Shown: piece by piece, positions 1-32,000 of the stretch | Layout: the number at the start of each line of letters is the position of its first letter | Position numbering within the stretch: position 1 is the stretch's first letter | Assembly: GCA_964534665.1 (NCBI GenBank) | Contig: CAZHRT010000010.1 | Span: 1 to 32,000 of the forward strand | DNA from: an uncultured Methanosarcinales archaeon | GTDB lineage: Archaea; Nanobdellota; Nanobdellia; Woesearchaeales; JAHJBD01 | Direction of reading: 5' to 3' | Length of the DNA stretch: 32,000 nt | Translations under genes and position numbers: made by a program | Notes under the pieces: model-generated | The model's database searches: none | What the model saw: only the letters and a program-made list of their open reading frames with translations | What the model was told of the DNA's origin: nothing

Positions 1-1072
1 GTGTGCTGATGATTCCTACAACTGCTATCAATGTTAAAGGTGTTTGTCCTGCTAATACGCTAATTGTCCATTTAAAGAATCCAAGAATAGAAAACCATTC
101 AAAAAAGAATTTTAAGACCAATGGACTGAAATATATGCCTTTAGCTAAAAAATATTTTGTATAGCCATCAACTACTTGGTAAATTGTAAAGCTACCCATT
201 ATCACTGCTTGTACATAATTAAATAAAAATAATGGTAAAGTATAAATGTCGATTATAGCAGTATTTATTTTCAAGTGTTTCTTGAAGATGTCAATTATGC
301 CCCTTGCAAACCTTGTACGCTGTCTAAGAACACCTTTGGGCTTGTAAGGCATGTTTGTTTCAGCTATTGCTTTTGAAGAAAAACCAATTTTATAACCTTT
401 TCTAATCAGTCTAATGGTAATATCAATATCTTCTGAAAAGCCCTTAACACTAAAACCCCCTACCCCTAGAAGTTCTTTTTTTCTATAAACGCCTAATGGT
501 CCAGGAGTTACAATATTTGCATTAAGTTTTGAAAATATTTGTCTAATTAAAGAATTATATAATTGTTCAAGATCAAACCACATACAAATAAAGCGTTTTC
601 TGTTTTTAACCTTAATAACACAGGAAGCTGCAGCAACATTCTTTCTTTCAACTTCTTTAGTAGTATAGATTAATGCGTCTTCACTTATAACGCTGTCACC
701 ATCAACAATTGCTATTAATTCTCCTTTAGAAACAGATATTGCTTGATTAATTGAAGCTGATTTTCCTGTATGTGGTGTTTTGATTAGCTTAACTTCTGGA
801 AATTTTAATGCAATCTCTGAGGTTTTATCCTTACTACCATCATCTACAACAATAATCTCTTTTTCACCGTGAAATCTAGCTTTAATTACAGATTTTATAC
901 ATTGAGCGATATAACGTTCTTCGTTATGTGCTGGAATAATCACAGATATAGAATTAAATTTTCTTACTAGTTTAGGTTTCTTTTTTTTAATGAATAATAA
1001 AACATAATAAGAAAGAACAACAATAAAAAAAACTATTGTAATTATATTTGGAATACTTTCAAGAAGACTCAT
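1..1072 (-). CDS. Family-2 glycosyltransferase, processive membrane-integrated type (N-terminus complete, C-terminal end runs off the window)
   Basis: My own minus-strand translation from the ATG at 1072 gives MSLLESIPNIITIVFFIVVLSYY...SVIIPAHNEERYI...IIVVDDGSKDKT...AIVDGDS...GFSEDIDITIRL...LRQRTRFARG, followed by hydrophobic helices. The frame stays open to position 1. It is absent from the supplied ORF track because it is truncated. The ATG lies 14 nt inside the end of the upstream GT2 gene. Confidence 0.8.
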   Translation of the reverse strand, partial: MSLLESIPNIITIVFFIVVLSYYVLLFIKKKKPKLVRKFNSISVIIPAHNEERYIAQCIKSVIKARFHGEKEIIVVDDGSKDKTSEIALKFPEVKLIKTPHTGKSASINQAISVSKGELIAIVDGDSVISEDALIYTTKEVERKNVAAASCVIKVKNRKRFICMWFDLEQLYNSLIRQIFSKLNANIVTPGPLGVYRKKELLGVGGFSVKGFSEDIDITIRLIRKGYKIGFSSKAIAETNMPYKPKGVLRQRTRFARGIIDIFKKHLKINTAIIDIYTLPLFLFNYVQAVIMGSFTIYQVVDGYTKYFLAKGIYFSPLVLKFFFEWFSILGFFKWTISVLAGQTPLTLIAVVGIIST

Positions 1073-2315
1073 TTTCTATTACGTCTGTATTAGCAATTTT
1101 TGGAGTACAGTACCAATGTAGCTTTTGATTAAGTGCAGCTTTAATAAATGCAATAGAATTTGAGACTGCCAAAACAAGCCCCATTGTAAATAAAGATAAA
1201 ATTAGGTGAAAAAATTCATTCATTTTCTTACGTTTGATAAGGGTTACTATCCCTGCAAACATAAATCCTGCTGTTAATAATATTCTTACCCAAAAGACTT
1301 GGAAATCTACAAGTGTAAAAAGTTTAAGTTCTCCGAGAAACCATCCTGCAAAACCAAATACAGTCATCAAAATAACAACTACTGTTGATGAATTTGATAA
1401 AGTTGTAAATAAAATAACCAGTTTTTGTTTAAATGAAAGTGCTTTACTAAAAAGTATAAGTTTAGCATTATCAAAAAATACTCTTGCATTACCATAACAC
1501 CATCTCTGCTGTTGTTTTAAGAAACTTTCAAATGTGTCTGGAACTTCGCTAGGTGTTTCATAATCAAGATAAACGCTTTTATAGCCTGCAACCAACAATT
1601 TAACACTTAACTCTGAATCTTCTGTAATACTTTTTGTGTTCCAGCCACCAACTTTATCGAATGCTGAACGCCTTAATGCTCCTGCTGTACCACAAAAGAA
1701 TACACAATTTATTTTATCGTTAATTGGTAAAACAATTGTATGGTATATCATTAAAAGATATGATGCAAATCTTGAAATGTTATTTGTTTTGGCATTATAA
1801 AATCCTTGCCTAGTCTGAACAATAGCAACTTTTTTGTCTGAGAATGGTTTAATAATGGTTTTAAGATAATCTTTTTTAGGAATCCAATCAGCATCAAAAA
1901 CAGTAATTATTTCACCTTTTGTAATATCCATTGCATTATTCAATGCACCTGGTTTAAACCCTTCCCGATTATCCCTATGTATATATTTGATGAAATTAGG
2001 ATTATCATCTGCGAATTTTTTAAGAAGTGATTGGGTTTTTTTATCAGTACTATCATCAACAATAACAATCTCATATTTATTCTTAGGATAATCAAATTGC
2101 ATACATTTTTTTATGCATCTAGCACCAATTGGATCATTAAATGTAGGGACTTGAACTGAAATAAAAGGAAGTGACTTTAATGGTTTAAATGCCCTTTCTT
2201 TTTTACGATCAACTGCAAGATTAATAATTGTTAATATAAAAAACAAAGCTGAAAAGAAAACAACAGGGAATAATGCAATATTATACATTAATATTGATAA
2301 CTCGTATGAACTCAT
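1059..2315 (-). CDS. Family-2 glycosyltransferase, processive polysaccharide-synthase type (cellulose/chitin/PNAG-synthase-like)
   Basis: 418 aa. N-terminal TM helix, then VQVPTFNDP, IVIVDDSTD, VFDADW, QTRQGF, ITEDSELS and the Q(Q/R)xRW-type motif QQQRWCYG. Four or more C-terminal TM helices follow. Confidence 0.85.
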   Translation of the reverse strand: MSSYELSILMYNIALFPVVFFSALFFILTIINLAVDRKKERAFKPLKSLPFISVQVPTFNDPIGARCIKKCMQFDYPKNKYEIVIVDDSTDKKTQSLLKKFADDNPNFIKYIHRDNREGFKPGALNNAMDITKGEIITVFDADWIPKKDYLKTIIKPFSDKKVAIVQTRQGFYNAKTNNISRFASYLLMIYHTIVLPINDKINCVFFCGTAGALRRSAFDKVGGWNTKSITEDSELSVKLLVAGYKSVYLDYETPSEVPDTFESFLKQQQRWCYGNARVFFDNAKLILFSKALSFKQKLVILFTTLSNSSTVVVILMTVFGFAGWFLGELKLFTLVDFQVFWVRILLTAGFMFAGIVTLIKRKKMNEFFHLILSLFTMGLVLAVSNSIAFIKAALNQKLHWYCTPKIANTDVIENESS

Positions 2316-3004
2316 ATTGCTTCACCAGCACTAAATAGTTTTTGTATAATCATTCTTCTAAAAGGGGTGTAAGCAGGTATGCCTTCCATTTTTTGGTTAG
2401 GTAAACCTTCTGAAACTAAAAATAGCTTCTGTTTAACACCGATTATGTTTAATCTTTTCATTTCTAACATATCTTGATTTATTTGATCAAAATTATTGTT
2501 TTGTATGCAACTATTCAATTTATCTTTTGAAAGATTATACTTTTGATGGTTTATCTCTTTTGTTTTCATTAAATCAAAAGAGATATTATAATAATTTTTT
2601 TGATCTAACATTGAAACACAAAATAACGTCTTAGTAAAGATAAAACGCGAATTTCTTGTTTCAACGTCTTTATTGGTAATATAATATTTCTGATAATAAT
2701 TAATTTTTCCTGAATTTATAAATTCTTCCTTTATTTGAGGCATTATCCCCTCTATAAAGTTTTTTGTTTCTTCTGACCCTATATCTAGATAGCTAATTAA
2801 TGTTACGGGAGCATCTTGATTACCTAAAAAACTAAAGAATTTTGTTGAAGGGATATCATCTTTAATCAAACCCCCAAAATCAAGAGTTTCTAATTGTTTC
2901 TTAAATTCAGGATTTTTATCAATTTCTCTTTGATATAAAGTATTTGCAGAAATAATAACAAATGTGATTATAAATATTAATAGTAAGATATTTGTTATTT
3001 TCAT
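2312..3004 (-). CDS. Membrane-anchored DsbA/thioredoxin-like fold protein lacking the CxxC redox motif (function unknown)
   Basis: 230 aa with an N-terminal signal anchor (MKITNILLLIFIITFVIISA). GNQDAPVTLISYLDIGSEETKNF aligns by eye to the DsbA-family pattern G.pdAPvtiveFsDfqCPyC, but GSEE replaces CxxC. There is a 4-nt overlap with the downstream GT2 gene. Confidence 0.45.
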   Translation of the reverse strand: MKITNILLLIFIITFVIISANTLYQREIDKNPEFKKQLETLDFGGLIKDDIPSTKFFSFLGNQDAPVTLISYLDIGSEETKNFIEGIMPQIKEEFINSGKINYYQKYYITNKDVETRNSRFIFTKTLFCVSMLDQKNYYNISFDLMKTKEINHQKYNLSKDKLNSCIQNNNFDQINQDMLEMKRLNIIGVKQKLFLVSEGLPNQKMEGIPAYTPFRRMIIQKLFSAGEAI

Positions 3005-3006
3005 TC

Positions 3007-3522
3007 TCAGTCTCTTTGTTTAATTGAATCTTTAGAGATTTTATGGGATTTATGCATTTTCATTCCAATAGAGAAAATAAAAATGGACCATATCAAAAGA
3101 GATATTGCTATATATGGAACAAAAGAAAATAAGAGCAAAGGATATGTAGAGTAAAGCATTATCTTTAATAATTCTGTATATTTAAGTTTTTTATAAAAAA
3201 TCTTAATTATTGTGCTAATAATGAACATTAGGAATGTTCCAACCATTAAATAAGAGAAAATCAATGAAAAAGATTCTACCATACGATAATTAATTATAAC
3301 TGCATAATCAACTTCTAAGGTTCTAGTTAAATCAAAGAATAATGTTCTTCCTAATGAGAATAATAAATTAACTGCTCCGGCAACAAATGCAATTACTAAT
3401 AATAGTCGTAGATAAGCGCCTACAACATATTCTAAGGTTTTCTTATTTAGAAAAATAAAGCCTTTTTCAGGATTCTTAAGTAATTGAATTCCTTCAGTGA
3501 TATATGTTTTAATTGATGTCAT
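3007..3522 (-). CDS. Polytopic membrane protein (Yip1-domain-like, tentative)
   Basis: 171 aa with a short soluble N-terminus and then 4-5 predicted TM helices. It is the first gene of the minus-strand operon ending in the two GT2 genes. The family assignment is only a resemblance. Confidence 0.5.
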   Translation of the reverse strand: MTSIKTYITEGIQLLKNPEKGFIFLNKKTLEYVVGAYLRLLLVIAFVAGAVNLLFSLGRTLFFDLTRTLEVDYAVIINYRMVESFSLIFSYLMVGTFLMFIISTIIKIFYKKLKYTELLKIMLYSTYPLLLFSFVPYIAISLLIWSIFIFSIGMKMHKSHKISKDSIKQRD

Positions 3523-3585
3523 TTTAAGTACCTAATTTATATTCTAAAGAGTGCTAGTTGCATTTATAAAGGTTATTGAACAACG

Positions 3586-3647
3586 AGAAAATCTTAATCT
3601 ATAAAATAAAGATTTTCTGGTGTTAATAAAGTATAGGACTTTATTAA
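3586..3647. promoter_or_regulatory. Two perfect inverted repeats in the divergent intergenic region upstream of radB
   Basis: AGAAAATCTT (3586-3595) pairs with AAGATTTTCT (3609-3618) across a 13-nt spacer. TTAATAAAG (3623-3631) pairs with CTTTATTAA (3639-3647) across a 7-nt spacer. No gene ends here, so these are unlikely to be terminators. Confidence 0.3.
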
Positions 3648-3687
3648 CAAGGACAAATTATATAAAAAATCAAGTATTACTAGATAT

Positions 3688-4371
3688 ATGAACAAAATTC
3701 TATCAACTGGCTCAAACATTATTAATAATCTTCTTAATGGGGGATATGAAACAGATATAATAACTACAGTTTATGGTCCTGCTGCTTCTGGTAAAACATT
3801 ATTATGTTTATTATCTGCTGTAGAGGTTGCTCGTGCTAATAAAAAAGTGATATATATCGATACAGAAGGGGGATTTTCTGTTGAAAGATTAAAACAAGTA
3901 GCTCAAGATTATGAGAAAATTGTTAATAACATAGTGTTTTTTAGGCCTACAAACTTTAAAGAACAAAAGGGTGCTTTTGAAAAACTTAAAGATGCTATTA
4001 ATGATAATGTTGGATTGATTATTGTAGATAGTATAGGTATGTTATACAGGATTGAGTTGGGTAAAAGTAAAGATGTTTATGATGTTAACAAAGATTTGGG
4101 GCTTCAAATATCATTTTTAACAGAAATTGCTAGAAAAAAGAATATTCCAATACTTATCACAAATCATGTTTATGCTGATTTTGATAATAAGAACAATGTA
4201 AAGATGGTTGGGGGCGACCTATTAAAATATGGATCAAAGTGCCTTATTGAACTTAAAAAAATGCATACTGATAAACGTGCAGCAATCGTTAAAAGGCATA
4301 GAAGTATTGAGCCTGAAAGAAATGTATTATTTAGAATAGTAGAAAAGGGTATTGATAAAAGTAACGATTAA
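3688..4371 (+). CDS. radB: RadB, archaeal RecA-family paralogue (core ATPase only)
   Basis: 227 aa with Walker A GPAASGKT and a Walker B-like LIIVDS. It lacks an N-terminal HhH domain, whereas a full RadA is present at 25540-26595. Confidence 0.8.
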   Translation: MNKILSTGSNIINNLLNGGYETDIITTVYGPAASGKTLLCLLSAVEVARANKKVIYIDTEGGFSVERLKQVAQDYEKIVNNIVFFRPTNFKEQKGAFEKLKDAINDNVGLIIVDSIGMLYRIELGKSKDVYDVNKDLGLQISFLTEIARKKNIPILITNHVYADFDNKNNVKMVGGDLLKYGSKCLIELKKMHTDKRAAIVKRHRSIEPERNVLFRIVEKGIDKSND

Positions 4372-4407
4372 GAAGCTTTTTAAATGCAACAAATATTCAC
4401 TGAATAA

Positions 4408-5931
4408 ATGGGAACTGAATTTAAAGAAAGGAAAAAAGCCTTAACTGATAAAGAAGGGGTTAAGAAACAGCATGCAAAAGGTAAATTAACTGCTCAAGAA
4501 AGAATTGATCTTCTTTTAGATGATGATTCGTTTACTGAACTTGGTGGTTTTGCTGAATTACAAAGCCATGATTTTAATCTTAAAGAAAAAAGTAGGGCTA
4601 GAGATGGTGTAATAACAGGATATGGTACTATTGGAGGCAATCCAATTTATGTTTATGCACAAGATTTTACTTTTATGGGTGGATCAATGGGTGAGATGCA
4701 TAATCATAAAATTGCTGAACTCATGGATACTGCACTTAAAACCGGTGCACCAATTGTTGGTTTACTTGATTCTGGTGGTGCAAGGATTCAAGAAGGGATT
4801 AATGGTTTAGATGGTGGTGGTAAAATCTTCTTAAGAAATACACTAGCTTCTGGTATTATTCCACAAATTAGTGCGATTATGGGGCCTTGTGCAGGAATTG
4901 CTGTATATTCACCAGCTATTACTGATTTTATTTTTATGATTGATAAAACAAGTAATATGTTTATTACTGGTCCAGATGTTATAAAATCTGTTACTGGAGA
5001 AACAATAAGTTTTGATGATTTAGGTGGTCAAAACGCACATTCAAGAAAAAGCGGAGTATGTCATTTTGAGACTGGAAGCGAAAAAGAGTGTATATTAAAA
5101 ATTAAGAAATTGTTAAGTTACCTGCCACAAAATAACATGGCTAATCCTCCATTAAAAAATACTGGAGATAACACAAAAAGGTTAAATAATAATCTTAAAG
5201 ATATTGTACCAAATGATTCAAAGAAATCTTATGATGTTAGAGATGTTTTAAAAGAAGTTTTTGATAAGAATTCATTTTTTGAAGTTCAAGAAAACTATGC
5301 ACAAAATATTGTAATAGGATTTGCAAGATTAAATAATAATGTTGTTGGTTTAGTTGCTAACCAACCTTGTGTTTTAGCAGGGTGTTTAGACATTAATTCA
5401 TCTGATAAGATTGCACGTTTTGTAAGATCTTGTGATAGTTTTAATATTCCTTTAATTAATATGGTAGACGTAACTGGATTTTTACCAGGAACAGACCAAG
5501 AACACAAGGGAATAATTAGGCATGGTGCAAAGATATTATATGCATATTCTGAAGCAACCGTTCCAAAAATATCATTAGTTATGAGAAAAGCATATGGTGG
5601 GGCGTACATAGCTCTTGTTTCAAAAGATATGGGTTATGACAAAGTAATTGCTTGGCCAGATGCTGAGATTGCGGTAATGGGTGCTGAACAAGCTGTTAAT
5701 ATAATTAATAGAAAAGAATTACTAGGAAAAGATGCTGATAAAATCAGAAAAGAAAAAGTTAAAGAATATTCAGAGAAATTCTTAAATCCATATGTTGCAG
5801 CAGAACAAAATAAAGTAGATATAATTATTGATCCAAGTGAAACAAGAAAAACACTTATTTCTGTATTAGATATGTTGATGAATAAGAGGGTAAGAAGACC
5901 TTCAAAAAAACACGGCAGTATACCATTATAA
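4408..5931 (+). CDS. Acyl-CoA carboxylase carboxyltransferase subunit (PccB/AccD5/12S family, fused alpha-beta CT)
   Basis: 507 aa. It shows FTFMGGSMG, GPCAGIAVYSPAITDF, RFVRSCDSFNIPLINMVDVTGFLPG and RKAYGGAYIA, which are typical of the two crotonase-like CT halves. Confidence 0.9.
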   Translation: MGTEFKERKKALTDKEGVKKQHAKGKLTAQERIDLLLDDDSFTELGGFAELQSHDFNLKEKSRARDGVITGYGTIGGNPIYVYAQDFTFMGGSMGEMHNHKIAELMDTALKTGAPIVGLLDSGGARIQEGINGLDGGGKIFLRNTLASGIIPQISAIMGPCAGIAVYSPAITDFIFMIDKTSNMFITGPDVIKSVTGETISFDDLGGQNAHSRKSGVCHFETGSEKECILKIKKLLSYLPQNNMANPPLKNTGDNTKRLNNNLKDIVPNDSKKSYDVRDVLKEVFDKNSFFEVQENYAQNIVIGFARLNNNVVGLVANQPCVLAGCLDINSSDKIARFVRSCDSFNIPLINMVDVTGFLPGTDQEHKGIIRHGAKILYAYSEATVPKISLVMRKAYGGAYIALVSKDMGYDKVIAWPDAEIAVMGAEQAVNIINRKELLGKDADKIRKEKVKEYSEKFLNPYVAAEQNKVDIIIDPSETRKTLISVLDMLMNKRVRRPSKKHGSIPL

Positions 5932-5932
5932 A

Positions 5933-6313
5933 ATGGAAGAAATAAAAGTAAATATTGATGGTGAAGAGCATAGTGTCCAAGTTGAAGAGTTAGAAGATGG
6001 TAAATTAAGGGTTATGCTTGAGGGTTCTGTTTTTGATATTGAAACAAAACAAGATATTAAAGAAGAAATTATTGAAGAAAAGTCTAAAAAAGGTGAAGAA
6101 GAAGGAGTTGTTGTTGCACCTTTGCCTGGAACAGTGGCATCTATTTCTAAAAAAGTTGGTGATAAAGTTAAGAAAGGAACTTCAATACTAAAATTAGTTG
6201 CCATGAAGATGGAAAACGACATAAAATCTAATAAAGATGGTGTTATTAAAGAAATTAAGATTAAAAAGAATGATACTGTTAATAAGGGAGATATTTTAGT
6301 AATAGTAGATTAA
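5933..6313 (+). CDS. accB: Biotin carboxyl carrier protein (stand-alone biotinyl domain)
   Basis: 126 aa. The C-terminal biotinyl/lipoyl-type domain carries the canonical biotinylation motif in LVAMKMEN. It starts 1 nt after the CT stop. Confidence 0.85.
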   Translation: MEEIKVNIDGEEHSVQVEELEDGKLRVMLEGSVFDIETKQDIKEEIIEEKSKKGEEEGVVVAPLPGTVASISKKVGDKVKKGTSILKLVAMKMENDIKSNKDGVIKEIKIKKNDTVNKGDILVIVD

Positions 6314-6456
6314 GATGCTTCTAAACTTGGTTGTTGTACTTTGATTTTAACCCCATTTCTTTGAAGTTGAGCTATAAGTCTCTTATTTTCTTTTGTAATA
6401 GCTTCTTCTTGAAAATGATAAATCATCTCATTTAGTTCTTCAATCTCTTCCATCAT
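6310..6456 (-). CDS. Small 48-aa ORF (hypothetical, helical/charged)
   Basis: My own translation gives MMEEIEELNEMIYHFQEEAITKENKRLIAQLQRNGVKIKVQQPSLEAS. Its ATG overlaps the TGA of the upstream 75-aa membrane-protein gene (ATGA). It is below the ORF-track length cutoff and I recognise no homology. Confidence 0.3.
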   Translation of the reverse strand: MMEEIEELNEMIYHFQEEAITKENKRLIAQLQRNGVKIKVQQPSLEAS

Positions 6457-6680
6457 TTTCCCCTCGTATTACTTCCTAATAGAATTCCTGATAACACATT
6501 AAGTGCCCATGCTTGAAAAACATTTATAAAATATAATTTTCCAAAAACAAAGTTCCATAACCACATAACTGGAAATGCTAGAATTAAGCCAACTATTGCG
6601 CTTAATACTACAATAAGAAGCATTGTGTAGAAAAGATCTACAATCTTTTTTAAGACTGGAACTCTTTTTAATATCCCCAT
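6453..6680 (-). CDS. Small two-TM membrane protein (hypothetical)
   Basis: 75 aa with two clear hydrophobic helices (LLIVVLSAIVGLILAFPVMWLW and AWALNVLSGILLG). An AT-rich promoter-like region lies upstream. The alternative-frame ORF 6499-6699 was rejected. Confidence 0.5.
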   Translation of the reverse strand: MGILKRVPVLKKIVDLFYTMLLIVVLSAIVGLILAFPVMWLWNFVFGKLYFINVFQAWALNVLSGILLGSNTRGK

Positions 6681-6744
6681 GATTTATGTAAACACACACT
6701 TGTTTTTAAAGTTTTTGAAAAAAGATATAAATGAGTAGATATTA

Positions 6745-7137
6745 ATGGTTTTTATGAATATAACAAAGCACAGGGTTAGGTATGCAGACACTGATCATTT
6801 TGGGGTTGTGTATTATGCTCGTTATTTAGATTGGTTTGAAGCTGGTAGAACAGAAATTTTGCGTGATCAAGGAATTACATACGCCGATTTAGAAAAAAAA
6901 GGTATGTTTGCCCCTGTTGTTGAGATTAAAGTTGAATATAAGAAACCTGCTAAGTATGATGATGTAGTTGAATTAGAAACTACGATAGATAAGATAGGGA
7001 ATTCTAGTATTAAGTTTAATTATAAAGTATTTAATTCTAAAAAAGAATTGTTGTGTGAAGCGTATACAGTTAATGTGTTTATTGATAAAGATATGAAACC
7101 TGTAAGAATTCCAGATAATATTCGTGCTATTGAATAA
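6745..7137 (+). CDS. Acyl-CoA thioesterase, hotdog fold (YbgC/4HBT class)
   Basis: 130 aa. RVRYADTDHFGVVYYARYLDWFEAGRTEILR matches the catalytic-Asp N-terminal region of YbgC-type thioesterases. The start could be the second ATG, at 6757 (MNITKH...). Confidence 0.85.
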   Translation: MVFMNITKHRVRYADTDHFGVVYYARYLDWFEAGRTEILRDQGITYADLEKKGMFAPVVEIKVEYKKPAKYDDVVELETTIDKIGNSSIKFNYKVFNSKKELLCEAYTVNVFIDKDMKPVRIPDNIRAIE

Positions 7138-7792
7138 AAACATCCCCTTCAATAATTTTAATTTTCTTGTTGTCTTTTTTTATTATTAAGAATCCCTCAT
7201 TGTCTAGATTGTATGCAATACCTTCAAAGGTTTTGTTCATTGTTTTAACTTTTACTTTATCTCCGAGGAAAGAATATTTCTTCCAATCTTCAAAAATTTT
7301 CTTTTTATTTATCTTCTTTGTATAAGAATTAAGATTTTTAATTAATGATTTAAGGATATTTTCTTTGTTAATTTCTTTTTTTAAAATGGATTTTAAATTA
7401 GTTGATTTTGTATTTAGATGTAAAGGGGTTTTATTGTTTACATTAATTCCAATTCCCACAATAGTTTTATCTTCAAGGTTTGTAGTAAGGATACCGCAAA
7501 CTTTTTTCTTTTCATAATATAAATCATTTGGCCATTTGATAACTGTTTTTATTTTAGTTATTTCTTTTACTGCTTTATACGCTGCTAAACAGCCAATAAA
7601 AGTGTACAGTTGTGGTTGATCAATCTTAGGTAGAACTATTGATAAATAAATTCCCCCTTTATTAGAACTCCAGGTTCTCTTAAAGCGACCATGACCGTTA
7701 GCTTGGGTCTCAGCAATTAAAATAGAACCAATAGAATAATCTTTTGCTAAATCGTTTGTAGAACTAATTTGTTTAAATTTAAAAATTGTCAT
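7127..7792 (-). CDS. birA: Biotin--protein ligase (class I, no DNA-binding domain)
   Basis: 221 aa. GHGRFKRTWSSNKGGIYLS corresponds to the GRGRxGRxWxSxxGxxLyxS biotinyl-AMP loop, and KWPNDL is also present. It overlaps the accC stop region by 14 nt and converges on the thioesterase gene with an 11-nt overlap. Confidence 0.85.
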   Translation of the reverse strand: MTIFKFKQISSTNDLAKDYSIGSILIAETQANGHGRFKRTWSSNKGGIYLSIVLPKIDQPQLYTFIGCLAAYKAVKEITKIKTVIKWPNDLYYEKKKVCGILTTNLEDKTIVGIGINVNNKTPLHLNTKSTNLKSILKKEINKENILKSLIKNLNSYTKKINKKKIFEDWKKYSFLGDKVKVKTMNKTFEGIAYNLDNEGFLIIKKDNKKIKIIEGDVFIQ

Positions 7793-9668
7793 GATCCATT
7801 AATTCTCTCCTGCCAGACATTACCCATTCATTTGATTGTTGTTTAACAGGTTTTTTCTCGCCTAAATATTTAGTTACTGCAGTTGAGACTATAAGAAGTT
7901 TTTCTTTCTTAGTTAATTTTTTCTTAGTGCTCATAAAATTCTTGACCTCGTCTAAAATATTGTTTTTATCTATGAATGCTGTGGTAACATTGCCTTTGAT
8001 GAAATTATTGTTTCTTATAACTGCTTTATGGAAAGGGATTGTTGTATCTACTCCCTCTATAACATATTCATCTAATGCTCTTCGCATTCTAGATATTGCT
8101 TCCAATCTAGTTTTACCTCTACACATTAATTTAGATATCATTGAATCATAATGAGGGGAAATTATGTGGCCTGTATGTGAAGAAGAACAAATTCTTATAC
8201 CAGGGCCGCCAGGTGCGAGATAGTTAGTGATTGTTCCATTGGAAGGAACAAACTCTATAGGGGATTCTGCATTAATCCTACATTCGATTGCCCAACCATC
8301 AATTTTTATATCTTCTTGTTTAAATGCTAGTTTTGCTCCTGCAGCAATCTTTATTTGTTCTTTAATAAGATCAACACCTGTAATTAATTCGGTAACGCCA
8401 TGTTCAACTTGAATACGAGTATTCATTTCCATAAAATAGAATTTTTGATTTTTATCTAAAAGGAATTCAACTGTTCCTGCACCCTCATAACCTACAACTT
8501 CTCCAGCCTTGATTGCAATTTTACCCATCTCTTCACGCATGTTTGGTGTGATTGCTGGTGAAGGTGCCTCTTCTACTAGTTTTTGATGTCTTCTTTGTAT
8601 GCTACAGTCTCTTTCACCTAAATGGACCACATTACCGTAACGATCTGCGAGAATTTGGAACTCTATATGTTTTGGATCCTCAATAAATTTTTCCATGTAC
8701 ATTGAATCATCGCCAAAAGCAGCTCCAGCTTCTGTTTTTGCACTGTTAAATAAAGATTCTAAATCTTCTTTTTTGTATATGACTCTCATACCACGTCCGC
8801 CGCCGCCAGCTACTGCTTTAATAATAATGGGATACCCTATATTGTCTGCTAATTCCCTAGCATGTTCTGGTGTTTTTAGAAGGTCTTTTACACCTTCAAT
8901 AACTGGAACTTTTGCTTTTATCATAGTTGAACGGGCCTTACTCTTGTTCCCCATTAATTCCATTGCACGTGAAGAAGGGCCAATAAACTTAATCTTATTT
9001 TCTTCACACAATTTGGCAAAATTGGCGTTTTCAGAAAGAAAACCATATCCTGGATGAATTGCGTCTGCTTTAGCTTTTTTAGCAATCTTGATAATTTTCT
9101 TAAAATCAAGATATGCGTTTGGATTGCCTATATTATAGCTTTTATCAGCAAATTTTACAGCTAACCCATCTTTGTCTGGTTTTGAATAAATAACAGTAGT
9201 ATGAATCTTTAGTTCTTTACATGCACGAATAATCCTTAATGCAATTTCACCACGATTCGCAATTAAAACGTTCTTAAATGGCTTTTTATTTCCTAATTTA
9301 GTATAATCTCTTTCTTTAATCATATCAGGACTTAATCCTTTGGTTAACATATCAATGAATGATTTTGAAGAGTCTTCTTCAACAATCTTTTGAATTTTAT
9401 TAGAATCAAGATTTGGTAGTTTATCCATAACATTTTTTGTGATTAGGTTTGTAAAATCATCAATATTTGTTGAATTTGGTAAATGGTCTTCTTTTTCAAG
9501 ACTAATAAGGTGGGATTTAACAAGAGATTCAACTTTCTCATAAATATATGGCATTGAATCTTTAGTTGTTTTCATTAACTTTCTAACTAATTTTGCCCCT
9601 TTAGGTAAAGGTGAAAGTAGATGATTCAGAATCTTCTCAGTACGCCTTTTTTTCCTTCTTCTTGCCAT
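7779..9668 (-). CDS. accC: Biotin carboxylase (ATP-grasp) subunit with an unusual ~140-aa N-terminal extension
   Basis: 629 aa. The core starts near residue 141 (FKNVLIANRGEIALRIIRACKEL) and includes YPIIIKAVAGGGGRGMRV, EMNTRIQVEH and RINAE. The extension begins MARRRKKRRTEK, and there is also a ~60-aa C-terminal tail. Confidence 0.9.
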   Translation of the reverse strand: MARRRKKRRTEKILNHLLSPLPKGAKLVRKLMKTTKDSMPYIYEKVESLVKSHLISLEKEDHLPNSTNIDDFTNLITKNVMDKLPNLDSNKIQKIVEEDSSKSFIDMLTKGLSPDMIKERDYTKLGNKKPFKNVLIANRGEIALRIIRACKELKIHTTVIYSKPDKDGLAVKFADKSYNIGNPNAYLDFKKIIKIAKKAKADAIHPGYGFLSENANFAKLCEENKIKFIGPSSRAMELMGNKSKARSTMIKAKVPVIEGVKDLLKTPEHARELADNIGYPIIIKAVAGGGGRGMRVIYKKEDLESLFNSAKTEAGAAFGDDSMYMEKFIEDPKHIEFQILADRYGNVVHLGERDCSIQRRHQKLVEEAPSPAITPNMREEMGKIAIKAGEVVGYEGAGTVEFLLDKNQKFYFMEMNTRIQVEHGVTELITGVDLIKEQIKIAAGAKLAFKQEDIKIDGWAIECRINAESPIEFVPSNGTITNYLAPGGPGIRICSSSHTGHIISPHYDSMISKLMCRGKTRLEAISRMRRALDEYVIEGVDTTIPFHKAVIRNNNFIKGNVTTAFIDKNNILDEVKNFMSTKKKLTKKEKLLIVSTAVTKYLGEKKPVKQQSNEWVMSGRRELMDHDNF

Positions 9669-9812
9669 ATATGCTAGTGCTCATTTTGCTTTTTTAAAGC
9701 TTTTTATTATTGTCATGATATATAGAAATGTTTTTAAATGAACAACCCTTTTTCTTGCCTATAAAAGGGTGTTATATAAGCTTAAATATTAGGAGTTTTA
9801 GGAGGACAAAAA
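9669..9812. promoter_or_regulatory. Divergent promoter region between accC-birA and the fabZ-thiolase operon, containing an 8-bp inverted repeat next to a TATA-like box
   Basis: ACCCTTTT (9745-9752) pairs with AAAAGGGT (9763-9770) across a 10-nt spacer. TTATATAAG (9772-9780) follows immediately, about 33 nt before the fabZ ATG. A GGAGG motif (9800-9804) lies 8 nt upstream of that ATG. Confidence 0.45.
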
Positions 9813-10313
9813 ATGAAAACAATAGACGAACTTAAGAATGAAAAAGGAGAATTAGATATGAATGCGATTAAGCAGATTATTCCATATGAACATCCATTTT
9901 TAATGATTGATAAAGTAATTAGTGTTGATAAAAATAAGATAGTGGCAATAAAGAATGTTTCAGCTTCTGATGAATTCTTAAAAGGTCATTTTGCTGGATT
10001 TCCCATTATGCCGGGTGCATTAATGGTAGAAGGTATGGGGCAAGCAGCTACTTTGCTTATTAGATATAATCTTGAAGAACATTTCAAGAAAGATGTTCTA
10101 GCATTTAAAATAAAAGATGCTAAATTCACTGCACCAGCTTTTGCAGGTGATCAACTAGAGTATGAAGTTGTATTAATGGGCCAAGACGAAAGAGGTGCTT
10201 TAGTACAAGCTAAAGCTAAGAAAGAAGGAAATGTAATAGCTGAAGCTGGAATGATGCTTGCTGTTGTTGACAAAAAAGAATTTAGATCTCAACATAGTCC
10301 TGTTTATAAGTGA
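9813..10313 (+). CDS. fabZ: FabZ-like (R)-3-hydroxyacyl-thioester dehydratase (hotdog fold)
   Basis: 166 aa. IPYEHPFLMIDKV...KNVSASDEFLKGHFAGFPIMPGALMVEGMGQAA matches the FabZ catalytic His/Glu block (lPHRyPFLlvDrv...GHFP..PimPGvl.iEa.aQ). Confidence 0.85.
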   Translation: MKTIDELKNEKGELDMNAIKQIIPYEHPFLMIDKVISVDKNKIVAIKNVSASDEFLKGHFAGFPIMPGALMVEGMGQAATLLIRYNLEEHFKKDVLAFKIKDAKFTAPAFAGDQLEYEVVLMGQDERGALVQAKAKKEGNVIAEAGMMLAVVDKKEFRSQHSPVYK

Positions 10314-10318
10314 TTTAA

Positions 10319-11443
10319 ATGTATATAAAAGGGGTTGGAATGACCCAATTTAGTCTAGAAGATAGAAGCACTCATGCCATGGCTTTTGAAGCTGTGACAG
10401 GTGCATTGAAAGATGCAGACATGTCTATAAATGATGTTGAAGCTTGTGTTGTATCAACAGTTGATACTAATGCAAATGATGAAAAACAAAGGCATTATCC
10501 TTCTGTTGTTAGTTCTTTATTTAAGAAAAGAATCCCTATAATTAGGGTGCCTGCTGTTTGTGGTGGTGGTGGTGCAGCTTTATGGACAGCAAATAGATTA
10601 GGATATGATAATGTACTTGTTTTAGGAACAGATAAGATTGCTTGTAATAAAACAGGAGTAGTAACAAAAGAAATTTTAGGTGCTGCTGAAAGAGTTTATA
10701 GTCAAGAAGAAGGATTGGTTTTTCCTGCTGAGAATGCAATTCTTGCACAACAACATATGTTAAAATTTGGAACGACAACTGATGATTTAGCAGAAGTTGC
10801 TTTTAAGAATCATGAAAATGCATTTATTAATCCAAAAGCTAATTTTTATGGGAAAAAAGTAAGTCTTGAACAAATTAAGAATTCTCCTGTTGTTTCCTCA
10901 CCGTTTAGATTATTTGATTGTAGTATTAGTGTAAATGGAGCAGCAGCTGTTGTTTTATCCAAAGACAAAACAGATGTTAATATTGCAGGATCTGGATTTG
11001 CAACTGATTACTTGATGACTTTTGAAAGAGAAAGTATGGTTGAATTAAAAGCTACTAGATTAGCAGCTGAACAAGCTTATTCACAAGCAGGGATTAATGC
11101 TTCAGAGGTTAATGTTGCTGAGGTTCATGATGCTTTTACTATCTTAGAAATAATGGCATATGAAGATTTGGGTTTTTGTAAGAAAGGTGAAGGTGCTAAT
11201 TTAATAAGAAAAGGAATTGTTAAATTAGATGGTAAGATTCCTGTTAATACTAGTGGTGGGCTTAAAGCCAGAGGACATCCAATAAGTCCAACTGGATTAG
11301 CTCAGATTTATGAAATAGTTAAACAATTAAGAGGGGACTGTGGAGATAGACAGATTAGTTCACCAAAATATGGCCTTACTGAAAATAAAGGTGGTGTTGG
11401 TGCTTCAATCAGTGTTCACGTCCTTAAGAAGGTAGGTGGTTAG
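10319..11443 (+). CDS. Thiolase-fold acyl-CoA C-acyltransferase (archaeal/SCP-x-like type), paralogue 1
   Basis: 374 aa. The candidate nucleophile Cys is in IIRVPAVCGGGGAALW. AEVHDAFT and SGGLKARGHPISPTG are also present. Confidence 0.85.
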   Translation: MYIKGVGMTQFSLEDRSTHAMAFEAVTGALKDADMSINDVEACVVSTVDTNANDEKQRHYPSVVSSLFKKRIPIIRVPAVCGGGGAALWTANRLGYDNVLVLGTDKIACNKTGVVTKEILGAAERVYSQEEGLVFPAENAILAQQHMLKFGTTTDDLAEVAFKNHENAFINPKANFYGKKVSLEQIKNSPVVSSPFRLFDCSISVNGAAAVVLSKDKTDVNIAGSGFATDYLMTFERESMVELKATRLAAEQAYSQAGINASEVNVAEVHDAFTILEIMAYEDLGFCKKGEGANLIRKGIVKLDGKIPVNTSGGLKARGHPISPTGLAQIYEIVKQLRGDCGDRQISSPKYGLTENKGGVGASISVHVLKKVGG

Positions 11444-12566
11444 AGTGATTCAAAGATGGGTATGTAAAGCGTGTAATAAAAAATGGATTTATCCAGTTGA
11501 AAAATGTATTTATTGTGATGGACAAATAAGTAAAGAAGTTGGAACAAAGTTAAAAGTAATTGGAACTACAAAAGTTGCAATATCTTCTCCAGAACATCCA
11601 ATTATTCCTTATTTTACCATGATATTAGAAGACGAAAATGGTAATAGGATGCCTAAAAAAACAATGAGAGAATATCAAATTGGTGATGAGTTTAAATGGG
11701 AGAAAAGTGATGATGAAAGTGCTGTATCAATAATCAAGATAAAATATGATTATGATTTTGCTGTTAAGCAAGCTTTAGAATTGATAAATGATATTGAAGT
11801 TGGTAGTGAATCAAAAGTTTTAATCAAACCAAACATTATGTCGGCAGCTTATGCATATTTAGCAATTACCACAAATCCAAAAGTTGTAAGAGGTGTTGTA
11901 AATTACCTTGTTGGAAAAGGTGTTAAAAAAGAAAATATTACAATTGCTGAACAAGCACAGTTTTCTGAATTTGACAAAGCAATAACAAGATCAGGATTTA
12001 AGAAATTAGCTAAAGAATTAGGTGTTAAGTTAGTAGACCTAGCTACAACTGAATTTGTCGAAAAGGAAAGTGAAGGATTTAAGTTTAAAATTTCTAACTT
12101 GATGTATGAGAACAATGTGATAATTAATGTTCCTGTTATGAAAACACATTTATTGTTAGGAGTTTCTGGAGCATTAGAAAATATGACAAGGGTTGTTTCA
12201 TCTGACAATTATAAAGAAATCGCTAAAGATCCTGTAAAGGCTTTAGAAGCAATAGGCCATCTTCACAAGGTTTTGCCAAAGTATGTAACTGTTGGTGATG
12301 CAAGTATTGGTATGCAAGGTAATGGACCATTAAATTATGGTAATCCTGCTTTTCTTGATATGATACTTGCTAGTAAAGACCCTGTTGCACTAGATAAGAT
12401 ATTCCAAGAGATTGGTATGTTACGAAAAGTGCCACTTATTGAAACAGCTGAAAAGTTAGGAATTGGTTCTGCTGATTTAAGAGAGATTCCTGTTGTTGGT
12501 GATGAGCTTGATGCTTGCCGTAGGGAATTAATGCCAGCTATTGGTTCAAAATTAATTAAGATGTAA
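11436..12566 (+). CDS. Fusion protein: DUF35-like Zn-ribbon + OB fold (thiolase partner) joined to a DUF362-like domain
   Basis: 376 aa. The N-terminus has CKACNKKWIYPVEKCIYC (C-x2-C-x11-C-x2-C) and an OB-like segment LKVIGTTKVAISSPEHPIIPYFTMILEDENGNR...IGDEF. The C-terminal ~270 aa has VLIKPNIM, PVMKTHLLLGVSGALENM and DASIGMQGNGP, resembling DUF362 as I remember it. The start is GTG at 11436 or 11445, overlapping the thiolase stop. Confidence 0.6.
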   Translation: MVRVIQRWVCKACNKKWIYPVEKCIYCDGQISKEVGTKLKVIGTTKVAISSPEHPIIPYFTMILEDENGNRMPKKTMREYQIGDEFKWEKSDDESAVSIIKIKYDYDFAVKQALELINDIEVGSESKVLIKPNIMSAAYAYLAITTNPKVVRGVVNYLVGKGVKKENITIAEQAQFSEFDKAITRSGFKKLAKELGVKLVDLATTEFVEKESEGFKFKISNLMYENNVIINVPVMKTHLLLGVSGALENMTRVVSSDNYKEIAKDPVKALEAIGHLHKVLPKYVTVGDASIGMQGNGPLNYGNPAFLDMILASKDPVALDKIFQEIGMLRKVPLIETAEKLGIGSADLREIPVVGDELDACRRELMPAIGSKLIKM

Positions 12567-12569
12567 AAT

Positions 12570-13622
12570 ATGGTTGAAAAACAATTAATGAAAGGAAACG
12601 AAGCACTAGTTCATGCAGCTATAAAAGCTGGATGTACGTTTTATGCAGGTTATCCTATAACACCACAAAATGAGATTCCTGAAACAATGTCAAAATTAAT
12701 GCCTAAAGTTGATGGGGGAGTTTTTGTACAAGCTGAAGCTGAACTTTCTGCAATTAATATGATCTTTGGTGCTAGTGCTGCAGGGGTAAGGTGTATGACC
12801 TCATCTAGCAGTCCAGGAATTGCTTTAAAGCAAGAAGGCATATCTTATATTGCTGCTGCCGAATTACCTTGTGTGATAGTTAATATGGTTCGTGGTGGGC
12901 CTGGATTAGGGAATATTAATGCTTCACAAGCAGATTATTTTCAAGCTGTTAAAGGTGGTGGACATGGAGATTACAGATTGATTGTAATAGCACCTCATAC
13001 ATTACAAGAATTATATGACCTTACAATGAATTGTTTTGATTATGCTGATTATTATAGAAATCCTGTTTTAATATTGGGGGATGGTATTCTTGCACAGATG
13101 GTTGAACCAGTTGAATTGAAAGAATATGAAAAGATTTTGGATTTACCATCTAAAGATAATTGGACCTTGACTGGTTGTAAAGGAAGGAACCCCCATGTTG
13201 TTAAGACTTTATTGTTAGAACCTAGTGATTCATTGGCTAAGCATAATGTGCATCTTAAAGAGAAATATCAAAAGATAAGTAATGAGCTTTGTTTATGTGA
13301 AGAGTATAAAACAGAAGATGCTGACATATTGATTGTTGCTTATGGTATAACTGCAAGAGTTTGCAAAGAAGCTATTGATATTGCTCGTGATAGCGGTAAA
13401 AAAGTTGGGTTGATAAGGCCAATAACTTTGTGGCCATTTCCTAAAAAAATTCTATCTAAATATAAAGGAAAAGATTTCTTAGTTGTAGAGATGAGTAATG
13501 GACAGATGATTGAAGATGTTAAATTAAATTTAGAATGTCAAGGAAGATTTGAGTTTTTAGGTTGTGGTGGTGGATGGTATCCTGATACAAAACAGATATT
13601 GGAGAAATTAAATGGAATGTAA
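12570..13622 (+). CDS. 2-oxoacid:ferredoxin oxidoreductase, alpha subunit
   Basis: 350 aa. GNEALVHAAIKAGCTFYAGYPITPQNEI and the later PGIALKQEG...VRGGPGLG are typical of Por/Kor/Vor alpha subunits. Confidence 0.85.
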   Translation: MVEKQLMKGNEALVHAAIKAGCTFYAGYPITPQNEIPETMSKLMPKVDGGVFVQAEAELSAINMIFGASAAGVRCMTSSSSPGIALKQEGISYIAAAELPCVIVNMVRGGPGLGNINASQADYFQAVKGGGHGDYRLIVIAPHTLQELYDLTMNCFDYADYYRNPVLILGDGILAQMVEPVELKEYEKILDLPSKDNWTLTGCKGRNPHVVKTLLLEPSDSLAKHNVHLKEKYQKISNELCLCEEYKTEDADILIVAYGITARVCKEAIDIARDSGKKVGLIRPITLWPFPKKILSKYKGKDFLVVEMSNGQMIEDVKLNLECQGRFEFLGCGGGWYPDTKQILEKLNGM

Positions 13623-13642
13623 CGATTATAATACATTAAAAG
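13610..13642 (+). repeat. Left copy of the duplicated korA/korB junction (relic korB start)
   Basis: AAATGGAATGTAA (13610-13622) matches AAATGAAGTGTAA (15751-15763) at 11 of 13 positions. ACATTAAAAG (13633-13642) is identical to 15765-15774. Read from the ATG at 13612, it encodes MECNDYNTLK, compared with the real KorB N-terminus MKCKTLK. Confidence 0.55.
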
Positions 13643-13649
13643 TATATAG

Positions 13650-14606
13650 GTGTATACTGTGGTAATAGCACTAGTAACTGGTGGGGCAGGATTTATTGGG
13701 AGCCATTTAGTAGAAGATTTAGTTGAGAAAGGATATCAAGTAAAAGTTATTGATAGTTTAATTAAAGGTAAAAGTGCAACAATTCAAAAGTTAATTGATC
13801 AAGGTAAAGTTGAATTTTTTGAAGGAGATATAAAAAATAGGGATAGTGTTGATAAAGCTATGAAGAATGTAGATTATGTTTTTCATACTGCAGGTACACA
13901 TATAATTAATTGTGGTAAAAGTCCGGAAGATGCAATTGAGTGTAATGTTCATGGAAGTTACAATGTGTTCAAATCTGCATTAGATAATAATGTTAAAAGG
14001 GTAATTTTTAGTTCAAGTTCAAGCATATATGGGGAACCAAAAAGTTTACCTATGTCTGAAGATAGTGAACTGAATATTGTAGAACCCTATGCTGCAAGCA
14101 AACAAATGGCTGAACATCTATTGAAATTTTTGGGAACTAAAGGATTGAAATATAATATATTAAGATATTTTAATGTTTATGGCTCAAGACAAGCTGTGCA
14201 TGCTTACTATACAACTGTCGTGATAGATTTTATTAATAAATTGATGAATGATGAATCACCAATTATTAACGGAAAAGGTGATCAAAGTCTAGACTTTACA
14301 CATGTAAGTGATGTTGTAAAAGGAAATATAGCTGCAGCTGAATCTACGGTTGAGAATGAAATATTTAATATTGGAACTGGACAAAGTACATCTATTGCTG
14401 ATCTTGCAAAAATGATTATCAAAACTTTAGGTAAAGATATTGAACCCAGATTTAGGGATAGAAAAGTTTTGGTAACAAGAAAAAAAGCTGACACAATTAA
14501 AGCTGAAAAAATACTTGGATTTAAATCTCAAGTTTCTATTGAAGAAGGTATAGCAAAAATTACTAAAGAAATTGCTGAGAATCCTGAATTATATAAAGGT
14601 AGATAA
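13650..14606 (+). CDS. NAD-dependent nucleotide-sugar epimerase/dehydratase (extended SDR)
   Basis: 318 aa with TGGAGFIGSHL and the YAASK catalytic pair. The start may instead be the GTG at 13659, in which case the GGTG spanning 13649-13652 would serve as its RBS. Confidence 0.85.
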   Translation: MYTVVIALVTGGAGFIGSHLVEDLVEKGYQVKVIDSLIKGKSATIQKLIDQGKVEFFEGDIKNRDSVDKAMKNVDYVFHTAGTHIINCGKSPEDAIECNVHGSYNVFKSALDNNVKRVIFSSSSSIYGEPKSLPMSEDSELNIVEPYAASKQMAEHLLKFLGTKGLKYNILRYFNVYGSRQAVHAYYTTVVIDFINKLMNDESPIINGKGDQSLDFTHVSDVVKGNIAAAESTVENEIFNIGTGQSTSIADLAKMIIKTLGKDIEPRFRDRKVLVTRKKADTIKAEKILGFKSQVSIEEGIAKITKEIAENPELYKGR

Positions 14607-14608
14607 GA

Positions 14609-15763
14609 ATGCTAGAAATAAATGATAAGATATGGAAAATTCCTTTATTCCAAACGTATTGGGATGAAAATGATGTTGAAGCTATTAATGAAGTAGTTAG
14701 AAGGGGGAGCTCCTGGGCAACTGGACCTGAGGTTGTCGAGTTTGAAAAAAAAATCGCTGAATTTAATGAAAGAAAATATGCTTTGGCTTTTAATTCTGGA
14801 ACAAGTGCTTTGCATGCAATGTTGCTTGCATATGATGTTAAAGGTAAAGAAGTAATTGTACCCTCATTTACTTTTATTGCTACGGCAAATGCAGTTGTAT
14901 TAGCTGGTGGAAAGCCAATTTTTGCTGAATCTGAAGATGAAACATTTGGATTAGATGCAGAAGATGTTTTATCTAGAATAAATAAAAATACTGCTGCAAT
15001 CTTAACTTTAAACTATGGTGGAGGAGTTTCAAAAGATATTGAAAAATTAAAGCAGATTGCTGATGAGAAAAACATATTATTACTAGAAGACAATGCACAT
15101 TCTTTTGGTGTAAAGAAAAATGGTAAAATGTGTGGAACATTTGGGCAAGCAGCTGCATTAAGCTTTTGTCAGAATAAACTAATAACTACTGGTGAAGGTG
15201 GTGCTGTGGTTACAGATGATGAAAAAATATTTGAAAAAATTAAGTTGATTAAAAGCCATGGAAGAATTAAAAATTCTAAAGAAGATTTTTCATCAATTAA
15301 AAATTATGGGTATGTGGAAGTGGGTTATAATTATAAGATACCTACAATGGGGGCGGCTTTAGGACTCTCACAACTTAATAAATTTGAAAAAATAATGAAT
15401 TTAAGAATTGAAGCTGGAACAAGATTAAATGATGGGATAAAAGAATTTGTTAAAGTATCTGAACCTTATGAAAATTCTGACCACTTTTTTCAAAAATATA
15501 CTATTATGCTTAATAATAATGAAACCAGAGATAAACTACAATTATTTTTAAGAGATAAAGGCATAATGAGTAAAGTTTACTATGAACCTATCCATCTAGA
15601 AAATATTTATAGAGATAATTATGGTTATAAAGAAGGGGATTTGCCTAAAACAGAAGCAATGTCTAAGAAAATCCTTACCTTGCCTATGTGGCCAGGTATT
15701 TCAAATAATGATATAGATTATATAATTAATTCAATCAAGGAGTTTTTTAAAAATGAAGTGTAA
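14609..15763 (+). CDS. DegT/DnrJ/EryC1-family PLP-dependent sugar aminotransferase
   Basis: 384 aa with NSGTSALHAMLLA, DNAHSFG and SFCQNKLITTGEGG (PLP lysine context). Its last 11 nt overlap the korB start. Confidence 0.85.
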   Translation: MLEINDKIWKIPLFQTYWDENDVEAINEVVRRGSSWATGPEVVEFEKKIAEFNERKYALAFNSGTSALHAMLLAYDVKGKEVIVPSFTFIATANAVVLAGGKPIFAESEDETFGLDAEDVLSRINKNTAAILTLNYGGGVSKDIEKLKQIADEKNILLLEDNAHSFGVKKNGKMCGTFGQAAALSFCQNKLITTGEGGAVVTDDEKIFEKIKLIKSHGRIKNSKEDFSSIKNYGYVEVGYNYKIPTMGAALGLSQLNKFEKIMNLRIEAGTRLNDGIKEFVKVSEPYENSDHFFQKYTIMLNNNETRDKLQLFLRDKGIMSKVYYEPIHLENIYRDNYGYKEGDLPKTEAMSKKILTLPMWPGISNNDIDYIINSIKEFFKNEV

Positions 15764-15774
15764 GACATTAAAAG
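15751..15774 (+). repeat. Right copy of the duplicated korA/korB junction (functional korB start)
   Basis: See the left copy at 13610-13642. The DegT C-terminus (KNEV-stop) mirrors the KorA C-terminus (LNGM-stop) at the nucleotide level. Confidence 0.55.
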
Positions 15775-16481
15775 ATGATGGGATGCATTATTGTCCTGGT
15801 TGTGGGCATACTCAAGTGCATAGAATGATTGCTGATCTAATTGATGAATTAGGTATCCGAGAAAAAACTATTGCTTCTGCACCAGTTGGTTGTGCAGTAT
15901 TATTTTATAATTATTTTAATGTTGATGTTATTGAATGTGCACATGGTCGTGTTCCTGCTGTCATGGGCGCTATAAAAAAAGTTAATCCTGATAAGTTTGT
16001 TTTATGTTACCAAGGGGATGGTGATTTAGCGGCAATTGGTACAACTGAAACAATACATACTGCTAACCGTGGAGAAAACTTAACTGTTATTTTTATCAAT
16101 AATGCAATTTATGGTATGACTGGTGGTCAAATGGCACCTACAACTTTACCAGGACAAATTACAACTACAACACCAAAAGGAAGAGGGAATAATAATGAAG
16201 GATTACCTCTTAAGGTTTGTGAATTATTAAGCGTACTTGGAGGTCCAACATACATTGAAAGATGTGCAGTAAATAGTGCTGAGAATATGAAGAAAACTAA
16301 AGAAGCCATCAAAAAAGCAATTCAATGCCAATTAGAAGGTAAAGGTTATAGTTTTATAGAGATATTGTCTGGCTGTCCAACCAACTGGAAAGTTAGTGTA
16401 AAAGATTCTATTGGCTTTATTGATAAGATGATTGAATATTTCCCATTAGGTGTTTTCAAGGATGTAAGAAATGAGAGATGA
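15753..16481 (+). CDS. 2-oxoacid:ferredoxin oxidoreductase, beta (TPP-binding) subunit
   Basis: 242 aa with YCPGCGH and YQGDGDLAAIGTTETIHTANRGENLTVIFINNAIYGMTGGQ (TPP/Mg site). Confidence 0.9.
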   Translation: MKCKTLKDDGMHYCPGCGHTQVHRMIADLIDELGIREKTIASAPVGCAVLFYNYFNVDVIECAHGRVPAVMGAIKKVNPDKFVLCYQGDGDLAAIGTTETIHTANRGENLTVIFINNAIYGMTGGQMAPTTLPGQITTTTPKGRGNNNEGLPLKVCELLSVLGGPTYIERCAVNSAENMKKTKEAIKKAIQCQLEGKGYSFIEILSGCPTNWKVSVKDSIGFIDKMIEYFPLGVFKDVRNER

Positions 16482-17001
16482 AATTAAGATAGCAGGTTAT
16501 GGTGGACAAGGGGTTGTCTTAGCTGGAAGTTTGATAGCTAACACTGCAATGCGTCAAGGATTGTATACTTGCGGCATGGTATCTTATGGTGCTGAAATGA
16601 GGGGAGGAACAGCAAACTCAACTGTAATAGTAAGTGATAAACCAATAAGTAGCCCAATTGTTATAATGCCAAATGTTGTATTAATATTAAATGAACCTTC
16701 TCTTAAGAAATTTGAAGAGAGTGTAGAAAAAGGTGGTGTTATAATTATTAATACATCAGAATGTAAGAAAAAAGTTTCTAGACAAGATATTGAAATTGTT
16801 GAGGTTGCTGCAACAGATGCTGCAGTAGAACTGGGAAATAAGAAAGTTACAAATATGGTCATGGTTGGAGCATATATTAAGAAAAAAGGTTCAATAAGAT
16901 TAGAAGAAGCCATAAAGAATCTAGATGTTGTAATCAAGAGAAAAGAATTGATTGATATTAATAAAAAAGCTTTGGAAAAAGGTGGGGAATTATGTATGTA
17001 A
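16471..17001 (+). CDS. 2-oxoacid:ferredoxin oxidoreductase, gamma subunit
   Basis: 176 aa. IKIAGYGGQGVVLAGSLIA is typical of the gamma subunit/domain. It overlaps korB by 11 nt and the next thiolase by 10 nt. No delta (2x[4Fe-4S]) subunit gene is present in the window. Confidence 0.85.
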   Translation: MRDEIKIAGYGGQGVVLAGSLIANTAMRQGLYTCGMVSYGAEMRGGTANSTVIVSDKPISSPIVIMPNVVLILNEPSLKKFEESVEKGGVIIINTSECKKKVSRQDIEIVEVAATDAAVELGNKKVTNMVMVGAYIKKKGSIRLEEAIKNLDVVIKRKELIDINKKALEKGGELCM

Positions 17002-18128
17002 AAGGTGTTGGTTGTACACCATATAGGATTCATGAGAAAAAATCACATATGTTAGCTTATGATGCGATTAGTCAAGCCTTAAAAGATGCTGATACGTCTT
17101 TAGATAAGATTGATGGTATTGTTTGTAGTACGTTAGAATGGTTTTTTACTGAGGAAAATCAAAGACATTTTGCTGCAATGCTTTCTGGTTTGTTAAAAAC
17201 TAATAAACCAATAATAAGGGTGCCTGCTGCTTGTGCTGGAGGGGGAACAGCCTTATGGACAGCTAATAAAATGGGATTTGATAATGTATTGGTTGTTGGT
17301 GTTGAAAAACTACATGGACATACAAGAAATACTGATATGATTACAAAAGAATTTGGTATGGCTGCTGAATCTAAATGGGAGCAAACTGAAGGTGTTAATT
17401 TTCCTGGAGAAAATGCTTTAGTTGCACAAGCATACCTTAACAAATTTCCCGAAACAACTATGAATGATCTTGCTTTGATATCGTTAAAGAATCATGAAAA
17501 TGCTTTTTTAAATCCTAATGCTTATTTTTATGGGAAAAAAGTTAACTTGGATCAAATTAAGAATTCACCAATAATAACTTCGCCATTAAGATTATTTGAT
17601 TGTAGTGTAAGTGTTGATGGGGCTGCAGCTGTTGTTTTATCTAAAGATAAAACAGATGTTAAAATTGCAGGGTCATCATTATGTTCTGATTACCTTCCGC
17701 CTTTTGAAAGGGATGATATGACAACATGGGAAGGAACATTAAGAACTGGCAATGAAGTTTTTGAGCAAACAGGTTTAGAAAGAAGTGAGATTGATTTTGC
17801 TGAATTACATGATGCTTTTACAATAGTTGAACTATTAACATACGAAGATCTTGGTTTTTGTAAGAAAGGGGAAGCGTATAAAATGATTAGGGATGGTAGA
17901 TTTAAGATTGATGGAAAGATGCCTGTAAATGTTTCTGGTGGATTAAAAGCTAAAGGGCATCCTGTTTCTGCAACTGGTCTTGGAATGATATATGAGATTG
18001 TTAAACAAATACGTGGTGAATCTGGTGATAGACAAATTAGTAAAACTAGAAATGCGCTTGCCCATAATATTGGTGGAGCAGGTGGTACAACCGCCGTACA
18101 CATACTAAAGAAAATTGGAGGGGTTTAA
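16992..18128 (+). CDS. Thiolase-fold acyl-CoA C-acyltransferase, paralogue 2
   Basis: 378 aa, roughly 55-60% identical by eye to the protein at 10319-11443. Shared blocks include IIRVPAACAGGGTALWTAN, NHENAF, YGKKV, LRLFDCSVSVDGAAAVVLSKDKTDVKIAGS, YEDLGFCKKGE and SGGLKAKGHP. No DUF35 partner is adjacent. Confidence 0.85.
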   Translation: MYVKGVGCTPYRIHEKKSHMLAYDAISQALKDADTSLDKIDGIVCSTLEWFFTEENQRHFAAMLSGLLKTNKPIIRVPAACAGGGTALWTANKMGFDNVLVVGVEKLHGHTRNTDMITKEFGMAAESKWEQTEGVNFPGENALVAQAYLNKFPETTMNDLALISLKNHENAFLNPNAYFYGKKVNLDQIKNSPIITSPLRLFDCSVSVDGAAAVVLSKDKTDVKIAGSSLCSDYLPPFERDDMTTWEGTLRTGNEVFEQTGLERSEIDFAELHDAFTIVELLTYEDLGFCKKGEAYKMIRDGRFKIDGKMPVNVSGGLKAKGHPVSATGLGMIYEIVKQIRGESGDRQISKTRNALAHNIGGAGGTTAVHILKKIGGV

Positions 18129-18875
18129 ATGGAAGACTTAAAAGGTAAAACTGCATTAATAACTGGTGGTTCTCAAGGTATAGGTAAAGCTATTGCTATA
18201 GCAATGGCAAAAGAGGGTGCTAATATTATTATCAATGATATTGAACCTGCAAAAGAAGGGGCTGAAGCAACAGTTGCTGAATTAAAAGAATTTGGTGTTG
18301 ATGCTATGGCAGCTTATGCAGATGTTTCAGATTTTGAACAAGTTAAATCTATGGTTGAACAAATTAAAGAAAAATTCCCAGTAATTAATGTATTGGTAAA
18401 TAATGCAGGAATAACTAAAGATAGAACATTAAAAAAGATGACTCCTGAAGAATGGAATGCTGTAATAAATGTTAATCTTAATTCAATCTATAATGTAACG
18501 CATAATGTTTTGGGGCTTATACCTGAAGGTGGTTCGATTATATCTTTATCTTCTATTGCTGGAGTTGGAGGAAATTTTGGACAGTGCAATTATGCATCAA
18601 CTAAAGCCGGGATTATTGGATTTACAAAGTCTCTTGCAAAAGAGTTAGGAAAAATGAAGATTACTGTTAATGCGATTGCCCCAGGATTTATCAAAAGTAA
18701 GATGACTGATAAAATCCCTGTAATGATGCTTGATCAAATATTGGACTTAATACCTTCAAAAGAGATGGGACAGCCTGAAGATGTTGCTAATTTAGCAGTG
18801 TTTTTGGCATCTAATAAGGGTAAATATGTAAATTCTCAAGTAATCAGAGTAGATGGCGGCATGATGTTTGGTTGA
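18129..18875 (+). CDS. fabG: 3-oxoacyl-thioester reductase, classical SDR (FabG / PhaB acetoacetyl-CoA reductase type)
   Basis: 248 aa with TGGSQGIGKAIA, NNAGIT and S...YASTKAG. The segment KKMTPEEWNAVINVNLNSIYNVTHNV resembles CoA-dependent PhaB at least as much as ACP-dependent FabG. Confidence 0.9.
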   Translation: MEDLKGKTALITGGSQGIGKAIAIAMAKEGANIIINDIEPAKEGAEATVAELKEFGVDAMAAYADVSDFEQVKSMVEQIKEKFPVINVLVNNAGITKDRTLKKMTPEEWNAVINVNLNSIYNVTHNVLGLIPEGGSIISLSSIAGVGGNFGQCNYASTKAGIIGFTKSLAKELGKMKITVNAIAPGFIKSKMTDKIPVMMLDQILDLIPSKEMGQPEDVANLAVFLASNKGKYVNSQVIRVDGGMMFG

Positions 18876-18927
18876 GTACAATAAACTTTAAATAGGGTTT
18901 TTATTTACCTTCTTTAGGGGATATAAC

Positions 18928-20082
18928 TTGGATTTTAATTATACTAAAAAACAATTAATGCTTTACCACACTATTAGGAATTTTGTAGAGAAAGAAATTA
19001 TTCCTTATGCTCAAGATATTGATCATGAAGAAATATTTCCAATCGAACAAATTAAGAAATTAGCTAAGATGGGCGTTATGGGGATGTCTATACCTAAAAA
19101 GTATGGTGGGGCTGAACTTGATAATGTTTCTCAAACTATAATTATGGAAGAAGTTAGTCGTGCTTGTGCTTCAACTTCTGTTACAATGGGGGCACATACT
19201 TCTTTATGTTGTTATCCAATTGTAAATCATGGTACTAATGCTCAAAAAGAAAGGTGGTTACCTAAACTTGCTTCAGGCGAGTGGTTAGGTGCTTTTGCGC
19301 TTACAGAACCAAATGCTGGTTCTGATGCTGTTAATGTACAAACAACTGCTGTTAGAGATGGAGACGATTACATAATTAATGGTAACAAAGTTTTTATTAC
19401 AAATGGTGGAAAATGTGATTTTGTTCCAATTGTTTGTACAACTGATCCTTCTGCTAAACATAAGGGATTAGCTATTTTTGGGATTGAAACAAAAAATACT
19501 CCAGGATTTAAAGTTGGGAAGAAAGAGGATAAGCTGGGTTTAAGAGGTTCAAATACTTGTGAACTTGTGTTTGAAGATATGCGTGTTCCAAAAGAAAATT
19601 TAGTTAGTGGTAAAGAAGGCGAAGGCTTTAAGATTTCTATGGGTGTATTTAATTCTGGAAGGATTGGAATTGGAGTACAGGGTGTTGGAATTGCACAAGC
19701 AGCATTTGATGAATGTATGAAATATGTTAGTGAAAGAGAACAGTTTGGAAGGCCTTTAAAGAAATTTCAAGCTATACAGTTTCAGATGGCTGAAATGGCA
19801 ACTAAAATTGAAGCTGCTCGTTTATTATGTTTGAAAGCTGCACATGTAAAAGATCAAGGTAAAAATTATATCAAACATGCTGCAATGGCTAAATATTATG
19901 GAAGCGATGTTTCAATGGAAGTTACAAGACAAGCTATACAAATACATGGTGGTTATGGTTATATGAAAGATTATCCATTAGAAAGATTTTACAGAGATGC
20001 AAAGATTACTGAGATTTATGAAGGTACAACAGAAATCCAAAAATTAGTTATTGGAAATGAATTGTTTGGGAGAGGTTTTTAA
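18928..20082 (+). CDS. Acyl-CoA dehydrogenase (short-chain/butyryl-CoA dehydrogenase-like)
   Basis: 384 aa with GAFALTEPNAGSDA, ITNG and IYEGTTEIQ. It uses a TTG start with GGGGA 7 nt upstream. Confidence 0.9.
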   Translation: MDFNYTKKQLMLYHTIRNFVEKEIIPYAQDIDHEEIFPIEQIKKLAKMGVMGMSIPKKYGGAELDNVSQTIIMEEVSRACASTSVTMGAHTSLCCYPIVNHGTNAQKERWLPKLASGEWLGAFALTEPNAGSDAVNVQTTAVRDGDDYIINGNKVFITNGGKCDFVPIVCTTDPSAKHKGLAIFGIETKNTPGFKVGKKEDKLGLRGSNTCELVFEDMRVPKENLVSGKEGEGFKISMGVFNSGRIGIGVQGVGIAQAAFDECMKYVSEREQFGRPLKKFQAIQFQMAEMATKIEAARLLCLKAAHVKDQGKNYIKHAAMAKYYGSDVSMEVTRQAIQIHGGYGYMKDYPLERFYRDAKITEIYEGTTEIQKLVIGNELFGRGF

Positions 20083-20085
20083 TGA

Positions 20086-20131
20086 CTCAAAAATTCTTTT
20101 TTGAGGGATTGGAAATCACCAAAGGTGATTT
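20086..20131 (+). promoter_or_regulatory. Two consecutive stem-loops in the 52-nt acd-etfB spacer; the second covers the etfB RBS
   Basis: CTCAAAAA-TTCT-TTTTTGAG (20086-20105) begins 4 nt after the acd stop. AAATCACC-AAA-GGTGATTT (20113-20131) follows, and its GGTGA lies 6 nt upstream of the etfB ATG at 20135. Confidence 0.4.
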
Positions 20132-20134
20132 TCA

Positions 20135-20917
20135 ATGAACATCATTGTTTGTGTAAAACAAGTACCTGATACAAATGATATTAAGATTGATCCTGTTAAA
20201 GGGACTTTAATTAGAGAGGGAGTTCCATCAATTATCAATCCAGAAGATAATAATGCTATTGAGGCGGCTTTGCAAATAAAAGGTGAAGGTAAAGTTACTG
20301 TTCTTTCAATGGGGCCACCACAAGCTGAAGAAGCTTTAAGGGAAGCTATTGCAATGGGTGTTGATGAAGCTATTCTTGTCTCAGATTTTAAGTTTGCTGG
20401 TTCTGATACATGGGCAACTGCAAATGTATTGGCAAGTGCTGTTAAGAAATTAGACTATGACCTAATAATTTGTGGAAGGCAAGCAATTGATGGGGATACT
20501 GCACAAGTGGGTCCCCAATTAGCTGAAAATTTGGGTTTACCACAAATCACTTATGTTCAAAAAATTGAAGTTGGAGAGGGTGTATTAAAAGTTCAAAGAG
20601 CTCTTGAAGATGGATATGAAATAATAGAAGGAAAGTTGCCTGTTTTAATAACCGTAGTAAAAGAAATTAACAATCCAAGATATCCAACATTACAAGGAAT
20701 TGATAAAGCTTATGAAACTGATATTATTAAATGGACAGCAGATGATATTGAAGCAGATCCTGCAAAAATTGGACTTAAAGGTTCTCCAACACATGTAAAA
20801 AAGAGTTTTGTTCCTCCTGGAAAAGGCCAAGGAATAAAATTAGATGGACCTACTAAAGATATTGCAAAACAATTAATTGGAATCTTAAAAGAAAAAGAGA
20901 TTATCCAAGAATTTTAA
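20135..20917 (+). CDS. etfB: Electron-transfer flavoprotein, beta/small subunit (bifurcating-type signature)
   Basis: 260 aa with MNIIVCVKQVPD and GRQAIDGDTAQVGPQLAENLGLPQITYV. Confidence 0.9.
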   Translation: MNIIVCVKQVPDTNDIKIDPVKGTLIREGVPSIINPEDNNAIEAALQIKGEGKVTVLSMGPPQAEEALREAIAMGVDEAILVSDFKFAGSDTWATANVLASAVKKLDYDLIICGRQAIDGDTAQVGPQLAENLGLPQITYVQKIEVGEGVLKVQRALEDGYEIIEGKLPVLITVVKEINNPRYPTLQGIDKAYETDIIKWTADDIEADPAKIGLKGSPTHVKKSFVPPGKGQGIKLDGPTKDIAKQLIGILKEKEIIQEF

Positions 20918-20918
20918 A

Positions 20919-22088
20919 ATGGTAAAAATAAAATTAACTGATAATTATCCTGGATCAACACTTACAATAGATGGTGTTATGCTTAGTTTAGGAGATGATT
21001 TTGTTGATGTTGAGAAATCATTAGATTTACAGCAAGCACTTAATAATGGTTATGTTGAAATTCAAGAAGAAAAAGAAGAGAATAAAGTTGAGGAAGTAAA
21101 AGAAGGTGAAGAAGTTTGGATTTTTGCAGAACAGCGTGCAGGAAAATTTGCTAGAGTTGCACTTGAGCTTTTAGGAAAAGCACGTGAGTTAGCAGATCAT
21201 CAAGGTGTTAAAGTTGGTGCTTTGTTATTATGTGATAAAGATTGCGGATTATCCTCAGAATTAATTTCTAGGGGTGCAGATAAAGTTTATCTAGCTGAAT
21301 CTGAGAAATTTAAGAATTATGAAACTTTAAATTTTACTAAAACTATTTGTGAAATTATAAATAAAGAAAAACCTCAAATTGTAATATATGGTGCAACACA
21401 TATTGGTAGAGATTTAGCACCAAGAATTGCTCAAAGGATTGCAACTGGTTTAACTGCTGATTGTACTGGTTTAAACATTGATGAAGATGGTTTATTGATA
21501 CAAACAAGGCCTGCTTTTGGTGGGAACTTAATGGCTGAAATTAAATGTCCTGAACATAAACCTCAAATGTCTACTGTAAGACCAGGTATTATGAAAATGC
21601 TTGACAAGACAGAAAGAGAAGGTTCTGTTGTTAAATGTGAAATTTCACTTGAGGAAGATGATAGAATCAAAGTTTTAGAAGTAATTAAAGAAACTAGGAA
21701 AGTTGCTAATCTTGAAGAAGCTGAAATAATTGTGTCTGGTGGACGAGGTGTTGGAAGTCCTGAAAATTTTAAACTTATTGAAGAGTTAGCAAAAGAGTTG
21801 GGTGCTGAGATTGGAGCGTCACGTGCAGTTATTGATGCTGGTTGGGTTCCAAAAGATCATCAAGTTGGACAAACAGGTAAAACAGTAACACCAAAATTAT
21901 ATTTGGCTTGTGGAATTTCTGGTGCTATTCAGCATAGGGCTGGAATGCAAAATTCTGATACAATTGTTGCTATTAATAAAGATCCTAATGCGATGATTTT
22001 TTCTGTTGCTGATTATGGCATTGTTGGTGATTTAAACAAGGTTATTCCGGCTTTAATTGAAGAGCTTAAGAATGGCAAAACTTTATAA
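20919..22088 (+). CDS. etfA: Electron-transfer flavoprotein, alpha/large subunit with a ~65-aa Cys-free N-terminal extension
   Basis: 389 aa. The canonical EtfA begins at VWIFAEQRAGKFARVALELLGKAREL. The C-terminal FAD domain shows SGGRGVGS, ASRAVIDAGW and QVGQTGKTVTPKLYLACGISGAIQH. Confidence 0.9.
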   Translation: MVKIKLTDNYPGSTLTIDGVMLSLGDDFVDVEKSLDLQQALNNGYVEIQEEKEENKVEEVKEGEEVWIFAEQRAGKFARVALELLGKARELADHQGVKVGALLLCDKDCGLSSELISRGADKVYLAESEKFKNYETLNFTKTICEIINKEKPQIVIYGATHIGRDLAPRIAQRIATGLTADCTGLNIDEDGLLIQTRPAFGGNLMAEIKCPEHKPQMSTVRPGIMKMLDKTEREGSVVKCEISLEEDDRIKVLEVIKETRKVANLEEAEIIVSGGRGVGSPENFKLIEELAKELGAEIGASRAVIDAGWVPKDHQVGQTGKTVTPKLYLACGISGAIQHRAGMQNSDTIVAINKDPNAMIFSVADYGIVGDLNKVIPALIEELKNGKTL

Positions 22089-22113
22089 GTGCTATTAGTT
22101 CTAAATAGATAAT

Positions 22114-22755
22114 ATGAAACCAAGTTTTGTTACAAAATTAAGTATACGGCTTGCCAAACTATGGGTAAGAAATATCTCTGGTCTAGAGAATATTCCAGAT
22201 AATGGCAAGTTTATAATCGCAGCAAACCATTCTAGTTTTTTAGATGATTTTCTAATGCCTGGAATTGCAATACTAAAAATAAAAAAACTTGTACATATGT
22301 ATTGTAATGATAGGTTCTATAAAAATAAAATCTTTGCAGCATATCTAAATTCTTCTCAGTGCATACCCATTTCAATACAGACAAAGAATAAAGATACTAA
22401 CAAAAAAGCTTTTGAAACAGCATTAAATCATCTTAAAAACAACGAACCAATAGGCATCTTCCCAGAAGGTGGCCGTTCTAAGAATGGTGAACTTAAGGAA
22501 GCAAGAACAGGAATTGCAAAACTTGCATTAACAGCAAAAGTTCCTATATTACCTATTGGACTCGCAGGTTCATATGATGTATTTCCTAGGAATGTAAAAT
22601 TTCCAAAATTTAAACGATGTGAGATAAAAATAGGTAAGCCAATTTACTTGGATAAATATTATGAAGAATCAGATAACCAGAAAGTTCTTAAAGATATAAC
22701 TACAAAAATAATGAAAGAAATAGCTAAATTAACCGGACAGGAGTATAATTATTAA
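22114..22755 (+). CDS. PlsC-family (LPLAT) glycerol-phosphate/lysophosphatidate acyltransferase, paralogue 1
   Basis: 213 aa with the H-x4-D motif in AANHSSFLDDF, FPEGGRS and VPILPIGL. Confidence 0.8.
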   Translation: MKPSFVTKLSIRLAKLWVRNISGLENIPDNGKFIIAANHSSFLDDFLMPGIAILKIKKLVHMYCNDRFYKNKIFAAYLNSSQCIPISIQTKNKDTNKKAFETALNHLKNNEPIGIFPEGGRSKNGELKEARTGIAKLALTAKVPILPIGLAGSYDVFPRNVKFPKFKRCEIKIGKPIYLDKYYEESDNQKVLKDITTKIMKEIAKLTGQEYNY

Positions 22756-22756
22756 A

Positions 22757-23389
22757 ATGGTATATTTAATTTCAAAAAAGATTATATCTGGAATAATGAA
22801 GTTCTGGACAAAAGAAGTTATTGGATTAGAAAATCTTCCAAAAAAAAAGTTTGGGTTCATTGTAGCTGCTAATCATGGAAGTTATTTAGATCATTTTTTT
22901 ATTGGAACTATTATAACACCTAAACTTAATAGGGCAATACATTTTTTAGCTAAAAAAGAGCACTTTGATAGTTTTATACAAAGAAAATGGCATAATTACC
23001 TTCAAGCTATTCCAATTGATAGGCAGGCTGGTGGTAAAGAAGCGTTAAAACATGCTATTGATGCATTGCAAGAAGGCAAAATCATCTCAATTTATCCAGA
23101 AGGAACAATAACATTAACAGGAAAAATTCAAGAAGGTAAAACCGGTGTTGCTAGGTTAGCTATTGCTGCTAAAGTTCCTGTTTTACCAATTGGAATAAAT
23201 GGATCATTTGAAATACTACCAAAAGGTAAATGGATACCTAAATTTAAAAGAGCAACAATTAAAATAGGAAAATTAATGTATTTTGATAAATATTATGGGA
23301 AAGATGAAGATAGAAAAGTTACAAGAGAAGTAACGGATAATATTATGAAAGAAATAGGAAAGTTAGCAGGAAAGAGGTATAAAGAATGA
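22757..23389 (+). CDS. PlsC-family (LPLAT) acyltransferase, paralogue 2
   Basis: 210 aa with the H-x4-D motif in AANHGSYLDHF, YPEGTIT and VPVLPIGI. It starts 1 nt after paralogue 1 and is about 40% identical to it by eye. Confidence 0.8.
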   Translation: MVYLISKKIISGIMKFWTKEVIGLENLPKKKFGFIVAANHGSYLDHFFIGTIITPKLNRAIHFLAKKEHFDSFIQRKWHNYLQAIPIDRQAGGKEALKHAIDALQEGKIISIYPEGTITLTGKIQEGKTGVARLAIAAKVPVLPIGINGSFEILPKGKWIPKFKRATIKIGKLMYFDKYYGKDEDRKVTREVTDNIMKEIGKLAGKRYKE

Positions 23390-24357
23390 TTGCTGTAATT
23401 GGTGCTGGGTCTTGGGGAACAACACTTGCTAGAATTCTAGCTTTGAATGGGCATTCGGTAAAGTTGTGGGTTAGAGAAAAAGAATTATTTGATATTCTAG
23501 AAAAAGAAAAAGAGAATACTTGGTTTTTAAAAGGTATTAAATTACCAAATAATATTACTTTTGTTAATGATTTTAAAAAAGTTAATGGTTGTGAATATGT
23601 TGTTACTGCCATACCTTGTCAATATGTTCGTGGTGTATTAACTAAGTTCGCACCTTTTATATCTAAGAATGCAAAAATAATTAATGTTGCAAAAGGAATT
23701 GAACAAGGAACTTTCAAAAGGATTTCTTCAATAATAAAAGAGATTTTACCAAATAAGATTGTTGCTGTTATGTCTGGACCTAATCATGCTGAAGAAGTAA
23801 GTAAAGAATTGCCAACTGCAACAGTAATTGCACATAAAGACAAAAGTGTTTGTGAAGAATTTTGTAAGTTATTTGCAACATCCAATTTTAAAGTTTATCC
23901 ACATGATGATATTATTGGTGTGGAAGTATGTGCGGCTGTAAAAAATATTACTGCAATTGCAACTGGTGTTGTTGCAGGGATTGGTTTTGGTGATAATGCG
24001 ATGGGTGCAATAATGACTTATGGATTAATGGAAATGAATACTGTTGCAAAATTCTTAGGTGGAAAACAAAAAACAATCTATGGTCTTGCAGGGGTTGGTG
24101 ATTTAATTGCAACTTGTAGTTCTAAACATAGTAGAAATAGGTTTACTGGTCAAAAGATTGCAGAAGGCAAAAGTTATGATGAAATCTACAAAGAAATGGG
24201 TGGCATGGTAGCTGAAGGTGTCCATACTGCTAAAGCTGTTCATGAATTTGCTATTAAGAATGAACTTAACTTACCATTAACTACTCAAACATACAAAGTA
24301 TTATTTGAAAATAAAAATTTAAAAGAAGCAGTATCAGATTTAAAAAATCTGATATGA
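23386..24357 (+). CDS. gpsA: NAD(P)H-dependent sn-glycerol-3-phosphate dehydrogenase
   Basis: 323 aa with IAVIGAGSWGTTLA, NVAKGIE, SGPNHAEEV, AAVKNITAIATG and GLAGVGDLIATCSSKHSRNRFTGQKIAEG. It aligns closely by eye with E. coli GpsA along its whole length. There is a 4-nt overlap with plsC paralogue 2. Confidence 0.9.
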   Translation: MIAVIGAGSWGTTLARILALNGHSVKLWVREKELFDILEKEKENTWFLKGIKLPNNITFVNDFKKVNGCEYVVTAIPCQYVRGVLTKFAPFISKNAKIINVAKGIEQGTFKRISSIIKEILPNKIVAVMSGPNHAEEVSKELPTATVIAHKDKSVCEEFCKLFATSNFKVYPHDDIIGVEVCAAVKNITAIATGVVAGIGFGDNAMGAIMTYGLMEMNTVAKFLGGKQKTIYGLAGVGDLIATCSSKHSRNRFTGQKIAEGKSYDEIYKEMGGMVAEGVHTAKAVHEFAIKNELNLPLTTQTYKVLFENKNLKEAVSDLKNLI

Positions 24358-24358
24358 A

Positions 24359-24958
24359 TTATTCTTCACTAAAATCGTCTATGCTTCCTTTGAATTCTTC
24401 ATTTTTAGTAATAACTTTCCTTGCTTTAAGATATTCTCTAGCTAAAATCCAGAAAAATAAACCTAGACTTTTCTTTCCTTTGTTATTGCAGGGAATAACC
24501 AAGTCAATATTATTTGACTGGTTATTTGTATCACAAAGTGCCAGAACCGGAATTCCAACTTTAATTGCATCAAGAATTGCGTTTCTATCAGGCCAGCTAT
24601 CTGTAACTAGAATAACCTTTTTTTCTTGAAATATACTTAAACTTGAATTTGTAAGCATTCCTGGAGGATATCTTCCTGCAACAACTTCAACACCTGTCGC
24701 TTTACTAAATGCTTTTACTGATTTCCAACCATTTTCCCTTCTTGATACAATTAAGATGTCTTCGGGTTCATAATGAGATAAAAAGTTTGCAGCAATTTGT
24801 ATTCTTTCATTAATTTTTTGAAGGTTCAAAACTGATAAACCATCAGGTCTTGTTTTGTAAATGAATTGTTCCATGTATCTTGTTTTGAATTTTGTACCTA
24901 TATGGATCCCTGATTTTAGGTATAAATCTTGTGCTACTAAAAATTGTTCATCTGCCAT
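24359..24958 (-). CDS. rps2: Ribosomal protein uS2 (archaeal/eukaryotic SA type)
   Basis: 199 aa with LKSGIHIGTKFKTRYMEQFIYKTRPDGLSVLNLQKINERIQIAANFL and RYPPGMLTN. It converges on gpsA with a 1-nt gap. Confidence 0.9.
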   Translation of the reverse strand: MADEQFLVAQDLYLKSGIHIGTKFKTRYMEQFIYKTRPDGLSVLNLQKINERIQIAANFLSHYEPEDILIVSRRENGWKSVKAFSKATGVEVVAGRYPPGMLTNSSLSIFQEKKVILVTDSWPDRNAILDAIKVGIPVLALCDTNNQSNNIDLVIPCNNKGKKSLGLFFWILAREYLKARKVITKNEEFKGSIDDFSEE

Positions 24959-25087
24959 TTTTATATGTCTCCTCTGCTTTTTTTATAACCTCAAGCAGCA
25001 TTGCTTTTTGCACATAGTCGTACATTAGCTTTGGTAATATATATTGGGAGTTATTTTGGGTTTATAAATATATCTGTATAAGGAGTA

Positions 25088-25504
25088 TTATTCACCAATA
25101 ATCTTAACAAGAACTCGTTTTTTTCTTTTACCGTCAAATTCGCCATAGAATATCTGCTCCCAGGGGCCAAAATCAAGTTTGTTATTTGTTATTGCTATGG
25201 TTACACTTCTACCCATAATTGTTCTTTTAAGGTGAGCATCTGCATTATCTTCATAACCATTATGTTGGTATTGATTGTATGGTTTTTCAGGAGCTAAATG
25301 TTCTAACCATTCTTCAAAGTCATTATGTAATCCAGGTTCGTCATCGTTGATGAATACAGATGCTGTAATGTGCATTGCGTTTACTAATATGATTCCTTCT
25401 TTAATATTTGATTCTTTAAGACATTGGTTAATGTCTGGTGTTATGTTAATTAGTTGTCTTCTTTTATCTGTTTGGAACCAAAGTTCTTTTCTGTATGATT
25501 TCAT
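25088..25504 (-). CDS. YjbQ/UPF0047-family protein (secondary thiamine-phosphate synthase-like)
   Basis: 138 aa with [52 protein letters not shown] and [14 protein letters not shown]. Confidence 0.85.
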
Positions 25505-25539
25505 AAAAATAAGAAAGTAAAAAAATAATAAAAACTTTT

Positions 25540-26595
25540 CTATATATCCTGGATTGCATCTGTTGTAACCACATAGTTTGCTTCACCGTCTGCAAGGTTT
25601 GGGGCGTCAACAAGTTTCGCAACCCTAGTGCCTTTCTTACCTTTTCTTAGATAGATCCTAAATGCGCTGTTGTGTGCAACCACGTGGCCACCAATGGCTT
25701 CTGTTGGATCACCAAAAAAAGTATCTGGTTTTGACATAACTTGATTTGTTACATAAGAAACCAAATTATTAGTTATTGCTAATTTAGACAAGATATGCAT
25801 ATGTTTGTTAAGTTTTTGTTGTCTGTCTGCTAAAGTTCCTCTGCCAACAAATTCTGCTCTGAAGTGTGCAGTTAAACTGTCTACAATGACTAATTTAACA
25901 TCTAAACCTTGTTTTTTTATCAAATCTTCAACTTTTTCTGCTAAAAGCATCTGATGATCAGAGTTGAATGCTCTTGCAACCTTAATATGTTTTAAAACGT
26001 CTTCTGGATCTAAACCAGCGCCCTTTGCAAACTGTATTATTCTTTCAGGTCTAAAAGTTGATTCTGTATCAATGTATACTGTATAACATCCAGGATATTG
26101 TTTTTGAACATTTACAGCAAGTTGATGTGCAATTTGTGTTTTTGAAGAACCATACTGACCGAAACATTCAGTAATACAACCACTTTCAAAACCGCCATCT
26201 AAAAGGGCATCAAATGCACTACTTCCAGTACTAATCCTAATGATACGTTTTCTTTTCTCTAGAACTTCGTTACCAGATTCGAAACCCATTTCTAATGCAG
26301 CTCTTGCTCCAGCAATAACTTTTTTTGCTGTTGCTTGAGTCATCCCTGTTGCATCAATTAATTCACCAGGAGTTGCTACTGCAACTGCCATTAAATCTTG
26401 AAAACCAGCAGTTTGTAATTTTTCTGCTGTAGCTGCTCCTACGCCAGGTAAATCACAAATTGTTTTTTGTTTAACTTTACATTTAACTTTAGTATCTTCT
26501 GTTTGTTCACATTCCATTTCTGTATGTTCAACTTCAGGATTTTCTAATTCTTGTTCCACTTTTTCCACCTCAGGATCTTTATTTTTATCAGTCAT
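25540..26595 (-). CDS. radA: RadA recombinase (archaeal Rad51/RecA homologue with N-terminal HhH domain)
   Basis: [37 protein letters not shown] forms the HhH domain. Walker A is GQYGSSKTQ and Walker B is LVIVDS. I place the start at the ATG at 26595 (MTDKNKD...) because AGGTGG lies 5 nt upstream; the ORF track extends to a GTG at 26604 inside that RBS. An acidic ~45-aa N-terminal leader precedes the HhH domain. Confidence 0.95.
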
Positions 26596-26604
26596 AAATA
26601 CCAC

Positions 26605-26904
26605 CTACATGACGATGTCCTCAACATCGTCTTGTACTTGTGTATCGTCCTGGTTCTTTAAAACCAGGTATTCATATGCTTTTGTTATAACTAAAGCTGC
26701 TTTTGGCAGATCATTTAATCGCATAGAATTCGTTGTTTGCCACTGGCCACTTTTATCAGTGTATACTCTTTGTAGAGATACTGTCCGATATTCGTTTTGT
26801 TCACCAGTCTTACTAGTGCCTGTATTTTTCCATACAGTTGCGCTTATTGCGCCAGTACTAAATTTTTTTTCAGGTTTGTTACCTGTGTTTGTTGGGTTTT
26901 CCAT
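26605..26904 (-). CDS. Small conserved-looking protein, possibly a PC4/YdbC-like ssDNA-binding fold (tentative)
   Basis: 99 aa from the ATG at 26904, with AAGGAGGTG ending 6 nt upstream. The pattern FSTGAISATVWKN...EYRTVSLQRVYTDKSGQWQTTNSMRLNDLPKAALVITKAYEYL resembles the beta-beta-beta-beta-alpha layout of PC4/YdbC proteins, followed by an acidic tail. Its stop abuts the radA RBS. Confidence 0.35.
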   Translation of the reverse strand: MENPTNTGNKPEKKFSTGAISATVWKNTGTSKTGEQNEYRTVSLQRVYTDKSGQWQTTNSMRLNDLPKAALVITKAYEYLVLKNQDDTQVQDDVEDIVM

Positions 26905-27059
26905 AGAAAACACCTCCTTGCTTTCGCATCTTATTTCAAACTTCCCTTTTATGGATCAGCTCCTCGTTTGAGGACACTACCCCAGGAAGCGGAGTAGTTG
27001 TCAATTTCTTAACAACCATATATTAAGTGGTGGAGGTTGTTTATATACCTTATGTGTAA

Positions 27060-27159
27060 GTGTCCTGTGTCCTGTGGTAAGGTGATTTTCTATTTTTAAG
27101 CTTAGATTTTCAAATATTTTCAAGAATAAGGGGTGTCCTGTGGTTAAGGATATATCCTT
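27060..27159. promoter_or_regulatory. Cluster of GTGTCCTG(TGGT(T)AAGG) repeats plus a 14-bp palindrome upstream of the small-protein/radA operon
   Basis: GTGTCCTG (27060-27067) is in tandem with GTGTCCTGTGGTAAGG (27067-27082). GTGTCCTGTGGTTAAGG occurs at 27133-27149. An inverted core AGGACAC lies at 26971-26977. The perfect palindrome AAGGATATATCCTT is at 27146-27159. On the minus strand, TATATAAA (27049-27042) lies just downstream of the repeats. Confidence 0.4.
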
Positions 27160-27163
27160 AAAA

Positions 27164-27616
27164 CTATAAATTAATTGTTTTGTAAATATTGATAAGAATT
27201 AGGCAGGAAAATATAAGATATTCTGCTGTTGCGCCAGTTTTTATCAGGCCTTTTATTTTAAATCTTGATATTGGATGCAATGGCATTATACCTTGATGTG
27301 TAATTGCATCTGAAATAATATGTGAAAGATATCCATAAAAAACTGCTTCTGCATAAATAAATTGTCTAAATAAAAAATATGAAATTGCCGAAAACATAAA
27401 TATTGCAAAGATGCCATGAAAAAAACCGCGATGTTCGAAAAGTTTGCCTATGATTCTTACTTTTGAACCTACTTTTGATTCAGGATGATCAATATCTGGC
27501 AAAACACTTGCTAAACAGCAAAGTGATATGAAAAGAATTTGATTTTCTGGTCTGAAAAATTCAATTAAGAAAAGTCCTGTAAGGAATCCAAATGCTAAGT
27601 GGGTTTTCCACATCAT
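27164..27616 (-). CDS. YdjM/DUF457-family membrane-bound metal-dependent hydrolase
   Basis: 150 aa with WKTHLAFGFLTG, LPDIDHPESK, RGFFHG and SHIISDAITHQG, across 3-4 TM helices. It shares an ATGA overlap with the RPA gene. Confidence 0.7.
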   Translation of the reverse strand: MMWKTHLAFGFLTGLFLIEFFRPENQILFISLCCLASVLPDIDHPESKVGSKVRIIGKLFEHRGFFHGIFAIFMFSAISYFLFRQFIYAEAVFYGYLSHIISDAITHQGIMPLHPISRFKIKGLIKTGATAEYLIFSCLILINIYKTINL

Positions 27617-28611
27617 TCTATTTTTAATTCTTGAAGTTTGTCTATTTCTTCTTTGGGGTCTGGCTTAGGAAAAACTTGCATAGCTACAAATTCCATTCTA
27701 TCGAACATATCGTTTTTGCTTACGCGCCCAACTACTTTGATTTGATTACCTAATAAATCTGATTTTATCTTTTCAAGTGATTCTTGATTATCTTTTGCTG
27801 CTAATAATTGTTCTTTTGTTTTTTCTGTTAAATGTTCCATTTGATTTCTAAAAAATACTGTTCTTATTGTTTCTGTACCATCATCTAAGACTAAATTGAT
27901 TAAATAAGCATAAGCTGGAGTTACAACTCCGTGTTTTTCACAAGCAAAACCTGCATCTTTTGGTCTTGCCCTTTTGTTACATTCAGGACATACCTCATAA
28001 AACCTTGGATCAAAAACTTGAACAACTGTTGCAAAGATTTCTGTATTGTTATCTGCTTCTGTTAAGTCTTTTATTGGTTTTCTTTGAGTTTCTGGTTTTT
28101 TAATCTCTGCAATAGATTCTCCTTCTGGATTAAGAATTAATTTTGATCGTTCATTGATATGAATTTCTTTTTTACCTTGGTTTTCTCTAACATATCCACC
28201 ATTTATTTTAATTATTGTACCTTCTGCAAGATCTTTTAAGGTATTTGTTTGGTCACCCCATAAAACAAAACGAATTGTTCCTGTTTCGTCGCCTGCAATA
28301 AAAGAACCAACTTTTCCTGGAGAACCGTCTTTTCTTGAAAATTCTGTGATTGGAAATATATTTGTTACTCTAACTGTTGTTTCAACATCCCTCATTCCTG
28401 TTAAAATGTTTTTTACTTGTAATTTACCAGAAGTTTGTTCAAAAAGTTTTACACCTAATTCATTTGCAATTATGTGCGCTGCACCTTCTCTTGAAATAAG
28501 GCCAGAAAGTTGTTGAAGTTTTGCTTCAATCTTTTCATTAATATCTTTGTCTGATAACTCTGAGTTTTCTTTGATCTTTTCTATTATTTGGTCTAAAGGT
28601 ATTTGTAACAT
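27613..28611 (-). CDS. Replication protein A-like ssDNA-binding protein (OB folds + Zn ribbon)
   Basis: 332 aa. A helical N-terminal domain (GAAHIIANELGV) is followed by OB-like segments (VRVTNIF...GSFIAGDETGTIRFVLWG). A CPECNKRARPKDAGFACEKHG Zn ribbon is embedded in the second OB fold, as in archaeal RPA and RPA70 DBD-C. Confidence 0.65.
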   Translation of the reverse strand: MLQIPLDQIIEKIKENSELSDKDINEKIEAKLQQLSGLISREGAAHIIANELGVKLFEQTSGKLQVKNILTGMRDVETTVRVTNIFPITEFSRKDGSPGKVGSFIAGDETGTIRFVLWGDQTNTLKDLAEGTIIKINGGYVRENQGKKEIHINERSKLILNPEGESIAEIKKPETQRKPIKDLTEADNNTEIFATVVQVFDPRFYEVCPECNKRARPKDAGFACEKHGVVTPAYAYLINLVLDDGTETIRTVFFRNQMEHLTEKTKEQLLAAKDNQESLEKIKSDLLGNQIKVVGRVSKNDMFDRMEFVAMQVFPKPDPKEEIDKLQELKIE

Positions 28612-28668
28612 TGTAATATTGGTTAGATATGGTGTTTTAAATAGTTTTAGGTAGTAAAATGCATATAT

Positions 28669-31068
28669 TTATGGTGTTGTGCTAGTTGGTGCAGGGATAT
28701 TGCTTTTAATCCCTATTCCGTTCTGAATCTTACATTCGTTTCCTTCTTCATCAACTGGAACAACTGCAATAAAAACTGGGTCTGTGGTTGATTTTATTGA
28801 TTGTATGTCTTGGTATGCATTGAATAATTCTTTATCTGTAGTTTCTAAGTGATCTGGAAAATCAATAATTTCTTTTGTGCCTAGTTTGTTAAAAGGTGTT
28901 GTTTTGTAATAAACATGATATTTCTCTACGTCTTTGTCATCTGGCTCTTTCCAGCTTAACTTATCATCCAATGGAGCATAAACAATGTTTTTTGCTTTAG
29001 CTGGTGGCTTATCATCAATTGATTTACCCCAATTATAATTTGTAATTGCTAACCTTGGTACTACATTACCAAAATCATCAGTTGCAGTAACACCAAAATG
29101 AAGTTTAACTTCTGGACCTGCAGAAGGACTGTCTTCTAAGTCAGGATCTTTTAGAACTAATAAATATTGATTTTTATTTTCTATTAAGTATAAAGTATTG
29201 TCTTGTAAGTCTTGTCCTAGGTGTTTATAATTACAAGTACATTCTTCTATTGGATCACAAACCATTTCTATGTCTTTAATTGTTACTATATCTGCAATAT
29301 TAACTTCTACTTTATTTACAAGGTGCGCTTGATGATTTTCTAATAATATAGAATAAAATTCACTATCTGACCAGTATATTTGGAATGTTTCAATATCATC
29401 TTCGTTTGTCTTTTCCCATGCAATTAAAACTGAGTTTTCATCTTTAAGTTTATCATATACTTCTTTAATAACCACAGGTTTTGGTGGAACTTGATCAGGT
29501 ATTTCTAAAGCGAATTTGATTGTAGTGTTTTGAATTTTTGCTTTGTCTTGATTAGAGCAGTTTTTATCTCCTACTACTTTTAAAGTAATTGATGTGGTTG
29601 TCCCTGTGGCTATTACACCATTACATTTGCCTTTTTCACTAGGACTATAATGAATATTTGAAGATCCTGGTGAAATGGTTGTAGCTGCACAACAATCCCA
29701 ATCTTTTTCATAGTCCTTGTATTCTTGTTCATATCTTGAAGGTATTGTTGAATTTAAAACAACACAATTTTTAATGTACCTTGTTCTTTTTGTTTTACAA
29801 GGTTTAAGATTTTTGTAACCTGGGTCGTTATACTGATCTGTATCAATAAAAGCAAGTTGTGTTTTGTCTTTTTTGTAGAGTCTTGCACCTTTACCTGTTT
29901 TTACATCCCAACCATTTATCTCTGCTTTCTCGAACTTGTTATTCTTATAATTTTGAGTATAAGTAATCTTTTTTACTTCAAAAGGGTCTTTAAACTTCTC
30001 TGTAAAGAATCTTTCACCTACACCTGTAAATGTTTTCTTGATAGGGATATTATTAATTTTATATTTTGCAATCATACGATTATTGGGTTCAAGAATAATA
30101 TTATACGCATCATCTGGTAAATTATTTAGAGGTGTTAATTGACAATAACACCCTGTTTCTTCTGATTTTATACACGTTTCCATGTCTTTAACAAAATCGT
30201 CAAACAATTCTTTTTCAGGTGAATCGCAACCAAGTTCCCAACTTAAAATCCCTTCTTTTCTTTGTGGTTCTAGTTCTTTTGGTTTTGATTGTTTAGCATT
30301 ATATAACTTAAGATCTTTTAGTGCTTGATCTGTGCTTTCTGACAAAGATTTTCCTGAAAGTTCGTGTTGTTTAATTTTCTCGGACAATTCTTTTGCTTTT
30401 TTTGATACAATTTCATAAACTCTTAAATCAAAATTAAATTGATGATGATAATTGTTTTTTATTGTGTAAATTCCTGTTCTAGCATAAAACAAAGTATATG
30501 CTGAGAAAGGTAATGGTACAAAACCCCATTTTGCTCTTAATATATCAGATGAAGGGATAATGTCCCATAAAATAGGTTGTAATGAATAATAGCTAATATT
30601 AAGTTGAGTTTTTTCTTTTTTACTATATTCATAAATAAGAGCATAATTATTTTCAGGAAAGTTAAAGGGTTTTGAATATTCATTAAGATATTCTTCTAAG
30701 AATAATGTGAAATTTCCTTCTATTGTTTTAAAATTGGGATAACATTCTTTATCTTTCTTAGTTTGTTTATCTCTAAATGACCATAAGCTATAACCATCTG
30801 TTTCATTACAATGGTCAAGTGGAGCGTAAATACCTCCTTTTACAGCTAACTCTTTTAGAGATTCATAACCTGAAAATTTAGCTGATTGGTCTAGATAAAA
30901 ATCAATTCTATCCCCTTTTTCATAAGCTAAGAATAATGAAGATTGTCTTTTGCCAAGTTTTTGGTCAAAACTTTCATATTTATCTTGATATTTGAAAAAA
31001 GTAAGTGTTAAGATTACTATAAGGCCTATTACTAAAGGTATGTTGAAAAATTGTGCTTTTTTATTCAT
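28669..31068 (-). CDS. Large (~799 aa) extracellular/surface protein with a pilin-like N-terminal anchor, Cys clusters and two FN3-like modules
   Basis: The N-terminus MNKKAQFFNIPLVIGLIVILTLTFF has a charged KKA/Q junction followed by a hydrophobic helix. Two FN3-like repeats are visible: PPKPVVIKEVYD...LIAWEKT...FQIYWSD...HFGVTATDDFGNV, and PPAKAKNIVYAP...LSWKEP...YHVYYKT...FIAVVPVDEEGNE. I place the start at the ATG at 31068 (ATGA overlap with the upstream stop); the ORF track starts at the GTG at 31074. Confidence 0.7.
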   Translation of the reverse strand: MNKKAQFFNIPLVIGLIVILTLTFFKYQDKYESFDQKLGKRQSSLFLAYEKGDRIDFYLDQSAKFSGYESLKELAVKGGIYAPLDHCNETDGYSLWSFRDKQTKKDKECYPNFKTIEGNFTLFLEEYLNEYSKPFNFPENNYALIYEYSKKEKTQLNISYYSLQPILWDIIPSSDILRAKWGFVPLPFSAYTLFYARTGIYTIKNNYHHQFNFDLRVYEIVSKKAKELSEKIKQHELSGKSLSESTDQALKDLKLYNAKQSKPKELEPQRKEGILSWELGCDSPEKELFDDFVKDMETCIKSEETGCYCQLTPLNNLPDDAYNIILEPNNRMIAKYKINNIPIKKTFTGVGERFFTEKFKDPFEVKKITYTQNYKNNKFEKAEINGWDVKTGKGARLYKKDKTQLAFIDTDQYNDPGYKNLKPCKTKRTRYIKNCVVLNSTIPSRYEQEYKDYEKDWDCCAATTISPGSSNIHYSPSEKGKCNGVIATGTTTSITLKVVGDKNCSNQDKAKIQNTTIKFALEIPDQVPPKPVVIKEVYDKLKDENSVLIAWEKTNEDDIETFQIYWSDSEFYSILLENHQAHLVNKVEVNIADIVTIKDIEMVCDPIEECTCNYKHLGQDLQDNTLYLIENKNQYLLVLKDPDLEDSPSAGPEVKLHFGVTATDDFGNVVPRLAITNYNWGKSIDDKPPAKAKNIVYAPLDDKLSWKEPDDKDVEKYHVYYKTTPFNKLGTKEIIDFPDHLETTDKELFNAYQDIQSIKSTTDPVFIAVVPVDEEGNECKIQNGIGIKSNIPAPTSTTP

Positions 31069-31730
31069 TTGCACATCACTTCCTCATAATTACATTTATT
31101 TGATGATGGTGGGCAAGGTGTACATTCCCACAATAATCTATAACCTACCCTATTACAAGCACACATTTGAGCTTGGTCTTGACTACATCTTTCTTCCCAA
31201 GGAGTAAAGCACCAGGTTCCTGGTTCTGCAGCTTTTGTGTAAAGGGTAATATTTGCTTGAATAAGTGTTGAACCAGGTGAATAAATCTTTGGAACTTCTG
31301 CACTAGCTTCAAGAATTGAACTGCTAAGAATAATTCTTTGGATTTTTGCAATTTTATAATTTGTTATTGTCTTTGGAACTTTTTGATCTGATAGTTGTAA
31401 TTTGAATAAAAGTTCTCCTTCGTATAAGCTATTAATTATTGTATTTGTTTCATTAATTAATTGTTCTTTATAATCATCATTTTCATAAGCTAGTGCAACT
31501 AATTCAGAAATTGTTGTCTGTTGATTGTTTAGGGTTATTGGTGTTCTTAGATAATTTAACATAAATGCGCTTTTCTCAACTTCTGAACTGACGTCAGTTA
31601 TTCTTAATTGGTTTTGTCTGTTTATATTATTGAATGAAAGCATAGTAACTAAGATAACTGCAACTAATAAAAAGTATGAAATAAAATGTAATACTGTTTC
31701 TGCTGTACCTAAAGCTGCTTTTTTATCCAA
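31065..31730 (-). CDS. Membrane-anchored secreted protein with a pilin-like N-terminus and a Cys-rich C-terminal knot
   Basis: 221 aa. A TTG start is forced, because an in-frame TGA lies 2 codons upstream and the next ATG falls inside the TM helix. The N-terminus is DKKAALGTAETVLHFISYFLLVAVILV. The last ~45 residues contain 8 Cys (WCFTPWEERCSQDQAQMCACNRVGYRLLWECTPCPPSSNKCNYEEVMCK). Confidence 0.6.
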   Translation of the reverse strand: MDKKAALGTAETVLHFISYFLLVAVILVTMLSFNNINRQNQLRITDVSSEVEKSAFMLNYLRTPITLNNQQTTISELVALAYENDDYKEQLINETNTIINSLYEGELLFKLQLSDQKVPKTITNYKIAKIQRIILSSSILEASAEVPKIYSPGSTLIQANITLYTKAAEPGTWCFTPWEERCSQDQAQMCACNRVGYRLLWECTPCPPSSNKCNYEEVMCK

Positions 31731-32000
31731 CTGGAGTCACCACCTGAATGTTTAAACGGCCCTTTACAAATTTATCTTTGTCCCAGATAAGAACATAAAC
31801 TTGTTTGTCAACTTTTGTAAATTGGTTTTTATCAAAACTAAACAAGAGCCATTGATCAAATAATTCTTTGTTATAATATAATGATTTATCGGTACATGCT
31901 GTACTTTTTAATGGACAAATTAAATTATTTGTTTCAAGATTTTTTAGTTGAAGTTTTGCTGTAATAAATTGTTTTTCTCCAAAATCAATAAGATCTTTTA
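31723..32000 (-). CDS. Hypothetical protein, C-terminal fragment (5' end outside the window); same operon as the surface-protein genes
   Basis: My own minus-strand translation is open from 32000 to the TAA at 31723-31725: ...KDLIDFGEKQFITAKLQLKNLETNNLICPLKSTACTDKSLYYNKELFDQWLLFSFDKNQFTKVDKQVYVLIWDKDKFVKGRLNIQVVTPVG-stop. It overlaps the TTG start of the next gene by 8 nt. Confidence 0.45.
   Translation of the reverse strand, partial: KDLIDFGEKQFITAKLQLKNLETNNLICPLKSTACTDKSLYYNKELFDQWLLFSFDKNQFTKVDKQVYVLIWDKDKFVKGRLNIQVVTPVG

Follow-up and report, generated by a model that had tools for sequence, protein, structure and literature searches.

A conserved Woesearchaeales gene cluster that may couple acyl-CoA synthesis to glycerol-3-phosphate acylation

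Might an archaeon make a bacterial-type membrane lipid? The question is raised by a locus of a small-genome DPANN archaeon of the Woesearchaeales, where 19 lipid-related genes (positions 4408-24357 of the window, i.e. the whole stretch of 32,000 nucleotides analysed) lie between archaeal RadB on one side and uS2, RadA and RPA on the other (Table 1). Genes were identified by searching Pfam, NCBIfam and PDB; all genes named in the original prediction are present, as are the archaeal flanks and the gpsA and uS2 stop codons, 1 nt apart, that it described. On balance, we lean towards a vertically inherited Woesearchaeales lipid-biosynthesis supercluster, in which ACP-independent acyl-CoA synthesis would feed the acylation of G3P to phosphatidic acid; were this true, the archaeon would be making a membrane lipid of bacterial type.

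Table 1. Genes of the cluster and its flanks, with the matches or motifs that identify them
Feature	Position	Strand	Evidence or remark
RadB	3688-4371	+	PF08423; conserved left flank
Acyl-CoA carboxylase CT (PccB/12S type)	4408-5931	+	PF01039, 616 bits
BCCP	5933-6313	+	PF00364; AMKM biotinyl-lysine motif
YbgC/FadM-family acyl-CoA thioesterase, hotdog fold	6745-7137	+	TIGR00051 113.7 bits (cut-off 68.7); PF13279, PF03061
BirA, without HTH domain	7127-7792	-	PF03099, PF02237
Biotin carboxylase (AccC; BC)	7779-9668	-	TIGR00514 654 bits on core (cut-off 626.5)
FabZ-type (R)-3-hydroxyacyl dehydratase	9813-10313	+	NF000582 119.6 bits (cut-off 113)
Archaeal-type thiolase 1 (ketothiolase)	10319-11443	+	PDB: archaeal acetyl-CoA acetyltransferases 7yvy_A, 6esq_A
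DUF35-like zinc-ribbon/OB scaffold fused to DUF362 (LarA-like fold)	11436-12566	+	AF2 model and Foldseek
OFOR alpha (VorB subfamily)	12570-13622	+	NF005507 512.5 bits (cut-off 399)
NAD-dependent epimerase/dehydratase	13650-14606	+	PF01370; inserted sugar-nucleotide gene
DegT/EryC1 aminotransferase	14609-15763	+	PF01041; inserted sugar-nucleotide gene
OFOR beta, TPP-binding	15753-16481	+	PF02775
OFOR gamma	16471-17001	+	PF01558; TIGR02175 95.6 bits (cut-off 81.1)
Archaeal-type thiolase 2	16992-18128	+	55% identical to thiolase 1, same motifs
FabG/PhaB-like 3-ketoacyl reductase (SDR)	18129-18875	+	NF009466 254.6 bits (cut-off 222)
Bcd-type acyl-CoA dehydrogenase (ACAD), candidate enoyl-CoA reductase	18928-20082	+	PDB 5ol2_C
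EtfB, electron-bifurcating type	20135-20917	+	Matches to bifurcating CarD and 5ol2_B
EtfA, electron-bifurcating type	20919-22088	+	Cys-less 65-aa N-terminal domain
PlsC-family acyltransferase 1 (candidate G3P or lyso-PA acyltransferase)	22114-22755	+	PF01553; HSSFLD (HX4D), FPEGGR
PlsC-family acyltransferase 2	22757-23389	+	PF01553; HGSYLD, YPEGT
GpsA, NAD(P)H-dependent sn-glycerol-3-phosphate dehydrogenase	23386-24357	+	NF000942 382 bits (cut-off 257)
uS2 ribosomal protein	24359-24958	-	PF00318; conserved right flank, convergent with gpsA
RadA	25540-26604	-	Flank
RPA	27613-28611	-	Flank

The gene order recurs in 54 related Woesearchaeal loci at 42-78% protein identity, running RadB, CT, BCCP, (thioesterase), BirA, BC, FabZ, thiolase, DUF35::DUF362, (VOR), thiolase and FabG, then either Bcd/EtfBA or an SDR variant, and finally PlsC, PlsC, GpsA and uS2. 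Kept together across these loci are ACC/BirA, FabZ, thiolase, DUF35::DUF362, thiolase, SDR and PlsC-PlsC-GpsA, with RadB (followed by CT in 11 related loci) and uS2 (present in 24) as flanks; the convergent arrangement of uS2 and gpsA in the window is repeated in variant A and gpsA-centred loci, and most variant B loci have the PlsC-PlsC-GpsA unit inverted beside uS2. Such conserved linkage over the whole order makes a stronger case for a functional unit than was open to the original prediction. The link that it drew between carboxylase, acyl-chain cycle and G3P backbone and acylation thus holds across the order, and the ‘scattered homologues’ of which it spoke prove instead to be a lineage-wide cluster. 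As for novelty, we found no description of the cluster itself in the literature, although bacterial fatty-acid genes and a G3P dehydrogenase have already been reported in Woesearchaeota (Castelle 2021, PMC8204110; Zhang 2024, PMC10936187).

The condensing module, comprising the thiolases and their DUF35 scaffold, is archaeal. The end of the thiolase 1 gene and the beginning of the DUF35::DUF362 gene share 8 nt; thiolase 2 (336.8 bits against PRK06064, below the cut-off of 420) lies about 5.5 kb away, and not adjacent as had been supposed. Whilst a Pfam search finds no DUF35 in the DUF362 protein, the predicted fusion is supported by an AF2 model (pLDDT 85, pTM 0.87), whose N-terminus Foldseek likens to the DUF35 proteins found in thiolase complexes (7pyt_A, 6ok1, 6esq_E, 5m3k_B) and whose C-terminus it likens to lactate/malate racemases. 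Cys10/13/24/27 are conserved, and all source-named members of this family of 279 are from Woesearchaeota or Nanoarchaeota. The OFOR operon, assigned originally to precursor supply, is split by two genes that went unmentioned, the epimerase/dehydratase and the DegT aminotransferase; these sit outside the lipid system, and are missing from between OFOR alpha and beta in loci L007, L008, L093, L095, L099 and L104. Glycosyltransferases also flank the window. As the OFOR is optional (10 of the 54 related loci) and of VorB type, we suggest that it serves as an accessory supply of primers or acetyl-CoA, and not as part of the core.

The best PDB matches of the carboxylase CT, which carries the motif RKAYGGAYIALVSK, are PccB (1vrg and 1xnw), and BC has an N-terminal extension of 125 aa that is conserved in 27 related loci (31-51% identity) and gave no match in a Pfam search. 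BirA in the cluster, together with a BioY transporter inside the cluster in relatives, points to an active carboxylase, an anabolic hallmark. The proposed flow from ACC through malonyl-CoA into the cycle finds no backing in the enzymes encoded: both condensing enzymes are archaeal-type thiolases, the characterised S. acidocaldarius thiolase that was tested, Saci_1114, does not use malonyl-CoA (Schmerling 2024), and no KAS, FabD or ACP was found at the locus. Archaeal thiolases not being decarboxylating, the conserved ACC has no matching condensing enzyme in the cluster, which counts against lipid synthesis.

FabZ is present in 41 of the 54 related loci, directly upstream of thiolase, with its catalytic His and Glu placed by eye in the stretch GHF...VEGMGQ; the FabG-like SDR has S...YxxxK and falls slightly under the TIGR01830 cut-off (279.5 against 297.75 bits). 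In bacterial fatty-acid synthesis these two families work through an (R)-3-hydroxy intermediate, a point in favour of lipid synthesis, but they normally act on acyl-ACP, and this speaks against acyl-CoA as substrate. We nevertheless presume CoA to be the carrier: a search of 0.97 Mb of cluster loci turned up no ACP homologue, though other parts of the genome could encode ACP, AcpS or KAS.

FabZ, FabG, Bcd/EtfAB of the bifurcating type, both PlsC proteins and GpsA all look bacterial-like, and the reductive enzymes raise an alternative that we regard as unlikely: thiolase, FabG, FabZ and Bcd/EtfAB might form a butyrate-type reverse β-oxidation, re-oxidising NADH and reducing ferredoxin for [FeFe] hydrogenase or Rnf, with the thioesterase releasing butyrate or another short acid and the neighbouring PlsC/GpsA re-acylating scavenged lysolipids. 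Characterised Bcd enzymes prefer C4-C8 substrates, which favours such a fermentation over lipid synthesis, as do the VorB-type OFOR and thioesterase at the locus and the kinship of Bcd and EtfAB with the clostridial bifurcating complex: the best PDB match of the ACAD is the Bcd of the C. difficile complex (5ol2_C, 439 bits), and EtfB scores 292 bits against bifurcating CarD (6fah_B) and 281 against 5ol2_B, but about 96 against non-bifurcating ETFs. The N-terminal domain of EtfA is conserved in 10 relatives, with a Fer4 domain there only in L009. In the redox balance that Huang 2021 draws up for subgroup J Woesearchaeota, EtfAB/Bcd appears beside hydrogenase and Rnf, and Bcd/EtfAB is read solely as redox balancing, again to the detriment of a lipid role. 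However, no Hbd, crotonase, Ptb/Buk or butyryl-CoA:acetate transferase was found in the window or 10 kb either side, thioesterase release would waste thioester energy, a butyrate fermentation has no use for ACC, BirA or the BioY of relatives, and the PlsC-PlsC-GpsA linkage is kept across the order. Bcd/EtfBA occurs in 11 loci, whilst 24 have SDR or methyltransferase::SDR in its place and keep thiolases, DUF35::DUF362, FabZ, SDRs, ACC and PlsC/GpsA; since the core survives this swap of reductase, the cluster is not built around Bcd/Etf fermentation. Variant B also poses a difficulty for lipid synthesis, as no enoyl reductase was recognised in it and both of its SDRs look FabG-like.

PlsC1 and PlsC2, 41% identical, both retain the HX4D and EG(T/G) motifs, and PlsC2 matches T. 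maritima PlsC (5kym, 9e-18); among the best 120 of its 706 family members, all that are source-named belong to Woesearchaeota or Nanoarchaeota. The same two groups account for all GpsA homologues at 54-75% identity, bacterial ones reaching 44% at most. Against a lipid role, PlsC1 (65 bits) and PlsC2 (83 bits) fall below the TIGR00530 cut-off of 103, and no PlsB, PlsX/PlsY, CdsA or head-group genes were found in the 52 kb examined. Speaking for such a role, a cluster-carrying relative, L009 (isolate Yap2000.bin4.8; 94.6% complete), is reported to lack GGGPS and DGGGPS (PMC8421398).

Those PlsC scores, and the many acceptors used by PF01553 enzymes, lend something to a further reading that we consider improbable, namely a specialised, non-membrane acyl product (short or medium chains for cofactors, as lipoate or biotin precursors, or acylated glycans, proteins or signalling lipids), the PF01553 enzymes then acylating something besides G3P or lyso-PA. 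The flanking glycosyltransferases would fit, and the extra genes of variant B (methyltransferase::SDR fusion, alpha/beta hydrolase, family III CoA-transferase, B12 radical-SAM gene) hint at modified or methylated chains. Yet GpsA, directly downstream of plsC2 and overlapping it in every locus that reaches gpsA, has no obvious role except making G3P; BioY and BirA indicate import of biotin, not its synthesis, and bioF/A/D/B and lipA/lipB are absent nearby.

Catabolic β-oxidation of host-scavenged fatty acids, with ACAD/Etf oxidising acyl-CoA and the thiolases cleaving 3-ketoacyl-CoA, is very improbable: ACAD, ETF and thiolase are its classical set, and lipid scavenging has been proposed for DPANN archaea (PMC11868695), but the locus has neither acyl-CoA synthetase nor FadB-type (S)-specific hydratase/dehydrogenase, its dehydratase and reductase are of FabZ and FabG type, its Etf is of the bifurcating and not the respiratory class, Woesearchaeota have no respiratory chain to take ETF electrons, and ACC and BirA are anabolic.

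That a bacterial fragment was joined to archaeal DNA in assembly or binning, as the bacterial-type families of most enzymes and the unreliable labelling in this group (two related genome records read ‘uncultured Methanosarcinales’) might suggest, is refuted for practical purposes by the same flanks in relatives, by equal GC3 in block and flanks, and by the RadB/CT and gpsA/uS2 junctions, each contiguous in about 24 contigs of up to 217 kb that were independently assembled (JGI, ENA, Logan, NCBI) from different samples with different assemblers. Matching GC3 and lineage-wide synteny together point to a block long resident in the lineage.

Returning to lipid synthesis, we propose the following model. 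Central metabolism, with the optional OFOR, would provide acetyl-CoA and/or branched acyl-CoA primers, to which the two thiolase paralogues, held on the DUF35 scaffold fused to LarA-like DUF362, would add C2 units; the FabG-like SDR would then reduce the 3-keto group, FabZ would dehydrate the (R)-3-hydroxyacyl thioester, and Bcd/EtfAB would use NADH to reduce the enoyl-CoA, probably with coupled reduction of ferredoxin, a step that we propose pulls the unfavourable thiolase condensation forward. We suggest that the tandem PlsC paralogues use the acyl-CoA for sn-1 and sn-2 acylation of sn-glycerol-3-phosphate from GpsA, giving phosphatidic acid. The thioesterase, found at the same position in 10 related loci, may release free acid or act in proof-reading, and the three-subunit biotin carboxylase with BirA would yield malonyl-CoA (or methylmalonyl-CoA).

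A chain length suited to a membrane sits uneasily with the thiolase/DUF35 system of S. acidocaldarius, whose products are mainly C8-C10 and too short for a bilayer. The cluster thiolase resembles that of M. thermolithotrophicus, which binds DUF35, and a complex of thiolase, DUF35, SDR and dehydratase has been shown experimentally to be an archaeal fatty-acid synthase (bioRxiv 10.1101/2024.07.05.601840). For the ACAD and Etf, the nearest matches are clostridial bifurcating Bcd/EtfAB, whose physiological direction is that of enoyl-CoA reduction, the direction in which we suggest that the cycle runs.

The map of the window (31% G+C), drawn from an ORF listing together with Pfam and NCBIfam scans, is given in the table below. 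The gene list of the original prediction proved correct, with amendments in three points: the subunits of the 2-oxoacid:ferredoxin oxidoreductase (OFOR) are present, but their operon is split by two sugar-nucleotide genes that had been left out; both thiolases are there, but lie 5.5 kb apart; and the protein described as DUF35::DUF362 does carry DUF362 and, by its structural model, a DUF35 fold, to which Pfam is blind. Scans for tRNAs and Rfam families returned none in the window. Two large ORFs (801 and 221 aa; 28669-31730, minus strand) have zero Pfam matches, as does a 1482-aa ORF adjoining them just beyond the window (L089, 3369-7817), and all three are kept in every assembly of the window's species. 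The archaeal contig also carries, some 8 kb upstream of the window, a response-regulator::GGDEF (diguanylate cyclase) gene (L087, 18810-20531), a signalling gene of bacterial type within a DPANN genome.

Features of the window, with position, strand and supporting match or motif
Feature	Position	Strand	Match or motif
GT2 glycosyltransferase	1059-2315	-	
Thioredoxin-like	2312-3004	-	
Yip1	3007-3522	-	
RadB	3688-4371	+	
Carboxyltransferase (CT)	4408-5931	+	PF01039, 616 bits
BCCP	5933-6313	+	AMKM motif
YbgC/FadM thioesterase	6745-7137	+	
BirA	7127-7792	-	
Biotin carboxylase (BC)	7779-9668	-	TIGR00514
FabZ	9813-10313	+	PF07977, NF000582
Thiolase 1	10319-11443	+	
Zinc-ribbon/OB::DUF362 protein (DUF35::DUF362)	11436-12566	+	
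OFOR alpha	12570-13622	+	
NAD-dependent epimerase/dehydratase	13650-14606	+	
DegT/EryC1 aminotransferase	14609-15763	+	
OFOR beta	15753-16481	+	
OFOR gamma	16471-17001	+	
Thiolase 2	16992-18128	+	
FabG-like SDR	18129-18875	+	
Acyl-CoA dehydrogenase (ACAD)	18928-20082	+	
EtfB	20135-20917	+	
EtfA	20919-22088	+	
PlsC1 acyltransferase	22114-22755	+	PF01553
PlsC2 acyltransferase	22757-23389	+	PF01553
GpsA	23386-24357	+	NF000942; PF01210, PF07479, PF20618
uS2	24359-24958	-	
YjbQ	between uS2 and RadA	-	
RadA	25540-26604	-	
YdjM	between RadA and RPA	-	
RPA	27613-28611	-	

The exact GpsA protein of the window occurs on at least 24 contigs (of up to 217 kb) from JGI, ENA, Logan and NCBI assemblies, and on all of these the gpsA|uS2 junction and the downstream RadA and RPA genes are identical; the RadB|CT junction, looked up through the GT2 protein, recurs likewise. 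The contigs come from oxygen-deficient or euxinic waters. With both junctions recurring in independent assemblies, the block is not a chimera at either flank. Its codon usage, which it had been proposed to compare with that of the flanks, agrees in GC3 (0.13-0.23 for block genes, 0.15-0.23 for flanks), and the RSCU correlation of 0.91 falls slightly under the 0.96-0.98 of split-half controls; most of the block runs on one strand, most of the flanking sequence on the other. An island of recent horizontal transfer is rejected on the GC3 shared with the flanks and on lineage-wide synteny.

The host of the cluster is a DPANN archaeon. More than 100 GpsA homologues share 54-75% identity with that of the window, and all of those with a named source come from Woesearchaeota or Nanoarchaeota, as do all source-named examples among the 279 matches to the DUF35::DUF362 fusion and the source-named ones among the best 120 of 706 matches to PlsC2. 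Bacterial GpsA proteins reach at most 44% identity among the matches listed in a GpsA-profile scan of genome contigs, which were mostly bacterial (38-44%) and from which the useful loci were L007-L013. Under the title ‘uncultured Methanosarcinales archaeon’, two public MAG records (L007, CAZMIO010000014.1, and L008, CAZDZV010000001.1) carry the Woesearchaeal cluster, with the same flanks as the window and 56-78% identity to its proteins; their Methanosarcinales label is probably wrong.

We then placed the window proteins by tblastn on all loci of at least 6 kb from two sets, one GpsA-centred from species-representative genomes (L007-L013) and one DUF35::DUF362-centred from metagenomes (L091-L170). 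A consensus order emerges (arrowheads giving orientation): RadB>, CT>, BCCP>, (BioY), (thioesterase), <BirA, <BC, FabZ>, thiolase>, DUF35::DUF362>, [OFOR alpha-beta-gamma], thiolase>, SDR>, followed by one of two endings. In variant A (11 loci and the window) this is Bcd>, EtfB>, EtfA>, PlsC>, PlsC>, GpsA>, <uS2; in variant B (24 loci) Bcd/Etf are missing and one or two FabG-like SDRs are found, one of them fused to a methyltransferase, often with a family III CoA-transferase, and at most loci with the PlsC-PlsC-GpsA unit inverted beside uS2. The conserved core thus comprises ACC/BirA, FabZ, two thiolases on a DUF35 scaffold, an SDR, two PlsC and GpsA, and the reductase module is exchangeable between Bcd/EtfAB and SDR-type genes. 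Proteins of the related loci are 42-78% identical to those of the window, and the flanking RadB, uS2 and RadA are conserved as well; at such divergence, a shared order between housekeeping flanks indicates that the cluster is old and vertically inherited rather than a recent island. What had been noticed at a single locus is thereby widened into a supercluster conserved across the order.

Both variant B SDRs score as FabG-like, and no FabI/K/V or MDR enoyl reductase was found in these loci, where Lpd-like, B12 radical-SAM, CoA-transferase III and alpha/beta-hydrolase genes occupy the gaps. The methyltransferase::SDR fusion and the CoA-transferase (L010 6685-8376; L011 5411-7129 and 7927-9006; L012 13581-14636) could mean that the chains are methylated or branched, or that a BioC-like trick is at work; family III CoA-transferases include alpha-methylacyl-CoA racemase. 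Some clusters hold a B12-binding radical-SAM gene (DUF4070), a dihydrolipoyl-dehydrogenase-like flavoprotein and an alpha/beta hydrolase (L103 12320-15259; L131 16646-18217; L161 12661-15733; L123 9845-10624), of which the radical-SAM gene may correspond to an ‘Mss-like’ hit that has been reported from Black Sea Woesearchaeia (PMC11868695). Downstream of its main cluster, L166 has a second module (15762-19376) with an HMGCS/KAS-III-like protein, thiolase, DUF35, MaoC and SDR; its thiolase is 31% identical to thiolase 2 and its DUF35 protein stands alone (PF01796), which looks like the classical archaeal thiolase/DUF35 arrangement.

At the head of the cluster lies a three-subunit carboxylase, made up of BC (TIGR00514, 654 bits against an accC cut-off of 626.5), a BCCP with a biotinyl-lysine motif and a CT of the PccB/12S type (PF01039 and PccB structures), with acetyl- or propionyl-CoA as candidate substrates. 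The CT motif reads RKAYGGAYIALVSK, and its Ile presumably sits at the position of PccB D422, where Ile rather than Asp reportedly goes with acetyl-CoA acceptance in work on Streptomyces PccB/AccB. BC has an N-terminal extension of 125-130 aa (9279-9668, minus strand; starting MARRRKKRR) with no Pfam match, which is kept in 27 related loci at 31-51% identity and is a real domain, not a mis-called start. The BirA gene sits inside the cluster. Relatives also carry a BioY biotin transporter between BCCP and BirA (L103, 4587-5228), which the window lacks: tblastn found no BioY remnant in its 432-bp gap at 6313-6745, where minus-strand ORFs of 48 aa and 75 aa (hydrophobic) occur.

OFOR, found in only 10 related loci, has an alpha subunit above the VorB subfamily cut-off, and an enzyme of this predicted type would suit the provision of acyl-CoA primers, branched or short, or else of acetyl-CoA. 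The epimerase/DegT pair between its alpha and beta subunits (13650-15763) is tightly packed in the same orientation; in L007, L008, L093, L095, L099 and L104 the three OFOR genes are contiguous and the pair is missing, so that these are sugar-modification genes inserted in a redox operon, unique to the window's species.

The condensing module is an archaeal thiolase beside a DUF35 protein, by sequence and predicted fold. Thiolase 1 aligns end to end with its best PDB matches, the archaeal acetyl-CoA acetyltransferases 7yvy_A and 6esq_A, with which it shares the motifs AxCxxGG, EVHDAFT and GGLKARGHP; thiolase 2 is a paralogue, 55% identical. The stop of thiolase 1 overlaps the start of the DUF35::DUF362 gene by 8 nt. 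Pfam DUF35 models have no match in the DUF35::DUF362 protein, the four zinc-ribbon cysteines of which are conserved among its homologues. In its AlphaFold model (26 homologues; pLDDT 85, pTM 0.87), residues ~1-100 match, by Foldseek against the PDB, the DUF35 subunits of thiolase-family complexes (E 1e-4 to 5e-3, probability 1.0), namely BbsA (7pyt_A), ChsH2 (6ok1_D), PhlB (5m3k_B), the DUF35 protein of the M. thermolithotrophicus thiolase/HMGCS complex (6esq_E-G) and an S. solfataricus protein (3irb_B). The DUF362 part (11800-12566), annotated as of function unknown, appears LarA-like at the level of the modelled fold, matching the LarA-family lactate/malate racemases 7s91, 6d6z, 2yjg and 5huq (E 3e-8 to 1e-4); LarA is a nickel-pincer lactate/malate racemase.

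FabZ and FabG of type II fatty-acid synthesis are both represented. FabZ scores 119.6 bits on NF000582 (equivalog cut-off 113), its catalytic His and Glu being placed by eye in the stretch GHF...VEGMGQ; the SDR has the S/YxxxK triad and 254.6 bits on NF009466 (cut-off 222), with 279.5 on TIGR01830 falling below 297.75. MaoC is absent from the cluster, whose dehydratase is of the FabZ/FabA family, and is seen only in the second module of L166. No MDR/ADH_zinc enoyl-CoA reductase is encoded in the window, which has Bcd/EtfAB as its candidate for this step. The nearest match of the ACAD is Bcd (5ol2_C, 439 bits) from the bifurcating complex of C. difficile, and EtfB scores 281-292 bits against the bifurcating 6fah_B and 5ol2_B but ~96 bits against human and Paracoccus ETFs; judged by these scores, Bcd and EtfAB belong to the bifurcating class, and bifurcation itself is predicted. 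The N-terminal domain of EtfA (20919-21125; ~65 aa) is Cys-free and kept in 10 relatives. Only L009, from Yap2000.bin4.8, has at this position (7475-7700) a 2x[4Fe-4S] ferredoxin domain, which most of the lineage seems to have replaced.

In the window and 10 kb to either side, there is no KAS (FabH/FabF/FabB) or FabD, the condensing enzymes being the thiolases, nor is there FadB or FadD; Pfam likewise finds no Hbd (3HCDH), crotonase (ECH), Ptb/Buk or butyryl-CoA transferase. A search of the cluster loci for ACP, by motif and by phmmer --max with E. coli AcpP, gave neither a motif match nor an AcpP homologue, whether within the window or across 0.97 Mb of related loci.

The glycerolipid genes close the block. 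GpsA is an NAD(P)H-dependent sn-G3P dehydrogenase by NF000942 (382 bits, cut-off 257). PlsC1 and PlsC2 are tandem 210-aa paralogues, 41% identical, which both match PF01553 and keep HX4D (HSSFLD, HGSYLD) and FPEGGR/YPEGT, with TIGR00530 scores of 65 and 83 bits that lie below the cut-off of 103; PlsC2 matches T. maritima PlsC (5kym). PlsB, PlsX/PlsY and CdsA were not found in 52 kb (the window and 10 kb to either side), and we propose that one PlsC paralogue fills the first step of G3P acylation. In L009, dxr of the MEP pathway lies directly downstream of gpsA (10972-12153), matching the published co-location of G3P dehydrogenase with MEP genes.

Synthesising these findings, we lean, by a little, towards an anabolic, CoA-based elongation cycle that would hand its products to the neighbouring acyltransferases for transfer to G3P. 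The thiolase condensation would, in variant A, be drawn forward as Bcd/EtfAB carry out the exergonic reduction of enoyl-CoA, which is the logic of clostridial chain elongation. The attainable chain length may be limited, C4-C10 being favoured by known Bcd enzymes and by the synthase of Sulfolobus. In S. acidocaldarius, a thiolase/DUF35 pair together with the SDR reductase and hotdog dehydratase it recruits has been shown by experiment to be a fatty-acid synthase (bioRxiv 10.1101/2024.07.05.601840); since decarboxylation is not a reaction of archaeal thiolases (Schmerling et al. 2024, bioRxiv 10.1101/2024.07.05.601840), the consumer of malonyl-CoA is in question. The original interpretation is borne out in part: linkage and archaeal context are solid through synteny and junctions, and an anabolic function appears the best supported, while the step from ACC to the cycle is conjectural.

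A fermentation to butyrate is hard to reconcile with a cluster in which Bcd/Etf are dispensable and, across the window and 10 kb to either side, the other fermentation enzymes are absent; release by the thioesterase would waste the thioester, and ACC and biotin handling would have no role. Beta-oxidation is equally hard to reconcile with a hydratase and dehydrogenase from the wrong families, the absence of an acyl-CoA synthetase over the same 52 kb, and a bifurcating-class Etf in organisms that, as a group, are reported to have no respiratory chain (PMC8421398).

Returning to the anabolic reading, we also raise, tentatively, the possibility that Woesearchaeales with this cluster have crossed the ‘lipid divide’, with membranes of self-made fatty-acyl esters on sn-glycerol-3-phosphate. 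The divide sets isoprenoid ethers on G1P (Archaea) against fatty-acyl esters on G3P (Bacteria, Eukarya) and is central among the unsolved problems of early evolution and eukaryogenesis; to our knowledge, natural organisms that combine or swap both systems are its only living test cases. The archaeal GGGPS/DGGGPS route would have been lost; an ACP-free hybrid synthase would consist of a thiolase on a DUF35::LarA-like scaffold, FabG, FabZ and either Bcd/EtfAB or an SDR reductase; and the two PlsC paralogues would stand in for PlsB/PlsY. If true, an archaeal lineage would for the first time be seen to have an endogenous bacterial-type membrane, and the idea that Woesearchaeales depend on hosts for lipids would need revision. 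From the locus one would predict that Woesearchaeal cells hold fatty acids ester-bound to G3P, that the two PlsC act as GPAT and LPAAT with acyl-CoA, and that a thiolase/DUF35::DUF362 complex, pulled by Bcd/EtfAB, carries out elongation.

GpsA, and PlsC in DPANN, have been described as sporadic archaeal homologues (Yokobori 2016, PMC5059525; Coleman 2019, PMC6431249). Castelle 2021 (PMC8204110) found a clade of 52 Woesearchaeota to have the MEP pathway, and ‘some’ Woesearchaeota to have bacterial fatty-acid-synthesis genes including G3P dehydrogenase, sometimes beside MEP genes; none of the gene names looked for occurs in the text of its supplementary tables. FabG, FabI, FabZ and cyclopropane-fatty-acid synthase were noted in Woesearchaeota of oxygen-deficient zones (Zhang 2024, PMC10936187). 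Yap2000.bin4.8 (94.6% complete), the source genome of L009, was reported without GGGPS and DGGGPS (Huang 2021, PMC8421398); the main text of that paper treats EtfAB/Bcd as a redox device and has no mention of fatty acids, acyl-CoA, PlsC or G3P. These DPANN archaea are assumed unable to make lipid building blocks (Huang 2021, PMC8421398; Ding 2025, PMC11868695), and the cluster bears on the lipid dependence on hosts thus assumed. In literature outside subscription journals, nothing came up that describes the whole cluster, the thiolase/DUF35::DUF362 module, the twin PlsC, or ACC/BirA or Bcd/EtfAB as part of one unit. The claim of novelty is partly forestalled in its general idea (PMC8204110, PMC10936187): the earlier reports concern this lineage and share several genes with the cluster (G3P dehydrogenase, FabG, FabZ, PlsC homologues, MEP pathway), but as gene families or presence/absence lists rather than a conserved 20-kb architecture. 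What the locus adds is an order-wide, vertically inherited archaeal gene set with, on paper, most steps from acetyl-CoA to phosphatidic acid.

Set against known systems, the cluster is by sequence a ‘hybrid’ of an archaeal thiolase/DUF35 synthase, bacterial FabZ/FabG, clostridial Bcd/Etf and PlsC-only G3P acylation, and shows that such parts can be combined. With the bacterial phosphatidic-acid pathway it shares a GpsA that passes the NCBIfam subfamily cut-off and acyltransferases with the PlsC-family HX4D/EGT motifs and a match to T. maritima PlsC; it differs in having two tandem PlsC instead of PlsB/PlsX/PlsY, and in an acyl donor that is presumably acyl-CoA rather than acyl-ACP or acyl-phosphate. 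Bcd/EtfAB have their best structural-sequence matches (439 and 281 bits) in the clostridial complex of C. difficile (5OL2), and C2 elongation by thiolase, driven by the reduction of enoyl-CoA, would proceed as in clostridial reverse beta-oxidation. However, Hbd, crotonase, Ptb/Buk and CoA-transferase of the clostridial butyrate pathway are missing from the window and 10 kb to either side, the stereochemistry would be (R), via FabG and FabZ, the N-terminal domain of EtfA is Cys-less, and Bcd/EtfAB are dispensable in the family, being missing in 24 related clusters.

The S. acidocaldarius FAS (Schmerling et al. 2024) comprises the ketothiolase/DUF35 pair Saci_1121/1120, the SDR Saci_1104, the MaoC Saci_1085 and the MDR Saci_1115. 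As there, an archaeal-type thiolase shows translational coupling to a DUF35-fold protein, the genes nearby include an SDR ketoacyl reductase and a hotdog dehydratase of (R) specificity, and CoA thioesters are the presumed carriers, with neither ACP nor KAS found in the window. Unlike the Sulfolobus system, the cluster has its DUF35 fused to a LarA-like DUF362, two thiolase paralogues, a bacterial FabZ-type dehydratase in place of MaoC, and flavin-dependent Bcd/EtfAB (SDRs in variant B) in place of an NADPH-dependent MDR reductase; and, where Sulfolobus has no such linkage, it joins these enzymes to ACC/BirA at one end and to GpsA and two PlsC at the other.

What the first reader, a model, noticed from the sequence alone, without database searches (positions are those of the whole stretch)
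9813..18875. R-specific, apparently ACP-independent chain-elongation chemistry (FabZ + FabG/PhaB + thiolases instead of KAS/ACP)
Seen: the dehydratase is a FabZ-type hotdog and the ketoreductase is a FabG/PhaB-type SDR. In known systems both act on (R)-3-hydroxyacyl intermediates. The window contains no crotonase-fold hydratase and no HAD-type (S)-specific dehydrogenase, which are the hallmarks of beta-oxidation. It also contains no ACP, FabD, FabH/F/B, FabI or AcpS.

The condensing role falls to thiolase-fold enzymes with a DUF35 partner. The reductase loop KKMTPEEWNAVINVNLNSIYNVT looks closer to CoA-dependent PhaB than to FabG.

Inference: biosynthetic stereochemistry operating on CoA thioesters. 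This would be a hybrid of FAS-II enzymes and reverse beta-oxidation.
Basis: partly seen in the sequence, partly recalled or inferred. Interest (0 to 1): 0.8.

Follow-up and report, generated by a model that had tools for sequence, protein, structure and literature searches.

The report
Carrier-protein-free fatty acid operon in archaeon
A tiny marine archaeon (Woesearchaeota) carries one tightly packed gene cluster that appears to build fatty acids on coenzyme A, without the usual bacterial carrier protein, and attach them to glycerol-3-phosphate; this would give an archaeon bacterial-style membrane lipids.

Summary
Window 9813-18875 encodes a FabZ-type dehydratase, two archaeal-type thiolases, a thiolase partner and a FabG-type reductase. 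No ACP, AcpS, KAS, FabD, FabI, crotonase or HAD is found in about 50 kb or in four related loci.

- The contig is archaeal (RadA, uS2, RPA) and belongs to DPANN Woesearchaeota.
- The "DUF35 partner" is DUF35 only by predicted fold, and it is fused to a LarA-like DUF362 domain.
- The unit is larger (about 4408-24357). It comprises acyl-CoA carboxylase, BirA and an acyl-CoA thioesterase, then FabZ, thiolase, DUF35-DUF362, (OFOR), thiolase, FabG, a Bcd-like ACAD, bifurcating-type EtfBA, two PlsC paralogs and GpsA.

The gene order is conserved in relatives whose orthologues are only 48-78% identical.

Best reading: CoA-based, (R)-specific fatty-acid synthesis feeding G3P ester lipids. The idea is not new. 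It was proposed by Lombard in 2012 and demonstrated in Sulfolobus by Schmerling in 2024, and fatty-acid and G3PDH genes have been noted in Woesearchaeota. The enzyme set and the operon link to PlsC/GpsA form a new variant.

ACP-independence across the whole genome, product chain length and direction of flux remain untested.

The parts
4408..5931 (+). Acyl-CoA carboxylase carboxyltransferase subunit (PccB/MmdA-type)
   Evidence: Pfam Carboxyl_trans 616 bits. NCBIfam mmdA subfamily 749 bits, below its cut-off. Conserved at the same position in the P0106 locus and in L020.
5933..6313 (+). Biotin carboxyl carrier protein
   Evidence: Pfam Biotin_lipoyl. Contains the AMKM biotinylation motif.
6745..7137 (+). 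Hotdog acyl-CoA thioesterase (YbgC/FadM family)
   Evidence: TIGR00051 scores 113.7 bits, above its 68.7 cut-off. Pfam 4HBT_2. Conserved in the P0106 locus and L019.
7127..7792 (-). Biotin-protein ligase (BirA-like)
   Evidence: Pfam BPL_LplA_LipB and BPL_C. Present in all five related loci.
7779..9668 (-). Biotin carboxylase with a 130-aa basic N-terminal extension, divergent from the FabZ operon
   Evidence: Pfam Biotin_carb_N, CPSase_L_D2 and Biotin_carb_C. N-terminal sequence. Orthologues are 54-61% identical in L006, L019 and L020.
9813..10313 (+). FabZ-type (3R)-hydroxyacyl thioester dehydratase
   Evidence: His59 and Glu73 are present. 460 homologs at E<=1e-10; the top 120 are 166-196 aa (nearly all 166) and 67-98% identical, and every one that carries an organism label is Woesearchaeota or Nanoarchaeota. 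The E. coli basic residues R121, R122 and R126 are replaced by D, E and L.
10319..11443 (+). Thiolase 1 (archaeal DUF35-associated class)
   Evidence: PDB 7yvy 215 bits and 6esq 185 bits. The Cys81 nucleophile, HDAF motif and GHP motif are present.
11436..12566 (+). Fusion of a Zn-ribbon/OB (DUF35-fold) N-domain (aa 1 to ~105) with DUF362 (LarA-like fold, aa ~125-376)
   Evidence: Pfam DUF362. No DUF35 hit by sequence. AF2 model pLDDT 91.8. Foldseek matches DUF35 proteins and LarA racemases. The four Zn-ribbon Cys residues (10, 13, 24, 27) are conserved in at least 90% of 48 homologs. A distant member, P0262, again lies directly after a thiolase.
12570..13622 (+). 2-oxoacid:ferredoxin oxidoreductase alpha subunit (accessory; found only in this subclade)
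   Evidence: Pfam POR_N and PFOR_II. Present in L006 and absent from the P0106 locus, L019 and L020.
13650..15763 (+). NAD-dependent sugar epimerase/dehydratase plus DegT-type aminotransferase; an insertion that is probably not part of the pathway
   Evidence: Pfam. Both genes are absent from L006, where the OFOR alpha, beta and gamma genes are contiguous.
15753..17001 (+). OFOR beta (TPP-binding) and gamma subunits
   Evidence: Pfam TPP_enzyme_C and POR. There is no delta (ferredoxin) subunit, and no CxxCxxCxxxCP motif anywhere in the window.
16992..18128 (+). Thiolase 2, a conserved paralog of thiolase 1
   Evidence: 55% identical to thiolase 1. Orthologues are 56-78% identical in L006, L019 and L020; in L006 and L019 each paralog finds a clearly best partner. 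Cys81, HDAF and GHP are present.
18129..18875 (+). FabG-type SDR, predicted (3R)-3-hydroxyacyl-CoA-forming ketoreductase
   Evidence: The E. coli R129 region is deleted, and R172 is replaced by Met. An Asp at the end of strand beta-2 (IIINDI) suggests NADH use in this subclade.
18928..20082 (+). Bcd-like acyl-CoA dehydrogenase, proposed here to act as the enoyl-CoA reductase
   Evidence: Best PDB hit is the C. difficile Bcd of the Bcd/EtfAB complex (5ol2_C, 439 bits). Best NCBIfam hit is acryloyl-CoA reductase AcrC at 512 bits, below its 640 cut-off.
20135..22088 (+). EtfB and EtfA of the electron-bifurcating type
   Evidence: EtfB scores 205-292 bits against the bifurcating proteins CarD, 5ol2_B, 7koe, 4kpu and LctB, and 54-98 bits against non-bifurcating Etfs. 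It carries the DGDTAQVGP motif. EtfA scores 246-375 bits against bifurcating Etfs and 179 or less against the others.
22114..23389 (+). Two PlsC-family (HX4D) acyltransferase paralogs
   Evidence: Pfam Acyltransferase. NHSSFLD/FPEGGRS and NHGSYLD/YPEGT motifs. PlsC2 matches T. maritima PlsC 5kym. Each paralog has its own orthologue in L006 and L019.
23386..24357 (+). Bacterial-type NAD(P)H glycerol-3-phosphate dehydrogenase GpsA
   Evidence: Pfam NAD_Gly3P_dh_N, NAD_Gly3P_dh_C and GPD_NAD_C_bact. Its start overlaps PlsC2 by 4 bp.
24359..26604 (-). Archaeal markers flanking the operon (uS2, YjbQ, RadA); they establish the host
   Evidence: Pfam Ribosomal_S2, and Rad51 with HHH_5. The same flanking genes occur in L006, the P0106 locus and L019.

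Best explanation
The window comes from a marine DPANN archaeon (Woesearchaeota; GTDB Nanoarchaeota). I propose that window 4408-24357 is one functional unit for de novo, carrier-protein-independent synthesis of fatty acyl-CoA and its esterification to sn-glycerol-3-phosphate.

Proposed steps:
1. Two paralogous archaeal-type thiolases, held in a complex by the DUF35-fold domain of the DUF35-DUF362 fusion, condense acyl-CoA with acetyl-CoA. Malonyl-CoA from the adjacent biotin-dependent acyl-CoA carboxylase is a possible alternative extender.
2. The FabG-like SDR reduces the 3-ketoacyl-CoA to (3R)-hydroxyacyl-CoA.
3. The FabZ-type hotdog dehydrates this to the trans-2-enoyl-CoA.
4. A Bcd-like acyl-CoA dehydrogenase with a bifurcating-type EtfAB reduces the enoyl-CoA with NADH while reducing ferredoxin. 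This makes the cycle irreversible and pulls the unfavourable thiolase step.
5. The cycle repeats. A YbgC/FadM-type thioesterase can release or edit acyl-CoA.
6. GpsA supplies G3P, and the two conserved PlsC paralogs perform the sn-1 and sn-2 acylations to give phosphatidic acid.

In this subclade an embedded OFOR could supply acyl-CoA starter units and reduced ferredoxin.

Shown by computation: the identity and class of each enzyme, the local absence of ACP, KAS and FabD, the DUF35 fold, the bifurcating-type Etf, the single tight co-directional gene array, conserved synteny, and the archaeal host.

Inferred only: CoA as the sole carrier, the stereochemistry, the direction of flux, the chain length, complex formation, the role of malonyl-CoA, the role of DUF362, and the fate of the product as membrane lipid.
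For: Host:
- RadA, archaeal uS2 and RPA lie on the same contig.
- The contig was recovered in at least 24 independent assemblies.
- Homologs that carry an organism label are Woesearchaeota or Nanoarchaeota.

Enzymes:
- FabZ.
- Thiolases closest to archaeal DUF35-dependent thiolases.
- DUF35 fold in the fusion. The thiolase-fusion adjacency is also seen in a relative only 39% identical.
- FabG-like SDR.
- The ACAD is closest to the C. difficile Bcd and to the AcrC reductase.
- EtfAB scores two- to three-fold higher against bifurcating Etfs than against non-bifurcating ones.
- Acyl-CoA thioesterase.
- Carboxyltransferase, BCCP, biotin carboxylase and BirA.
- Two PlsC paralogs with HX4D motifs, and GpsA.

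Organisation:
- Sixteen co-directional genes with gaps of -11 to +52 bp.
- The core order ACC/BirA | FabZ-Thl-fusion-Thl-FabG ... PlsC-PlsC-GpsA | uS2 is kept in L006, the P0106 locus and L019. L020, whose contig ends before that point, keeps it as far as the FabZ-Thl-fusion-FabG-Thl block. Orthologues are 43-78% identical.

Local absence of FAS-II parts:
- No ACP, AcpS, KAS, FabD or FabI in the window, its 10-kb extensions or four relatives.

ACP docking:
- E. coli FabZ R121, R122 and R126 are Asp, Glu/Asp and Leu/Met in 121 homologs.
- The E. coli FabG R129 segment is deleted in all four orthologues.

Precedent:
- A KT/DUF35 + SDR + (R)-dehydratase + enoyl-CoA reductase pathway without ACP makes fatty acids in S. 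acidocaldarius (10.1101/2024.07.05.601840).
Against: - No whole genome was available, so ACP, AcpS and KAS encoded elsewhere cannot be excluded.
- The identification of FabZ R121, R122 and R126 as ACP-docking residues rests on my recollection of Dodge et al. 2019, which is not held in the library.
- The FabG R172 position is Arg in L019 and L020, so the loss of docking residues is not uniform.
- The ACAD's nearest characterised relatives are short-chain enzymes (Bcd, SCAD), which would fit a C4-C6 product.
- ACAD/Etf is missing from the L019 locus and was not seen in L020, whose contig ends shortly after the fatty-acid genes. The enoyl-reduction step is therefore not part of the conserved core.
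- No enzyme in the locus is known to use malonyl-CoA. The lack of the HDCF cysteine is shared with the mevalonate-type thiolase of a relative (HDSF) and therefore says nothing about decarboxylative chemistry.
- There is no PlsB or PlsX/PlsY, and no CdsA, in the window.
- The published view is that archaeal PlsC homologs are unlikely to work in membrane synthesis (PMC6431249).
- ODZ Woesearchaeota have genomes of about 1 Mb and are thought to scavenge lipids (PMC10936187).
Confidence: 0.55

Rival explanations
1. Short-chain fermentative pathway. OFOR makes acetyl-CoA and reduced ferredoxin. Thiolase, an (R)-specific reductase, a dehydratase and Bcd/EtfAB then make butyryl- or hexanoyl-CoA as an electron sink, and the thioesterase releases the acid. 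This would be energy metabolism, not lipid synthesis.
For: - The ACAD is closest to butyryl-CoA dehydrogenases and SCAD.
- The Etf is of the bifurcating type typical of butyrate fermenters.
- An OFOR is embedded in the operon in this subclade.
- An acyl-CoA thioesterase lies nearby.
- ODZ Woesearchaeota are predicted fermenters (PMC10936187).
- The Asp at the end of FabG strand beta-2 suggests NADH use.
Against: - Two PlsC paralogs and GpsA lie in the same tight array and are conserved with it.
- ACC, BirA and in one relative BioY are conserved next to the operon.
- OFOR, and in L019 also ACAD/Etf, are dispensable, while FabZ, the thiolases, the fusion and FabG are always present.
- Known butyrate pathways use (S)-specific Hbd and Crt, which are absent.
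Confidence: 0.15
2. Ordinary ACP-dependent bacterial FAS-II acquired by horizontal transfer, with ACP, AcpS, FabD and KAS encoded elsewhere. The thiolases and ACAD/Etf in the cluster would then serve another purpose.
For: - The FabZ passes one NCBIfam FabZ equivalog cut-off, and the FabG passes a FabG subfamily cut-off.
- Databases and a published survey annotate these proteins as ACP enzymes, and that survey reports FabI in some DPANN MAGs (PMC10936187).
- The whole genome was not searched.
Against: - No ACP, AcpS, KAS or FabD lies within +/-10 kb in five loci spanning deep divergence, whereas the thiolases and the DUF35-fold partner are always interleaved with FabZ and FabG.
- The FabZ basic patch and the FabG R129 segment are not conserved.
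- The FabZ and FabG fall below the stricter TIGRFAM equivalog cut-offs.
- The thioesterase and ACAD are CoA-type enzymes.
Confidence: 0.12
3. Degradation or remodelling of scavenged host lipids. This would be an (R)-specific beta-oxidation resembling peroxisomal MFE-2, with ACAD/Etf oxidising acyl-CoA, FabZ hydrating, the SDR oxidising and the thiolases cleaving. The PlsC proteins would re-acylate scavenged lysolipids.
For: - The highest-scoring PDB entry for the SDR, with its two domains summed, is the (3R)-hydroxyacyl-CoA dehydrogenase of C. tropicalis MFE-2, so R-specific degradation has precedent.
- DPANN archaea are thought to scavenge lipids (PMC10936187; PMC7242380).
- All the steps are chemically reversible.
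Against: - The Etf and ACAD belong to the bifurcating Bcd/EtfAB reductase class.
- No acyl-CoA synthetase is present.
- An ATP-dependent carboxylase with BirA, conserved next to the operon, has no role in beta-oxidation.
- GpsA makes new G3P.
- In Sulfolobus, KT/DUF35 complexes favour condensation.
Confidence: 0.1

Closest known systems
Archaeal ACP-independent fatty acid synthase of Sulfolobus acidocaldarius (KT Saci_1121/DUF35 Saci_1120 + FabG-like ACR Saci_1104 + MaoC dehydratase Saci_1085 + MDR enoyl-CoA reductase Saci_1115; Schmerling et al. 2024, bioRxiv 10.1101/2024.07.05.601840; proposed by Lombard et al. 2012)
   Same: The host is an archaeon, and the intermediates are CoA thioesters. 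A thiolase paired with a DUF35-fold protein is the condensing unit. A FabG-like SDR and a hotdog-fold dehydratase give (R)-stereochemistry. No ACP or KAS is present locally.
   Different: - The dehydratase is a true FabZ, which that paper states is absent from archaeal genomes, not MaoC.
- The enoyl reductase is Bcd-like ACAD + bifurcating EtfAB, not an NADPH-dependent MDR enzyme.
- The DUF35 domain is unrecognisable by sequence and is fused to DUF362.
- There are two thiolase paralogs.
- ACC, BirA and a thioesterase lie adjacent.
- PlsC x2 and GpsA are in the same operon, whereas in Sulfolobus the fate of the fatty acids is unknown.
Clostridial reverse beta-oxidation / butyrate pathway (Thl-Hbd-Crt-Bcd/EtfAB; C. 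difficile 5OL2, A. fermentans 4KPU)
   Same: A CoA-based thiolase condensation, with Bcd-type ACAD and a bifurcating EtfAB as the irreversible enoyl-CoA reductase. An OFOR supplies acyl-CoA and reduced ferredoxin.
   Different: The middle steps are (R)-specific FabG and FabZ types instead of (S)-specific Hbd and crotonase. The thiolase is the archaeal DUF35 class. The array is linked to phospholipid acyltransferases rather than to CoA-transferase or Ptb-Buk.
Bacterial type II fatty acid synthase (FabD/H/F/G/Z/I + AcpP/AcpS)
   Same: FabZ and FabG homologs are present (34% and 40% identical to the E. coli enzymes), together with a biotin-dependent carboxylase and PlsC and GpsA downstream.
   Different: No ACP, AcpS, FabD, KAS or FabI is present locally. 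The condensing enzymes are thiolases. ACP-docking residues are not conserved.
Archaeal thiolase/HMG-CoA synthase/DUF35 complex of the mevalonate pathway (M. thermolithotrophicus 6ESQ/6ET9)
   Same: The thiolase class is the same (185 bits), as is the Zn-ribbon/OB partner fold. A canonical copy of that operon lies next to the fatty-acid genes in relative L020.
   Different: No HMG-CoA synthase is present in the window. The fatty-acid thiolases are distinct paralogs, 39% identical to the mevalonate-type thiolase. The partner domain is fused to DUF362.
Bacterial-type lipid genes reported in uncultured archaea (PlsC/PlsY/GpsA in MGII/III, DPANN and Asgard: Villanueva 2017, Coleman 2019 PMC6431249; FA genes and G3PDH in Woesearchaeota: Castelle 2021 PMC8204110; FabG/FabI/FabZ in ODZ DPANN: Zhang 2024 PMC10936187)
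   Same: The same lineage and the same gene families. The presence of these genes has already been published.
   Different: Those surveys list individual genes from MAG bins, and one concludes they probably do not act in membrane synthesis. Here the genes form one conserved operon physically linked to archaeal core genes, with thiolase/DUF35 and ACAD/Etf filling the steps for which FAS-II parts are missing. The papers I searched do not describe that reading.
Peroxisomal multifunctional enzyme type 2 (MFE-2) beta-oxidation
   Same: (3R)-hydroxyacyl-CoA intermediates are handled by an SDR dehydrogenase and a hotdog hydratase. The SDR shares the VNDx and KKMT motifs with the window protein.
   Different: MFE-2 is degradative and fused, and uses a MaoC-type hydratase 2 and an acyl-CoA oxidase. 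It has no link to ACC, PlsC or GpsA.

Membership tests
Archaeal ACP-independent FAS (KT/DUF35 type) | Thiolase encoded next to, and partnered with, a DUF35 (Zn-ribbon + OB) protein | tested here: met
   The gene lies between the two thiolases. The AF2 model matches DUF35 chains (6ok1_D, 7pyt_A, 5m3k_E, 3irb_B, 6esq_E-G; E 2e-4 to 1.6e-2, TMt 0.41-0.49), and the four Zn-ribbon Cys residues are conserved. The feature is not met at sequence level: there is no Pfam hit at E<=10, and BLASTP against a canonical Woesearchaeal DUF35 gives E=0.27.
Archaeal ACP-independent FAS (KT/DUF35 type) | FabG-like SDR acting as an (R)-specific ketoacyl-CoA reductase | tested here: inconclusive
   Homology to FabG, PhaB and MFE-2 (3R)-dehydrogenases is clear. 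Substrate carrier, stereochemistry and cofactor were not measurable.
Archaeal ACP-independent FAS (KT/DUF35 type) | [quoted passage not shown] | tested here: not met
   There is no MaoC domain. The dehydratase is FabA/FabZ family (PF07977).
Archaeal ACP-independent FAS (KT/DUF35 type) | NADPH-dependent MDR enoyl-CoA reductase | tested here: not met
   No MDR/ADH_zinc protein is present in the window. A Bcd-like ACAD with EtfAB occupies the position instead.
Archaeal ACP-independent FAS (KT/DUF35 type) | Genome lacks ACP and ACP synthase | not testable with these tools
   Only about 50 kb around the locus and four related loci could be read, and all lack them. The single scan of genome collections was already used.
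Bacterial FAS-II | Acyl carrier protein and holo-ACP synthase | tested here: not met
   No PP-binding or ACPS Pfam hit. phmmer with EcACP, BsACP and EcAcpS gave a best E of 3.7. The test covers the local region only.
Bacterial FAS-II | Ketoacyl-ACP synthases (FabH/FabB/FabF) and FabD | tested here: not met
   No ketoacyl-synt or Acyl_transf_1 family was found. There are only weak partial FabH-like hits inside the thiolases (24-34 bits).
Bacterial FAS-II | FabZ dehydratase with the catalytic His/Glu pair | tested here: met
   PRK00006 scores 119.6 against a cut-off of 113, although TIGR01750 scores 114, below 155. His and Glu are invariant.
Bacterial FAS-II | Basic ACP-docking surface on FabZ and FabG | tested here: not met
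   FabZ positions equivalent to E. coli R121, R122 and R126 are D, E/D and L/M in 121 sequences. The FabG R129 segment is deleted in four orthologues, and the R172 position is variable. The assignment of these residues to ACP docking is from memory, not from a paper I could read.
Clostridial Bcd/EtfAB reverse beta-oxidation | Bcd-type ACAD with bifurcating-type EtfAB | tested here: met
   5ol2_C 439 bits. EtfB scores 292 and 281 bits against CarD and 5ol2_B, and at most 98 against non-bifurcating Etfs. The DGDTAQVGP motif is present. Bifurcating activity itself was not tested.
Clostridial Bcd/EtfAB reverse beta-oxidation | (S)-specific Hbd (3HCDH) and crotonase | tested here: not met
   No PF02737, PF00725 or PF00378 hits in the window.
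Bacterial G3P-ester phospholipid pathway | GpsA and HX4D lysophosphatidate/glycerol-phosphate acyltransferases | tested here: met
   GpsA matches three Pfam domains. The two PlsC paralogs carry NHxSxxD and (F/Y)PEG motifs, and one matches 5kym.
Bacterial G3P-ester phospholipid pathway | A dedicated sn-1 acyltransferase (PlsB or PlsX/PlsY) and CdsA | tested here: not met
   None is present in the window or its extensions. The second PlsC paralog is proposed to fill the sn-1 role; this is an inference.

The most novel reading that the evidence does not exclude
A clade of DPANN archaea (Woesearchaeota) makes its own bacterial-type diacyl-G3P phospholipids with a self-contained, ACP-free machine. 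Two thiolase paralogs would be organised by a cryptic DUF35 domain, and the LarA-like DUF362 domain fused to it would be a new catalytic or cofactor-binding component. DUF362 might be the missing enoyl-reducing or epimerising activity in relatives that lack ACAD/Etf. The conserved adjacent carboxylase might supply malonyl-CoA to a thiolase-fold enzyme for decarboxylative condensation. That would be a third, independent solution to fatty-acid synthesis, and a natural archaeon on the bacterial side of the lipid divide.
Probability: 0.25. Interest if true: 0.85.

Novelty: new variant of a known kind. Interest (0 to 1): 0.62.

Why it matters
The 'lipid divide' separates archaeal isoprenoid-ether-G1P membranes from bacterial and eukaryotic acyl-ester-G3P membranes. 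How eukaryotes, as descendants of archaea, came to have the bacterial kind is an open question.

Earlier reports of PlsC, GpsA and Fab genes in uncultured archaea rested on scattered genes in metagenome bins and were discounted (PMC6431249). Here the whole route from carboxylase to G3P acylation lies in one conserved operon. It is physically joined to archaeal core genes (RadA, uS2) in many independent assemblies, which rules out a binning artefact.

The operon also explains how the pathway could run without ACP, KAS and FabD: thiolase/DUF35 and Bcd/EtfAB occupy those steps. This yields a defined set of about ten small proteins that can be expressed and reconstituted.

It also matters for DPANN biology. 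These organisms have genomes of about 1 Mb and are usually assumed to steal their lipids, yet this clade devotes about 2% of such a genome to this cluster. Finally, it assigns a first functional context to a subfamily of the uncharacterised DUF362 family.

Tried and rejected
- **Pfam, NCBIfam and PDB sequence searches for DUF35 in 11436-12566.** All were negative. Only the predicted structure showed the fold.
- **The missing second catalytic cysteine as a sign of malonyl-CoA use.** Both thiolases have HDAF instead of HDCF. I rejected the idea because 7yvy (annotated acetyl-CoA acetyltransferase) also has HDAF, and the mevalonate-type thiolase in L020 has HDSF.
- **NADH preference of FabG as a clade-wide property.** The Asp at the end of strand beta-2 occurs only in the window and L006, not in L019 or L020.
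- **OFOR, the epimerase and the aminotransferase as pathway members.** Synteny shows that OFOR is subclade-specific and that the two sugar genes are an insertion.
- **PHB synthesis.** No PhaC or PhaE is present.
- **The organism label of the nearest GTDB representative.** I did not rely on 'uncultured Methanosarcinales', because the labelled protein homologs say Woesearchaeota or Nanoarchaeota.
- **Other negative results.** No tRNA genes were found. A ferredoxin-motif scan was negative. One look-up of a distant fusion homolog returned a 1.2-kb contig with no context.

Full report
**What is in the sequence.**

The window has low G+C (about 31%). From 9813 to 24357 it carries sixteen co-directional ORFs separated by -11 to +52 bp. 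Pfam, NCBIfam and PDB sequence searches identify them in this order:

1. a FabA/FabZ hotdog dehydratase
2. a thiolase
3. a 376-aa protein with a DUF362 domain
4. the alpha subunit of a 2-oxoacid:ferredoxin oxidoreductase (OFOR)
5. an NAD-dependent epimerase
6. a DegT aminotransferase
7. the OFOR beta subunit
8. the OFOR gamma subunit
9. a second thiolase
10. a FabG-type SDR
11. an acyl-CoA dehydrogenase (ACAD)
12. EtfB
13. EtfA
14. a first PlsC-family acyltransferase
15. a second PlsC-family acyltransferase
16. a bacterial-type GpsA

Upstream lie a carboxyltransferase, BCCP and a YbgC/FadM acyl-CoA thioesterase. A BirA and a biotin carboxylase are transcribed divergently from FabZ.

No crotonase, 3HCDH, ACP, AcpS, KAS, FabD or FabI family appears among the ORFs scanned. 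A direct phmmer search with two ACPs and AcpS found only noise (best E=3.7). That search covered every six-frame segment of at least 40 aa in the window, its two 10-kb extensions (L013, L015) and a relative (L006).

**Whose genome it is.**

The operon ends against an archaeal uS2 gene and is followed by RadA and an RPA. A RadB-like gene lies upstream. The same contig was assembled independently in at least 24 JGI, ENA and Logan data sets from marine samples, with contigs up to 217 kb. The arrangement is therefore not a binning or assembly chimera.

Among homologs of the DUF362 fusion and of FabZ, those that carry an organism label are 'Candidatus Woesearchaeota archaeon' or 'Nanoarchaeota archaeon'. 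The host is therefore a DPANN archaeon. The closest GTDB representative (L006; thiolase 78% identical) is titled 'uncultured Methanosarcinales', a label I regard as unreliable.

**The thiolase partner.**

It is not detectable as DUF35 by sequence: there is no Pfam hit at E<=10, no PDB hit at E<=1, and BLASTP against a canonical Woesearchaeal DUF35 gives E=0.27.

An AlphaFold2 model built from 48 homologs is confident (pLDDT 91.8, pTM 0.91). Foldseek places its first ~100 residues, a four-Cys zinc ribbon plus a beta-barrel, on the DUF35 subunits of these complexes (E 2e-4 to 1.6e-2, TM 0.41-0.49):
- Ltp2-ChsH2
- benzoylsuccinyl-CoA thiolase
- PhlABC
- MucABC
- 3IRB
- the M. thermolithotrophicus thiolase/HMGCS complex

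The remaining 250 residues resemble LarA-type racemases (E about 1e-7 to 1e-5). This fits DUF362 being the sister family of LarA in Pfam clan CL0471, with no known function (PMC11770544).

An exhaustive HMMER search found 3812 cluster representatives matching the query at E<=0.001. Among the 150 best, about 45 align from the N-terminus and so carry the DUF35-like domain, while most of the rest match only the DUF362 part. One of these, only 39% identical, again lies directly after a thiolase. The 'DUF35 partner' is therefore supported at the level of fold and context, and the fusion is a new architecture.

**The other enzymes.**

*Thiolases.* Both belong to the archaeal DUF35-dependent class. 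Their best PDB matches are 7YVY, 4YZO and 6ESQ, and both have the Cys nucleophile and the GHP histidine. They are 55% identical paralogs, and both copies recur in every relative examined. In L006 and L019 each has a clear one-to-one orthologue.

*FabZ.* It has the catalytic His and Glu and is strongly conserved. There are 460 homologs; the top 120 are nearly all 166 aa and 67-98% identical.

*SDR.* Over its whole length it is nearer to Firmicute FabG (227 bits) than to PhaB (172-186 bits). I confirmed that the PhaB sequence I used is identical to 4N5L/3VZP.

*ACAD and Etf.* The ACAD is closest to the Bcd of the C. difficile Bcd/EtfAB complex (439 bits) and to the acryloyl-CoA reductase AcrC model. 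Both Etf subunits score two- to three-fold higher against electron-bifurcating Etfs (CarDE, 5OL2, 4KPU, 7KOE, LctBC) than against non-bifurcating ones. This is the strongest indication that the cluster runs in the reductive direction.

**Is it CoA rather than ACP?**

The evidence is indirect but consistent:
- The condensing enzymes, the ACAD and the thioesterase belong to CoA-dependent families.
- No carrier-protein gene lies near the operon in five loci spanning 48-78% identity.
- In 121 FabZ homologs, the positions of E. coli R121, R122 and R126 are Asp, Glu/Asp and Leu/Met. I recall these as part of the AcpP-docking patch, but I could not read the paper.
- The E. coli FabG R129 segment is deleted in all four orthologues examined, while the R172 position is Met in two and Arg in two.

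A whole-genome check was not possible with the tools available.

**What is core and what is accessory.**

Comparing the window with L006, the P0106 locus (a 400-kb contig), L019 and L020 separates the parts:
- **Invariant core in all five loci:** biotin carboxylase and BirA (with CT and BCCP wherever the contig extends far enough), then FabZ, thiolase, fusion, thiolase and FabG.
- **PlsC, PlsC, GpsA followed by uS2:** present in all but L020, whose contig ends before that point.
- **ACAD/EtfBA:** present in three of the five loci. L019 has a methyltransferase at that position instead.
- **OFOR:** present only in the window and L006.
- **Epimerase and aminotransferase:** an insertion specific to the window.
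- **L020:** a canonical HMGCS/thiolase/DUF35 mevalonate operon follows directly, and a BioY transporter lies next to the carboxylase.

**Interpretation.**

The most economical reading is a CoA-based, (R)-specific fatty-acid synthesis cycle: thiolase/DUF35-fold complex, FabG-like reductase, FabZ, and Bcd/EtfAB. The acyl-CoA products would be esterified to G3P made by GpsA, through two specialised PlsC paralogs.

The adjacency of an ATP-dependent acyl-CoA carboxylase suggests malonyl-CoA is involved, but no enzyme in the cluster is known to use it. I found no sequence evidence for decarboxylative chemistry, because the missing HDCF cysteine is also missing from the mevalonate-type thiolase.

Stereochemistry alone does not prove synthesis. 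Peroxisomal MFE-2 degrades fatty acids through (3R) intermediates, and it is the highest-scoring PDB entry for the SDR when its two domains are summed. The direction of flux is inferred from the bifurcating-type Etf, the carboxylase and the acyltransferase/GpsA linkage.

The main rivals are:
- a short-chain fermentative electron sink, since the ACAD's nearest characterised relatives are butyryl-CoA enzymes
- a conventional FAS-II with the carrier-protein genes elsewhere in the genome
- remodelling of scavenged lipids

**Relation to what is known.**

ACP-independent fatty-acid synthesis in archaea was proposed in 2012 (Lombard et al., cited in PMC3533463 and PMC7242380). It was demonstrated for S. 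acidocaldarius in 2024: KT/DUF35, a FabG-like (R)-specific NADPH reductase, a MaoC dehydratase and an MDR enoyl-CoA reductase, with the first three forming a complex around DUF35 (10.1101/2024.07.05.601840). That paper states that FabZ-type dehydratases are absent from archaeal genomes.

Three earlier reports bear on this lineage:
- Castelle et al. [quoted passage not shown]
- Zhang et al. 2024 listed FabG, FabI and FabZ in oxygen-deficient-zone DPANN MAGs (PMC10936187).
- Coleman et al. 2019 found PlsC and PlsY in MGII/III, DPANN and Asgard bins but judged a membrane role unlikely (PMC6431249).

None of the papers I could search describes the operon, the thiolase/DUF35-DUF362 unit or the Bcd/EtfAB step in these archaea.

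The finding is therefore a rediscovery of a known concept in a new and more complete form. It has different dehydratase and enoyl-reductase modules and a new scaffold fusion. It is also the first case I am aware of in which the fatty-acid module is co-operonic with G3P synthesis and acylation in an archaeon.

**Verdict.**

I rate it a new variant of a known kind, of moderate to high interest because it makes the 'archaeon with bacterial-type lipids' question directly testable with a small set of genes.

Noticed in passing
window 13650-15763: An NAD-dependent sugar epimerase/dehydratase and a DegT/EryC1 aminotransferase lie between the OFOR alpha and beta genes. In the closest relative (L006) the three OFOR genes are contiguous, so this is a two-gene insertion into an operon that apparently does not disrupt it.
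   Followed up: partly
window 12570-13622 and 15753-17001: A three-subunit OFOR (alpha, beta, gamma) has no delta/ferredoxin subunit, and there is no ferredoxin Cys motif anywhere in the window. It is embedded in the lipid operon only in this subclade. Its substrate and electron acceptor are unknown.
   Followed up: partly
window 11436-12566 (aa ~125-376); P0128 and related proteins of 460-495 aa: The DUF362 domain has a LarA (nickel-pincer racemase)-like fold and is fused to a DUF35-like domain. Some homologs carry a further C-terminal extension of about 110 aa. The function of DUF362 is unknown, and this gives it a thiolase-linked context.
   Followed up: partly
L019 7804-8769 and 9514-10739: In this relative a class I methyltransferase lies between thiolase 2 and FabG, and the locus contains no ACAD/Etf. 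Either another enzyme reduces the enoyl-CoA or the product differs, for example a methyl-branched or unsaturated chain.
   Followed up: no
L020 13334-16818: A canonical mevalonate-type HMGCS-like + thiolase + Pfam-recognisable DUF35 operon, plus a CoA-transferase, directly follows the fatty-acid genes. A BioY biotin transporter lies beside the carboxylase genes (4501-5103).
   Followed up: partly
window 3688-4371, 24359-24958, 25540-26604 and the same genes in L006, L019, L020 and the P0106 locus: The neighbourhood RadB ... carboxylase ... lipid operon ... uS2 ... RadA is kept across relatives whose proteins are only about 45-78% identical. This is unusually stable synteny for DPANN genomes.
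   Followed up: partly
window 7779-9668 (aa 1-130) and 20919-22088 (aa 1-65): The biotin carboxylase has a 130-aa lysine/arginine-rich N-terminal extension. EtfA has a 65-aa acidic, cysteine-free N-terminal extension in the position where CarE carries a ferredoxin domain.
   Followed up: no
window 6310-6680 (- strand): Two small ORFs (48 aa, and 75 aa predicted to be membrane-spanning) between BCCP and the thioesterase recur with similar sizes (47 and 81 aa) at the same place in the distant P0106 locus. They are probably real genes of unknown function.
   Followed up: no
L015 18810-20531: A response-regulator-GGDEF (diguanylate cyclase) protein is encoded on the archaeal contig about 8 kb left of the window. 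This is a bacterial-type signalling protein in an archaeon.
   Followed up: no
window 28669-31730; L013 250-4698: Large ORFs of 801, 221 and 1482 aa have no Pfam family at all, which is typical DPANN 'dark matter'.
   Followed up: no
L006 (CAZMIO010000014.1): The GTDB representative that carries the same operon is titled 'uncultured Methanosarcinales archaeon', whereas labelled homologs of its proteins say Woesearchaeota or Nanoarchaeota. This is probably a taxonomy-mapping error in the record.
   Followed up: no

What the first reader, a model, noticed from the sequence alone, without database searches (positions are those of the whole stretch)
10319..12566. Thiolase translationally coupled to a DUF35::DUF362 fusion protein
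Seen: the ORF overlapping the thiolase stop starts with a C-x2-C-x11-C-x2-C ribbon and an OB-like segment, which is the DUF35 layout. It continues for ~270 aa with motifs I associate with DUF362 (KPN..., MKTH..G..GALENM, GMQGNGP).

Established knowledge: in archaea, DUF35 proteins scaffold the acetoacetyl-CoA thiolase/HMG-CoA synthase complex of the mevalonate pathway.

Inference: no HMG-CoA synthase is present here. Instead the DUF35 module is covalently joined to a domain of unknown function and sits directly upstream of the OFOR alpha subunit. That suggests a different channeling partner, for example tethering the thiolase to the acyl-CoA-producing OFOR or to another cycle enzyme. I do not recall this fusion being described.
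Basis: partly seen in the sequence, partly recalled or inferred. Interest (0 to 1): 0.75.

Follow-up and report, generated by a model that had tools for sequence, protein, structure and literature searches.

The report
Thiolase-docking domain fused to DUF362
A small archaeon (DPANN, Woesearchaeota-type) encodes, right behind a thiolase gene, a conserved protein that joins a divergent thiolase-docking "DUF35" module to a domain of unknown function (DUF362). The gene sits inside a CoA-based fatty-acid and ester-lipid gene cluster, which gives DUF362 its first clear metabolic context.

Summary
ORF 11436-12566 (376 aa) overlaps the stop of an SCP2-type thiolase by 8 nt. Its C-terminal part is a bona fide DUF362 domain (Pfam E=2.5e-38). 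Pfam does not detect DUF35 in its N-terminal ~95 aa, but that region is a 4-Cys zinc ribbon plus OB fold. It is homologous to DUF35 by profile-profile comparison (96.7%, E=3.7e-10) and by fold: the top 19 PDB hits are all DUF35 proteins.

The fusion is not an artefact. At least 191 species-level DPANN genomes carry it, and a thiolase lies immediately upstream in 64 of 67 loci.

The OFOR-tethering idea is not supported. OFOR follows the gene in only 10 of 64 loci; in 43 the next gene is a second thiolase.

The conserved context is FabZ-thiolase-fusion-thiolase-FabG, plus acyl-CoA dehydrogenase/ETF, acetyl-CoA carboxylase, two PlsC and GpsA. This looks like an ACP-free fatty-acid and phosphatidate pathway.

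The same N-terminal module is fused elsewhere to 3-hydroxyacyl-CoA dehydrogenase or a FabG-like SDR, again directly after a thiolase.

Best reading: a docking module that holds a partner domain on the thiolase. It is a new variant of known DUF35 scaffolds. What DUF362 itself does remains unresolved.

The parts
11436..12566 (+). Fusion protein (376 aa): DUF35-like zinc-ribbon/OB module joined to DUF362. An alternative start lies at GTG 11445.
   Evidence: ORF. 78 full-length homologues at 47-73% identity. AlphaFold2 model pLDDT 91.7, pTM 0.90.
11436..11720 (+). N-terminal DUF35-like module (about aa 1-95): C10/C13/C24/C27 zinc ribbon followed by an OB fold. It lacks the roughly 20-aa N-terminal segment of canonical DUF35.
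   Evidence: hhalign 96.7%, E=3.7e-10 against canonical DUF35. Foldseek top 19 PDB hits are all DUF35 proteins. No Pfam hit.
11817..12401 (+). DUF362 domain (aa 128-322 by Pfam). The structured domain begins at about aa 97.
   Evidence: PF04015, E=2.5e-38. Fold resembles LarA-family racemases, Foldseek E about 1e-7, TM about 0.4. DUF362 and DUF2088 share Pfam clan CL0471 (PMC11770544).
10319..11443 (+). Thiolase 1, SCP2/archaeal type. Cys81 and His320 are retained. Its stop overlaps the start of the fusion.
   Evidence: Thiolase_C_1, E=4.8e-46. Among its PDB relatives are the DUF35-partnered thiolases 6esq_A, 7pxp_C, 6ok1_A and 5m3k_C. Residues.
9813..10313 (+). FabZ-like 3-hydroxyacyl dehydratase (hotdog fold).
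   Evidence: PF07977. NCBIfam FabZ PRK00006, 119.6 bits against a cut-off of 113. The FabZ-thiolase-fusion order is found in 56 related loci.
12570..13622 (+). 2-oxoacid:ferredoxin oxidoreductase alpha subunit (VorB-type). It belongs to a subclade-specific insertion.
   Evidence: POR_N and PFOR_II. NCBIfam VorB subfamily, 512 bits against a cut-off of 399. Present after the fusion in 10 of 64 loci.
13650..15763 (+). NAD-dependent sugar epimerase/dehydratase and DegT-type aminotransferase, inserted between OFOR alpha and beta. Seen only in this window.
   Evidence: Pfam. In nine of the ten related OFOR-containing loci, beta follows alpha closely.
15753..17001 (+). OFOR beta subunit (15753-16481) and gamma subunit (16471-17001).
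   Evidence: TPP_enzyme_C and POR.
16992..18128 (+). Thiolase 2, a paralogue 55% identical to thiolase 1. Cys81 and His323 are retained.
   Evidence: It is the gene directly after the fusion in most relatives.
18129..18875 (+). FabG-like 3-oxoacyl reductase (SDR).
   Evidence: adh_short_C2, E=3.9e-63. NCBIfam FabG subfamily above its cut-off.
18928..22088 (+). Acyl-CoA dehydrogenase (18928-20082), ETF beta (20135-20917) and ETF alpha (20919-22088). This is a likely enoyl-CoA reductase system.
   Evidence: Pfam. Best NCBIfam matches are clostridial acryloyl-CoA reductase AcrC and AcrA, both below their cut-offs.
22114..24357 (+). Two PlsC-family acyltransferases (22114-22755 and 22757-23389) and NAD-dependent sn-glycerol-3-phosphate dehydrogenase GpsA (23386-24357).
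   Evidence: Pfam.
4408..7137 (+). Acyl-CoA carboxylase carboxyltransferase (4408-5931), BCCP (5933-6313) and 4HBT thioesterase (6745-7137).
   Evidence: Pfam. NCBIfam.
7127..9668 (-). Biotin-protein ligase (7127-7792) and biotin carboxylase (7779-9668), transcribed divergently from the FabZ operon.
   Evidence: Pfam. The same arrangement is conserved in most of the 80 related loci.

Best explanation
The 376-aa protein is a subunit of a CoA-based, ACP-independent fatty-acid synthesis machinery of Woesearchaeota-type DPANN archaea.

Its N-terminal ~95 residues are a divergent DUF35 module (Zn ribbon plus OB fold). Like DUF35 in the archaeal thiolase/HMG-CoA synthase complex, BbsAB, PhlABC and ChsH2/Shy-Ltp2/Sal, this module docks onto the dimer of the SCP2-type thiolase encoded just upstream, and possibly onto the paralogue encoded downstream. 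The fused C-terminal domain is thereby held at the thiolase.

In sister proteins that C-terminal slot is filled by 3-hydroxyacyl-CoA dehydrogenase or a FabG-like SDR. Those enzymes consume the thiolase product and so pull the unfavourable Claisen condensation forward. Here the slot holds DUF362. The most likely role of DUF362 is therefore a thiolase-proximal partner that binds or processes the acyl-CoA substrate or the 3-oxoacyl-CoA product, or that recruits the separately encoded FabG and FabZ.

Shown:
- the domain identities;
- conservation of the fusion;
- the tight, near-universal coupling to a thiolase gene;
- the fatty-acid/phospholipid gene context;
- the alternative C-terminal partners.

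Inferred:
- physical docking to the thiolase;
- the synthetic direction of the pathway;
- any activity of DUF362.
For: Domains:
- DUF362 by Pfam.
- DUF35 homology by hhalign, 96.7%, and by fold.

Not an artefact: 78 full-length homologues, and 191 GTDB species representatives encode a relative.

Coupling to a thiolase:
- A thiolase lies immediately upstream in 64 of 67 loci. Stop-to-start distances are mostly -8 to +10 nt.
- Thiolase 1 has DUF35-partnered thiolases among its PDB relatives and keeps Cys81 and His320.

Portable docking module: a profile of the N-terminal domain finds only 121 clusters among 1.84 billion representatives. Of 67 long members, 31 carry DUF362, 18 carry 3HCDH_N+3HCDH and 1 carries an SDR. 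Every HCDH or SDR fusion examined sits 3-4 nt after a thiolase.

Fatty-acid context:
- FabZ-Thl-fusion is found in 56 loci. FabG, ACAD/ETF, PlsC x2, GpsA, ACC and BirA are also present.
- Distant fusions in a different gene order still sit with FabA/FabZ, SDR, NMO (FabK-like), BioY or ACC.

Precedent:
- DUF35 fused to the hydratases ChsH2 and Shy docks them onto the thiolase-fold aldolases Ltp2 and Sal (PMC12329534).
Against: - No physical interaction was tested.
- The Pfam DUF35 models do not detect the N-terminal module.
- The module lacks the conserved N-terminal segment of canonical DUF35 (alignment A5).
- TM-scores to solved DUF35 structures are only about 0.5.
- The fatty-acid clusters already encode a separate FabG and FabZ, so DUF362 is not needed to fill an obvious missing step.
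- Across distant fusions the DUF362 half has few residues conserved at >=85% (T146, P148, N231, N249, D320, G355). That argues either for a loosely constrained, possibly non-catalytic domain or for alignment error.
- The acyl-CoA dehydrogenase/ETF pair could equally serve beta-oxidation.
Confidence: 0.65

Rival explanations
1. The DUF35 module tethers the thiolase to the acyl-CoA-producing 2-oxoacid:ferredoxin oxidoreductase encoded immediately downstream, or to a carbon-fixation cycle enzyme, so that acyl-CoA is channelled from OFOR to the thiolase.
For: - OFOR alpha starts 4 nt after the fusion in the window.
- The same fusion-to-OFOR-alpha-beta-gamma order recurs in 10 related species-level loci.
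- The OFOR is VorB-like and could plausibly supply acyl-CoA primers.
Against: - OFOR is absent from this position in 54 of 64 evaluable loci. In those, thiolase 2 or FabG follows directly.
- The fusion is equally conserved in genomes without the insertion.
- In the window, OFOR alpha and beta are themselves split by two sugar-modification genes.
- The same docking module is fused elsewhere to ketoacyl-CoA reductases, not to OFOR-related domains.
Confidence: 0.07
2. DUF362 is an active enzyme related to the LarA racemases. It would work by cofactor-dependent hydride transfer or epimerisation at the 3-oxo/3-hydroxy position of the thiolase product, so it would be functionally equivalent to the HCDH and SDR domains that replace it in sister fusions.
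For: - It occupies the same position as HCDH and SDR behind the same docking module.
- Its fold is similar to LarA-family hydride-transfer enzymes, E about 1e-7, and the two families share a Pfam clan.
- Within the close family many polar residues are invariant: K131, T146, E172, D201, N231, K236, E248, N249, D288, D320.
Against: - There is no sequence-level match to LarA.
- The NPN-binding and catalytic residues of LarA (R75, K184, H200, H108, H174) could not be shown to be conserved.
- H238 of the KTH motif is Asp in a good share of close homologues.
- No larB, larC or larE genes are in the window.
- FabG is already encoded in the cluster.
- Few DUF362 residues are conserved across distant fusions.
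Confidence: 0.15
3. The cluster is catabolic (beta-oxidation). The fusion would then be a subunit of a degradative thiolase complex rather than a synthase.
For: - Acyl-CoA dehydrogenase with ETF alpha/beta, an SDR, a hotdog hydratase and thiolases would also constitute a beta-oxidation set.
- Thiolases are reversible.
Against: - The genes are co-clustered with acyl-CoA carboxylase (BC, CT, BCCP), biotin ligase or BioY, two PlsC acyltransferases and GpsA. These are biosynthetic.
- The dehydratase and reductase are FabZ/FabG-type.
- The best matches of the ACAD/ETF are clostridial enoyl-CoA-reducing systems.
- No acyl-CoA synthetase is present in the window.
Confidence: 0.1
4. The N-terminal module is not a thiolase partner but a nucleic-acid or translation-related Zn-ribbon/OB domain. 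The best single structural hit is the S. solfataricus 'translation recovery factor' Trf. On this reading the gene order is incidental.
For: The top Foldseek hit is 6htj (Trf), E=3.6e-4. OB folds often bind nucleic acids.
Against: - The other 17 of the top 19 hits are DUF35-family proteins: 16 are subunits of thiolase-fold complexes and one is the standalone DUF35 protein 3irb.
- A thiolase lies immediately upstream in 64 of 67 loci and in all HCDH, SDR and other fusions examined.
Confidence: 0.03
5. A sequencing or assembly frameshift has artificially merged a DUF35 gene with a DUF362 gene.
For: None found.
Against: - The same uninterrupted architecture, about 370-380 aa, occurs in more than 100 protein clusters from independent assemblies and in 191 GTDB species representatives.
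- AlphaFold2 predicts one compact two-domain protein with pTM 0.90. Residues 97-101 become ordered only when the DUF362 domain is present.
Confidence: 0.005

Closest known systems
Archaeal fatty acid synthase complex of Sulfolobus acidocaldarius: ketothiolase Saci_1121 / DUF35 Saci_1120 with ketoacyl-CoA reductase and MaoC dehydratase (Schmerling et al., bioRxiv 10.1101/2024.07.05.601840)
   Same: - The chemistry is ACP-independent and CoA-based.
- An SCP2-type thiolase is paired with a DUF35-type protein encoded next to it.
- In that system the DUF35-bearing thiolase is the hub that holds the next enzymes of the cycle.
   Different: - Here the DUF35-like module is fused to DUF362, is not recognised by the Pfam DUF35 models and lacks the N-terminal segment.
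- The dehydratase is FabZ-type rather than MaoC.
- The enoyl reductase is ACAD/ETF rather than an MDR.
- An acyl-CoA carboxylase, two PlsC and GpsA are co-clustered.
- No complex has been demonstrated.
[quoted passage not shown]
   Same: - The thiolase subfamily is the same: 6esq_A matches thiolase 1 at E=1.6e-53.
- The DUF35 fold is the same: 6esq_E-G match at E=4e-3 to 6e-3.
- The partner drives an unfavourable condensation by capturing the product (summarised in PMC12329534).
   Different: - No HMG-CoA synthase is in the window.
- DUF35 there is a free protein of about 130 aa.
- A relative (L002) carries that canonical HMGCS-like/thiolase/DUF35 set in addition to the fusion, so the two are distinct systems.
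ChsH2(DUF35)-Ltp2 and Shy(DUF35)-Sal steroid side-chain aldolase complexes (PDB 6OK1, 9MYR)
   Same: They set the precedent for DUF35 covalently fused to another pathway enzyme, serving to dock that enzyme onto a thiolase-fold dimer. 6ok1_B and 6ok1_D are among the best structural matches.
   Different: - The fused partner there is a MaoC hydratase.
- The thiolase-fold protein is a retro-aldolase.
- The systems are bacterial and catabolic.
BbsAB benzoylsuccinyl-CoA thiolase (7PXP), PhlABC (5M3K) and MucABC (9VBT)
   Same: Each has a free DUF35 subunit bound to an SCP2-type thiolase-fold subunit. All are recovered as structural matches of the N-terminal module and of thiolase 1.
   Different: Their DUF35 is unfused, and the pathways differ: toluene degradation, and acylphloroglucinol or antibiotic synthesis.
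LarA (lactate racemase) superfamily, DUF2088
   Same: It is the sister family of DUF362 in Pfam clan CL0471. The fold of the C-terminal domain matches LarA and malate racemase structures at E about 1e-7.
   Different: There is no sequence-level match. Conservation of the NPN-binding residues is not established. No NPN biosynthesis genes are in the window.
DUF35-like::3-hydroxyacyl-CoA dehydrogenase and DUF35-like::SDR fusions found here (for example P0147, P0170, P0202)
   Same: They carry the same N-terminal module (profile E=1e-20 to 1e-12) and sit in the same position 3-4 nt after an SCP2-type thiolase.
   Different: Their C-terminal partner is a known ketoacyl-CoA reductase. They sit in polysaccharide-biosynthesis clusters, presumably making 3-hydroxybutyryl-CoA, rather than in fatty-acid clusters.

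Membership tests
DUF35 (Pfam zf-ChsH2 PF12172 + OB_ChsH2_C PF01796) | Match to the Pfam family models | tested here: not met
   No hit for aa 1-128, even at E<=10. A canonical DUF35 from a relative (L002) does hit both models.
DUF35 (Pfam zf-ChsH2 PF12172 + OB_ChsH2_C PF01796) | Four-Cys rubredoxin-like zinc ribbon | tested here: met
   C10-x2-C13-x10-C24-x2-C27. These Cys are invariant or >=90% conserved in close homologues and 88-91% conserved in distant fusions.
DUF35 (Pfam zf-ChsH2 PF12172 + OB_ChsH2_C PF01796) | OB fold directly after the ribbon; overall fold match to solved DUF35 structures | tested here: met
   The AlphaFold2 model has strands 30-36, 39-47, 59-65 and 71-76. The Foldseek top 19 PDB hits are all DUF35 proteins, including 3irb, at E=3.6e-4 to 3.4e-2 and TM about 0.5. 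The next hits are noise.
DUF35 (Pfam zf-ChsH2 PF12172 + OB_ChsH2_C PF01796) | Detectable sequence homology (profile-profile) | tested here: met
   hhalign gives 85.6% / E=5.6e-6 and 96.7% / E=3.7e-10 over 80 columns, with ribbon and OB in register.
DUF35 (Pfam zf-ChsH2 PF12172 + OB_ChsH2_C PF01796) | Conserved N-terminal segment of about 20 aa before the ribbon, and the C-terminal OB strands ending in the Y-G-x-K-F-x-P motif | tested here: not met
   In canonical DPANN DUF35 proteins (A5), W10, R11, R16, Y124, K127, F128 and P130 are conserved. In the fusion the ribbon starts at residue 10, and the hhalign alignment stops at template column 108 of 132.
DUF35 (Pfam zf-ChsH2 PF12172 + OB_ChsH2_C PF01796) | Encoded next to, and binding, an SCP2-type thiolase-fold protein | tested here: inconclusive
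   Gene adjacency is met: 64 of 67 loci, mostly overlapping or less than 10 nt apart. Physical binding could not be tested with these tools.
DUF362 (Pfam PF04015) | Match to the family model above the gathering threshold over its full length | tested here: met
   132.6 bits against a cut-off of 24. Model positions 1-197 of 200 align to aa 128-322.
LarA / DUF2088 nickel-pincer racemases | Sequence membership | tested here: not met
   No DUF2088 hit in Pfam. No LarA hit in PDB profile searches at E<=10. There is fold similarity only.
LarA / DUF2088 nickel-pincer racemases | NPN-binding residues (R75, K184, H200) and catalytic His108/His174 | tested here: inconclusive
   The residues are defined in PMC11770544. 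No residue-level structural alignment was available. H238 of the KTH motif is variable in close homologues.
LarA / DUF2088 nickel-pincer racemases | Presence of larB, larC and larE cofactor-synthesis genes | not testable with these tools
   None occurs among the window's ORFs, but the rest of the genome was not available.
Archaeal thiolase/HMG-CoA synthase/DUF35 complex | HMG-CoA synthase partner encoded with the thiolase and DUF35 | tested here: not met
   No HMGCS-family ORF is in the window. In relative L002 an HMGCS-like gene pairs with a different thiolase and a canonical DUF35.
Archaeal ACP-independent fatty acid synthase complex (S. acidocaldarius type) | Thiolase + DUF35-type partner + ketoacyl-CoA reductase + dehydratase + enoyl-CoA reductase genes | tested here: met
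   All functions are encoded in one cluster, but with non-orthologous dehydratase (FabZ) and enoyl reductase (ACAD/ETF).
Archaeal ACP-independent fatty acid synthase complex (S. acidocaldarius type) | Stable physical complex mediated by the DUF35 protein | not testable with these tools
   This needs pull-down, SEC, native MS or multimer modelling.

The most novel reading that the evidence does not exclude
DUF362 is a previously unrecognised catalytic partner of thiolases. Docked by its DUF35-like module, it would capture or transform the 3-oxoacyl-CoA product, or deliver a malonyl- or acyl-CoA substrate made by the co-clustered carboxylase, and so make thiolase-based chain elongation effectively irreversible. 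That would define a DPANN-type, ACP-free fatty acid synthase feeding bacterial-type sn-glycerol-3-phosphate ester lipids in an archaeon. It would also give the large DUF362 family its first biochemical function.
Probability: 0.2. Interest if true: 0.85.

Novelty: new variant of a known kind. Interest (0 to 1): 0.6.

Why it matters
- **Lipid divide.** DUF35 scaffolds are how archaea make the uphill thiolase condensation work, in mevalonate synthesis and, as recently shown, in ACP-free fatty-acid synthesis. This finding extends the principle to DPANN archaea. Their gene cluster carries everything from acyl-CoA carboxylase to PlsC and GpsA, so archaea that may build bacterial-type ester lipids bear directly on the 'lipid divide'.
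- **A modular docking tag.** The docking module is fused alternately to DUF362, to 3-hydroxyacyl-CoA dehydrogenase, to a FabG-like SDR, or to other unknown domains, always behind a thiolase. It is therefore a 'Rosetta-stone' tag for proteins that work on thiolases.
- **A testable lead for DUF362.** DUF362 is a widespread domain with no known function and no solved structure matched by the sequence-profile search here. It now has a concrete hypothesis: it is a thiolase-associated component of acyl-CoA metabolism.
- **Annotation gap.** The standard Pfam DUF35 models miss this module entirely, so current annotation labels these proteins only as 'DUF362 domain-containing'.

Tried and rejected
- **Pfam on the isolated N-terminus** and **HMMER profile searches of PDB sequences with the N-terminal and full-length alignments** gave only chance hits (an IgE receptor lectin, an RNA polymerase zinc ribbon). 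Sequence-to-profile methods cannot see the DUF35 relationship; profile-profile comparison and fold comparison were needed.
- **No multimer model** of the fusion with thiolase 1, thiolase 2 or OFOR alpha could be made. Both structure-prediction jobs went to the full-length and N-terminal monomers.
- **Aligning the DUF362 loop H238-x3-G-x-SG-x2-E248 with the LarA loop carrying His174 and Lys184.** I tried this from memory and they appear to be in register, with Lys184 replaced by Glu. I could not verify it with a LarA sequence or coordinates, so I do not use it as evidence.
- **Ferredoxin domain in ETF alpha.** I checked whether the 65-aa N-terminal extension is one, as in some FixB proteins. 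It has no Cys motif, so I rejected the idea.
- **tRNA scan of the window:** none found.
- **Frameshift or artefact:** rejected on conservation.
- **C-terminal domains of P0201, P0203, P0174, P0213 and P0216** are not detectable as DUF362 by hhalign and have no Pfam match. They are left unidentified.

Full report
**What is in the sequence**

The window is archaeal, with about 31% G+C. It encodes RadA, RadB, an RPA-like protein and an S2 ribosomal protein. The closest relatives of the target protein are named Woesearchaeota or Nanoarchaeota archaeon, that is DPANN.

ORF 10319-11443 is a 374-aa SCP2/archaeal-type thiolase (Thiolase_C_1, E=4.8e-46). The next ORF, 11436-12566, starts at a GTG that overlaps the thiolase TAG by 8 nt. 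A second in-frame GTG at 11445 lies 1 nt after the stop.

**Domain identities**

The C-terminal part is an unambiguous DUF362 domain (PF04015, aa 128-322, 132.6 bits against a cut-off of 24).

The N-terminal part is not recognised by any Pfam DUF35 model, even at E<=10. HMMER profile searches of PDB sequences also find nothing. Three independent lines nevertheless show it is a divergent DUF35 module:

1. *Conservation.* W8, C10, C13, W17, C24, C27, H54, P55, P58, Y59 and K75 are invariant or nearly so in 78 homologues.
2. *Profile-profile comparison.* I compared the N-terminal family with canonical DUF35 proteins of related DPANN. Those proteins do hit PF12172 and PF01796. hhalign gives 85.6% / E=5.6e-6 with 23 sequences. 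With 86 sequences it gives 96.7% / E=3.7e-10 over 80 columns, with ribbon and OB fold in register.
3. *Structure.* The full-length AlphaFold2 model is confident (pLDDT 91.7, pTM 0.90).
   - In Foldseek against the PDB, the C-terminal domain hits LarA-family racemases at E about 1e-7. This is expected, because DUF362 and DUF2088 share Pfam clan CL0471.
   - Every other hit below E=0.05 is a DUF35 protein: BbsA 7PXP, ChsH2-DUF35 6OK1, Trf 6HTJ, PhlB 5M3K, the M. thermolithotrophicus DUF35 6ESQ, and MucB 9VBT.
   - The isolated N-terminal model gives 19 DUF35 proteins as its top 19 hits, including 3IRB. After those, scores drop straight to noise.

The module differs from canonical DUF35 in two ways. 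It lacks the conserved ~20-residue segment before the ribbon, and it lacks the last OB strands with the Y-G-x-K-F-x-P motif. In their place the chain runs directly into DUF362. Residues 97-101 are ordered only in the full-length model.

**Not an artefact, and widely distributed**

More than 100 protein clusters of 370-380 aa cover 98-100% of the query. In addition, 191 GTDB species-representative genomes encode a relative. The best 80 are all DPANN, from marine and groundwater samples. A variant of about 460-495 aa carries an extra C-terminal extension of about 110 aa with no Pfam match.

**Gene context**

I mapped the window's proteins onto 80 related loci with tblastn.

| Position relative to the fusion | Result |
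|---|---|
| Thiolase immediately upstream, same strand | 64 of 67 evaluable loci |
| Thiolase stop to fusion start | mostly -8 to +10 nt |
| FabZ-thiolase-fusion order | 56 loci |
| Next gene downstream: second thiolase paralogue | 43 of 64 |
| Next gene downstream: FabG-like SDR | 10 of 64 |
| Next gene downstream: OFOR alpha | 10 of 64 |

The OFOR alpha-beta-gamma block is therefore an insertion between the fusion and thiolase 2 in one subclade. Only this window has a sugar epimerase and a DegT aminotransferase inserted between OFOR alpha and beta.

The wider conserved cluster contains:

- FabZ, above the NCBIfam cut-off;
- two thiolases that are 55% identical and both retain the nucleophilic Cys and the GHP His;
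- FabG;
- an acyl-CoA dehydrogenase with ETF alpha/beta, whose best matches are clostridial enoyl-CoA-reducing AcrC and AcrA;
- two PlsC acyltransferases and GpsA;
- divergently transcribed, biotin carboxylase and biotin ligase;
- further upstream on the plus strand, carboxyltransferase, BCCP and a 4HBT thioesterase.

No ACP, ketoacyl-ACP synthase or HMG-CoA synthase is in the window. Taken together this is a CoA-based fatty-acid and phosphatidate pathway.

Published surveys have already noted FabG, FabZ and FabI, GpsA and PlsC in Woesearchaeota (PMC8204110, PMC6431249, PMC10936187). None of them mentions this protein. None of the 14 papers holding a word that starts with 'DUF362' concerns thiolases.

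**The most informative result: the N-terminal module is portable**

A profile of the module, searched against 1.84 billion representative proteins, finds only 121 clusters. It is therefore a narrow subfamily and does not pull in generic DUF35. Of 67 long members:

- 31 carry DUF362;
- 18 carry a complete 3-hydroxyacyl-CoA dehydrogenase (3HCDH_N plus 3HCDH) that begins right after the OB fold;
- 1 carries a FabG-like SDR;
- several carry unidentified C-terminal domains.

Every one of these I could look up sits 3-4 nt downstream of an SCP2-type thiolase:

- the HCDH fusions P0147 and P0170;
- the SDR fusion P0202;
- a distant DUF362 fusion, P0172;
- a fusion with an unknown C-terminal domain, P0203.

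Two other distant fusions sit in different gene orders but still with fatty-acid genes. P0143 sits with BioY, SDR, FabA-NMO and NMO. P0201 sits with FabA, thiolase, SDR, BirA, BC, BCCP and CT.

Among the solved-structure relatives of thiolase 1 are the thiolase-fold subunits known to bind DUF35: 6ESQ_A, BbsB, Ltp2 and PhlC.

**Mechanism**

Established knowledge:

- DUF35 binds SCP2-type thiolase-fold dimers and scaffolds the next enzyme. The next enzyme is HMG-CoA synthase in methanogens, PhlA in PhlABC, and the hydratases ChsH2 and Shy, to which DUF35 is fused (PMC12329534).

Inference:

- The N-terminal module docks the protein on thiolase 1, and perhaps on thiolase 2 as well.
- The C-terminal domain is thereby held beside the thiolase active site.
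- In the HCDH and SDR fusions this arrangement couples condensation directly to ketoreduction.
- In the DUF362 fusion, DUF362 occupies that slot.

What DUF362 does there is unresolved. It could process or bind the 3-oxoacyl-CoA. It could handle the malonyl- or acyl-CoA supplied by the co-clustered carboxylase or VOR-type OFOR. Or it could recruit the free FabG and FabZ.

Two observations argue against a simple ketoreductase role. First, the clusters already encode FabG. Second, across distant fusions the docking half is much better conserved than the DUF362 half: about 17 residues are conserved at >=85% in the docking half, against 6 within the Pfam-defined DUF362 span.

**Verdict**

This is a new variant of a known kind, namely DUF35-mediated thiolase complexes and fused DUF35 docking domains. 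It has added value as the first metabolic context for DUF362 and as a component of a probable ester-lipid pathway in DPANN archaea.

Scores:

- Interest: 0.6.
- Confidence in the docking-subunit-of-fatty-acid-synthesis reading: about 0.65.
- Confidence in any specific DUF362 activity: 0.2 or less.

Noticed in passing
window 12570-17001: The three OFOR subunit genes are split. Alpha (12570-13622) is separated from beta and gamma (15753-17001) by an NAD-dependent sugar epimerase/dehydratase (13650-14606) and a DegT-type aminotransferase (14609-15763). The aminotransferase overlaps the OFOR beta start by 11 nt. In nine of the ten related OFOR-containing loci, beta follows alpha within about 100 nt; L052 instead has gaps between the subunits.
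   Followed up: partly
window 12570-13622: The OFOR alpha subunit scores above the NCBIfam cut-off for the VorB (3-methyl-2-oxobutanoate / 2-ketoisovalerate) subfamily. It may therefore supply branched or short acyl-CoA primers to the fatty-acid cluster rather than act as a pyruvate oxidoreductase. No delta (ferredoxin) subunit gene is present.
   Followed up: no
window 3688-24357, and loci L001, L003, L010, L011: A complete-looking, ACP-free fatty-acid plus phosphatidate gene set sits in an archaeal genome. It comprises carboxyltransferase, BCCP, thioesterase, BirA, biotin carboxylase, FabZ, two thiolases, FabG, ACAD/ETF, two PlsC and bacterial-type GpsA. It is flanked by RadB, S2 and RadA in the same order in several relatives.
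   Followed up: partly
window 7779-9668 (- strand): The biotin carboxylase is 629 aa and has an N-terminal extension of about 125 aa before the Biotin_carb_N domain. Relatives are of similar length, 616-646 aa. The extension has no Pfam match.
   Followed up: no
window 6310-6680 (- strand): Two small ORFs (48 aa and 75 aa, the latter hydrophobic) lie between BCCP and the thioesterase. Two small genes of 47 aa and 79-82 aa occupy the same position in L001, L010 and L011, so they are probably real genes of unknown function.
   Followed up: no
L002 12209-15922: A relative that carries the 486-aa form of the fusion also has a canonical HMGCS-like / thiolase / DUF35 set (PF12172 + PF01796) directly downstream of the fatty-acid genes. 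One genome can therefore hold both a canonical DUF35 system and the DUF35-like::DUF362 system.
   Followed up: partly
L005 / L006 and L012 / L013: Thiolase plus DUF35-like::3-hydroxyacyl-CoA dehydrogenase (or ::SDR) gene pairs sit inside polysaccharide-biosynthesis clusters, with glycosyltransferases, a hexapeptide acyltransferase, a polysaccharide deacetylase and a Wzx-like flippase. This suggests a dedicated 3-hydroxybutyryl-CoA supply for acylating sugars.
   Followed up: no
P0112, P0117, P0118, P0123, P0127, P0130-P0132, P0146, P0168, P0172, P0196: A long form of the fusion (about 460-495 aa) has a conserved C-terminal extension of about 110 aa with no Pfam match. In P0112 and P0117 the extension ends in -GG, as does thiolase 1 of the window (-KKVGG); thiolase 2 ends -KKIGGV. 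The significance is unknown and may be coincidence.
   Followed up: no
window 28669-31730 (- strand): Two adjacent ORFs of 801 aa and 221 aa have no Pfam match at E<=0.001.
   Followed up: no
Genome contigs record titles: Many MAGs carrying this DPANN-type cluster are titled 'uncultured Methanosarcinales archaeon' (the binchicken and SRP co-assemblies). Their gene content and similarity to Woesearchaeota/Nanoarchaeota MAGs suggest these titles are placeholders or mislabels.
   Followed up: no

Follow-up and report, generated by a model that had tools for sequence, protein, structure and literature searches.

The sequence comparisons give good support to the view that a conserved gene cluster of the lipid type received, by copying or by a move, a 2.1-kb piece of DNA with two amino-sugar genes native to the organism, in a Nanoarchaeota/Woesearchaeota-like lineage. 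Well supported, too, is the landing site, the 4- to 14-nt overlap by which the alpha gene of a three-subunit 2-oxoacid:ferredoxin oxidoreductase (OFOR) runs into the beta gene. Since the alpha stop lies inside the beta gene and the beta start inside the alpha gene, an overlap left on both sides of the insert kept both korA and korB whole. There is good evidence that on the left side the korA stop was kept and is followed by a decaying korB stub (ATG..TGTAA..ACATTAAAAG), and equally that on the right side the genuine korB start lies within the last part of degT, where start and stop are again arranged in an 11-nt overlap. We consider the explanation as a whole, i.e., insertion of two native genes into the korA/korB overlap that left a duplicated junction, to be probable.

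The locus in the window (the whole 32,000-nt stretch of DNA analyzed) is laid out in Table 1. An earlier note on this DNA had described OFOR alpha and beta genes that are separated by an epimerase/dehydratase gene and a DegT gene, and the sequence and the gene calls agree with that description. KorA carries both domains of an OFOR alpha subunit (PF01855, 4.9e-51; PF17147, 2.6e-21) and scored 512 bits with the NCBIfam model of the VorB subfamily (NF005507; cutoff, 399). KorB has the TPP domain (PF02775, 4.7e-19) and the N-terminal Cys motif of a beta subunit, its N terminus MHYCPGCGH being conserved with the relatives, and KorG has the domain of a gamma subunit (PF01558, 1.7e-36; TIGR02175, 95.6 bits versus a cutoff of 81.1). 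With KorB, all NCBIfam beta-subunit models stayed below their equivalog cutoffs; the OFOR is assigned to the family only, with 2-oxoglutarate and branched-chain 2-oxoacids as candidate substrates, and the name kor is provisional. The DegT protein has a full-length PLP-dependent DegT domain (PF01041, 5e-101, residues 19 to 376 of 384), and QdtB and perosamine synthetase are among its relatives of known structure (1e-49 to 1e-52); it reached no NCBIfam equivalog cutoff (PseC, 271 bits versus 423). The epimerase has the Rossmann GxxGxxG motif (N terminus TGGAGFIG) and the full Epimerase domain (PF01370, 3e-57), and its best NCBIfam matches, LegB and GalE, were both under the cutoff. Independent gene calls and the N termini of homologues indicate that it likely starts at GTG 13659, with AGGTG in front; the mechanical open reading frame start at 13650 was not adopted on the same grounds. 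From FabA to FabG, no gap is as large as the 36-nt spacer between korA and the epimerase gene; the other gene borders are overlaps or gaps of ≤5 nt. A scan for promoters and terminators of the bacterial type, which is not suited to archaea, gave counts at the level of shuffled sequence.

Table 1. Features of the interrupted OFOR locus (positions in the window)
Feature	Position	Strand	Details
FabA-like dehydratase, thiolase, and DUF362 protein (upstream part of conserved cluster)	9813-12566	+	Same order in L088, L091, L093, L099
korA (OFOR alpha subunit; VorB-like)	12570-13622	+	POR_N and PFOR_II (Pfam); stop 13620-13622
Left junction copy (korA stop 13620-13622 and putative relic korB start)	13610-13642	+	ATG 13612; TGTAA; 9 extra nt ~13624-13632; ACATTAAAAG 13633-13642
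Putative relic mini-ORF (MECNDYNTLKVYRCILW-stop)	13612-13665	+	11-nt overlap with korA end, 7-nt overlap with epimerase GTG start; GGAG at -11
Left end of putative inserted segment (epimerase leader)	13643-13658	+	AGGTG Shine-Dalgarno-like motif 13648-13652 (SD scan); korB similarity stops at 13642
Extended-SDR sugar-nucleotide epimerase/dehydratase (cassette gene 1)	13659-14606	+	GTG start; Pfam Epimerase, 3e-57
DegT/PseC-like sugar aminotransferase (cassette gene 2)	14609-15763	+	Pfam DegT, 5e-101; stop 15761-15763
Right junction copy (functional korB start ATG 15753 over degT stop 15761-15763)	15751-15774	+	11-nt overlap; GGAG 15737-15740
korB (OFOR beta subunit)	15753-16481	+	Pfam TPP_enzyme_C; ATG 15753
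korG (OFOR gamma subunit)	16471-17001	+	Pfam POR; above NCBIfam TIGR02175 subfamily cutoff
Second thiolase and FabG-like SDR (downstream part of conserved cluster)	16992-18875	+	Same order in relatives

The six nearest relatives, found by protein search, are Nanoarchaeota/Woesearchaeota MAGs whose KorB proteins are 73 to 82% identical to that of the window (in L088, KorA is 77.9% and KorB 81.4% identical); a scan of genome contigs with KorB yielded only bacterial loci, with 54 to 63% identity. All six have the same FabA-thiolase-DUF362-KorA-KorB-KorG-thiolase-FabG cluster as the window. Because korA and korB are uninterrupted and overlapping in every one of them (by 14, 8, 8, 8, 4, and 4 nt), the split is derived. 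Of 80 bacterial loci that are more distant, 76 have korA, korB, and korG contiguous, with nothing between them, and alpha and beta genes split by two unrelated sugar genes were seen in none of the 86 related loci examined; the interrupted order was found in one species only. The alignment with related genomes that the earlier note had proposed as a check thus turned up the uninterrupted korA-korB-korG order, and the korA/korB overlap that it had taken to be ancestral is borne out. No relative between 82 and 100% identity was found, and JGI metagenome contigs scanned for a preinsertion allele (GGAGAAATTAAATG-N4-34-GATGGGATGCATTATTGTCC, exact anchors required) gave 0 matches; the preinsertion target sequence is reconstructed from the relatives, not observed directly.

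The insert is flanked by an imperfect direct duplication of the target. The left copy reads AAATGGAATGTAA C GATTATAAT ACATTAAAAG and the right copy AAATGAAGTGTAA G ACATTAAAAG; they agree at 11 of 13 plus 10 of 10 positions, with a 9-nt in-frame indel, just as the earlier note had described. Placement of the indel is ambiguous, an ungapped match at 13 of 14 positions (TAATACATTAAAAG versus TAAGACATTAAAAG) being possible, too. What the same note had read as a relic korB start after korA consists of an ATG at the ancestral position, then TGTAA, and then ACATTAAAAG, the 10-mer in the spacer that is also found within korB codons 5 to 8 in the window, in L088, and in L095. The TGTAA is present in both copies of the window and absent from the junctions of all six close relatives; L088 and L095 have GTTAA there. 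Preservation of the junction geometry, also claimed, is seen in the two overlaps of 11 nt, that of korB with degT (ATGAAGTGTAA) and that of the relic with korA (ATGGAATGTAA). The start-stop overlap of degT and korB is of the kind found in translationally coupled gene pairs, and its geometry suggests that translation of korB is coupled, now to degT.

At the right joint, the degT 3' end resembles the korA/korB overlaps of relatives. DegT homologues natively end with IKEFFKND, IQDFFKNK, or IKDFFEND, and the AAGGAGTTTTTTAAAAATGA of the window matches the 3' end of the L104 degT gene at 20 of 20 positions, the ATG there being the start of the sugar gene that follows (CMP-transferase); the AAAAATGA in this tail natively holds that start codon. 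The degT gene of L104 ends with GAT TAA and that of the window with GAA GTG TAA. The korA ends of L091, L093, and L095 read AAAAATGA or AAAAATGG, and AAAAATG(A/G) is common to degT 3' ends and the korA 3' ends of the relatives. The AAATGA of the right copy may come from the donor, and only the last two degT codons and the stop look target derived, probably from the ancestral korA end. The likeness of the DegT tail KNEV to that of KorA, pointed out in the earlier note, would therefore reflect duplication in these two codons and the stop but not in KEFFKN, which is DegT's own, as in its homologues and in L104. Copying of the whole tail KEFFKNEV from the KorA tail KEIKNE was rejected since DegT homologues end alike. 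A scan with the donor-type sequence AAGGAGTTTTTTAAAAATGAB gave 32 matches, none of them at a degT 3' end. The matches were generic ribosome-binding sites before unrelated genes, and thus, the 20-mer is a canonical Shine-Dalgarno-ATG module and not a donor marker; the one weak DegT match (L124, 29% identity) lay elsewhere on its contig, on the opposite strand.

The insertion was probably microhomology mediated. The right joint would fall within AAAAATG(A/G), which is native to the degT 3' end (Shine-Dalgarno motif plus start codon of the next sugar gene) and would also be native to the korA/korB overlaps of the relatives; no recognizable microhomology was found at the left joint. The most economical route would be a template switch during replication or repair, in which copying enters korB for ~22 to 31 nt, switches to a point before the epimerase gene in the sugar locus, continues to the end of degT, and returns by microhomology to the korB start. 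This return would duplicate the skipped-back segment, and degT would now use what was once the stop of korA, two codons beyond the stop of a homologue. The sugar genes would be read as part of the lipid/OFOR operon, and korB initiation would still be coupled to termination of an upstream open reading frame. Template switching is one of several mechanisms able to give a flanking duplication. Alternatively, the sugar genes may have entered as a circularized or linear copy, either through short-homology (Campbell-type) recombination or through capture at a staggered double-strand break with fill-in of the overhangs. Each of these routes would produce the flanking direct repeat (~22 to 31 nt), and the shared AAAAATG motif and the lack of mobile-element genes speak for them, too; they are inseparable from template switching on sequence alone. 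However, a circle would have to carry ~22 nt of korB, which nothing suggests, and staggered cuts of >20 nt are unusual. We regard such a route to the same event as possible but rather unlikely.

A different question is whether the duplication is real. The cassette could be genuine and the left "relic" a coincidence in AT-rich DNA, the korA stop and korB start having been kept or re-created without true duplication, for example, in a nonoverlapping immediate ancestor. Tests of the kind proposed in the earlier note speak against coincidence in part only. A 10-nt exact word common to the 36-nt spacer and the first 36 nt of korB had a P value of 0.0013 with real 36-mers of the window and 0.0022 with a Markov-1 model, at a place specified beforehand, and korB was the top match to the spacer among 32 genes (10 nt; runner-up, 8 nt). 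Local alignment of the two junctions (61 nt each), with gaps allowed, gave a score of 30.5, with a P value of 0.003 to 0.004 versus random pairs, but that score was also reached by 8 of 190 (~4%) pairs of real gene starts within the window. In the 4.6-kb region, a repeat search found many chance repeats of 15 to 20 nt in the AT-rich DNA, and therefore, we relied on the position-specific tests; the flanking repeat was not among the top families of this general search because the indel splits it. Coincidence is also favored by the AAATGA of the right copy, native to degT. On its own, the junction repeat is suggestive and becomes convincing only jointly with the comparative data. These speak against coincidence: korB of L088 and that of L095 have the 10-mer, too, and in identical codon positions, TGTAA sets both window copies apart from the relatives, and since all six relatives have the overlap, some duplication of it is logically needed for two intact genes. 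We consider chance resemblance to be distinctly improbable.

We take the cassette genes to be native because they have diverged from the sister MAG GCA_018813725.1 as far as the flanks have and show no unusual composition. Identity to proteins of that MAG is 76.8% for the epimerase (P0242) and 75.9% for DegT (P0122), compared with 70 to 88% for eight flanking proteins. In the sister MAG, P0242 lies in a sugar cluster and P0122 between a formyltransferase and NeuB. The comparison of codon and k-mer usage with the neighbors, also suggested in the earlier note, placed GC, GC3, RSCU, and 4-mer distance of the cassette all inside the range of the window, and a foreign origin argued from composition was rejected because the composition is not deviant. 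The epimerase and degT genes are the sole genes of the insert, with no transposase or integrase (Pfam, open reading frames), and no inverted pair had arms near both 13643 and 15750; on these points, the domain and repeat searches agree with the earlier note. Arrival on a mobile element, or horizontally from a donor that is only distantly related, with the repeat as a target-site duplication, would account for a two-gene insert bounded by direct repeats, but the lack of mobility genes and terminal inverted repeats, the native composition and divergence, and a duplication of 22 to 31 nt, longer than the usual target duplications of transposons, make it very improbable. That the interrupted order is ancestral and the relatives lost the cassette is scarcely credible: direct repeats can mediate precise deletion, but there is no interruption in the six relatives (KorB, 73 to 82%) or in 76 of 80 bacterial loci, the epimerase and DegT orthologues of the relatives sit in sugar clusters, and the interrupted form is confined to one species. 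An assembly or binning artifact that joined a sugar contig to the OFOR operon has a negligible chance, with no supporting point found; because seven independent contigs (JGI, ENA, and Logan; different samples and assemblers) are 100% identical over 7 to 12.7 kb, through both joints, the locus is not a chimera.

If a native insertion duplicated the junction, the locus is a clean natural case of an overlapping-gene operon that takes in outside genes and keeps its function, with the scar still readable, and, for a DPANN archaeon, a dated rearrangement at the species level; the nearest database genome keeps the uninterrupted target and, separately, a likely donor-type sugar cluster. Microhomology can exist between the start/stop overlap motifs of gene pairs that are not related, which offers a testable idea for operon reshuffling. 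Taken further, the Shine-Dalgarno-ATG-stop overlap module may be a portable joint in the small, AT-rich genomes of these archaea: pairs of overlapping genes that are unrelated would have the same few bases (AAAAATGA) in common, and template switching or short-homology recombination between two such boundaries could move whole genes in frame into another operon, with expression signals intact. The locus would then be a caught-in-the-act case of a general route of operon evolution. Less likely, the sugar genes were recruited functionally, e.g., for an aminated or glycosylated lipid head group made with the neighboring GpsA/PlsC lipid genes, in which case the mini-ORF would now couple epimerase translation to korA. 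We hold this pair of readings to be speculative and on the whole unlikely. A literature search on the duplication of gene overlaps gave nothing directly relevant. More important biology lies nearby, in the bacterial-type lipid gene cluster of an archaeon, which the literature covers in part only (GpsA in Woesearchaeota [PMC6431249]).

Compared with known systems, the evidence supports an insertion scar of operon evolution, ordinary in kind, rather than a new molecular system. Like scars of the MMBIR/FoSTeS type, it has a native segment without mobile-element genes, a short flanking target duplication, and putative microhomology at one joint; here, however, the mechanism is read from the scar only, and the left joint lacks recognizable microhomology. 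We know of no demonstration of such a mechanism in DPANN archaea. The direct repeats of target around the insert resemble a transposon target-site duplication, but the repeat is imperfect and the cargo native, in addition to the differences noted above. The closest homologues of the cassette genes (62 to 77%) are the epimerase/dehydratase and DegT of L100/L102 and L103, joined in the case of DegT by those of L101 and L104, from nonulosonic-acid (legionaminic/pseudaminic-like) clusters of Nanoarchaeota/Woesearchaeota MAGs. There, the two genes lie beside NeuB and CMP-transferase genes and, in the relatives examined, are separated by an N-acyltransferase gene (formyl or hexapeptide type), whereas in the window they are directly adjacent, the acyltransferase gene is missing, and neither NeuB nor CMP-transferase is nearby. 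The OFOR genes themselves have the alpha-beta-gamma order and the domains of three- and four-subunit operons (korAB[G] and vorABC/porABCD), with an alpha subunit above the VorB cutoff; unlike in those operons, alpha and beta are split by two unrelated sugar genes, and the whole is embedded in a fatty-acid/lipid-type cluster.

In the window, the OFOR alpha (korA) and beta (korB) genes are separated by a two-gene cassette, which the earlier note had described as an insertion flanked by a duplicated korA/korB junction. This observation is confirmed; its interpretation is also supported, apart from one point at the right joint that needs correcting. The order OFOR alpha, SDR epimerase/dehydratase, DegT aminotransferase, OFOR beta, OFOR gamma is borne out by the ORF list and Pfam, and the junction sequences given for both copies match the window exactly. 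The epimerase most likely starts at a GTG, because independent gene calls use this codon and the resulting N-terminus aligns with homologues.

Features of the interrupted OFOR locus and its surroundings (window coordinates)
Feature	Position	Strand	Remarks
Lipid-type gene cluster	4408-24357		genes on the same strand
Biotin carboxylase	7779-9668		629 aa
DUF362 protein	11445-12566		
OFOR alpha (korA)	12570-13622		
Left junction copy	13610-13642	+	AAATGGAATGTAA-C-GATTATAAT-ACATTAAAAG
Relic mini-ORF	13612-13665	+	17 codons, MECNDYNTLKVYRCILW; overlaps korA end by 11 nt
korA stop	13620-13622		TAA
Epimerase start (most likely)	13659		GTG, AGGTG ahead
Epimerase-degT boundary region	14604-14635		2 nt between the genes
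Right junction copy	15751-15774	+	AAATGAAGTGTAA-G-ACATTAAAAG
korB start	15753	+	ATG, inside right copy
degT stop	15761-15763	+	inside right copy
Two ORFs at right end of window	28669-31730	-	801 and 221 aa

The interrupted arrangement is no artefact. The exact KorB protein is recorded in 30 blocks of the collection; 24 contigs were read, and seven loci, drawn from assemblies of JGI, ENA and Logan, were 100% identical to the window across 7 to 12.7 kb. Contigs with this KorB or DegT reach 217,766 nt in length, and L002 is part of one of 137,430 nt. Both joints are spanned by six of the seven, and the remaining locus, L006, begins inside degT and covers the right joint alone. No KorB protein 82 to 100% identical and no DegT or epimerase protein 77 to 100% identical to those of the window was found in the database searched, and with such intermediates lacking, the interrupted form is known from this one species.

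Comparison with relatives argues that the split is derived. korA and korB are adjacent in all six loci with the closest KorB (73 to 82% identity; L088 in the sister MAG GCA_018813725.1, L091, L093, L095, L097 and L099), in a cluster ordered as in the window, and overlap by 14, 8, 8, 8, 4 and 4 nt, respectively, as expected from the ancestral overlap proposed earlier. Among 80 more distant bacterial loci (KorB 54 to 63% identity), korA-korB-korG is contiguous in 76, and none has an insert between the kor genes. The uninterrupted cluster of L097 ends in a FabG-like gene, and a DDE transposase (DDE_Tnp_1; 7063-7977 of that locus) follows about 1.6 kb further downstream; the clade therefore has mobile elements, though none at the window's insertion.

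The window korA ends in ...GAG AAA TTA AAT GGA ATG TAA. The uninterrupted junction reads ...ATAT ATG GAA GAA GTT AAG ACA TTA AAA GG in L088 (KorB MEEVKTLK) and ...AAAA ATG GTT AAA ACA TTA AAA GA in L095 (KorB MVKTLK). A relic korB start after korA, as postulated before, is recognizable in the left copy: an ATG occupies the ancestral place within the korA end, GGAG is found at -11 of this ATG, and the korA stop is followed by ACATTAAAAG, as in the relatives' junction, in what is now DNA without a known coding function. Moreover, both window copies have TGTAA (Cys codon, KorB position 3) in place of the GTTAA of L088 and L095, which suggests that the duplication took place in this lineage. Since a plain insertion into an overlapping ancestor would cost korA its stop or korB its start, yet both genes are full length, the overlap must be present twice. 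If it was duplicated, the pre-insertion allele would read ...AAATG(A/G)A(A/G)TGTAAGACATTAAAAG... The 36-nt spacer between korA and the epimerase gene is the widest gap between FabA and FabG; the remaining gaps are at most 5 nt or are overlaps. The KorA C-terminus (..EKLNGM) is 3 residues shorter than those in L093 (..QKLNDIKNE) and L095 (..DKIKEIKNG), and remodelling of the korA end may have accompanied or followed the arrival of the cassette.

The repeat by itself is suggestive but short of decisive. The spacer and the first 36 nt of korB have an exact 10-nt word in common, which is rare (P = 0.0013 when real 36-mers from the window serve as reference and 0.0022 under a Markov-1 model), and korB is the top match to the spacer among 32 window genes (10 nt; runner-up, 8). 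Gapped alignment of the two 61-nt junctions gave a score of 30.5 (P = 0.003 to 0.004 against random pairs), but 8 of the 190 real gene-start pairs in the window also attain this score, because gene starts in this genome resemble each other. A repeat search listed dozens of chance repeats of 15 to 20 nt in this DNA of 31.6% GC.

The closest epimerase (76.8%) and the closest DegT (75.9%) are both encoded in GCA_018813725.1, the MAG that also holds the closest uninterrupted kor cluster. Eight flanking proteins are 70 to 88% identical between this MAG and the window genome; therefore, the cassette genes have diverged as much as vertically inherited genes. The GC content of the cassette (0.303), its GC3, its codon usage and its 4-mer profile all lie inside the window's spread, the outcome of a comparison that the earlier note had proposed. 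The cassette is native or comes from a very close relative.

In sugar clusters of four relatives, an N-acyltransferase gene (formyl or hexapeptide type) lies directly upstream of degT and, wherever both are visible, between the epimerase gene and degT. In GCA_018813725.1, UDP-glucose dehydrogenase, NadE-like and epimerase genes precede a formyltransferase gene start at a contig end (L102), and the formyltransferase gene end, DegT, NeuB and an AP-endonuclease-fold gene are on another locus (L100). L103 has epimerase, hexapeptide acyltransferase and DegT, L101 has the same order, with an SDR that matches in size and Pfam profile, and L104 has hexapeptide acyltransferase and DegT; NeuB and/or a CMP-transferase are near the sugar genes of L103 and L104. 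The acyltransferase gene is missing from the cassette. Relative to the sister MAG's MTWKIPLF, the window DegT has 7 extra N-terminal codons (MLEINDK), and its ATG occupies the place of the sister's formyltransferase ATG, which suggests loss of the acyltransferase gene by in-frame deletion.

The correction concerns the DegT tail, which had been said to mirror that of KorA. DegT homologues end in IKEFFKND, IQDFFKNK or IKDFFEND, and KEFFKN is therefore DegT's own tail. The 3' end of degT in L104 is AAGGAGTTTTTTAAAAATGATTAA, in which an embedded ATG serves as start codon of the CMP-transferase gene that follows; the window degT is identical across the first 20 nt. korA ends in AAAAATGA in L091 and L093 and in AAAAATGG in L095. 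These two unrelated overlapping gene boundaries have 8 to 9 nt in common, and the right joint lies inside this stretch. Past it, the window goes on as korB (AAG TGT AAG ACA...), and degT is two codons longer than in L104, reaching a TAA equivalent to the korA stop. We read the DegT C-terminus as native K-N followed by target-derived E-V-stop; only the latter part of the proposed mirroring would stand.

The spacing of korA, epimerase, degT and korB (+36, +2 and -11 nt) stays operon-like. A GGAG, GGTG or GAGG motif precedes most genes in this region, at about -10 to -12; korB has GGAG at -14 (15737-15740), inside degT, and is probably still coupled to termination of the upstream ORF, now degT. 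The relic mini-ORF overlaps the epimerase gene by 7 nt, ending 4 nt beyond the GTG start codon, and could hand ribosomes on from korA to the epimerase gene as a translational-coupling bridge, or be due to chance; an open frame of 17 codons is not unusual (roughly 1 in 5 by chance).

The OFOR genes encode the domains that define their family and lie in a long lipid-type cluster of bacterial type. Its core comprises a FabA-like dehydratase, thiolase, DUF362, OFOR alpha, the cassette, OFOR beta and gamma, thiolase and FabG, with acyl-CoA carboxylase parts and biotin ligase upstream and acyl-CoA dehydrogenase, EtfB, EtfA, two PlsC-type acyltransferases and GpsA (glycerol-3-phosphate dehydrogenase) downstream; a thioesterase also belongs to it. 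GpsA in Woesearchaeota is mentioned in PMC6431249. The source is a DPANN archaeon: the window encodes RadA, RadB, RPA and an archaeal-type S2, and the nearest proteins in the KorB, DegT and epimerase searches are named Nanoarchaeota or Woesearchaeota. OFOR alpha scores above the NCBIfam VorB (3-methyl-2-oxobutanoate dehydrogenase) subfamily cut-off, and "kor" is therefore a loose name. Its substrates may be branched-chain 2-oxoacids or pyruvate instead of 2-oxoglutarate, in which case the enzyme could supply acyl-CoA primers to the neighboring lipid genes. The cassette proteins are ordinary DegT and extended-SDR family members that reach no equivalog cut-off. The DUF362 protein, whose gene is kept just upstream of OFOR alpha in all close relatives, is extended at its N-terminus by about 120 residues that include a zinc-ribbon-like CxxC...CxxC motif (WVCKACNKKWIYPVEKCIYCDG). 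The protein lacks a CxxCxxCxxxC ferredoxin motif; it is perhaps a partner of the OFOR or the thiolase. The biotin carboxylase has about 130 residues ahead of its Biotin_carb_N domain; the long form recurs in L091 (629 aa) and L093 (634 aa), and the sister MAG has 500 aa (L088, 1042-2544).

No transposase or terminal inverted repeats were found at the insert, in agreement with the earlier note, and no integrase either. Native cargo, a target duplication of 22 to 31 nt and microhomology at one joint are consistent with template switching in the course of replication or repair. The copying machinery would have entered korB, moved over to the sugar locus and come back to the korB start via the microhomology; the acyltransferase gene could have been lost in a second switch or a separate deletion. 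Judged from sequence alone, a circle that integrated through short homology, or a staggered break that was filled in, may also account for the scar. The locus represents no new system; it adds a new, well documented case to a known class of genome rearrangements. Two of the three features that define a transposon insertion are absent, and the event is similar to insertions mediated by microhomology that leave a flanking duplication.

What the first reader, a model, noticed from the sequence alone, without database searches (positions are those of the whole stretch)
18928..22088. Acyl-CoA dehydrogenase with a bifurcating-type EtfBA, a candidate enoyl-CoA reductase step
Seen: acd, etfB and etfA are contiguous. 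EtfB carries GRQAIDGDTAQVGPQLAE.

Established knowledge (from memory): the DGDTAQVGP-type loop is characteristic of Etf small subunits that bind a second FAD and bifurcate electrons. The clostridial Bcd/EtfAB reducing crotonyl-CoA with NADH is the example I have in mind. Canonical AMP-binding ETFs differ at this position (human ETFB has DDDCNQTG).

Inference: the complex may run in the enoyl-CoA-reducing direction and be coupled to ferredoxin. That would replace FabI-type enoyl reductases and link to the OFOR in the same cluster.
Basis: partly seen in the sequence, partly recalled or inferred. Interest (0 to 1): 0.65.

Follow-up and report, generated by a model that had tools for sequence, protein, structure and literature searches.

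The report
Bifurcating-type enoyl-CoA reductase, archaeal lipid operon
A tiny marine archaeon (Woesearchaeota, DPANN) carries a clostridial-type butyryl-CoA dehydrogenase with a two-flavin electron-transfer flavoprotein, and because these genes sit in a conserved operon between fatty-acyl chain-building genes and bacterial-type glycerolipid genes, the complex most likely saturates growing fatty-acyl chains rather than breaking down fat.

Summary

All three proteins match solved electron-bifurcating complexes best (C. difficile Bcd-EtfAB, A. woodii CarCDE). They score 2-3 times higher against these than against canonical AMP-type ETFs. EtfB has the Gly and Thr residues that accommodate a second FAD.

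The motif marks a two-FAD Etf, not bifurcation as such. The reportedly non-bifurcating acryloyl-CoA reductase Etf of Anaerotignum propionicum has the same motif. It also has a 23-residue insertion in its large subunit, which the window's EtfA lacks.

The host is a Woesearchaeote. In 8 of 8 diverged relatives the order acd-etfB-etfA-acyltransferase-acyltransferase-gpsA is kept, usually preceded by fabZ, thiolases and fabG and next to acetyl-CoA carboxylase genes. None of about 78 bacterial acd loci shows this linkage. A reductive, enoyl-CoA-reductase role in CoA-linked fatty-acid synthesis is therefore the best reading. Ferredoxin coupling is plausible but unproven.

The proposed OFOR link is weak. 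Chain length could not be inferred. EtfA carries a conserved cysteine-free N-terminal domain where sister lineages have a 2x[4Fe-4S] domain. Huang et al. 2021 had noted these genes but read them differently.

The parts
18928..20082 (+). Acd: Bcd-type acyl-CoA dehydrogenase / enoyl-CoA reductase (384 aa, TTG start). The catalytic Glu365 lies in IYEGT at nt 20014-20028.
   Evidence: Pfam finds the three ACAD domains. The best PDB match is 5ol2_C, the C. difficile Bcd of the bifurcating complex (439 bits, 55% identity), against 298 bits and 38% identity for MCAD. IYEGT was confirmed by translation and is conserved in 8 of 8 relatives.
20135..20917 (+). EtfB: small subunit of a group-2, two-FAD-type Etf (260 aa).
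   Evidence: Pfam ETF at E 1e-51. PDB scores: CarD 6fah_B 292 bits, 5ol2_B 281, 7koe_A 213, 4kpu_B 212, 7qh2_B 205 (all bifurcating), against human and Paracoccus ETFB at 96-98 bits.
20399..20419 (+). EtfB motif GSDTWAT (residues 89-95). Thr92 and Thr95 correspond to the Thr pair that hydrogen-bonds the ribose of the bifurcating FAD.
   Evidence: Confirmed by translation. Alignment A2 shows that canonical ETFs have RLGPLQV or DIEPLAV here. T94/T97 of R. palustris ETF are needed for the Bf-FAD (PMC8958531).
20474..20527 (+). EtfB peptide GRQAIDGDTAQVGPQLAE (residues 114-131). Gly120 corresponds to Gly123 of A. fermentans EtfB.
   Evidence: Confirmed by translation. This Gly is invariant in bifurcating ETFs. 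It is Phe in the canonical F. nucleatum ETF and Asp/Asn in the human and Paracoccus proteins (PMC12630350; A2).
20919..21062 (+). EtfA N-terminal cysteine-free mini-domain (residues 1-48). It occupies the position of the CarE-type 2x[4Fe-4S] ferredoxin domain.
   Evidence: Alignment A1 shows that L007 and L087 have 8 Cys here while the window has none and an 11-aa deletion. The domain is conserved in 85 of 99 close EtfA homologues. AF2 gives pLDDT 93 for the domain alone. There is no Pfam hit and no significant PDB fold match.
21063..21113 (+). Acidic, Lys/Glu-rich linker of EtfA (residues 49-65).
   Evidence: AF2 pLDDT is about 35 for residues 50-59.
21114..22088 (+). EtfA core: ETF domain I (residues 66-241) and the alpha-FAD-binding domain II (PF00766, residues 264-344).
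   Evidence: Pfam. PDB scores: CarE 6fah_A 374 bits and 5ol2_A 337 bits, against human ETFA at 179 bits. Foldseek's top hits are 5ol2_A, 4kpu_A, 7koe_B and 6fah_A. The core lacks the 23-aa insertion of A. propionicum AcrA.
9813..18875 (+). Upstream half of the same operon. Genes: FabZ-type dehydratase (9813), thiolase-like 1 (10319), Zn-ribbon/OB + DUF362 (11436), OFOR alpha (12570), inserted epimerase (13650) and DegT aminotransferase (14609), OFOR beta (15753), OFOR gamma (16471), thiolase-like 2 (16992), FabG-type ketoreductase (18129).
   Evidence: Pfam. NCBIfam: FabZ NF000582 scores 119.6 against a cutoff of 113, and the FabG subfamily model NF009466 scores 254.6 against 222. The same order is found in L007, L091, L092 and L094, without the epimerase and DegT genes.
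22114..24357 (+). Downstream half of the operon: two LPLAT/PlsC-family acyltransferases (22114-22755, 22757-23389; both with HX4D) and the bacterial-type NAD-dependent G3P dehydrogenase GpsA (23386-24357).
   Evidence: Pfam PF01553 twice, and PF01210/PF07479/PF20618. These genes directly follow etfA in 8 of 8 Woesearchaeal lineages.
4408..9668 (.). Adjacent acyl-CoA carboxylase set: carboxyltransferase (4408-5931 +), BCCP (5933-6313 +), 4HBT thioesterase (6745-7137 +), biotin ligase (7127-7792 -), biotin carboxylase (7779-9668 -, divergent from fabZ).
   Evidence: Pfam. Biotin carboxylase lies divergent from fabZ also in L007, L091, L093 and L094, and probably L092.

Best explanation
The three genes encode a clostridial-type Bcd-EtfAB complex. 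It consists of an FAD-containing acyl-CoA dehydrogenase and an Etf that binds two FADs: alpha-FAD on EtfA domain II and a second, NADH-reactive beta-FAD on EtfB in place of AMP.

In this Woesearchaeote the complex is the enoyl-thioester reductase of a CoA-linked fatty-acyl elongation cycle encoded by the same operon:
1. Thiolase-type condensation.
2. FabG-type ketoreduction.
3. FabZ-type dehydration.
4. Acd/EtfBA reduction of trans-2-enoyl-CoA.

The acyl-CoA products are handed to two PlsC-family acyltransferases, which acylate the sn-glycerol-3-phosphate made by GpsA.

Proposed electron path: NADH gives a hydride to beta-FAD. One electron goes via the swinging alpha-FAD to the Acd FAD and then to enoyl-CoA. 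The other, low-potential electron most likely goes to a free ferredoxin or flavodoxin (flavin-based electron bifurcation: 2 NADH + 2 Fd(ox) + enoyl-CoA -> 2 NAD+ + 2 Fd(red) + acyl-CoA).

Shown here: gene identity, two-FAD-type sequence features, and conserved operon architecture.
Inferred: direction, role in lipid synthesis, ferredoxin coupling, chain length.

My sub-probabilities are: two-FAD Etf about 0.9; reductive or anabolic role about 0.65; ferredoxin-coupled given that role about 0.65.
For: Family assignment:
- All three subunits match solved bifurcating complexes best. EtfB scores 292/281/213/212/205 bits against them and 88-98 bits against canonical ETFs. EtfA scores 374/337/323/322 against 179. 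Acd scores 439 bits against 5ol2_C. Foldseek gives the same ranking.
- The beta-FAD site features are present: Gly120 (Afe Gly123; PMC12630350), Thr92/Thr95 (PMC8958531) and N-terminal KQVPDT (A2). They are conserved in 8 of 8 relatives.
- The window's EtfA lacks the 23-aa large-subunit insertion seen in the non-bifurcating A. propionicum Etf (PMC9232219).
- Two sister lineages (L007, L087) carry a CarE-like 8-Cys ferredoxin domain on EtfA. Such a domain is known only from bifurcating or confurcating Etfs.

Context:
- acd-etfB-etfA-LPLAT-LPLAT-gpsA is conserved in 8 of 8 lineages whose EtfB identity to the window is 61-70% where reported. It is preceded by fabZ-thl-DUF362-(OFOR)-thl-fabG in 6 of 8, next to acetyl-CoA carboxylase genes.
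- None of about 78 bacterial acd loci has gpsA or plsC nearby.
- The FabG and FabZ types are the (R)-specific biosynthetic ones, not FadB-type.
- No other enoyl reductase, no ACP, no acyl-CoA synthetase and no ETF-QO/FixCX is in the window.
- The host clade is reported as an anaerobic fermenter without a respiratory chain, with [FeFe] hydrogenase and Rnf available to reoxidise ferredoxin, and without GGGPS/DGGGPS (PMC8421398).
Against: - The closest characterised and curated relatives act on C3-C4 substrates (Bcd, SCAD, acryloyl-CoA reductase). The Acd has the Bcd/SCAD-type one-residue-longer helix-E segment. Nothing shows that it accepts the C12-C18 enoyl-CoAs needed for membrane lipids.
- The diagnostic EtfB motifs also occur in the reportedly non-bifurcating A. 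propionicum enzyme.
- The window's EtfA has lost all Fe-S ligands that sister lineages retain. In Ldh-EtfAB, loss of the cluster abolishes bifurcation, although truncated CarCDE keeps it.
- No ferredoxin, flavodoxin, hydrogenase or Rnf gene is in the window.
- One relative (L087) has four CoA-transferase genes and an NMO/FabK-like gene in the cluster. This fits fermentation, or an alternative enoyl reductase.
- FabZ passes an ACP-dependent equivalog model.
- Synteny among members of one clade may partly reflect shared ancestry rather than function.
- There are no expression, biochemical or lipid data.
Confidence: 0.5

Rival explanations
1. Fermentative role, as read by Huang et al. 2021. The complex reduces crotonyl-CoA to butyryl-CoA, or other short acyl-CoAs, purely for redox balance and energy conservation. 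Reduced ferredoxin goes to hydrogenase or Rnf, and the product is released as a short-chain acid by the 4HBT thioesterase or by CoA-transferases. The adjacency to plsC and gpsA is then inherited synteny without functional meaning.
For: - The best matches are butyrate-pathway Bcd-EtfAB enzymes, and the gene order bcd-etfB-etfA is that of clostridial butyrate operons (PMC9751042).
- FabG also scores as acetoacetyl-CoA reductase (253 bits).
- A 4HBT thioesterase is in the window, and four CoA-transferase genes are in L087.
- The host is predicted to be a fermenter with hydrogenase and Rnf.
Against: - The genes are embedded in a tightly spaced operon that ends in two acyltransferases and GpsA in 8 of 8 lineages, but in 0 of about 78 bacterial loci.
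- The neighbouring acyl-CoA carboxylase and biotin ligase genes are not needed for butyrate fermentation.
- There are no phosphotransbutyrylase or butyrate kinase genes.
- FabZ/FabG replace the usual Crt/Hbd.
Confidence: 0.18
2. Same pathway role (enoyl-CoA reductase) but not bifurcating. The two-FAD Etf simply passes both NADH electrons to the Acd, as reported for the acryloyl-CoA reductase-EtfAB of Anaerotignum (Clostridium) propionicum, and no ferredoxin is reduced.
For: - NCBIfam's closest curated models for all three subunits are AcrC/AcrB/AcrA, although below their cutoffs: 512 against 640, 290 against 475, 385 against 600.
- AcrB carries the same GSDT.AT and DGDTAQVGP motifs.
- The window's EtfA has lost the Fe-S clusters kept by sister lineages, and carries an uncharacterised N-terminal domain that could occlude the ferredoxin site.
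- An anabolic pathway does not need energy conservation.
Against: - The 23-aa large-subunit insertion of the A. propionicum enzyme, proposed to block ferredoxin docking, is absent (PMC9232219).
- Similarity to proven bifurcating complexes is higher than to Acr: 50% identity to AcrB against 54-56% to CdEtfB and CarD.
- Clostridial Bcd-EtfAB and truncated CarCDE bifurcate without any Fe-S domain.
Confidence: 0.15
3. Oxidative role. The Acd dehydrogenates acyl-CoA from scavenged host fatty acids (beta-oxidation). EtfBA runs in reverse (confurcation), combining these electrons with those of reduced ferredoxin, for example from the OFOR, to make NADH.
For: - Bifurcating Etf complexes are reversible in principle; Ldh-EtfAB works in confurcation.
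- An OFOR that produces reduced ferredoxin is in the same operon.
- DPANN archaea are thought to scavenge lipids.
Against: - The (R)-specific FabG and FabZ types are biosynthetic.
- There is no acyl-CoA synthetase and no FadB-type enzyme.
- Carboxylase, acyltransferase and GpsA neighbours point to synthesis.
- The OFOR is absent from the cluster in 3 of 8 lineages.
- Acyl-CoA oxidation to NAD+ is thermodynamically hard for a fermenter.
Confidence: 0.07
4. Canonical one-FAD/AMP ETF that shuttles electrons between the Acd and some other dehydrogenase or a quinone-linked acceptor.
For: A canonical ETF linked to a Bcd is known in F. nucleatum (PMC12630350). Huang et al. 2021 stated that the FAD-binding domain is absent in the Woesearchaeal EtfAB.
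Against: - Gly120 is present, not Phe, Asp or Asn, and the Thr pair is present.
- Scores against canonical ETFs are 3 times lower.
- PF00766 (the FAD domain) is clearly present in the window's EtfA and in the Yap2000.bin4.8 EtfA, P0206.
- No ETF-QO, FixCX or partner dehydrogenase is in the window.
- The host lacks a respiratory chain.
Confidence: 0.03

Closest known systems
Electron-bifurcating butyryl-CoA dehydrogenase-EtfAB of clostridia (C. kluyveri, C. difficile 5OL2, A. fermentans 4KPU/4L1F)
   Same: - Same three subunits in the same gene order (bcd-etfB-etfA).
- 55% identity for Acd, about 53% for EtfB and about 52% for the EtfA core.
- Same catalytic Glu and the same beta-FAD site residues.
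- No Fe-S cluster, so ferredoxin would dock directly.
   Different: - The host is an archaeon.
- The operon partners are FabZ/FabG/thiolase-DUF35-like enzymes, acyl-CoA carboxylase, two PlsC-type acyltransferases and GpsA, instead of Thl/Hbd/Crt. This points to an anabolic (lipid) rather than a fermentative setting.
- EtfA has an extra 48-residue cysteine-free N-terminal domain and an acidic linker.
Caffeyl-CoA reductase CarCDE of Acetobacterium woodii (6FAH)
   Same: It is the best PDB hit for EtfB (292 bits) and EtfA (374 bits). CarE also has an N-terminal extension of about the same length. Sister Woesearchaeal EtfAs (L007, L087) have the same 2x CxxCxxCxxxC ferredoxin domain.
   Different: The window's N-terminal domain has no cysteines and an 11-aa deletion, so it cannot bind [4Fe-4S] clusters. 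The Acd is closer to Bcd (439 bits) than to CarC (325 bits).
Acryloyl-CoA reductase-EtfAB (AcrCBA) of Anaerotignum/Clostridium propionicum, reported as non-bifurcating despite two FADs
   Same: It provides the closest curated NCBIfam models. It has the same EtfB motifs (GSDT.AT, DGDTAQVGP) and the same gene order.
   Different: The window's proteins fall below all three Acr equivalog cutoffs. The window lacks the 23-aa insertion in the large subunit and the small insertions in EtfB.
ACP-independent archaeal fatty-acid synthase of Sulfolobus acidocaldarius (ketothiolase/DUF35 + SDR + MaoC dehydratase + MDR enoyl-CoA reductase; bioRxiv 10.1101/2024.07.05.601840)
   Same: The logic is CoA-based. 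Condensation is thiolase-type, with a Zn-ribbon/OB (DUF35-like) partner and an SDR ketoreductase, and no ACP.
   Different: The dehydratase is FabZ-type, not MaoC. The enoyl reductase is a flavin Acd/EtfBA complex instead of an NADPH-dependent MDR enzyme. The cluster continues into G3P acyltransferases and GpsA.
Canonical (group 1) ETF with ETF:quinone oxidoreductase in beta-oxidation (human, Paracoccus)
   Same: Same fold and alpha-FAD domain. Partner of an acyl-CoA dehydrogenase.
   Different: Canonical ETFs hold AMP in place of the second FAD, with DDD/DND and no Thr pair. They score 3 times lower. No ETF-QO is present, and the expected direction is the opposite.

Membership tests
Group 2 (two-FAD, bifurcating-type) Etf, Bcd/Car-associated subgroup (Garcia Costas et al. 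2017 scheme, as cited in PMC5861303 and PMC9751042) | An EtfB/EtfA pair with ETF domains and the alpha-FAD-binding domain | tested here: met
   Pfam PF01012 in both subunits and PF00766 in EtfA.
Group 2 (two-FAD, bifurcating-type) Etf, Bcd/Car-associated subgroup | A small residue (Gly123, A. fermentans numbering) in EtfB that leaves room for the isoalloxazine of the beta-FAD | tested here: met
   Gly120 in DGDTAQVGP. Human has Asp, Paracoccus has Asn, and the canonical F. nucleatum ETF has Phe.
Group 2 (two-FAD, bifurcating-type) Etf, Bcd/Car-associated subgroup | The Thr pair of EtfB that hydrogen-bonds the ribose of the bifurcating FAD (T94/T97 in R. palustris) | tested here: met
   GSDTWAT, with Thr92 and Thr95. 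Canonical ETFs have no Thr here.
Group 2 (two-FAD, bifurcating-type) Etf, Bcd/Car-associated subgroup | Closer in sequence and fold to experimentally bifurcating Etfs than to canonical ones | tested here: met
   EtfB scores 205-292 bits against bifurcating Etfs and 88-98 bits against canonical ones. EtfA scores 246-374 against 136-179. Foldseek gives the same order.
Group 2 (two-FAD, bifurcating-type) Etf, Bcd/Car-associated subgroup | An acd/bcd gene directly upstream of etfB-etfA | tested here: met
   The same order is seen in 28 bacterial loci.
Group 2 (two-FAD, bifurcating-type) Etf, Bcd/Car-associated subgroup | Absence of the insertion associated with the non-bifurcating A. propionicum Etf | tested here: met
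   The 23-aa insertion after TADCT.L.ID is present in L056 AcrA and absent in the window. Its functional meaning comes from the literature only.
Group 2 (two-FAD, bifurcating-type) Etf, Bcd/Car-associated subgroup | Two FAD per heterodimer, NADH dehydrogenase activity, and NADH- and enoyl-CoA-dependent ferredoxin reduction | not testable with these tools
   This needs purified protein.
Butyryl-CoA dehydrogenase (short-chain ACAD) of Bcd-EtfAB complexes | Three-domain ACAD fold with the C-terminal catalytic Glu (IYEGT) | tested here: met
   Glu365 aligns with MCAD Glu376.
Butyryl-CoA dehydrogenase (short-chain ACAD) of Bcd-EtfAB complexes | Specificity for C4 (short-chain) substrates | tested here: inconclusive
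   The top PDB hits are Bcd and SCAD. At the MCAD Q95/E99-equivalent positions the window has S/G and CdBcd has G/S, which does not discriminate. Pocket geometry could not be measured.
CarCDE-type Etf with an N-terminal 2x[4Fe-4S] ferredoxin domain on EtfA | Eight Cys in two CxxCxxCxxxC motifs at the EtfA N-terminus | tested here: not met
   The window's first 75 residues have 0 Cys and no Fer4 Pfam hit. L007 and L087 have 8 Cys and Fer4 hits.
Canonical group 1 ETF (AMP-binding, ETF-QO-linked) | A bulky or acidic residue at the Gly123 position, no Thr pair, and an ETF-QO or respiratory acceptor | tested here: not met
   No ETF-QO was found by Pfam in the window.
FixABCX / EtfABCX (quinone-linked bifurcating Etf) | FixC/FixX (EtfC/EtfX) genes adjacent to the etf genes | tested here: not met
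   No such genes occur in the window or in the 8 related loci.
Acryloyl-CoA reductase AcrCBA (NCBIfam equivalogs NF042972/NF042971/NF042970) | A score above the curated equivalog cutoffs | tested here: not met
   512 against 640, 290 against 475 and 385 against 600 for the window. The A. propionicum locus L056 passes all three.
Type II FAS enoyl-ACP reductases (FabI/FabK/FabL/FabV) or MDR enoyl-CoA reductase as the reducing step of the cluster | Presence of such a gene in the conserved cluster | tested here: not met
   None is in the window. The only classical SDR (18129-18875) is FabG-type (YxxxK; FabG subfamily model passed). One relative (L087) has an NMO/FabK-like gene.

The most novel reading that the evidence does not exclude
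Free-living-type Woesearchaeota (subgroup J) are reported to lack GGGPS/DGGGPS. In this reading they build bacterial-type diacyl-sn-glycerol-3-phosphate membrane lipids de novo from one conserved operon. In that operon a flavin-based electron-bifurcating Bcd-EtfBA, carrying a lineage-specific cluster-free N-terminal EtfA domain, is the enoyl reductase of an ACP-independent fatty-acid synthase. This would be the first use of electron bifurcation in anabolic lipid synthesis. It would also be an archaeon sitting on the bacterial side of the lipid divide.
Probability: 0.3. Interest if true: 0.85.

Novelty: new variant of a known kind. Interest (0 to 1): 0.6.

Why it matters
Bcd-EtfAB is the founding example of flavin-based electron bifurcation and has so far been tied to fermentative energy metabolism. 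Here it is fixed in an operon whose other genes make malonyl- or acyl-CoA, elongate acyl chains and esterify them to glycerol-3-phosphate. The host is a DPANN archaeon said to lack the archaeal ether-lipid enzymes.

If the reading is right, three things follow:
1. It identifies the missing enoyl-reductase step of a CoA-based archaeal fatty-acid pathway.
2. It shows that bifurcation can recover energy from biosynthesis.
3. It gives a concrete, clonable gene set to test whether some archaea make bacterial-type membranes, which is the lipid-divide question.

The analysis also corrects a published statement that these Woesearchaeal Etfs lack an FAD-binding domain. It further shows that the popular DGDTAQVGP motif marks two-FAD Etfs rather than bifurcation itself.

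Tried and rejected
- **Chain length from sequence.** I aligned the Acds with human MCAD (my recalled sequence was verified as 100% identical to 2a1t_A). At the cavity-floor positions Q95/E99 the Woesearchaeal Acds have S(A)/G and C4-specific CdBcd has G/S. The positions therefore do not discriminate, and I dropped the approach.
- **Sigma-70 promoter and intrinsic-terminator scan of 18000-24500.** It found 36 sites against 29 +/- 5 expected, and 2 terminators against 3 expected. This is uninformative, as expected for an archaeon.
- **Identity of the EtfA N-terminal domain.** Pfam found nothing. phmmer against 1.84 billion representatives gave only a low-complexity repeat protein and a fragment. 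Foldseek on the full model did not align the domain. Foldseek on the domain alone gave a best hit of YqbF at E 0.25 and no ferredoxin. That the domain is a relic of the ferredoxin domain rests only on position and flanking sequence.
- **Garcia Costas et al. 2017** (the motif definitions) could not be read. I used criteria quoted in PMC12630350, PMC8958531, PMC5861303 and PMC9751042 instead.
- **OFOR as electron partner.** I considered this and set it aside, because both enzymes reduce ferredoxin in their usual directions and the OFOR is not conserved in the cluster.
- **Aryl-polyene-type cluster.** ApeP/ApeI-like precomputed hits on the FabZ-like protein raised this idea. I rejected it because there is no KS or ACP, and FabZ passes its equivalog cutoff.
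- **Contig chimerism.** I rejected this because the same archaeal flanks (aS2, RadA, RPA) occur in independent NCBI, JGI, ENA and Logan assemblies.

Full report
**Observation**

The window (GC about 32%) has a long + strand gene array from 9813 to 24357. At the stated coordinates there are three contiguous ORFs:
- Acd, 18928-20082 (384 aa, TTG start with a GGGG Shine-Dalgarno-like element upstream)
- EtfB, 20135-20917 (260 aa)
- EtfA, 20919-22088 (389 aa)

Pfam assigns them without ambiguity. The quoted peptide GRQAIDGDTAQVGPQLAE is EtfB residues 114-131. My recalled human ETFB sequence proved 100% identical to PDB 1efv_B, and it reads AIDDDCNQTGQ at the aligned site.

**Host**

The flanking genes are archaeal: aS2 at 24359-24958(-), RadA with an HhH domain at 25540-26604(-), an RPA-like protein and RadB. 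The identical EtfB occurs on at least 24 metagenome contigs. The closest genome is the Woesearchaeota MAG Yap2000.bin4.8 (L007; Acd 78% identical). That MAG is a member of 'subgroup J' of Huang et al. 2021 (PMC8421398).

In a neighbour-joining tree of 120 EtfB homologues, all sequences named Woesearchaeota or Nanoarchaeota fall in one large clade. This clade is separate from the Tissierellia/Clostridia sequences, CarD and C. difficile EtfB (NJ only, no support values). This agrees with the published inference of acquisition from Firmicutes.

**What kind of Etf and Acd**

Against all PDB sequences:
- EtfB scores 292, 281, 213, 212 and 205 bits with the five solved bifurcating or confurcating Etfs (CarD, C. 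difficile, T. maritima EtfABCX, A. fermentans, A. woodii LctB). It scores 88-98 bits with the human, Paracoccus and Methylophilus ETFs.
- EtfA behaves the same way: 374/337/323/322/246 bits against 136-179.
- Acd's best hit is the Bcd of the C. difficile bifurcating complex (439 bits, 55% identity). MCAD scores 298 bits (38% identity) and LCAD/VLCAD score about 220.
- An AlphaFold2 model of EtfA (mean pLDDT 83) gives the same ranking by Foldseek.

Three EtfB features that the literature ties to the second (beta, bifurcating) FAD are present:
- Gly120 corresponds to Gly123 of A. fermentans, which is invariant in bifurcating ETFs. It is replaced by Phe in the experimentally canonical F. nucleatum ETF (PMC12630350).
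- Thr92 and Thr95 in GSDTWAT correspond to T94/T97 of R. palustris ETF, whose mutation removes the Bf-FAD (PMC8958531).
- The N-terminal KQVPDT is present, where canonical ETFs have KRVIDY (A2).

All are conserved in eight diverged Woesearchaeal homologues. [quoted passage not shown] That statement is not borne out. PF00766 is present in the window's EtfA and in the EtfA of their own MAG (P0206).

Locus L056 is the acryloyl-CoA reductase locus of Anaerotignum (Clostridium) propionicum. Its three proteins pass the NCBIfam AcrC/AcrB/AcrA equivalog cutoffs. This enzyme has FAD on both Etf subunits yet is reported not to bifurcate (PMC5861303; PMC9232219). Its EtfB carries GSDTFAT and DGDTAQVGP. 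The motif therefore marks two-FAD Etfs, not bifurcation itself.

The literature attributes the lack of bifurcation to an insertion that would block ferredoxin docking. In my alignment the A. propionicum large subunit has a 23-residue insertion after TADCTHLDID. The insertion is absent from the window's EtfA, from Thermoanaerobacterium EtfA and from the Yap2000 EtfA (A6). The window's proteins also fall below the Acr equivalog cutoffs. So the one sequence feature linked to non-bifurcation is absent. This is negative evidence only.

**The EtfA N-terminus**

The window's EtfA has 65 extra N-terminal residues. In L007 and L087 the same position holds a CarE-like ferredoxin domain with two CxxCxxCxxxC motifs (8 Cys; Pfam Fer4). 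In the window and five other lineages it is a cysteine-poor domain (0-1 Cys) with an 11-residue deletion.

This domain is not decaying. It is conserved in 85 of 99 close EtfA homologues, with the consensus mvKVKls.ncPe..L.lGGivl.kG.df.d.pd..E.qqAIdnGylE. It is predicted with pLDDT 93 as four beta-strands, a helix and a fifth strand. It has no Pfam family, no sequence relatives outside these EtfAs and no significant PDB fold match.

Published work shows that CarCDE keeps bifurcation when its ferredoxin domain is removed, whereas Ldh-EtfAB loses it. The consequence for the window's enzyme is therefore open. The presence of the Fe-S domain in sister lineages does argue that the ancestral Woesearchaeal complex talked to ferredoxin.

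**Context and direction**

The operon reads as follows:
1. FabZ (passes the FabZ equivalog cutoff)
2. Thiolase-like 1
3. A Zn-ribbon/OB (weakly DUF35-like) + DUF362 fusion
4. OFOR alpha
5. [epimerase, DegT aminotransferase]
6. OFOR beta, OFOR gamma
7. Thiolase-like 2
8. FabG (passes a FabG subfamily cutoff)
9. Acd, EtfB, EtfA
10. Two PlsC/LPLAT acyltransferases with HX4D
11. GpsA

Divergently upstream lie biotin carboxylase, biotin ligase, a 4HBT thioesterase, BCCP and carboxyltransferase. The intergenic gaps from thiolase 2 to gpsA range from a 4-nt overlap to 52 nt.

I examined eight lineages whose EtfB identity to the window is 61-70% where reported: the window, L007, L087, L089 and L091-L094.
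- The block acd-etfB-etfA-LPLAT-LPLAT-gpsA next to aS2 is present in all eight.
- The fabZ-thiolase-DUF362-...-thiolase-fabG block precedes it in six.
- None of about 78 bacterial acd loci fetched in the same scan has a gpsA or plsC homologue within 10 kb.

No ACP, KAS, FabI/K/L/V, MDR enoyl reductase, acyl-CoA synthetase, FadB-type enzyme, ETF-QO or FixCX is encoded in the window. The host clade is described as anaerobic and fermentative, lacking respiratory complexes, having [FeFe] hydrogenase and Rnf, and lacking GGGPS/DGGGPS. Other authors have reported FabG/FabZ/'FabI' and cyclopropane-fatty-acid synthase genes in marine Woesearchaeota MAGs (PMC10936187).

Taken together, the simplest reading is as follows. 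Acd/EtfBA supplies the fourth step (enoyl-CoA reduction) of a CoA-linked elongation cycle. Its products are esterified to G3P. This resembles the ACP-independent archaeal FAS of Sulfolobus, but with a flavin-based reductase in place of the MDR enzyme.

**The OFOR link**

The OFOR genes are real. However, they are split in the window by an epimerase and a DegT gene that relatives lack. They are also missing from the cluster in L087, L089 and L093. In their usual directions both the OFOR and a bifurcating Bcd-Etf reduce ferredoxin. They would therefore share a pool rather than form a redox couple. The OFOR more plausibly supplies acyl-CoA primers.

**Weak points**

- Everything about direction, ferredoxin coupling and chain length is inferred.
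- The nearest characterised enzymes act on C3-C4 substrates.
- My attempt to read chain length from the MCAD Q95/E99 positions failed, because C4-specific CdBcd also has small residues there.
- L087 carries four CoA-transferase genes and an NMO/FabK-like gene in the cluster. This keeps a fermentative reading, or an alternative reductase, alive.
- Synteny within one clade may overstate functional coupling.

I therefore give about 0.5 to the full best explanation. The components are: two-FAD Etf about 0.9; reductive or anabolic role about 0.65; ferredoxin coupling given that role about 0.65. The rivals are listed separately.

**Novelty**

The presence of Bcd-EtfAB in subgroup-J Woesearchaeota is published. 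There it was interpreted as fermentative redox balancing and judged unlikely to bifurcate. I found no paper that links it to the plsC/gpsA/fabZ/fabG operon, or that describes the cysteine-free EtfA domain.

The enzyme itself is a new member of a well-known kind. The fixed anabolic operon context and the lineage-specific EtfA domain make it a new variant. The larger implication, an archaeon making bacterial-type lipids with a bifurcating enoyl reductase, is the most novel reading not excluded. I put its probability at about 0.3.

Noticed in passing
window 20919-21113; homologues P0124-P0242; L007:11943-13136; L087:10790-11983: EtfA carries a conserved cysteine-free N-terminal mini-domain of about 48 aa plus an acidic linker. 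AF2 gives pLDDT 93, and there is no Pfam or PDB match. It is present in 85 of 99 close homologues. A minority (8 of 99, including L007 and L087) instead have a CarE-like 8-Cys 2x[4Fe-4S] domain at the same place.
   Followed up: yes
window 22114-24357 (and the same genes in L007, L087, L089, L091-L094): Two PlsC/LPLAT acyltransferases and a bacterial-type GpsA lie in an archaeal genome, next to aS2, in every lineage checked. Huang et al. [quoted passage not shown] They did not mention these genes.
   Followed up: partly
window 11436-12566: This is a fusion protein. It has an N-terminal CxxC...CxxC zinc ribbon plus an OB-like segment, weakly similar to a DUF35/OB_ChsH2_C protein of L087 (BLASTP E 6e-6 over 39 aa). 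This is joined to a DUF362 domain. It always sits directly after thiolase-like 1 and, where present, before OFOR alpha. It may be a scaffold for the condensing enzyme.
   Followed up: partly
window 13650-15763: An NAD-dependent epimerase/dehydratase gene and a DegT/DnrJ-type aminotransferase gene are inserted between the OFOR alpha and beta genes. Relatives (L007, L091, L092, L094) have alpha-beta-gamma contiguous, so this is a lineage-specific insertion of sugar-modification genes into the operon.
   Followed up: partly
window 4408-9668: A complete biotin-dependent acyl-CoA carboxylase set lies beside the lipid operon: carboxyltransferase, a 126-aa BCCP, and a 629-aa biotin carboxylase with an extra N-terminal stretch of about 130 aa. 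With it are a biotin ligase and a 4HBT thioesterase. The thiolase-like condensing enzymes might therefore use malonyl-CoA.
   Followed up: no
L007:9002-9958, L087:7897-8805, L089:7850-8761: A conserved ORF of 302-318 aa with no Pfam family sits directly upstream of acd in three relatives. It is absent from the window, where fabG is followed by acd after 52 nt.
   Followed up: partly
L087:2925-6917 and 15025-16155: In one relative the cluster also holds four CoA-transferase genes and an NMO/FabK-like gene (a possible alternative enoyl reductase). A bacterial DXP reductoisomerase (MEP pathway) lies between gpsA and aS2.
   Followed up: no
window 18876-18927 and 20083-20134: The gap before acd contains TTTAAATA, a TATA-box-like element about 40 nt upstream of the TTG start. 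The gap after acd contains an inverted repeat and T-run (CAAAAAttcTTTTTTG). These could be an internal archaeal promoter and a partial terminator that set the Acd:Etf stoichiometry.
   Followed up: no
L056 (Anaerotignum propionicum) 10001-13090: The reportedly non-bifurcating acryloyl-CoA reductase Etf carries the same 'bifurcating' EtfB motifs. It differs by a 23-aa insertion in the large subunit and by small insertions in EtfB. It is a useful negative control for motif-based calls of bifurcation.
   Followed up: yes
window 28669-31074 (-) and 31065-31730 (-): A large 801-aa ORF and an overlapping 221-aa ORF have no Pfam match. Homologous genes are present at the same place in relatives (about 799 aa in L001 and L002).
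   Followed up: no

What the first reader, a model, noticed from the sequence alone, without database searches (positions are those of the whole stretch)
22114..24357. gpsA translationally coupled to two tandem plsC paralogues: a minimal G3P-diacyl backbone module with no PlsB/PlsX/PlsY
Seen: three genes are packed with a 1-nt gap and a 4-nt overlap. Both acyltransferases keep the H-x4-D and (F/Y)PEG motifs. GpsA aligns end-to-end with bacterial GpsA, including GDL..TC....SRNR.

Inference: the two diverged PlsC-type enzymes (~40% identity by eye) could divide the labour between the sn-1 and sn-2 positions. If they use acyl-CoA directly, that fits the CoA-based chemistry upstream. In an archaeon this would produce the 'wrong' glycerophosphate stereoisomer.
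Basis: partly seen in the sequence, partly recalled or inferred. Interest (0 to 1): 0.85.

Follow-up and report, generated by a model that had tools for sequence, protein, structure and literature searches.

The report
Archaeal operon for bacterial-type lipid backbone
A tiny DPANN archaeon carries a conserved three-gene operon, sitting at the end of a large fatty-acid gene cluster, that looks able to build the bacterial-type glycerol-3-phosphate diacyl lipid backbone, which would put it on the "wrong" side of the archaea/bacteria lipid divide.

Summary
Three genes lie at 22114-22755 (AT1), 22757-23389 (AT2) and 23386-24357 (GpsA), with a 1-nt gap and an ATGA overlap. The two PF01553 acyltransferases are 41% identical, and GpsA is bacterial-type with its catalytic residues intact.

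The host is a Woesearchaeales-type DPANN archaeon. AT1-AT2-gpsA, next to archaeal uS2/RadA/RPA, recurs in seven further divergent DPANN contigs examined. It occurs in none of 76 bacterial gpsA loci. It ends a 16-gene same-strand array (FabZ-like, two thiolases, pyruvate:ferredoxin oxidoreductase, FabG-like, acyl-CoA dehydrogenase/EtfAB). Acetyl-CoA carboxylase genes lie just upstream.

New details:
- AT2 keeps every phosphate-binding residue known from PlsC (Lys66, Arg89, Arg118).
- The AT1 clade has lost two of them (Asn for Lys, Val/Ile for the motif II Arg).
- Both lack PlsC's membrane-inserted N-terminal helix.
- This assembly alone carries R118I in AT2. It is the only mismatch in 18.6 kb against independent assemblies.

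The "division of labour" idea is plausible and now has a sequence basis, but it is untested. Genome-wide absence of PlsY, CdsA or the G1P pathway could not be checked. GpsA and PlsC in Woesearchaeota were already reported; the operon and paralogue anatomy appear undescribed in the literature I could search.

The parts
22114..22755 (+). AT1: PlsC-fold acyltransferase, 213 aa. This is the divergent paralogue. It has HX4D (H39/D44), EGGR and the motif IV Pro. It lacks the motif II Arg and the equivalent of TmPlsC K105. Candidate first-step (G3P) acyltransferase.
   Evidence: PF01553 1.3e-25. TmPlsC 5KYM 9e-13. AF2 pLDDT 93, Foldseek 5KYM TMq 0.69 and plant GPAT 1IUQ TMq 0.72. Clade statistics. 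No TM helix, pI 9.7.
22757..23389 (+). AT2: PlsC-fold acyltransferase, 210 aa. This is the canonical paralogue. It has HX4D (H40/D45), K66, D88-R89, EGT[R] and the motif IV Pro. Candidate LPA (sn-2) acyltransferase.
   Evidence: PF01553 2.4e-26 and TIGR00530 82.6 bits, below the 103 cut-off. 5KYM 9e-18. AF2 pLDDT 87.5, Foldseek 5KYM TMq 0.73. Across 135 clade members: H, D, E, G 135/135; R89 134/135; R118 133/135.
23108..23110 (+). Codon ATA (Ile118) in AT2 where AGA (Arg of the EGTR motif) is expected. G->T at 23109, seen only in this assembly.
   Evidence: L001-L006 all carry AGA. It is the only mismatch in 18,615 bp against L001/L002. The exact I118 protein is on a single NCBI contig.
23386..24357 (+). 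GpsA: NAD(P)H-dependent sn-glycerol-3-phosphate dehydrogenase, bacterial type.
   Evidence: PF01210 and PF07479; NF000942 382 bits against a 257 cut-off. T. maritima 1Z82 234 bits versus A. fulgidus 1TXG 116 bits. Catalytic residues conserved.
18928..22088 (+). Acyl-CoA dehydrogenase (18928-20082), EtfB (20135-20917) and EtfA (20919-22088). Best matches are the clostridial acryloyl-CoA reductase AcrC/B/A, so this is a probable NADH-dependent enoyl-CoA reductase.
   Evidence: Conserved directly upstream of AT1 in L007, L008, L091, L092 and the JGI 400-kb contig. EtfA carries a ferredoxin domain in L092.
16992..18875 (+). Archaeal-type thiolase 2 (16992-18128) and FabG-like 3-oxoacyl reductase (18129-18875).
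   Evidence: NF009466 FabG 254.6 bits, above the 222 cut-off.
12570..17001 (+). 2-oxoacid:ferredoxin oxidoreductase alpha (12570-13622), beta (15753-16481) and gamma (16471-17001). In this lineage the genes are interrupted by an epimerase (13650-14606) and a DegT aminotransferase (14609-15763).
   Evidence: The alpha, beta and gamma genes are contiguous in L007, L008 and L091.
9813..12566 (+). FabZ-type dehydratase (9813-10313), thiolase 1 (10319-11443) and a DUF362 protein (11436-12566).
   Evidence: NF000582 FabZ 119.6 bits, above the 113 cut-off. The same trio occurs in L009, L091 and the JGI 400-kb contig.
4408..9668 (.). Acyl-CoA carboxylase set: carboxyltransferase (4408-5931 +), BCCP (5933-6313 +), YbgC-type acyl-CoA thioesterase (6745-7137 +), biotin ligase (7127-7792 -) and biotin carboxylase AccC (7779-9668 -).
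   Evidence: TIGR00514 accC 653.9 bits, above the 626.5 cut-off. Biotin carboxylase is also adjacent in L009 and the JGI 400-kb contig.
24359..24958 (-). Archaeal ribosomal protein uS2, convergent, ending 1 nt after the gpsA stop. It is the conserved boundary and host marker of the operon.
   Evidence: uS2 follows gpsA in L007-L010, L091, L092 and the JGI contig.

Best explanation
AT1-AT2-gpsA is the conserved final operon of a fatty-acyl lipid biosynthesis super-cluster in Woesearchaeales-type DPANN archaea.

Proposed mechanism:
1. GpsA reduces DHAP to sn-glycerol-3-phosphate with NAD(P)H. Enzyme identity is shown; the direction is inferred.
2. Two soluble or peripherally bound PlsC-fold acyltransferases then esterify G3P twice to give phosphatidic acid (inferred). 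AT2 keeps all LPA-phosphate-binding residues of PlsC, so it is the 1-acyl-G3P (sn-2) acyltransferase. AT1 has a remodelled acceptor site and performs the first acylation of G3P. It would thereby replace PlsB or PlsX/PlsY, as PlsM partly does in mycobacteria.
3. Acyl donors are thioesters, most likely acyl-CoA, made by the co-transcribed thiolase / FabG-like / FabZ-like / ACAD-EtfAB enoyl reductase set. That set is fed by pyruvate:ferredoxin oxidoreductase and acetyl-CoA carboxylase (inferred from gene content).

The genes were acquired from bacteria early in this lineage, and the acyltransferase was duplicated within it (inferred). Because PlsC-type enzymes are not strictly stereospecific, the physical coupling to gpsA would fix the G3P configuration of the product.
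For: Gene identities.

Operon anatomy: tight spacing at the end of a 16-gene co-directional array with gaps of 52 nt or less.

Conservation:
- Order and paralogue orthology are conserved across DPANN lineages whose GpsA is only 46-57% identical to the window's (L007-L010, L091, L092, JGI 3300072015).
- At least 20 more contigs carry both a GpsA and an AT hit. This is inferred from identical longest-contig lengths.
- The arrangement is absent from 76 bacterial gpsA loci.
- Archaeal informational genes are on the same contigs, so this is not bacterial contamination.

Paralogue divergence:
- AT2 clade: K66 27/27, R89 134/135 and R118 133/135.
- AT1 clade: Asn at the K position in 83/93 and Val/Ile at the motif II Arg position in 88/93. 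EGxR is retained.
- In TmPlsC, K105 and R159 bind the LPA phosphate, and motif II/III Arg mutations abolish LPAAT activity (PMC6688108).

Architecture: there is no TM helix, the proteins are basic (pI 9.7-9.9), and there is a single amphipathic N-terminal helix with HX4D at residue 39/40. PlsM likewise has no TM domain and has HX4D at H41 (PMC10593935).

Precedent and stereochemistry:
- PlsM acylates G3P and LPA with acyl-CoA in an organism lacking PlsX/PlsY.
- PlsC and PlsY accept both stereoisomers (PMC13400652).

Synthesis direction:
- AccC, carboxyltransferase, BCCP and BirA are adjacent.
- ACAD/Etf is closest to enoyl-CoA-reducing AcrABC, and EtfA is fused to ferredoxin in L092.
- No acyl-CoA synthetase is present in the window.

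Literature: the DPANN genomes surveyed, including Woesearchaeota, have GpsA but no G1P dehydrogenase (PMC5059525).
Against: - There is no biochemical, expression or lipid data for any of these proteins.
- AT1's loss of two cationic acceptor-site residues could equally mean a non-phosphorylated or different acceptor. Known GPATs also use Arg/Lys to bind G3P.
- The rest of the genome could not be searched, so PlsY, CdsA/PgsA/Pss, ACP/KAS, or a G1P ether-lipid pathway may exist. Some DPANN MAGs have PlsY homologues.
- FabZ and FabG types normally act on acyl-ACP, but no ACP or ketoacyl synthase is in the locus. Neither the carrier nor the user of malonyl-CoA is explained.
- Both ATs score below the TIGR00530 cut-off.
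- DPANN archaea are generally thought to take lipids from their hosts.
- Coleman et al. 2019 judged archaeal PlsC/PlsY unlikely to work in membrane synthesis.
- In this particular assembly AT2 carries R118I, which should cripple it if the variant is real.
Confidence: 0.5

Rival explanations
1. Salvage and remodelling rather than de novo synthesis. The DPANN cell obtains lysolipids, fatty acids or whole lipids from a bacterial or archaeal host. It uses AT1 and AT2 as lysophospholipid acyltransferases with different head-group or position preferences to re-acylate and tailor them. GpsA only tops up G3P or balances redox.
For: - NCBI names many clade members 'lysophospholipid acyltransferase family protein'.
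- The best NCBIfam matches include Aas-type acyl-[ACP]-phospholipid acyltransferases.
- An alpha/beta-hydrolase with a GxSxS motif sits inside the operon in L010.
- The lifestyle of DPANN fits, and Woesearchaeota carry murein-lytic proteins that suggest bacterial hosts (PMC8204110).
- AT1's altered acceptor site fits a non-LPA lysolipid.
Against: - Strict linkage to gpsA and to a complete chain-building set plus acetyl-CoA carboxylase is hard to explain for pure salvage.
- No acyl-CoA/ACP synthetase or fatty-acid kinase, needed to activate scavenged fatty acids, was found in the locus.
Confidence: 0.22
2. Only AT2 works on the G3P pathway, as an ordinary PlsC downstream of an unlinked PlsY or another GPAT. 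AT1 has been recruited to a different acceptor. Candidates are monoacyl- or diacylglycerol (neutral lipid), a glycolipid or amino-lipid precursor, or a lipid anchor for the glycoconjugates made by the neighbouring glycosyltransferases.
For: - AT1 has lost the K105-equivalent Lys and the motif II Arg. Both are conserved in LPAATs and are needed for phosphate binding or activity.
- PF01553 includes OlsA-, GlsA- and PatA-type enzymes, and weak NCBIfam hits to OlsF and GlsA were seen.
- GT2/GT21-like and ArnT-like glycosyltransferases flank the cluster.
- A PlsY homologue is listed for one Woesearchaeota MAG.
- AT-HAD phosphatase fusions exist among relatives.
Against: - AT1 keeps the EGxR Arg, which contacts the phosphate in TmPlsC.
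- AT1 is always immediately upstream of AT2-gpsA.
- PlsX has not been found in Archaea, so PlsY would lack its acyl-phosphate donor.
- No PlsY was found in about 52 kb around the operon.
Confidence: 0.18
3. A catabolic cluster. Thiolases, ACAD/Etf, hydratase and dehydrogenase run beta-oxidation of scavenged fatty acids, GpsA oxidises G3P released from lipids, and the acyltransferases are incidental.
For: ACAD, Etf and thiolase are classic beta-oxidation enzymes. Archaeal GpsA has been linked to glycerol metabolism in the literature (PMC6431249).
Against: - Acetyl-CoA carboxylase, BirA, FabZ/FabG-type enzymes and pyruvate:ferredoxin oxidoreductase point to synthesis.
- ACAD/Etf is closest to enoyl-CoA reductases.
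- No acyl-CoA synthetase, ETF:quinone oxidoreductase, lipase or GlpK/GlpD is in the window.
- GpsA is the biosynthetic type.
- Two conserved acyltransferases have no role in catabolism.
Confidence: 0.07

Closest known systems
[quoted passage not shown]
   Same: Same fold (Foldseek TMq 0.69 and 0.73). All four acyltransferase motifs are present in the AT2 clade, and the K105/R159-equivalent phosphate binders are conserved in AT2. Size is similar to the alpha/beta domain.
   Different: - Both DPANN enzymes start about 37-45 residues later than E. coli PlsC and TmPlsC, so they lack the membrane-inserted first helix of the two-helix motif.
- Both fall below the TIGR00530 cut-off.
- AT1 lacks the motif II Arg and the K105 equivalent.
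- They occur as an obligate tandem pair fused in an operon to gpsA, in an archaeon.
Mycobacterial PlsM/PlsB2 pathway (Angala et al. 2023, PMC10593935)
   Same: PlsM is a PlsC-type enzyme without transmembrane domains and with HX4D near residue 40. It uses acyl-CoA donors and acylates G3P itself as well as LPA. Phosphatidic acid is made without PlsX/PlsY.
   Different: Mycobacteria still have PlsB-type enzymes, whereas here both candidates are PlsC-type paralogues. Orthology to PlsM was not tested. PlsM is not linked to gpsA or to fatty-acid synthesis genes.
Bacterial GpsA (NAD(P)H-dependent G3P dehydrogenase) and archaeal GpsA of Archaeoglobus fulgidus (PDB 1TXG)
   Same: Full-length match, both domains, catalytic Lys/Asn/Asp/Thr/Arg conserved, and above the NCBIfam subfamily cut-off.
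   Different: It is much closer to bacterial GpsA (234 bits to T. maritima; about 44% identity to Bacillota) than to the A. fulgidus enzyme (116 bits). In bacteria gpsA is not preceded by two plsC genes.
Earlier surveys of bacterial lipid genes in Archaea (Yokobori 2016 PMC5059525; Villanueva 2017; Coleman 2019 PMC6431249; Castelle 2021 PMC8204110)
   Same: These already report GpsA in Woesearchaeota, PlsC and PlsY homologues in DPANN, absence of G1PDH in DPANN, and bacterial fatty-acid genes plus G3PDH near MEP-pathway genes in Woesearchaeota.
   Different: They are presence/absence and single-gene-tree studies. None of those I could read describes the AT1-AT2-gpsA operon, the two conserved paralogue clades, their motif differences, or the link to the ACAD/Etf-thiolase-ACC cluster. 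Coleman et al. concluded a membrane-synthesis role was unlikely.
CoA-dependent archaeal fatty acid synthase of Sulfolobus acidocaldarius (Schmerling et al. 2024, bioRxiv 10.1101/2024.07.05.601840)
   Same: Thiolase-based, ACP-independent chain building with a ketoacyl reductase, a dehydratase and an enoyl-CoA reductase in an archaeon.
   Different: - There is no DUF35 partner here; a DUF362 protein sits next to the thiolase instead.
- The dehydratase and reductase are FabZ/FabG types.
- The enoyl reductase is ACAD/EtfAB rather than an MDR enzyme.
- An acetyl-CoA carboxylase is present.
- The Sulfolobus pathway is not linked to glycerolipid acyltransferases, and DPANN were not mentioned in that paper.

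Membership tests
GpsA (NAD(P)H-dependent glycerol-3-phosphate dehydrogenase) | N-terminal NAD-binding and C-terminal G3PDH domains, with a score above the curated family cut-off | tested here: met
   PF01210 3.5e-52 and PF07479 1.7e-51. NF000942 382 bits (cut-off 257) and NF000940 313 bits (cut-off 202).
GpsA (NAD(P)H-dependent glycerol-3-phosphate dehydrogenase) | Catalytic/substrate residues (human GPD1 K120, K204, N205, D260, T264, R269; the residue roles are from my own knowledge of the GPD1 structures) | tested here: met
   K103, K186, N187, D239, T243 and R250 align with them. They are invariant in 32 DPANN homologues.
GpsA (NAD(P)H-dependent glycerol-3-phosphate dehydrogenase) | DHAP reduction to sn-G3P in vivo | not testable with these tools
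   Needs an enzyme assay or complementation of a gpsA mutant.
PlsC / AGPAT-type glycerolipid acyltransferase (PF01553) | Motif I, NHx4D catalytic dyad | tested here: met
   AT1 NHSSFLD and AT2 NHGSYLD. H and D are 135/135 in the AT2 clade, and H is invariant in A2.
PlsC / AGPAT-type glycerolipid acyltransferase (PF01553) | Motif II conserved Arg (xDR / FxxR) | tested here: not met
   This verdict applies to AT1, where Val/Ile replaces Arg in 88/93 sequences. AT2 meets the feature: IPIDR, with R in 134/135.
PlsC / AGPAT-type glycerolipid acyltransferase (PF01553) | Motif III EGTR, whose Arg binds the phosphate of LPA | tested here: inconclusive
   AT1 has EGGR, with R at 90% or more. The AT2 clade has EGTR in 133/135, but this window's AT2 reads EGTI (R118I), a singleton variant.
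PlsC / AGPAT-type glycerolipid acyltransferase (PF01553) | Motif IV conserved Pro after hydrophobic residues | tested here: met
   VPILPI in AT1 and VPVLPI in AT2, aligned with E. coli VPIIPV.
PlsC / AGPAT-type glycerolipid acyltransferase (PF01553) | Lys equivalent to TmPlsC K105 (LPA phosphate binding) | tested here: not met
   This verdict applies to AT1, which has Asn in 83/93 sequences and never Lys. AT2 meets the feature: K66 in 27/27.
PlsC / AGPAT-type glycerolipid acyltransferase (PF01553) | N-terminal two-helix membrane motif (TmPlsC) or N-terminal hydrophobic anchor (E. coli PlsC) | tested here: not met
   Query residue 20 aligns with TmPlsC residue 65. E. coli PlsC has 37 extra N-terminal residues. 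Only one amphipathic helix precedes the core (H5-17 in AT1, H2-14 in AT2). Maximum KD19 hydropathy is 1.45.
PlsC / AGPAT-type glycerolipid acyltransferase (PF01553) | Score above the curated AGP_acyltrn (TIGR00530) cut-off | tested here: not met
   65.2 bits (AT1) and 82.6 bits (AT2) against a cut-off of 102.95. Pfam PF01553 is passed (90 and 92 bits against 23).
PlsC / AGPAT-type glycerolipid acyltransferase (PF01553) | 1-acyl-G3P acyltransferase activity and sn-2 regiospecificity | not testable with these tools
   Needs in vitro assays or complementation of plsC(ts).
PlsB / PlsX / PlsY first-step systems | Presence of a PlsB, PlsX (PF02504) or PlsY (PF02660) gene | tested here: not met
   None found among the annotated ORFs (>=90 aa) of the 32-kb window or the called genes of the 10 kb on each side. 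Absence from the whole genome was not tested.
Mycobacterial PlsM-type dual G3P/LPA acyltransferase | PlsC-type enzyme without TM domains and with HX4D near residue 40 | tested here: met
   H39/H40, no TM segment. PlsM has H41-D46 and no TM (PMC10593935).
Mycobacterial PlsM-type dual G3P/LPA acyltransferase | Acyl-CoA-dependent acylation of G3P; orthology to Rv2182c | not tested
   No PlsM sequence was compared, and activity is not testable here.
Bacterial type II fatty acid synthase | ACP, ketoacyl-ACP synthase and malonyl-CoA:ACP transacylase together with FabG, FabZ and an enoyl reductase | tested here: not met
   FabZ-type (119.6 bits, cut-off 113) and FabG-type (254.6 bits, cut-off 222) enzymes are present. 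No ACP motif occurs in any frame, and no KAS or FabD is in the window.
Archaeal CoA-dependent FAS (Sulfolobus type) | Ketothiolase/DUF35 pair scaffolding the reductase and dehydratase | tested here: not met
   Two archaeal-type thiolases are present but there is no DUF35 ORF. A DUF362 protein is the conserved thiolase neighbour.

The most novel reading that the evidence does not exclude
A whole order of archaea (Woesearchaeales-type DPANN) makes bacterial-type diacyl-sn-glycerol-3-phosphate membrane lipids de novo. It does so by a route unlike any bacterial one. Fatty acids are built on CoA (or an unknown carrier) by a thiolase/FabG/FabZ/ACAD-Etf hybrid pathway. Both acylations are carried out by a lineage-specific pair of N-terminally truncated PlsC paralogues. 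One of these, AT1, has been re-engineered into the missing G3P acyltransferase. gpsA is hard-wired into the operon to set backbone chirality.
Probability: 0.3. Interest if true: 0.85.

Novelty: new variant of a known kind. Interest (0 to 1): 0.62.

Why it matters
The lipid divide (G1P isoprenoid ethers in Archaea, G3P fatty-acyl esters in Bacteria and Eukarya) is central to models of early cell evolution and eukaryogenesis. Scattered bacterial lipid genes in archaeal MAGs have so far been dismissed as patchy and probably non-functional.

Here the backbone dehydrogenase, two differentiated acyltransferases and a full acyl-chain-building set are held together in one conserved gene array. That array sits next to archaeal core genes across a large, abundant clade. 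Conservation of this kind is much stronger evidence of function than presence/absence tables.

It also yields a small, directly testable system: three genes and about 750 residues in total. If AT1 proves to be a PlsC-derived G3P acyltransferase, it would be a further solution to the first committed step of phospholipid synthesis. It would also be a compact acyl-CoA-dependent phosphatidic-acid module of use for synthetic cells.

Tried and rejected
- Bacterial contamination or mis-binning: rejected. The operon is flanked by archaeal uS2, RadA and RPA on long contigs in several lineages. L007 is labelled Methanosarcinales but has the DPANN synteny, so that label is probably wrong.
- Recent transfer: no compositional anomaly was seen (GC 0.29-0.32 against 0.26-0.37 across the window).
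- A hidden ACP in the locus: none found. The 75-aa ORF at 6453-6680 is a hydrophobic peptide, and no G-x-D-S-L motif occurs in any frame.
- RNA elements: there are no tRNAs and no Rfam hits in the window.
- Using structure to tell GPAT from LPAAT: not discriminating. Both models hit TmPlsC first and plant GPAT next, with similar TM-scores.
- Fused two-domain acyltransferases as 'Rosetta stone' support: such fusions exist, but both of their domains keep the motif II Arg and neither domain is specifically AT1-like or AT2-like. They are independent events and carry little weight.
- Genome-wide search for PlsY, CdsA or G1PDH in the same organism: not possible.
- Nearest bacterial donor: unresolved. 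Bacterial GpsA hits plateau at 40-45% identity across Bacillota, Nitrospirota, Desulfobacterota and others. The representative search carries no taxonomy.
- Literature searches for Woesearchaeota or DPANN combined with acyltransferase, PlsY or CdsA found no operon-level description. Subscription-only papers such as Villanueva et al. 2017 could not be read.

Full report
**Observation.** AT1 is at 22114-22755 (213 aa), AT2 at 22757-23389 (210 aa) and GpsA at 23386-24357 (323 aa), all on the + strand. AT1's TAA stop is followed by one base and then AT2's ATG. AT2's stop overlaps gpsA's start as ATGA. Both acyltransferases match Pfam PF01553 (E about 1e-25) and are 41% identical over 200 residues. 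They carry NHx4D and F/YPEG. GpsA has both G3P-dehydrogenase domains and passes the NCBIfam GpsA subfamily cut-offs (382 bits against 257). It aligns end to end with solved bacterial enzymes (T. maritima 1Z82, 234 bits). K103, K186, N187, D239, T243 and R250 align with the active-site residues of human GPD1.

**Host and context.** GC content is about 31%. Immediately downstream on the opposite strand lie archaeal uS2, a YjbQ protein, RadA and an RPA-like protein. GpsA, AT1 and AT2 homologues in public data that carry names are called Woesearchaeota, Nanoarchaeota or Nanoarchaeia. The host is therefore a DPANN archaeon of the Woesearchaeales type.

The three genes are the last members of a 16-gene co-directional array from 9813 to 24357, with intergenic gaps of 52 nt or less. 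Its members, in order, are:
- a FabZ-type dehydratase;
- an archaeal-type thiolase;
- a DUF362 protein;
- 2-oxoacid:ferredoxin oxidoreductase alpha;
- an epimerase and a DegT aminotransferase;
- oxidoreductase beta and gamma;
- a second thiolase;
- a FabG-type reductase;
- an acyl-CoA dehydrogenase with EtfB and EtfA, whose best matches are the clostridial acryloyl-CoA reductase AcrCBA;
- AT1, AT2 and GpsA.

Just upstream are a carboxyltransferase, BCCP, a YbgC-type acyl-CoA thioesterase, biotin ligase and AccC biotin carboxylase. The finding is thus the tail of a roughly 20-kb lipid super-cluster rather than an isolated minimal module. No ACP, ketoacyl synthase, PlsB/X/Y, CdsA, G1P dehydrogenase or GGGP synthase was found among the annotated ORFs of the window or the called genes of the 10 kb on either side.

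**Conservation.** The exact GpsA occurs on more than 24 contigs from JGI, ENA and Logan assemblies with the same neighbours. More telling are the divergent relatives:
- In four GTDB genomes whose GpsA is only 46-57% identical to the window's (L007-L010), the order AT1-orthologue, AT2-orthologue, GpsA, then convergent uS2 is kept. Each paralogue matches its own counterpart best.
- The same holds for L091, L092 and a 400-kb JGI contig, usually with the whole thiolase/FabG/ACAD/Etf block upstream.
- Variations are informative. L010 has an alpha/beta-hydrolase between AT2 and gpsA. L092 has a ferredoxin-fused EtfA, a FabK-like NMO protein, CoA-transferases, and DXP reductoisomerase next to gpsA. 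The last echoes Castelle et al. 2021, who noted bacterial G3PDH and fatty-acid genes near MEP genes in Woesearchaeota.
This is an inference.
- None of 76 bacterial gpsA loci has a tandem AT-AT-gpsA. At most one plsC lies several kb away.

AT1 and AT2 are closer to each other (41%) than to any bacterial PlsC seen (35% or less). The duplication therefore probably happened within the DPANN lineage after a single acquisition (inference).

**The two acyltransferases.** Both match T. maritima PlsC as the only solved relative by sequence (E 9e-13 and 9e-18). Confident AlphaFold models (pLDDT 93 and 87.5) superpose best on it (TMq 0.69 and 0.73). The next matches are plant soluble GPAT, PatA and human GPAT1.

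Both begin about 45 residues later than TmPlsC and 37 later than E. coli PlsC, and the ORFs cannot be extended. Only one amphipathic helix precedes the core. No segment is hydrophobic enough for a membrane span, and both proteins are strongly basic. They therefore lack the membrane-inserted helix of the PlsC two-helix motif and are probably peripheral enzymes (inference).

Clade-wide statistics separate the paralogues sharply.
- The AT2 clade keeps HX4D in 135 of 135 sequences, the motif II Asp-Arg in 134 of 135, EGTR in 133 of 135, and Lys66 in 27 of 27 sequences. Lys66 corresponds to TmPlsC K105.
- The AT1 clade keeps HX4D and EGxR. It has Asn instead of that Lys in 83 of 93 sequences and Val/Ile instead of the motif II Arg in 88 of 93. 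These are followed by a Lys-rich insertion and an invariant Asn.
- According to the literature, K105 and the EGTR Arg bind the LPA phosphate in TmPlsC. Mutating the motif II or motif III Arg strongly inhibits mammalian LPAAT (PMC6688108).

AT2 thus looks like a standard LPA acyltransferase, and AT1 has a remodelled acceptor site. It does not show that AT1's acceptor is G3P.

**A singleton mutation.** In this window AT2 reads EGTI. Codon 23108-23110 is ATA where six independent assemblies have AGA. Across 18,615 bp the window differs from those assemblies at exactly this one base. The Ile form is recorded on a single NCBI contig. It is either an assembly or sequencing error or a rare allele that should cripple AT2. 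Experiments should use the Arg118 sequence (P0124).

**Mechanism.** The best-supported reading runs as follows.
1. GpsA makes sn-G3P from DHAP.
2. AT1 and then AT2 acylate it to phosphatidic acid.
3. The thioester donors come from the co-transcribed chain-building enzymes, which are fed by pyruvate:ferredoxin oxidoreductase and acetyl-CoA carboxylase.

Only the family identity of the proteins and their genomic coupling are shown. Substrates, order, donor and direction are inferred.

Three points favour synthesis over degradation. An ATP-dependent carboxylase with its biotin ligase is present. The ACAD/Etf resembles enoyl-CoA-reducing complexes. No acyl-CoA synthetase or ETF:quinone oxidoreductase is in the window.

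There is an experimental precedent for the key step. Mycobacterial PlsM is a PlsC-type enzyme without transmembrane domains and with HX4D at H41. It uses acyl-CoA to acylate both G3P (at sn-2) and 1-acyl-G3P, in an organism lacking PlsX/PlsY (PMC10593935). PlsC and PlsY accept both glycerophosphate enantiomers whereas PlsB does not (PMC13400652). A PlsC-only pathway would therefore depend on its G3P supply for chirality, which gives the gpsA coupling a rationale (inference).

Several things remain unexplained. FabZ- and FabG-type enzymes normally need ACP, but none is nearby. No enzyme that would use malonyl-CoA is obvious. A conserved DUF362 protein sits beside the thiolase, where Sulfolobus has DUF35.

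**Rivals.**
1. Salvage or remodelling of host lipids by two lysophospholipid acyltransferases. This fits the DPANN lifestyle and the hydrolase in L010, but fits poorly with the tight link to gpsA and a full synthesis set.
2. AT2 acts as an ordinary PlsC behind an unlinked PlsY or other GPAT, with AT1 working on another acceptor. Neighbouring GT2/GT21-like and ArnT-like glycosyltransferases hint at glycolipids. One Woesearchaeota MAG has a PlsY homologue, but PlsX is unknown in Archaea.
3. A beta-oxidation/glycerol catabolic cluster, which is the least likely.

**What is known.** GpsA in Woesearchaeota, together with absence of G1PDH in the DPANN genomes surveyed, was reported in 2016 (PMC5059525). 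PlsC and PlsY homologues in DPANN were reported in 2019, with the verdict that they are patchy, known only from MAGs and unlikely to work in membrane synthesis (PMC6431249). Castelle et al. 2021 and the 2024 ODZ study noted FabG/FabI/FabZ and bacterial G3PDH in Woesearchaeota. I found no description of the AT1-AT2-gpsA operon, of the two paralogue clades and their motif differences, of the N-terminal truncation, or of the linkage to ACAD/Etf, thiolases and ACC. Subscription papers could not be searched. I therefore rate it a new variant of a known kind. The parts are familiar families, but the architecture is distinctive: a PlsC-only, gpsA-coupled pathway welded to a hybrid fatty-acid cluster in an archaeal clade.

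**Verdict.** Even so, the conserved operon is stronger evidence for functional bacterial-type lipid synthesis in an archaeal lineage than the presence/absence data in the papers I read. It also makes the question directly testable with three small genes. Interest 0.62.

Noticed in passing
window 23108-23110 (G->T at 23109): AT2 carries Ile118 instead of the EGTR arginine. This is the only base difference in 18.6 kb between this window and six independent assemblies of the same population. It is unique among 135 AT2-clade sequences.
   Followed up: yes
window 4408-9668: A complete acyl-CoA carboxylase set lies just upstream of the array: carboxyltransferase, BCCP, and AccC with a roughly 130-aa N-terminal extension, plus biotin ligase and a YbgC-type acyl-CoA thioesterase. 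No ketoacyl synthase or ACP that would use malonyl-CoA is nearby.
   Followed up: partly
window 13650-15763: An NAD-dependent sugar epimerase/dehydratase and a DegT-type aminotransferase are inserted between the alpha and beta subunits of the 2-oxoacid:ferredoxin oxidoreductase. In relatives (L007, L008, L091) the three subunit genes are contiguous.
   Followed up: partly
window 11436-12566; also L007, L009, L091, JGI 400-kb contig: A DUF362 protein of about 375 aa is a conserved neighbour of the thiolase in this cluster. It occupies the position that a DUF35 scaffold protein has next to ketothiolases in other archaea. Its function is unknown.
   Followed up: no
window 1059-2315 and L087 11244-15220: Two tandem GT2/GT21-like glycosyltransferases (GT21 includes lipid glycosyltransferases) are followed by two ArnT/PMT-like membrane glycosyltransferases at the left edge of the lipid cluster. 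A possible link to glycolipid synthesis is speculative.
   Followed up: no
L010 4862-5629: In a groundwater Woesearchaeota relative, a 255-aa protein with a lipase/esterase-like G-T-S-L-S motif is inserted between AT2 and gpsA.
   Followed up: no
L092 (GCA_019322485.1) 1-12844: In this Woesearchaeota genome EtfA has an N-terminal ferredoxin domain. Four CoA-transferase genes and a FabK-like NMO protein precede the cluster. DXP reductoisomerase (bacterial MEP pathway) lies between gpsA and uS2. The window's EtfA instead has a Cys-free, roughly 65-aa acidic N-terminal extension.
   Followed up: partly
L007 (CAZDZV010000001.1): This 277-kb contig is labelled 'uncultured Methanosarcinales archaeon' but carries the full DPANN-type cluster and synteny. 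The label is probably a mis-binning or mis-classification.
   Followed up: no
representative library hits P0356, P0391, P0399, P0403, P0422, P0372; P0379, P0381, P0396, P0410: Relatives of unknown taxonomy include single polypeptides with two PF01553 acyltransferase domains, and acyltransferase-HAD phosphatase fusions. The double-domain proteins are not AT1+AT2 fusions, because both of their domains keep the motif II Arg.
   Followed up: partly
window 3688-4371 and 25540-26604: Two RecA-family genes are present: a full RadA with an HhH domain and a short RadB-like paralogue (227 aa).
   Followed up: no
window 26605-26913 and 28669-31730 (and L089 1-10000): A run of conserved genes has no Pfam match. 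It includes an 801-aa protein and, just outside the window, a 1482-aa protein. The run is shared across assemblies of this population.
   Followed up: no
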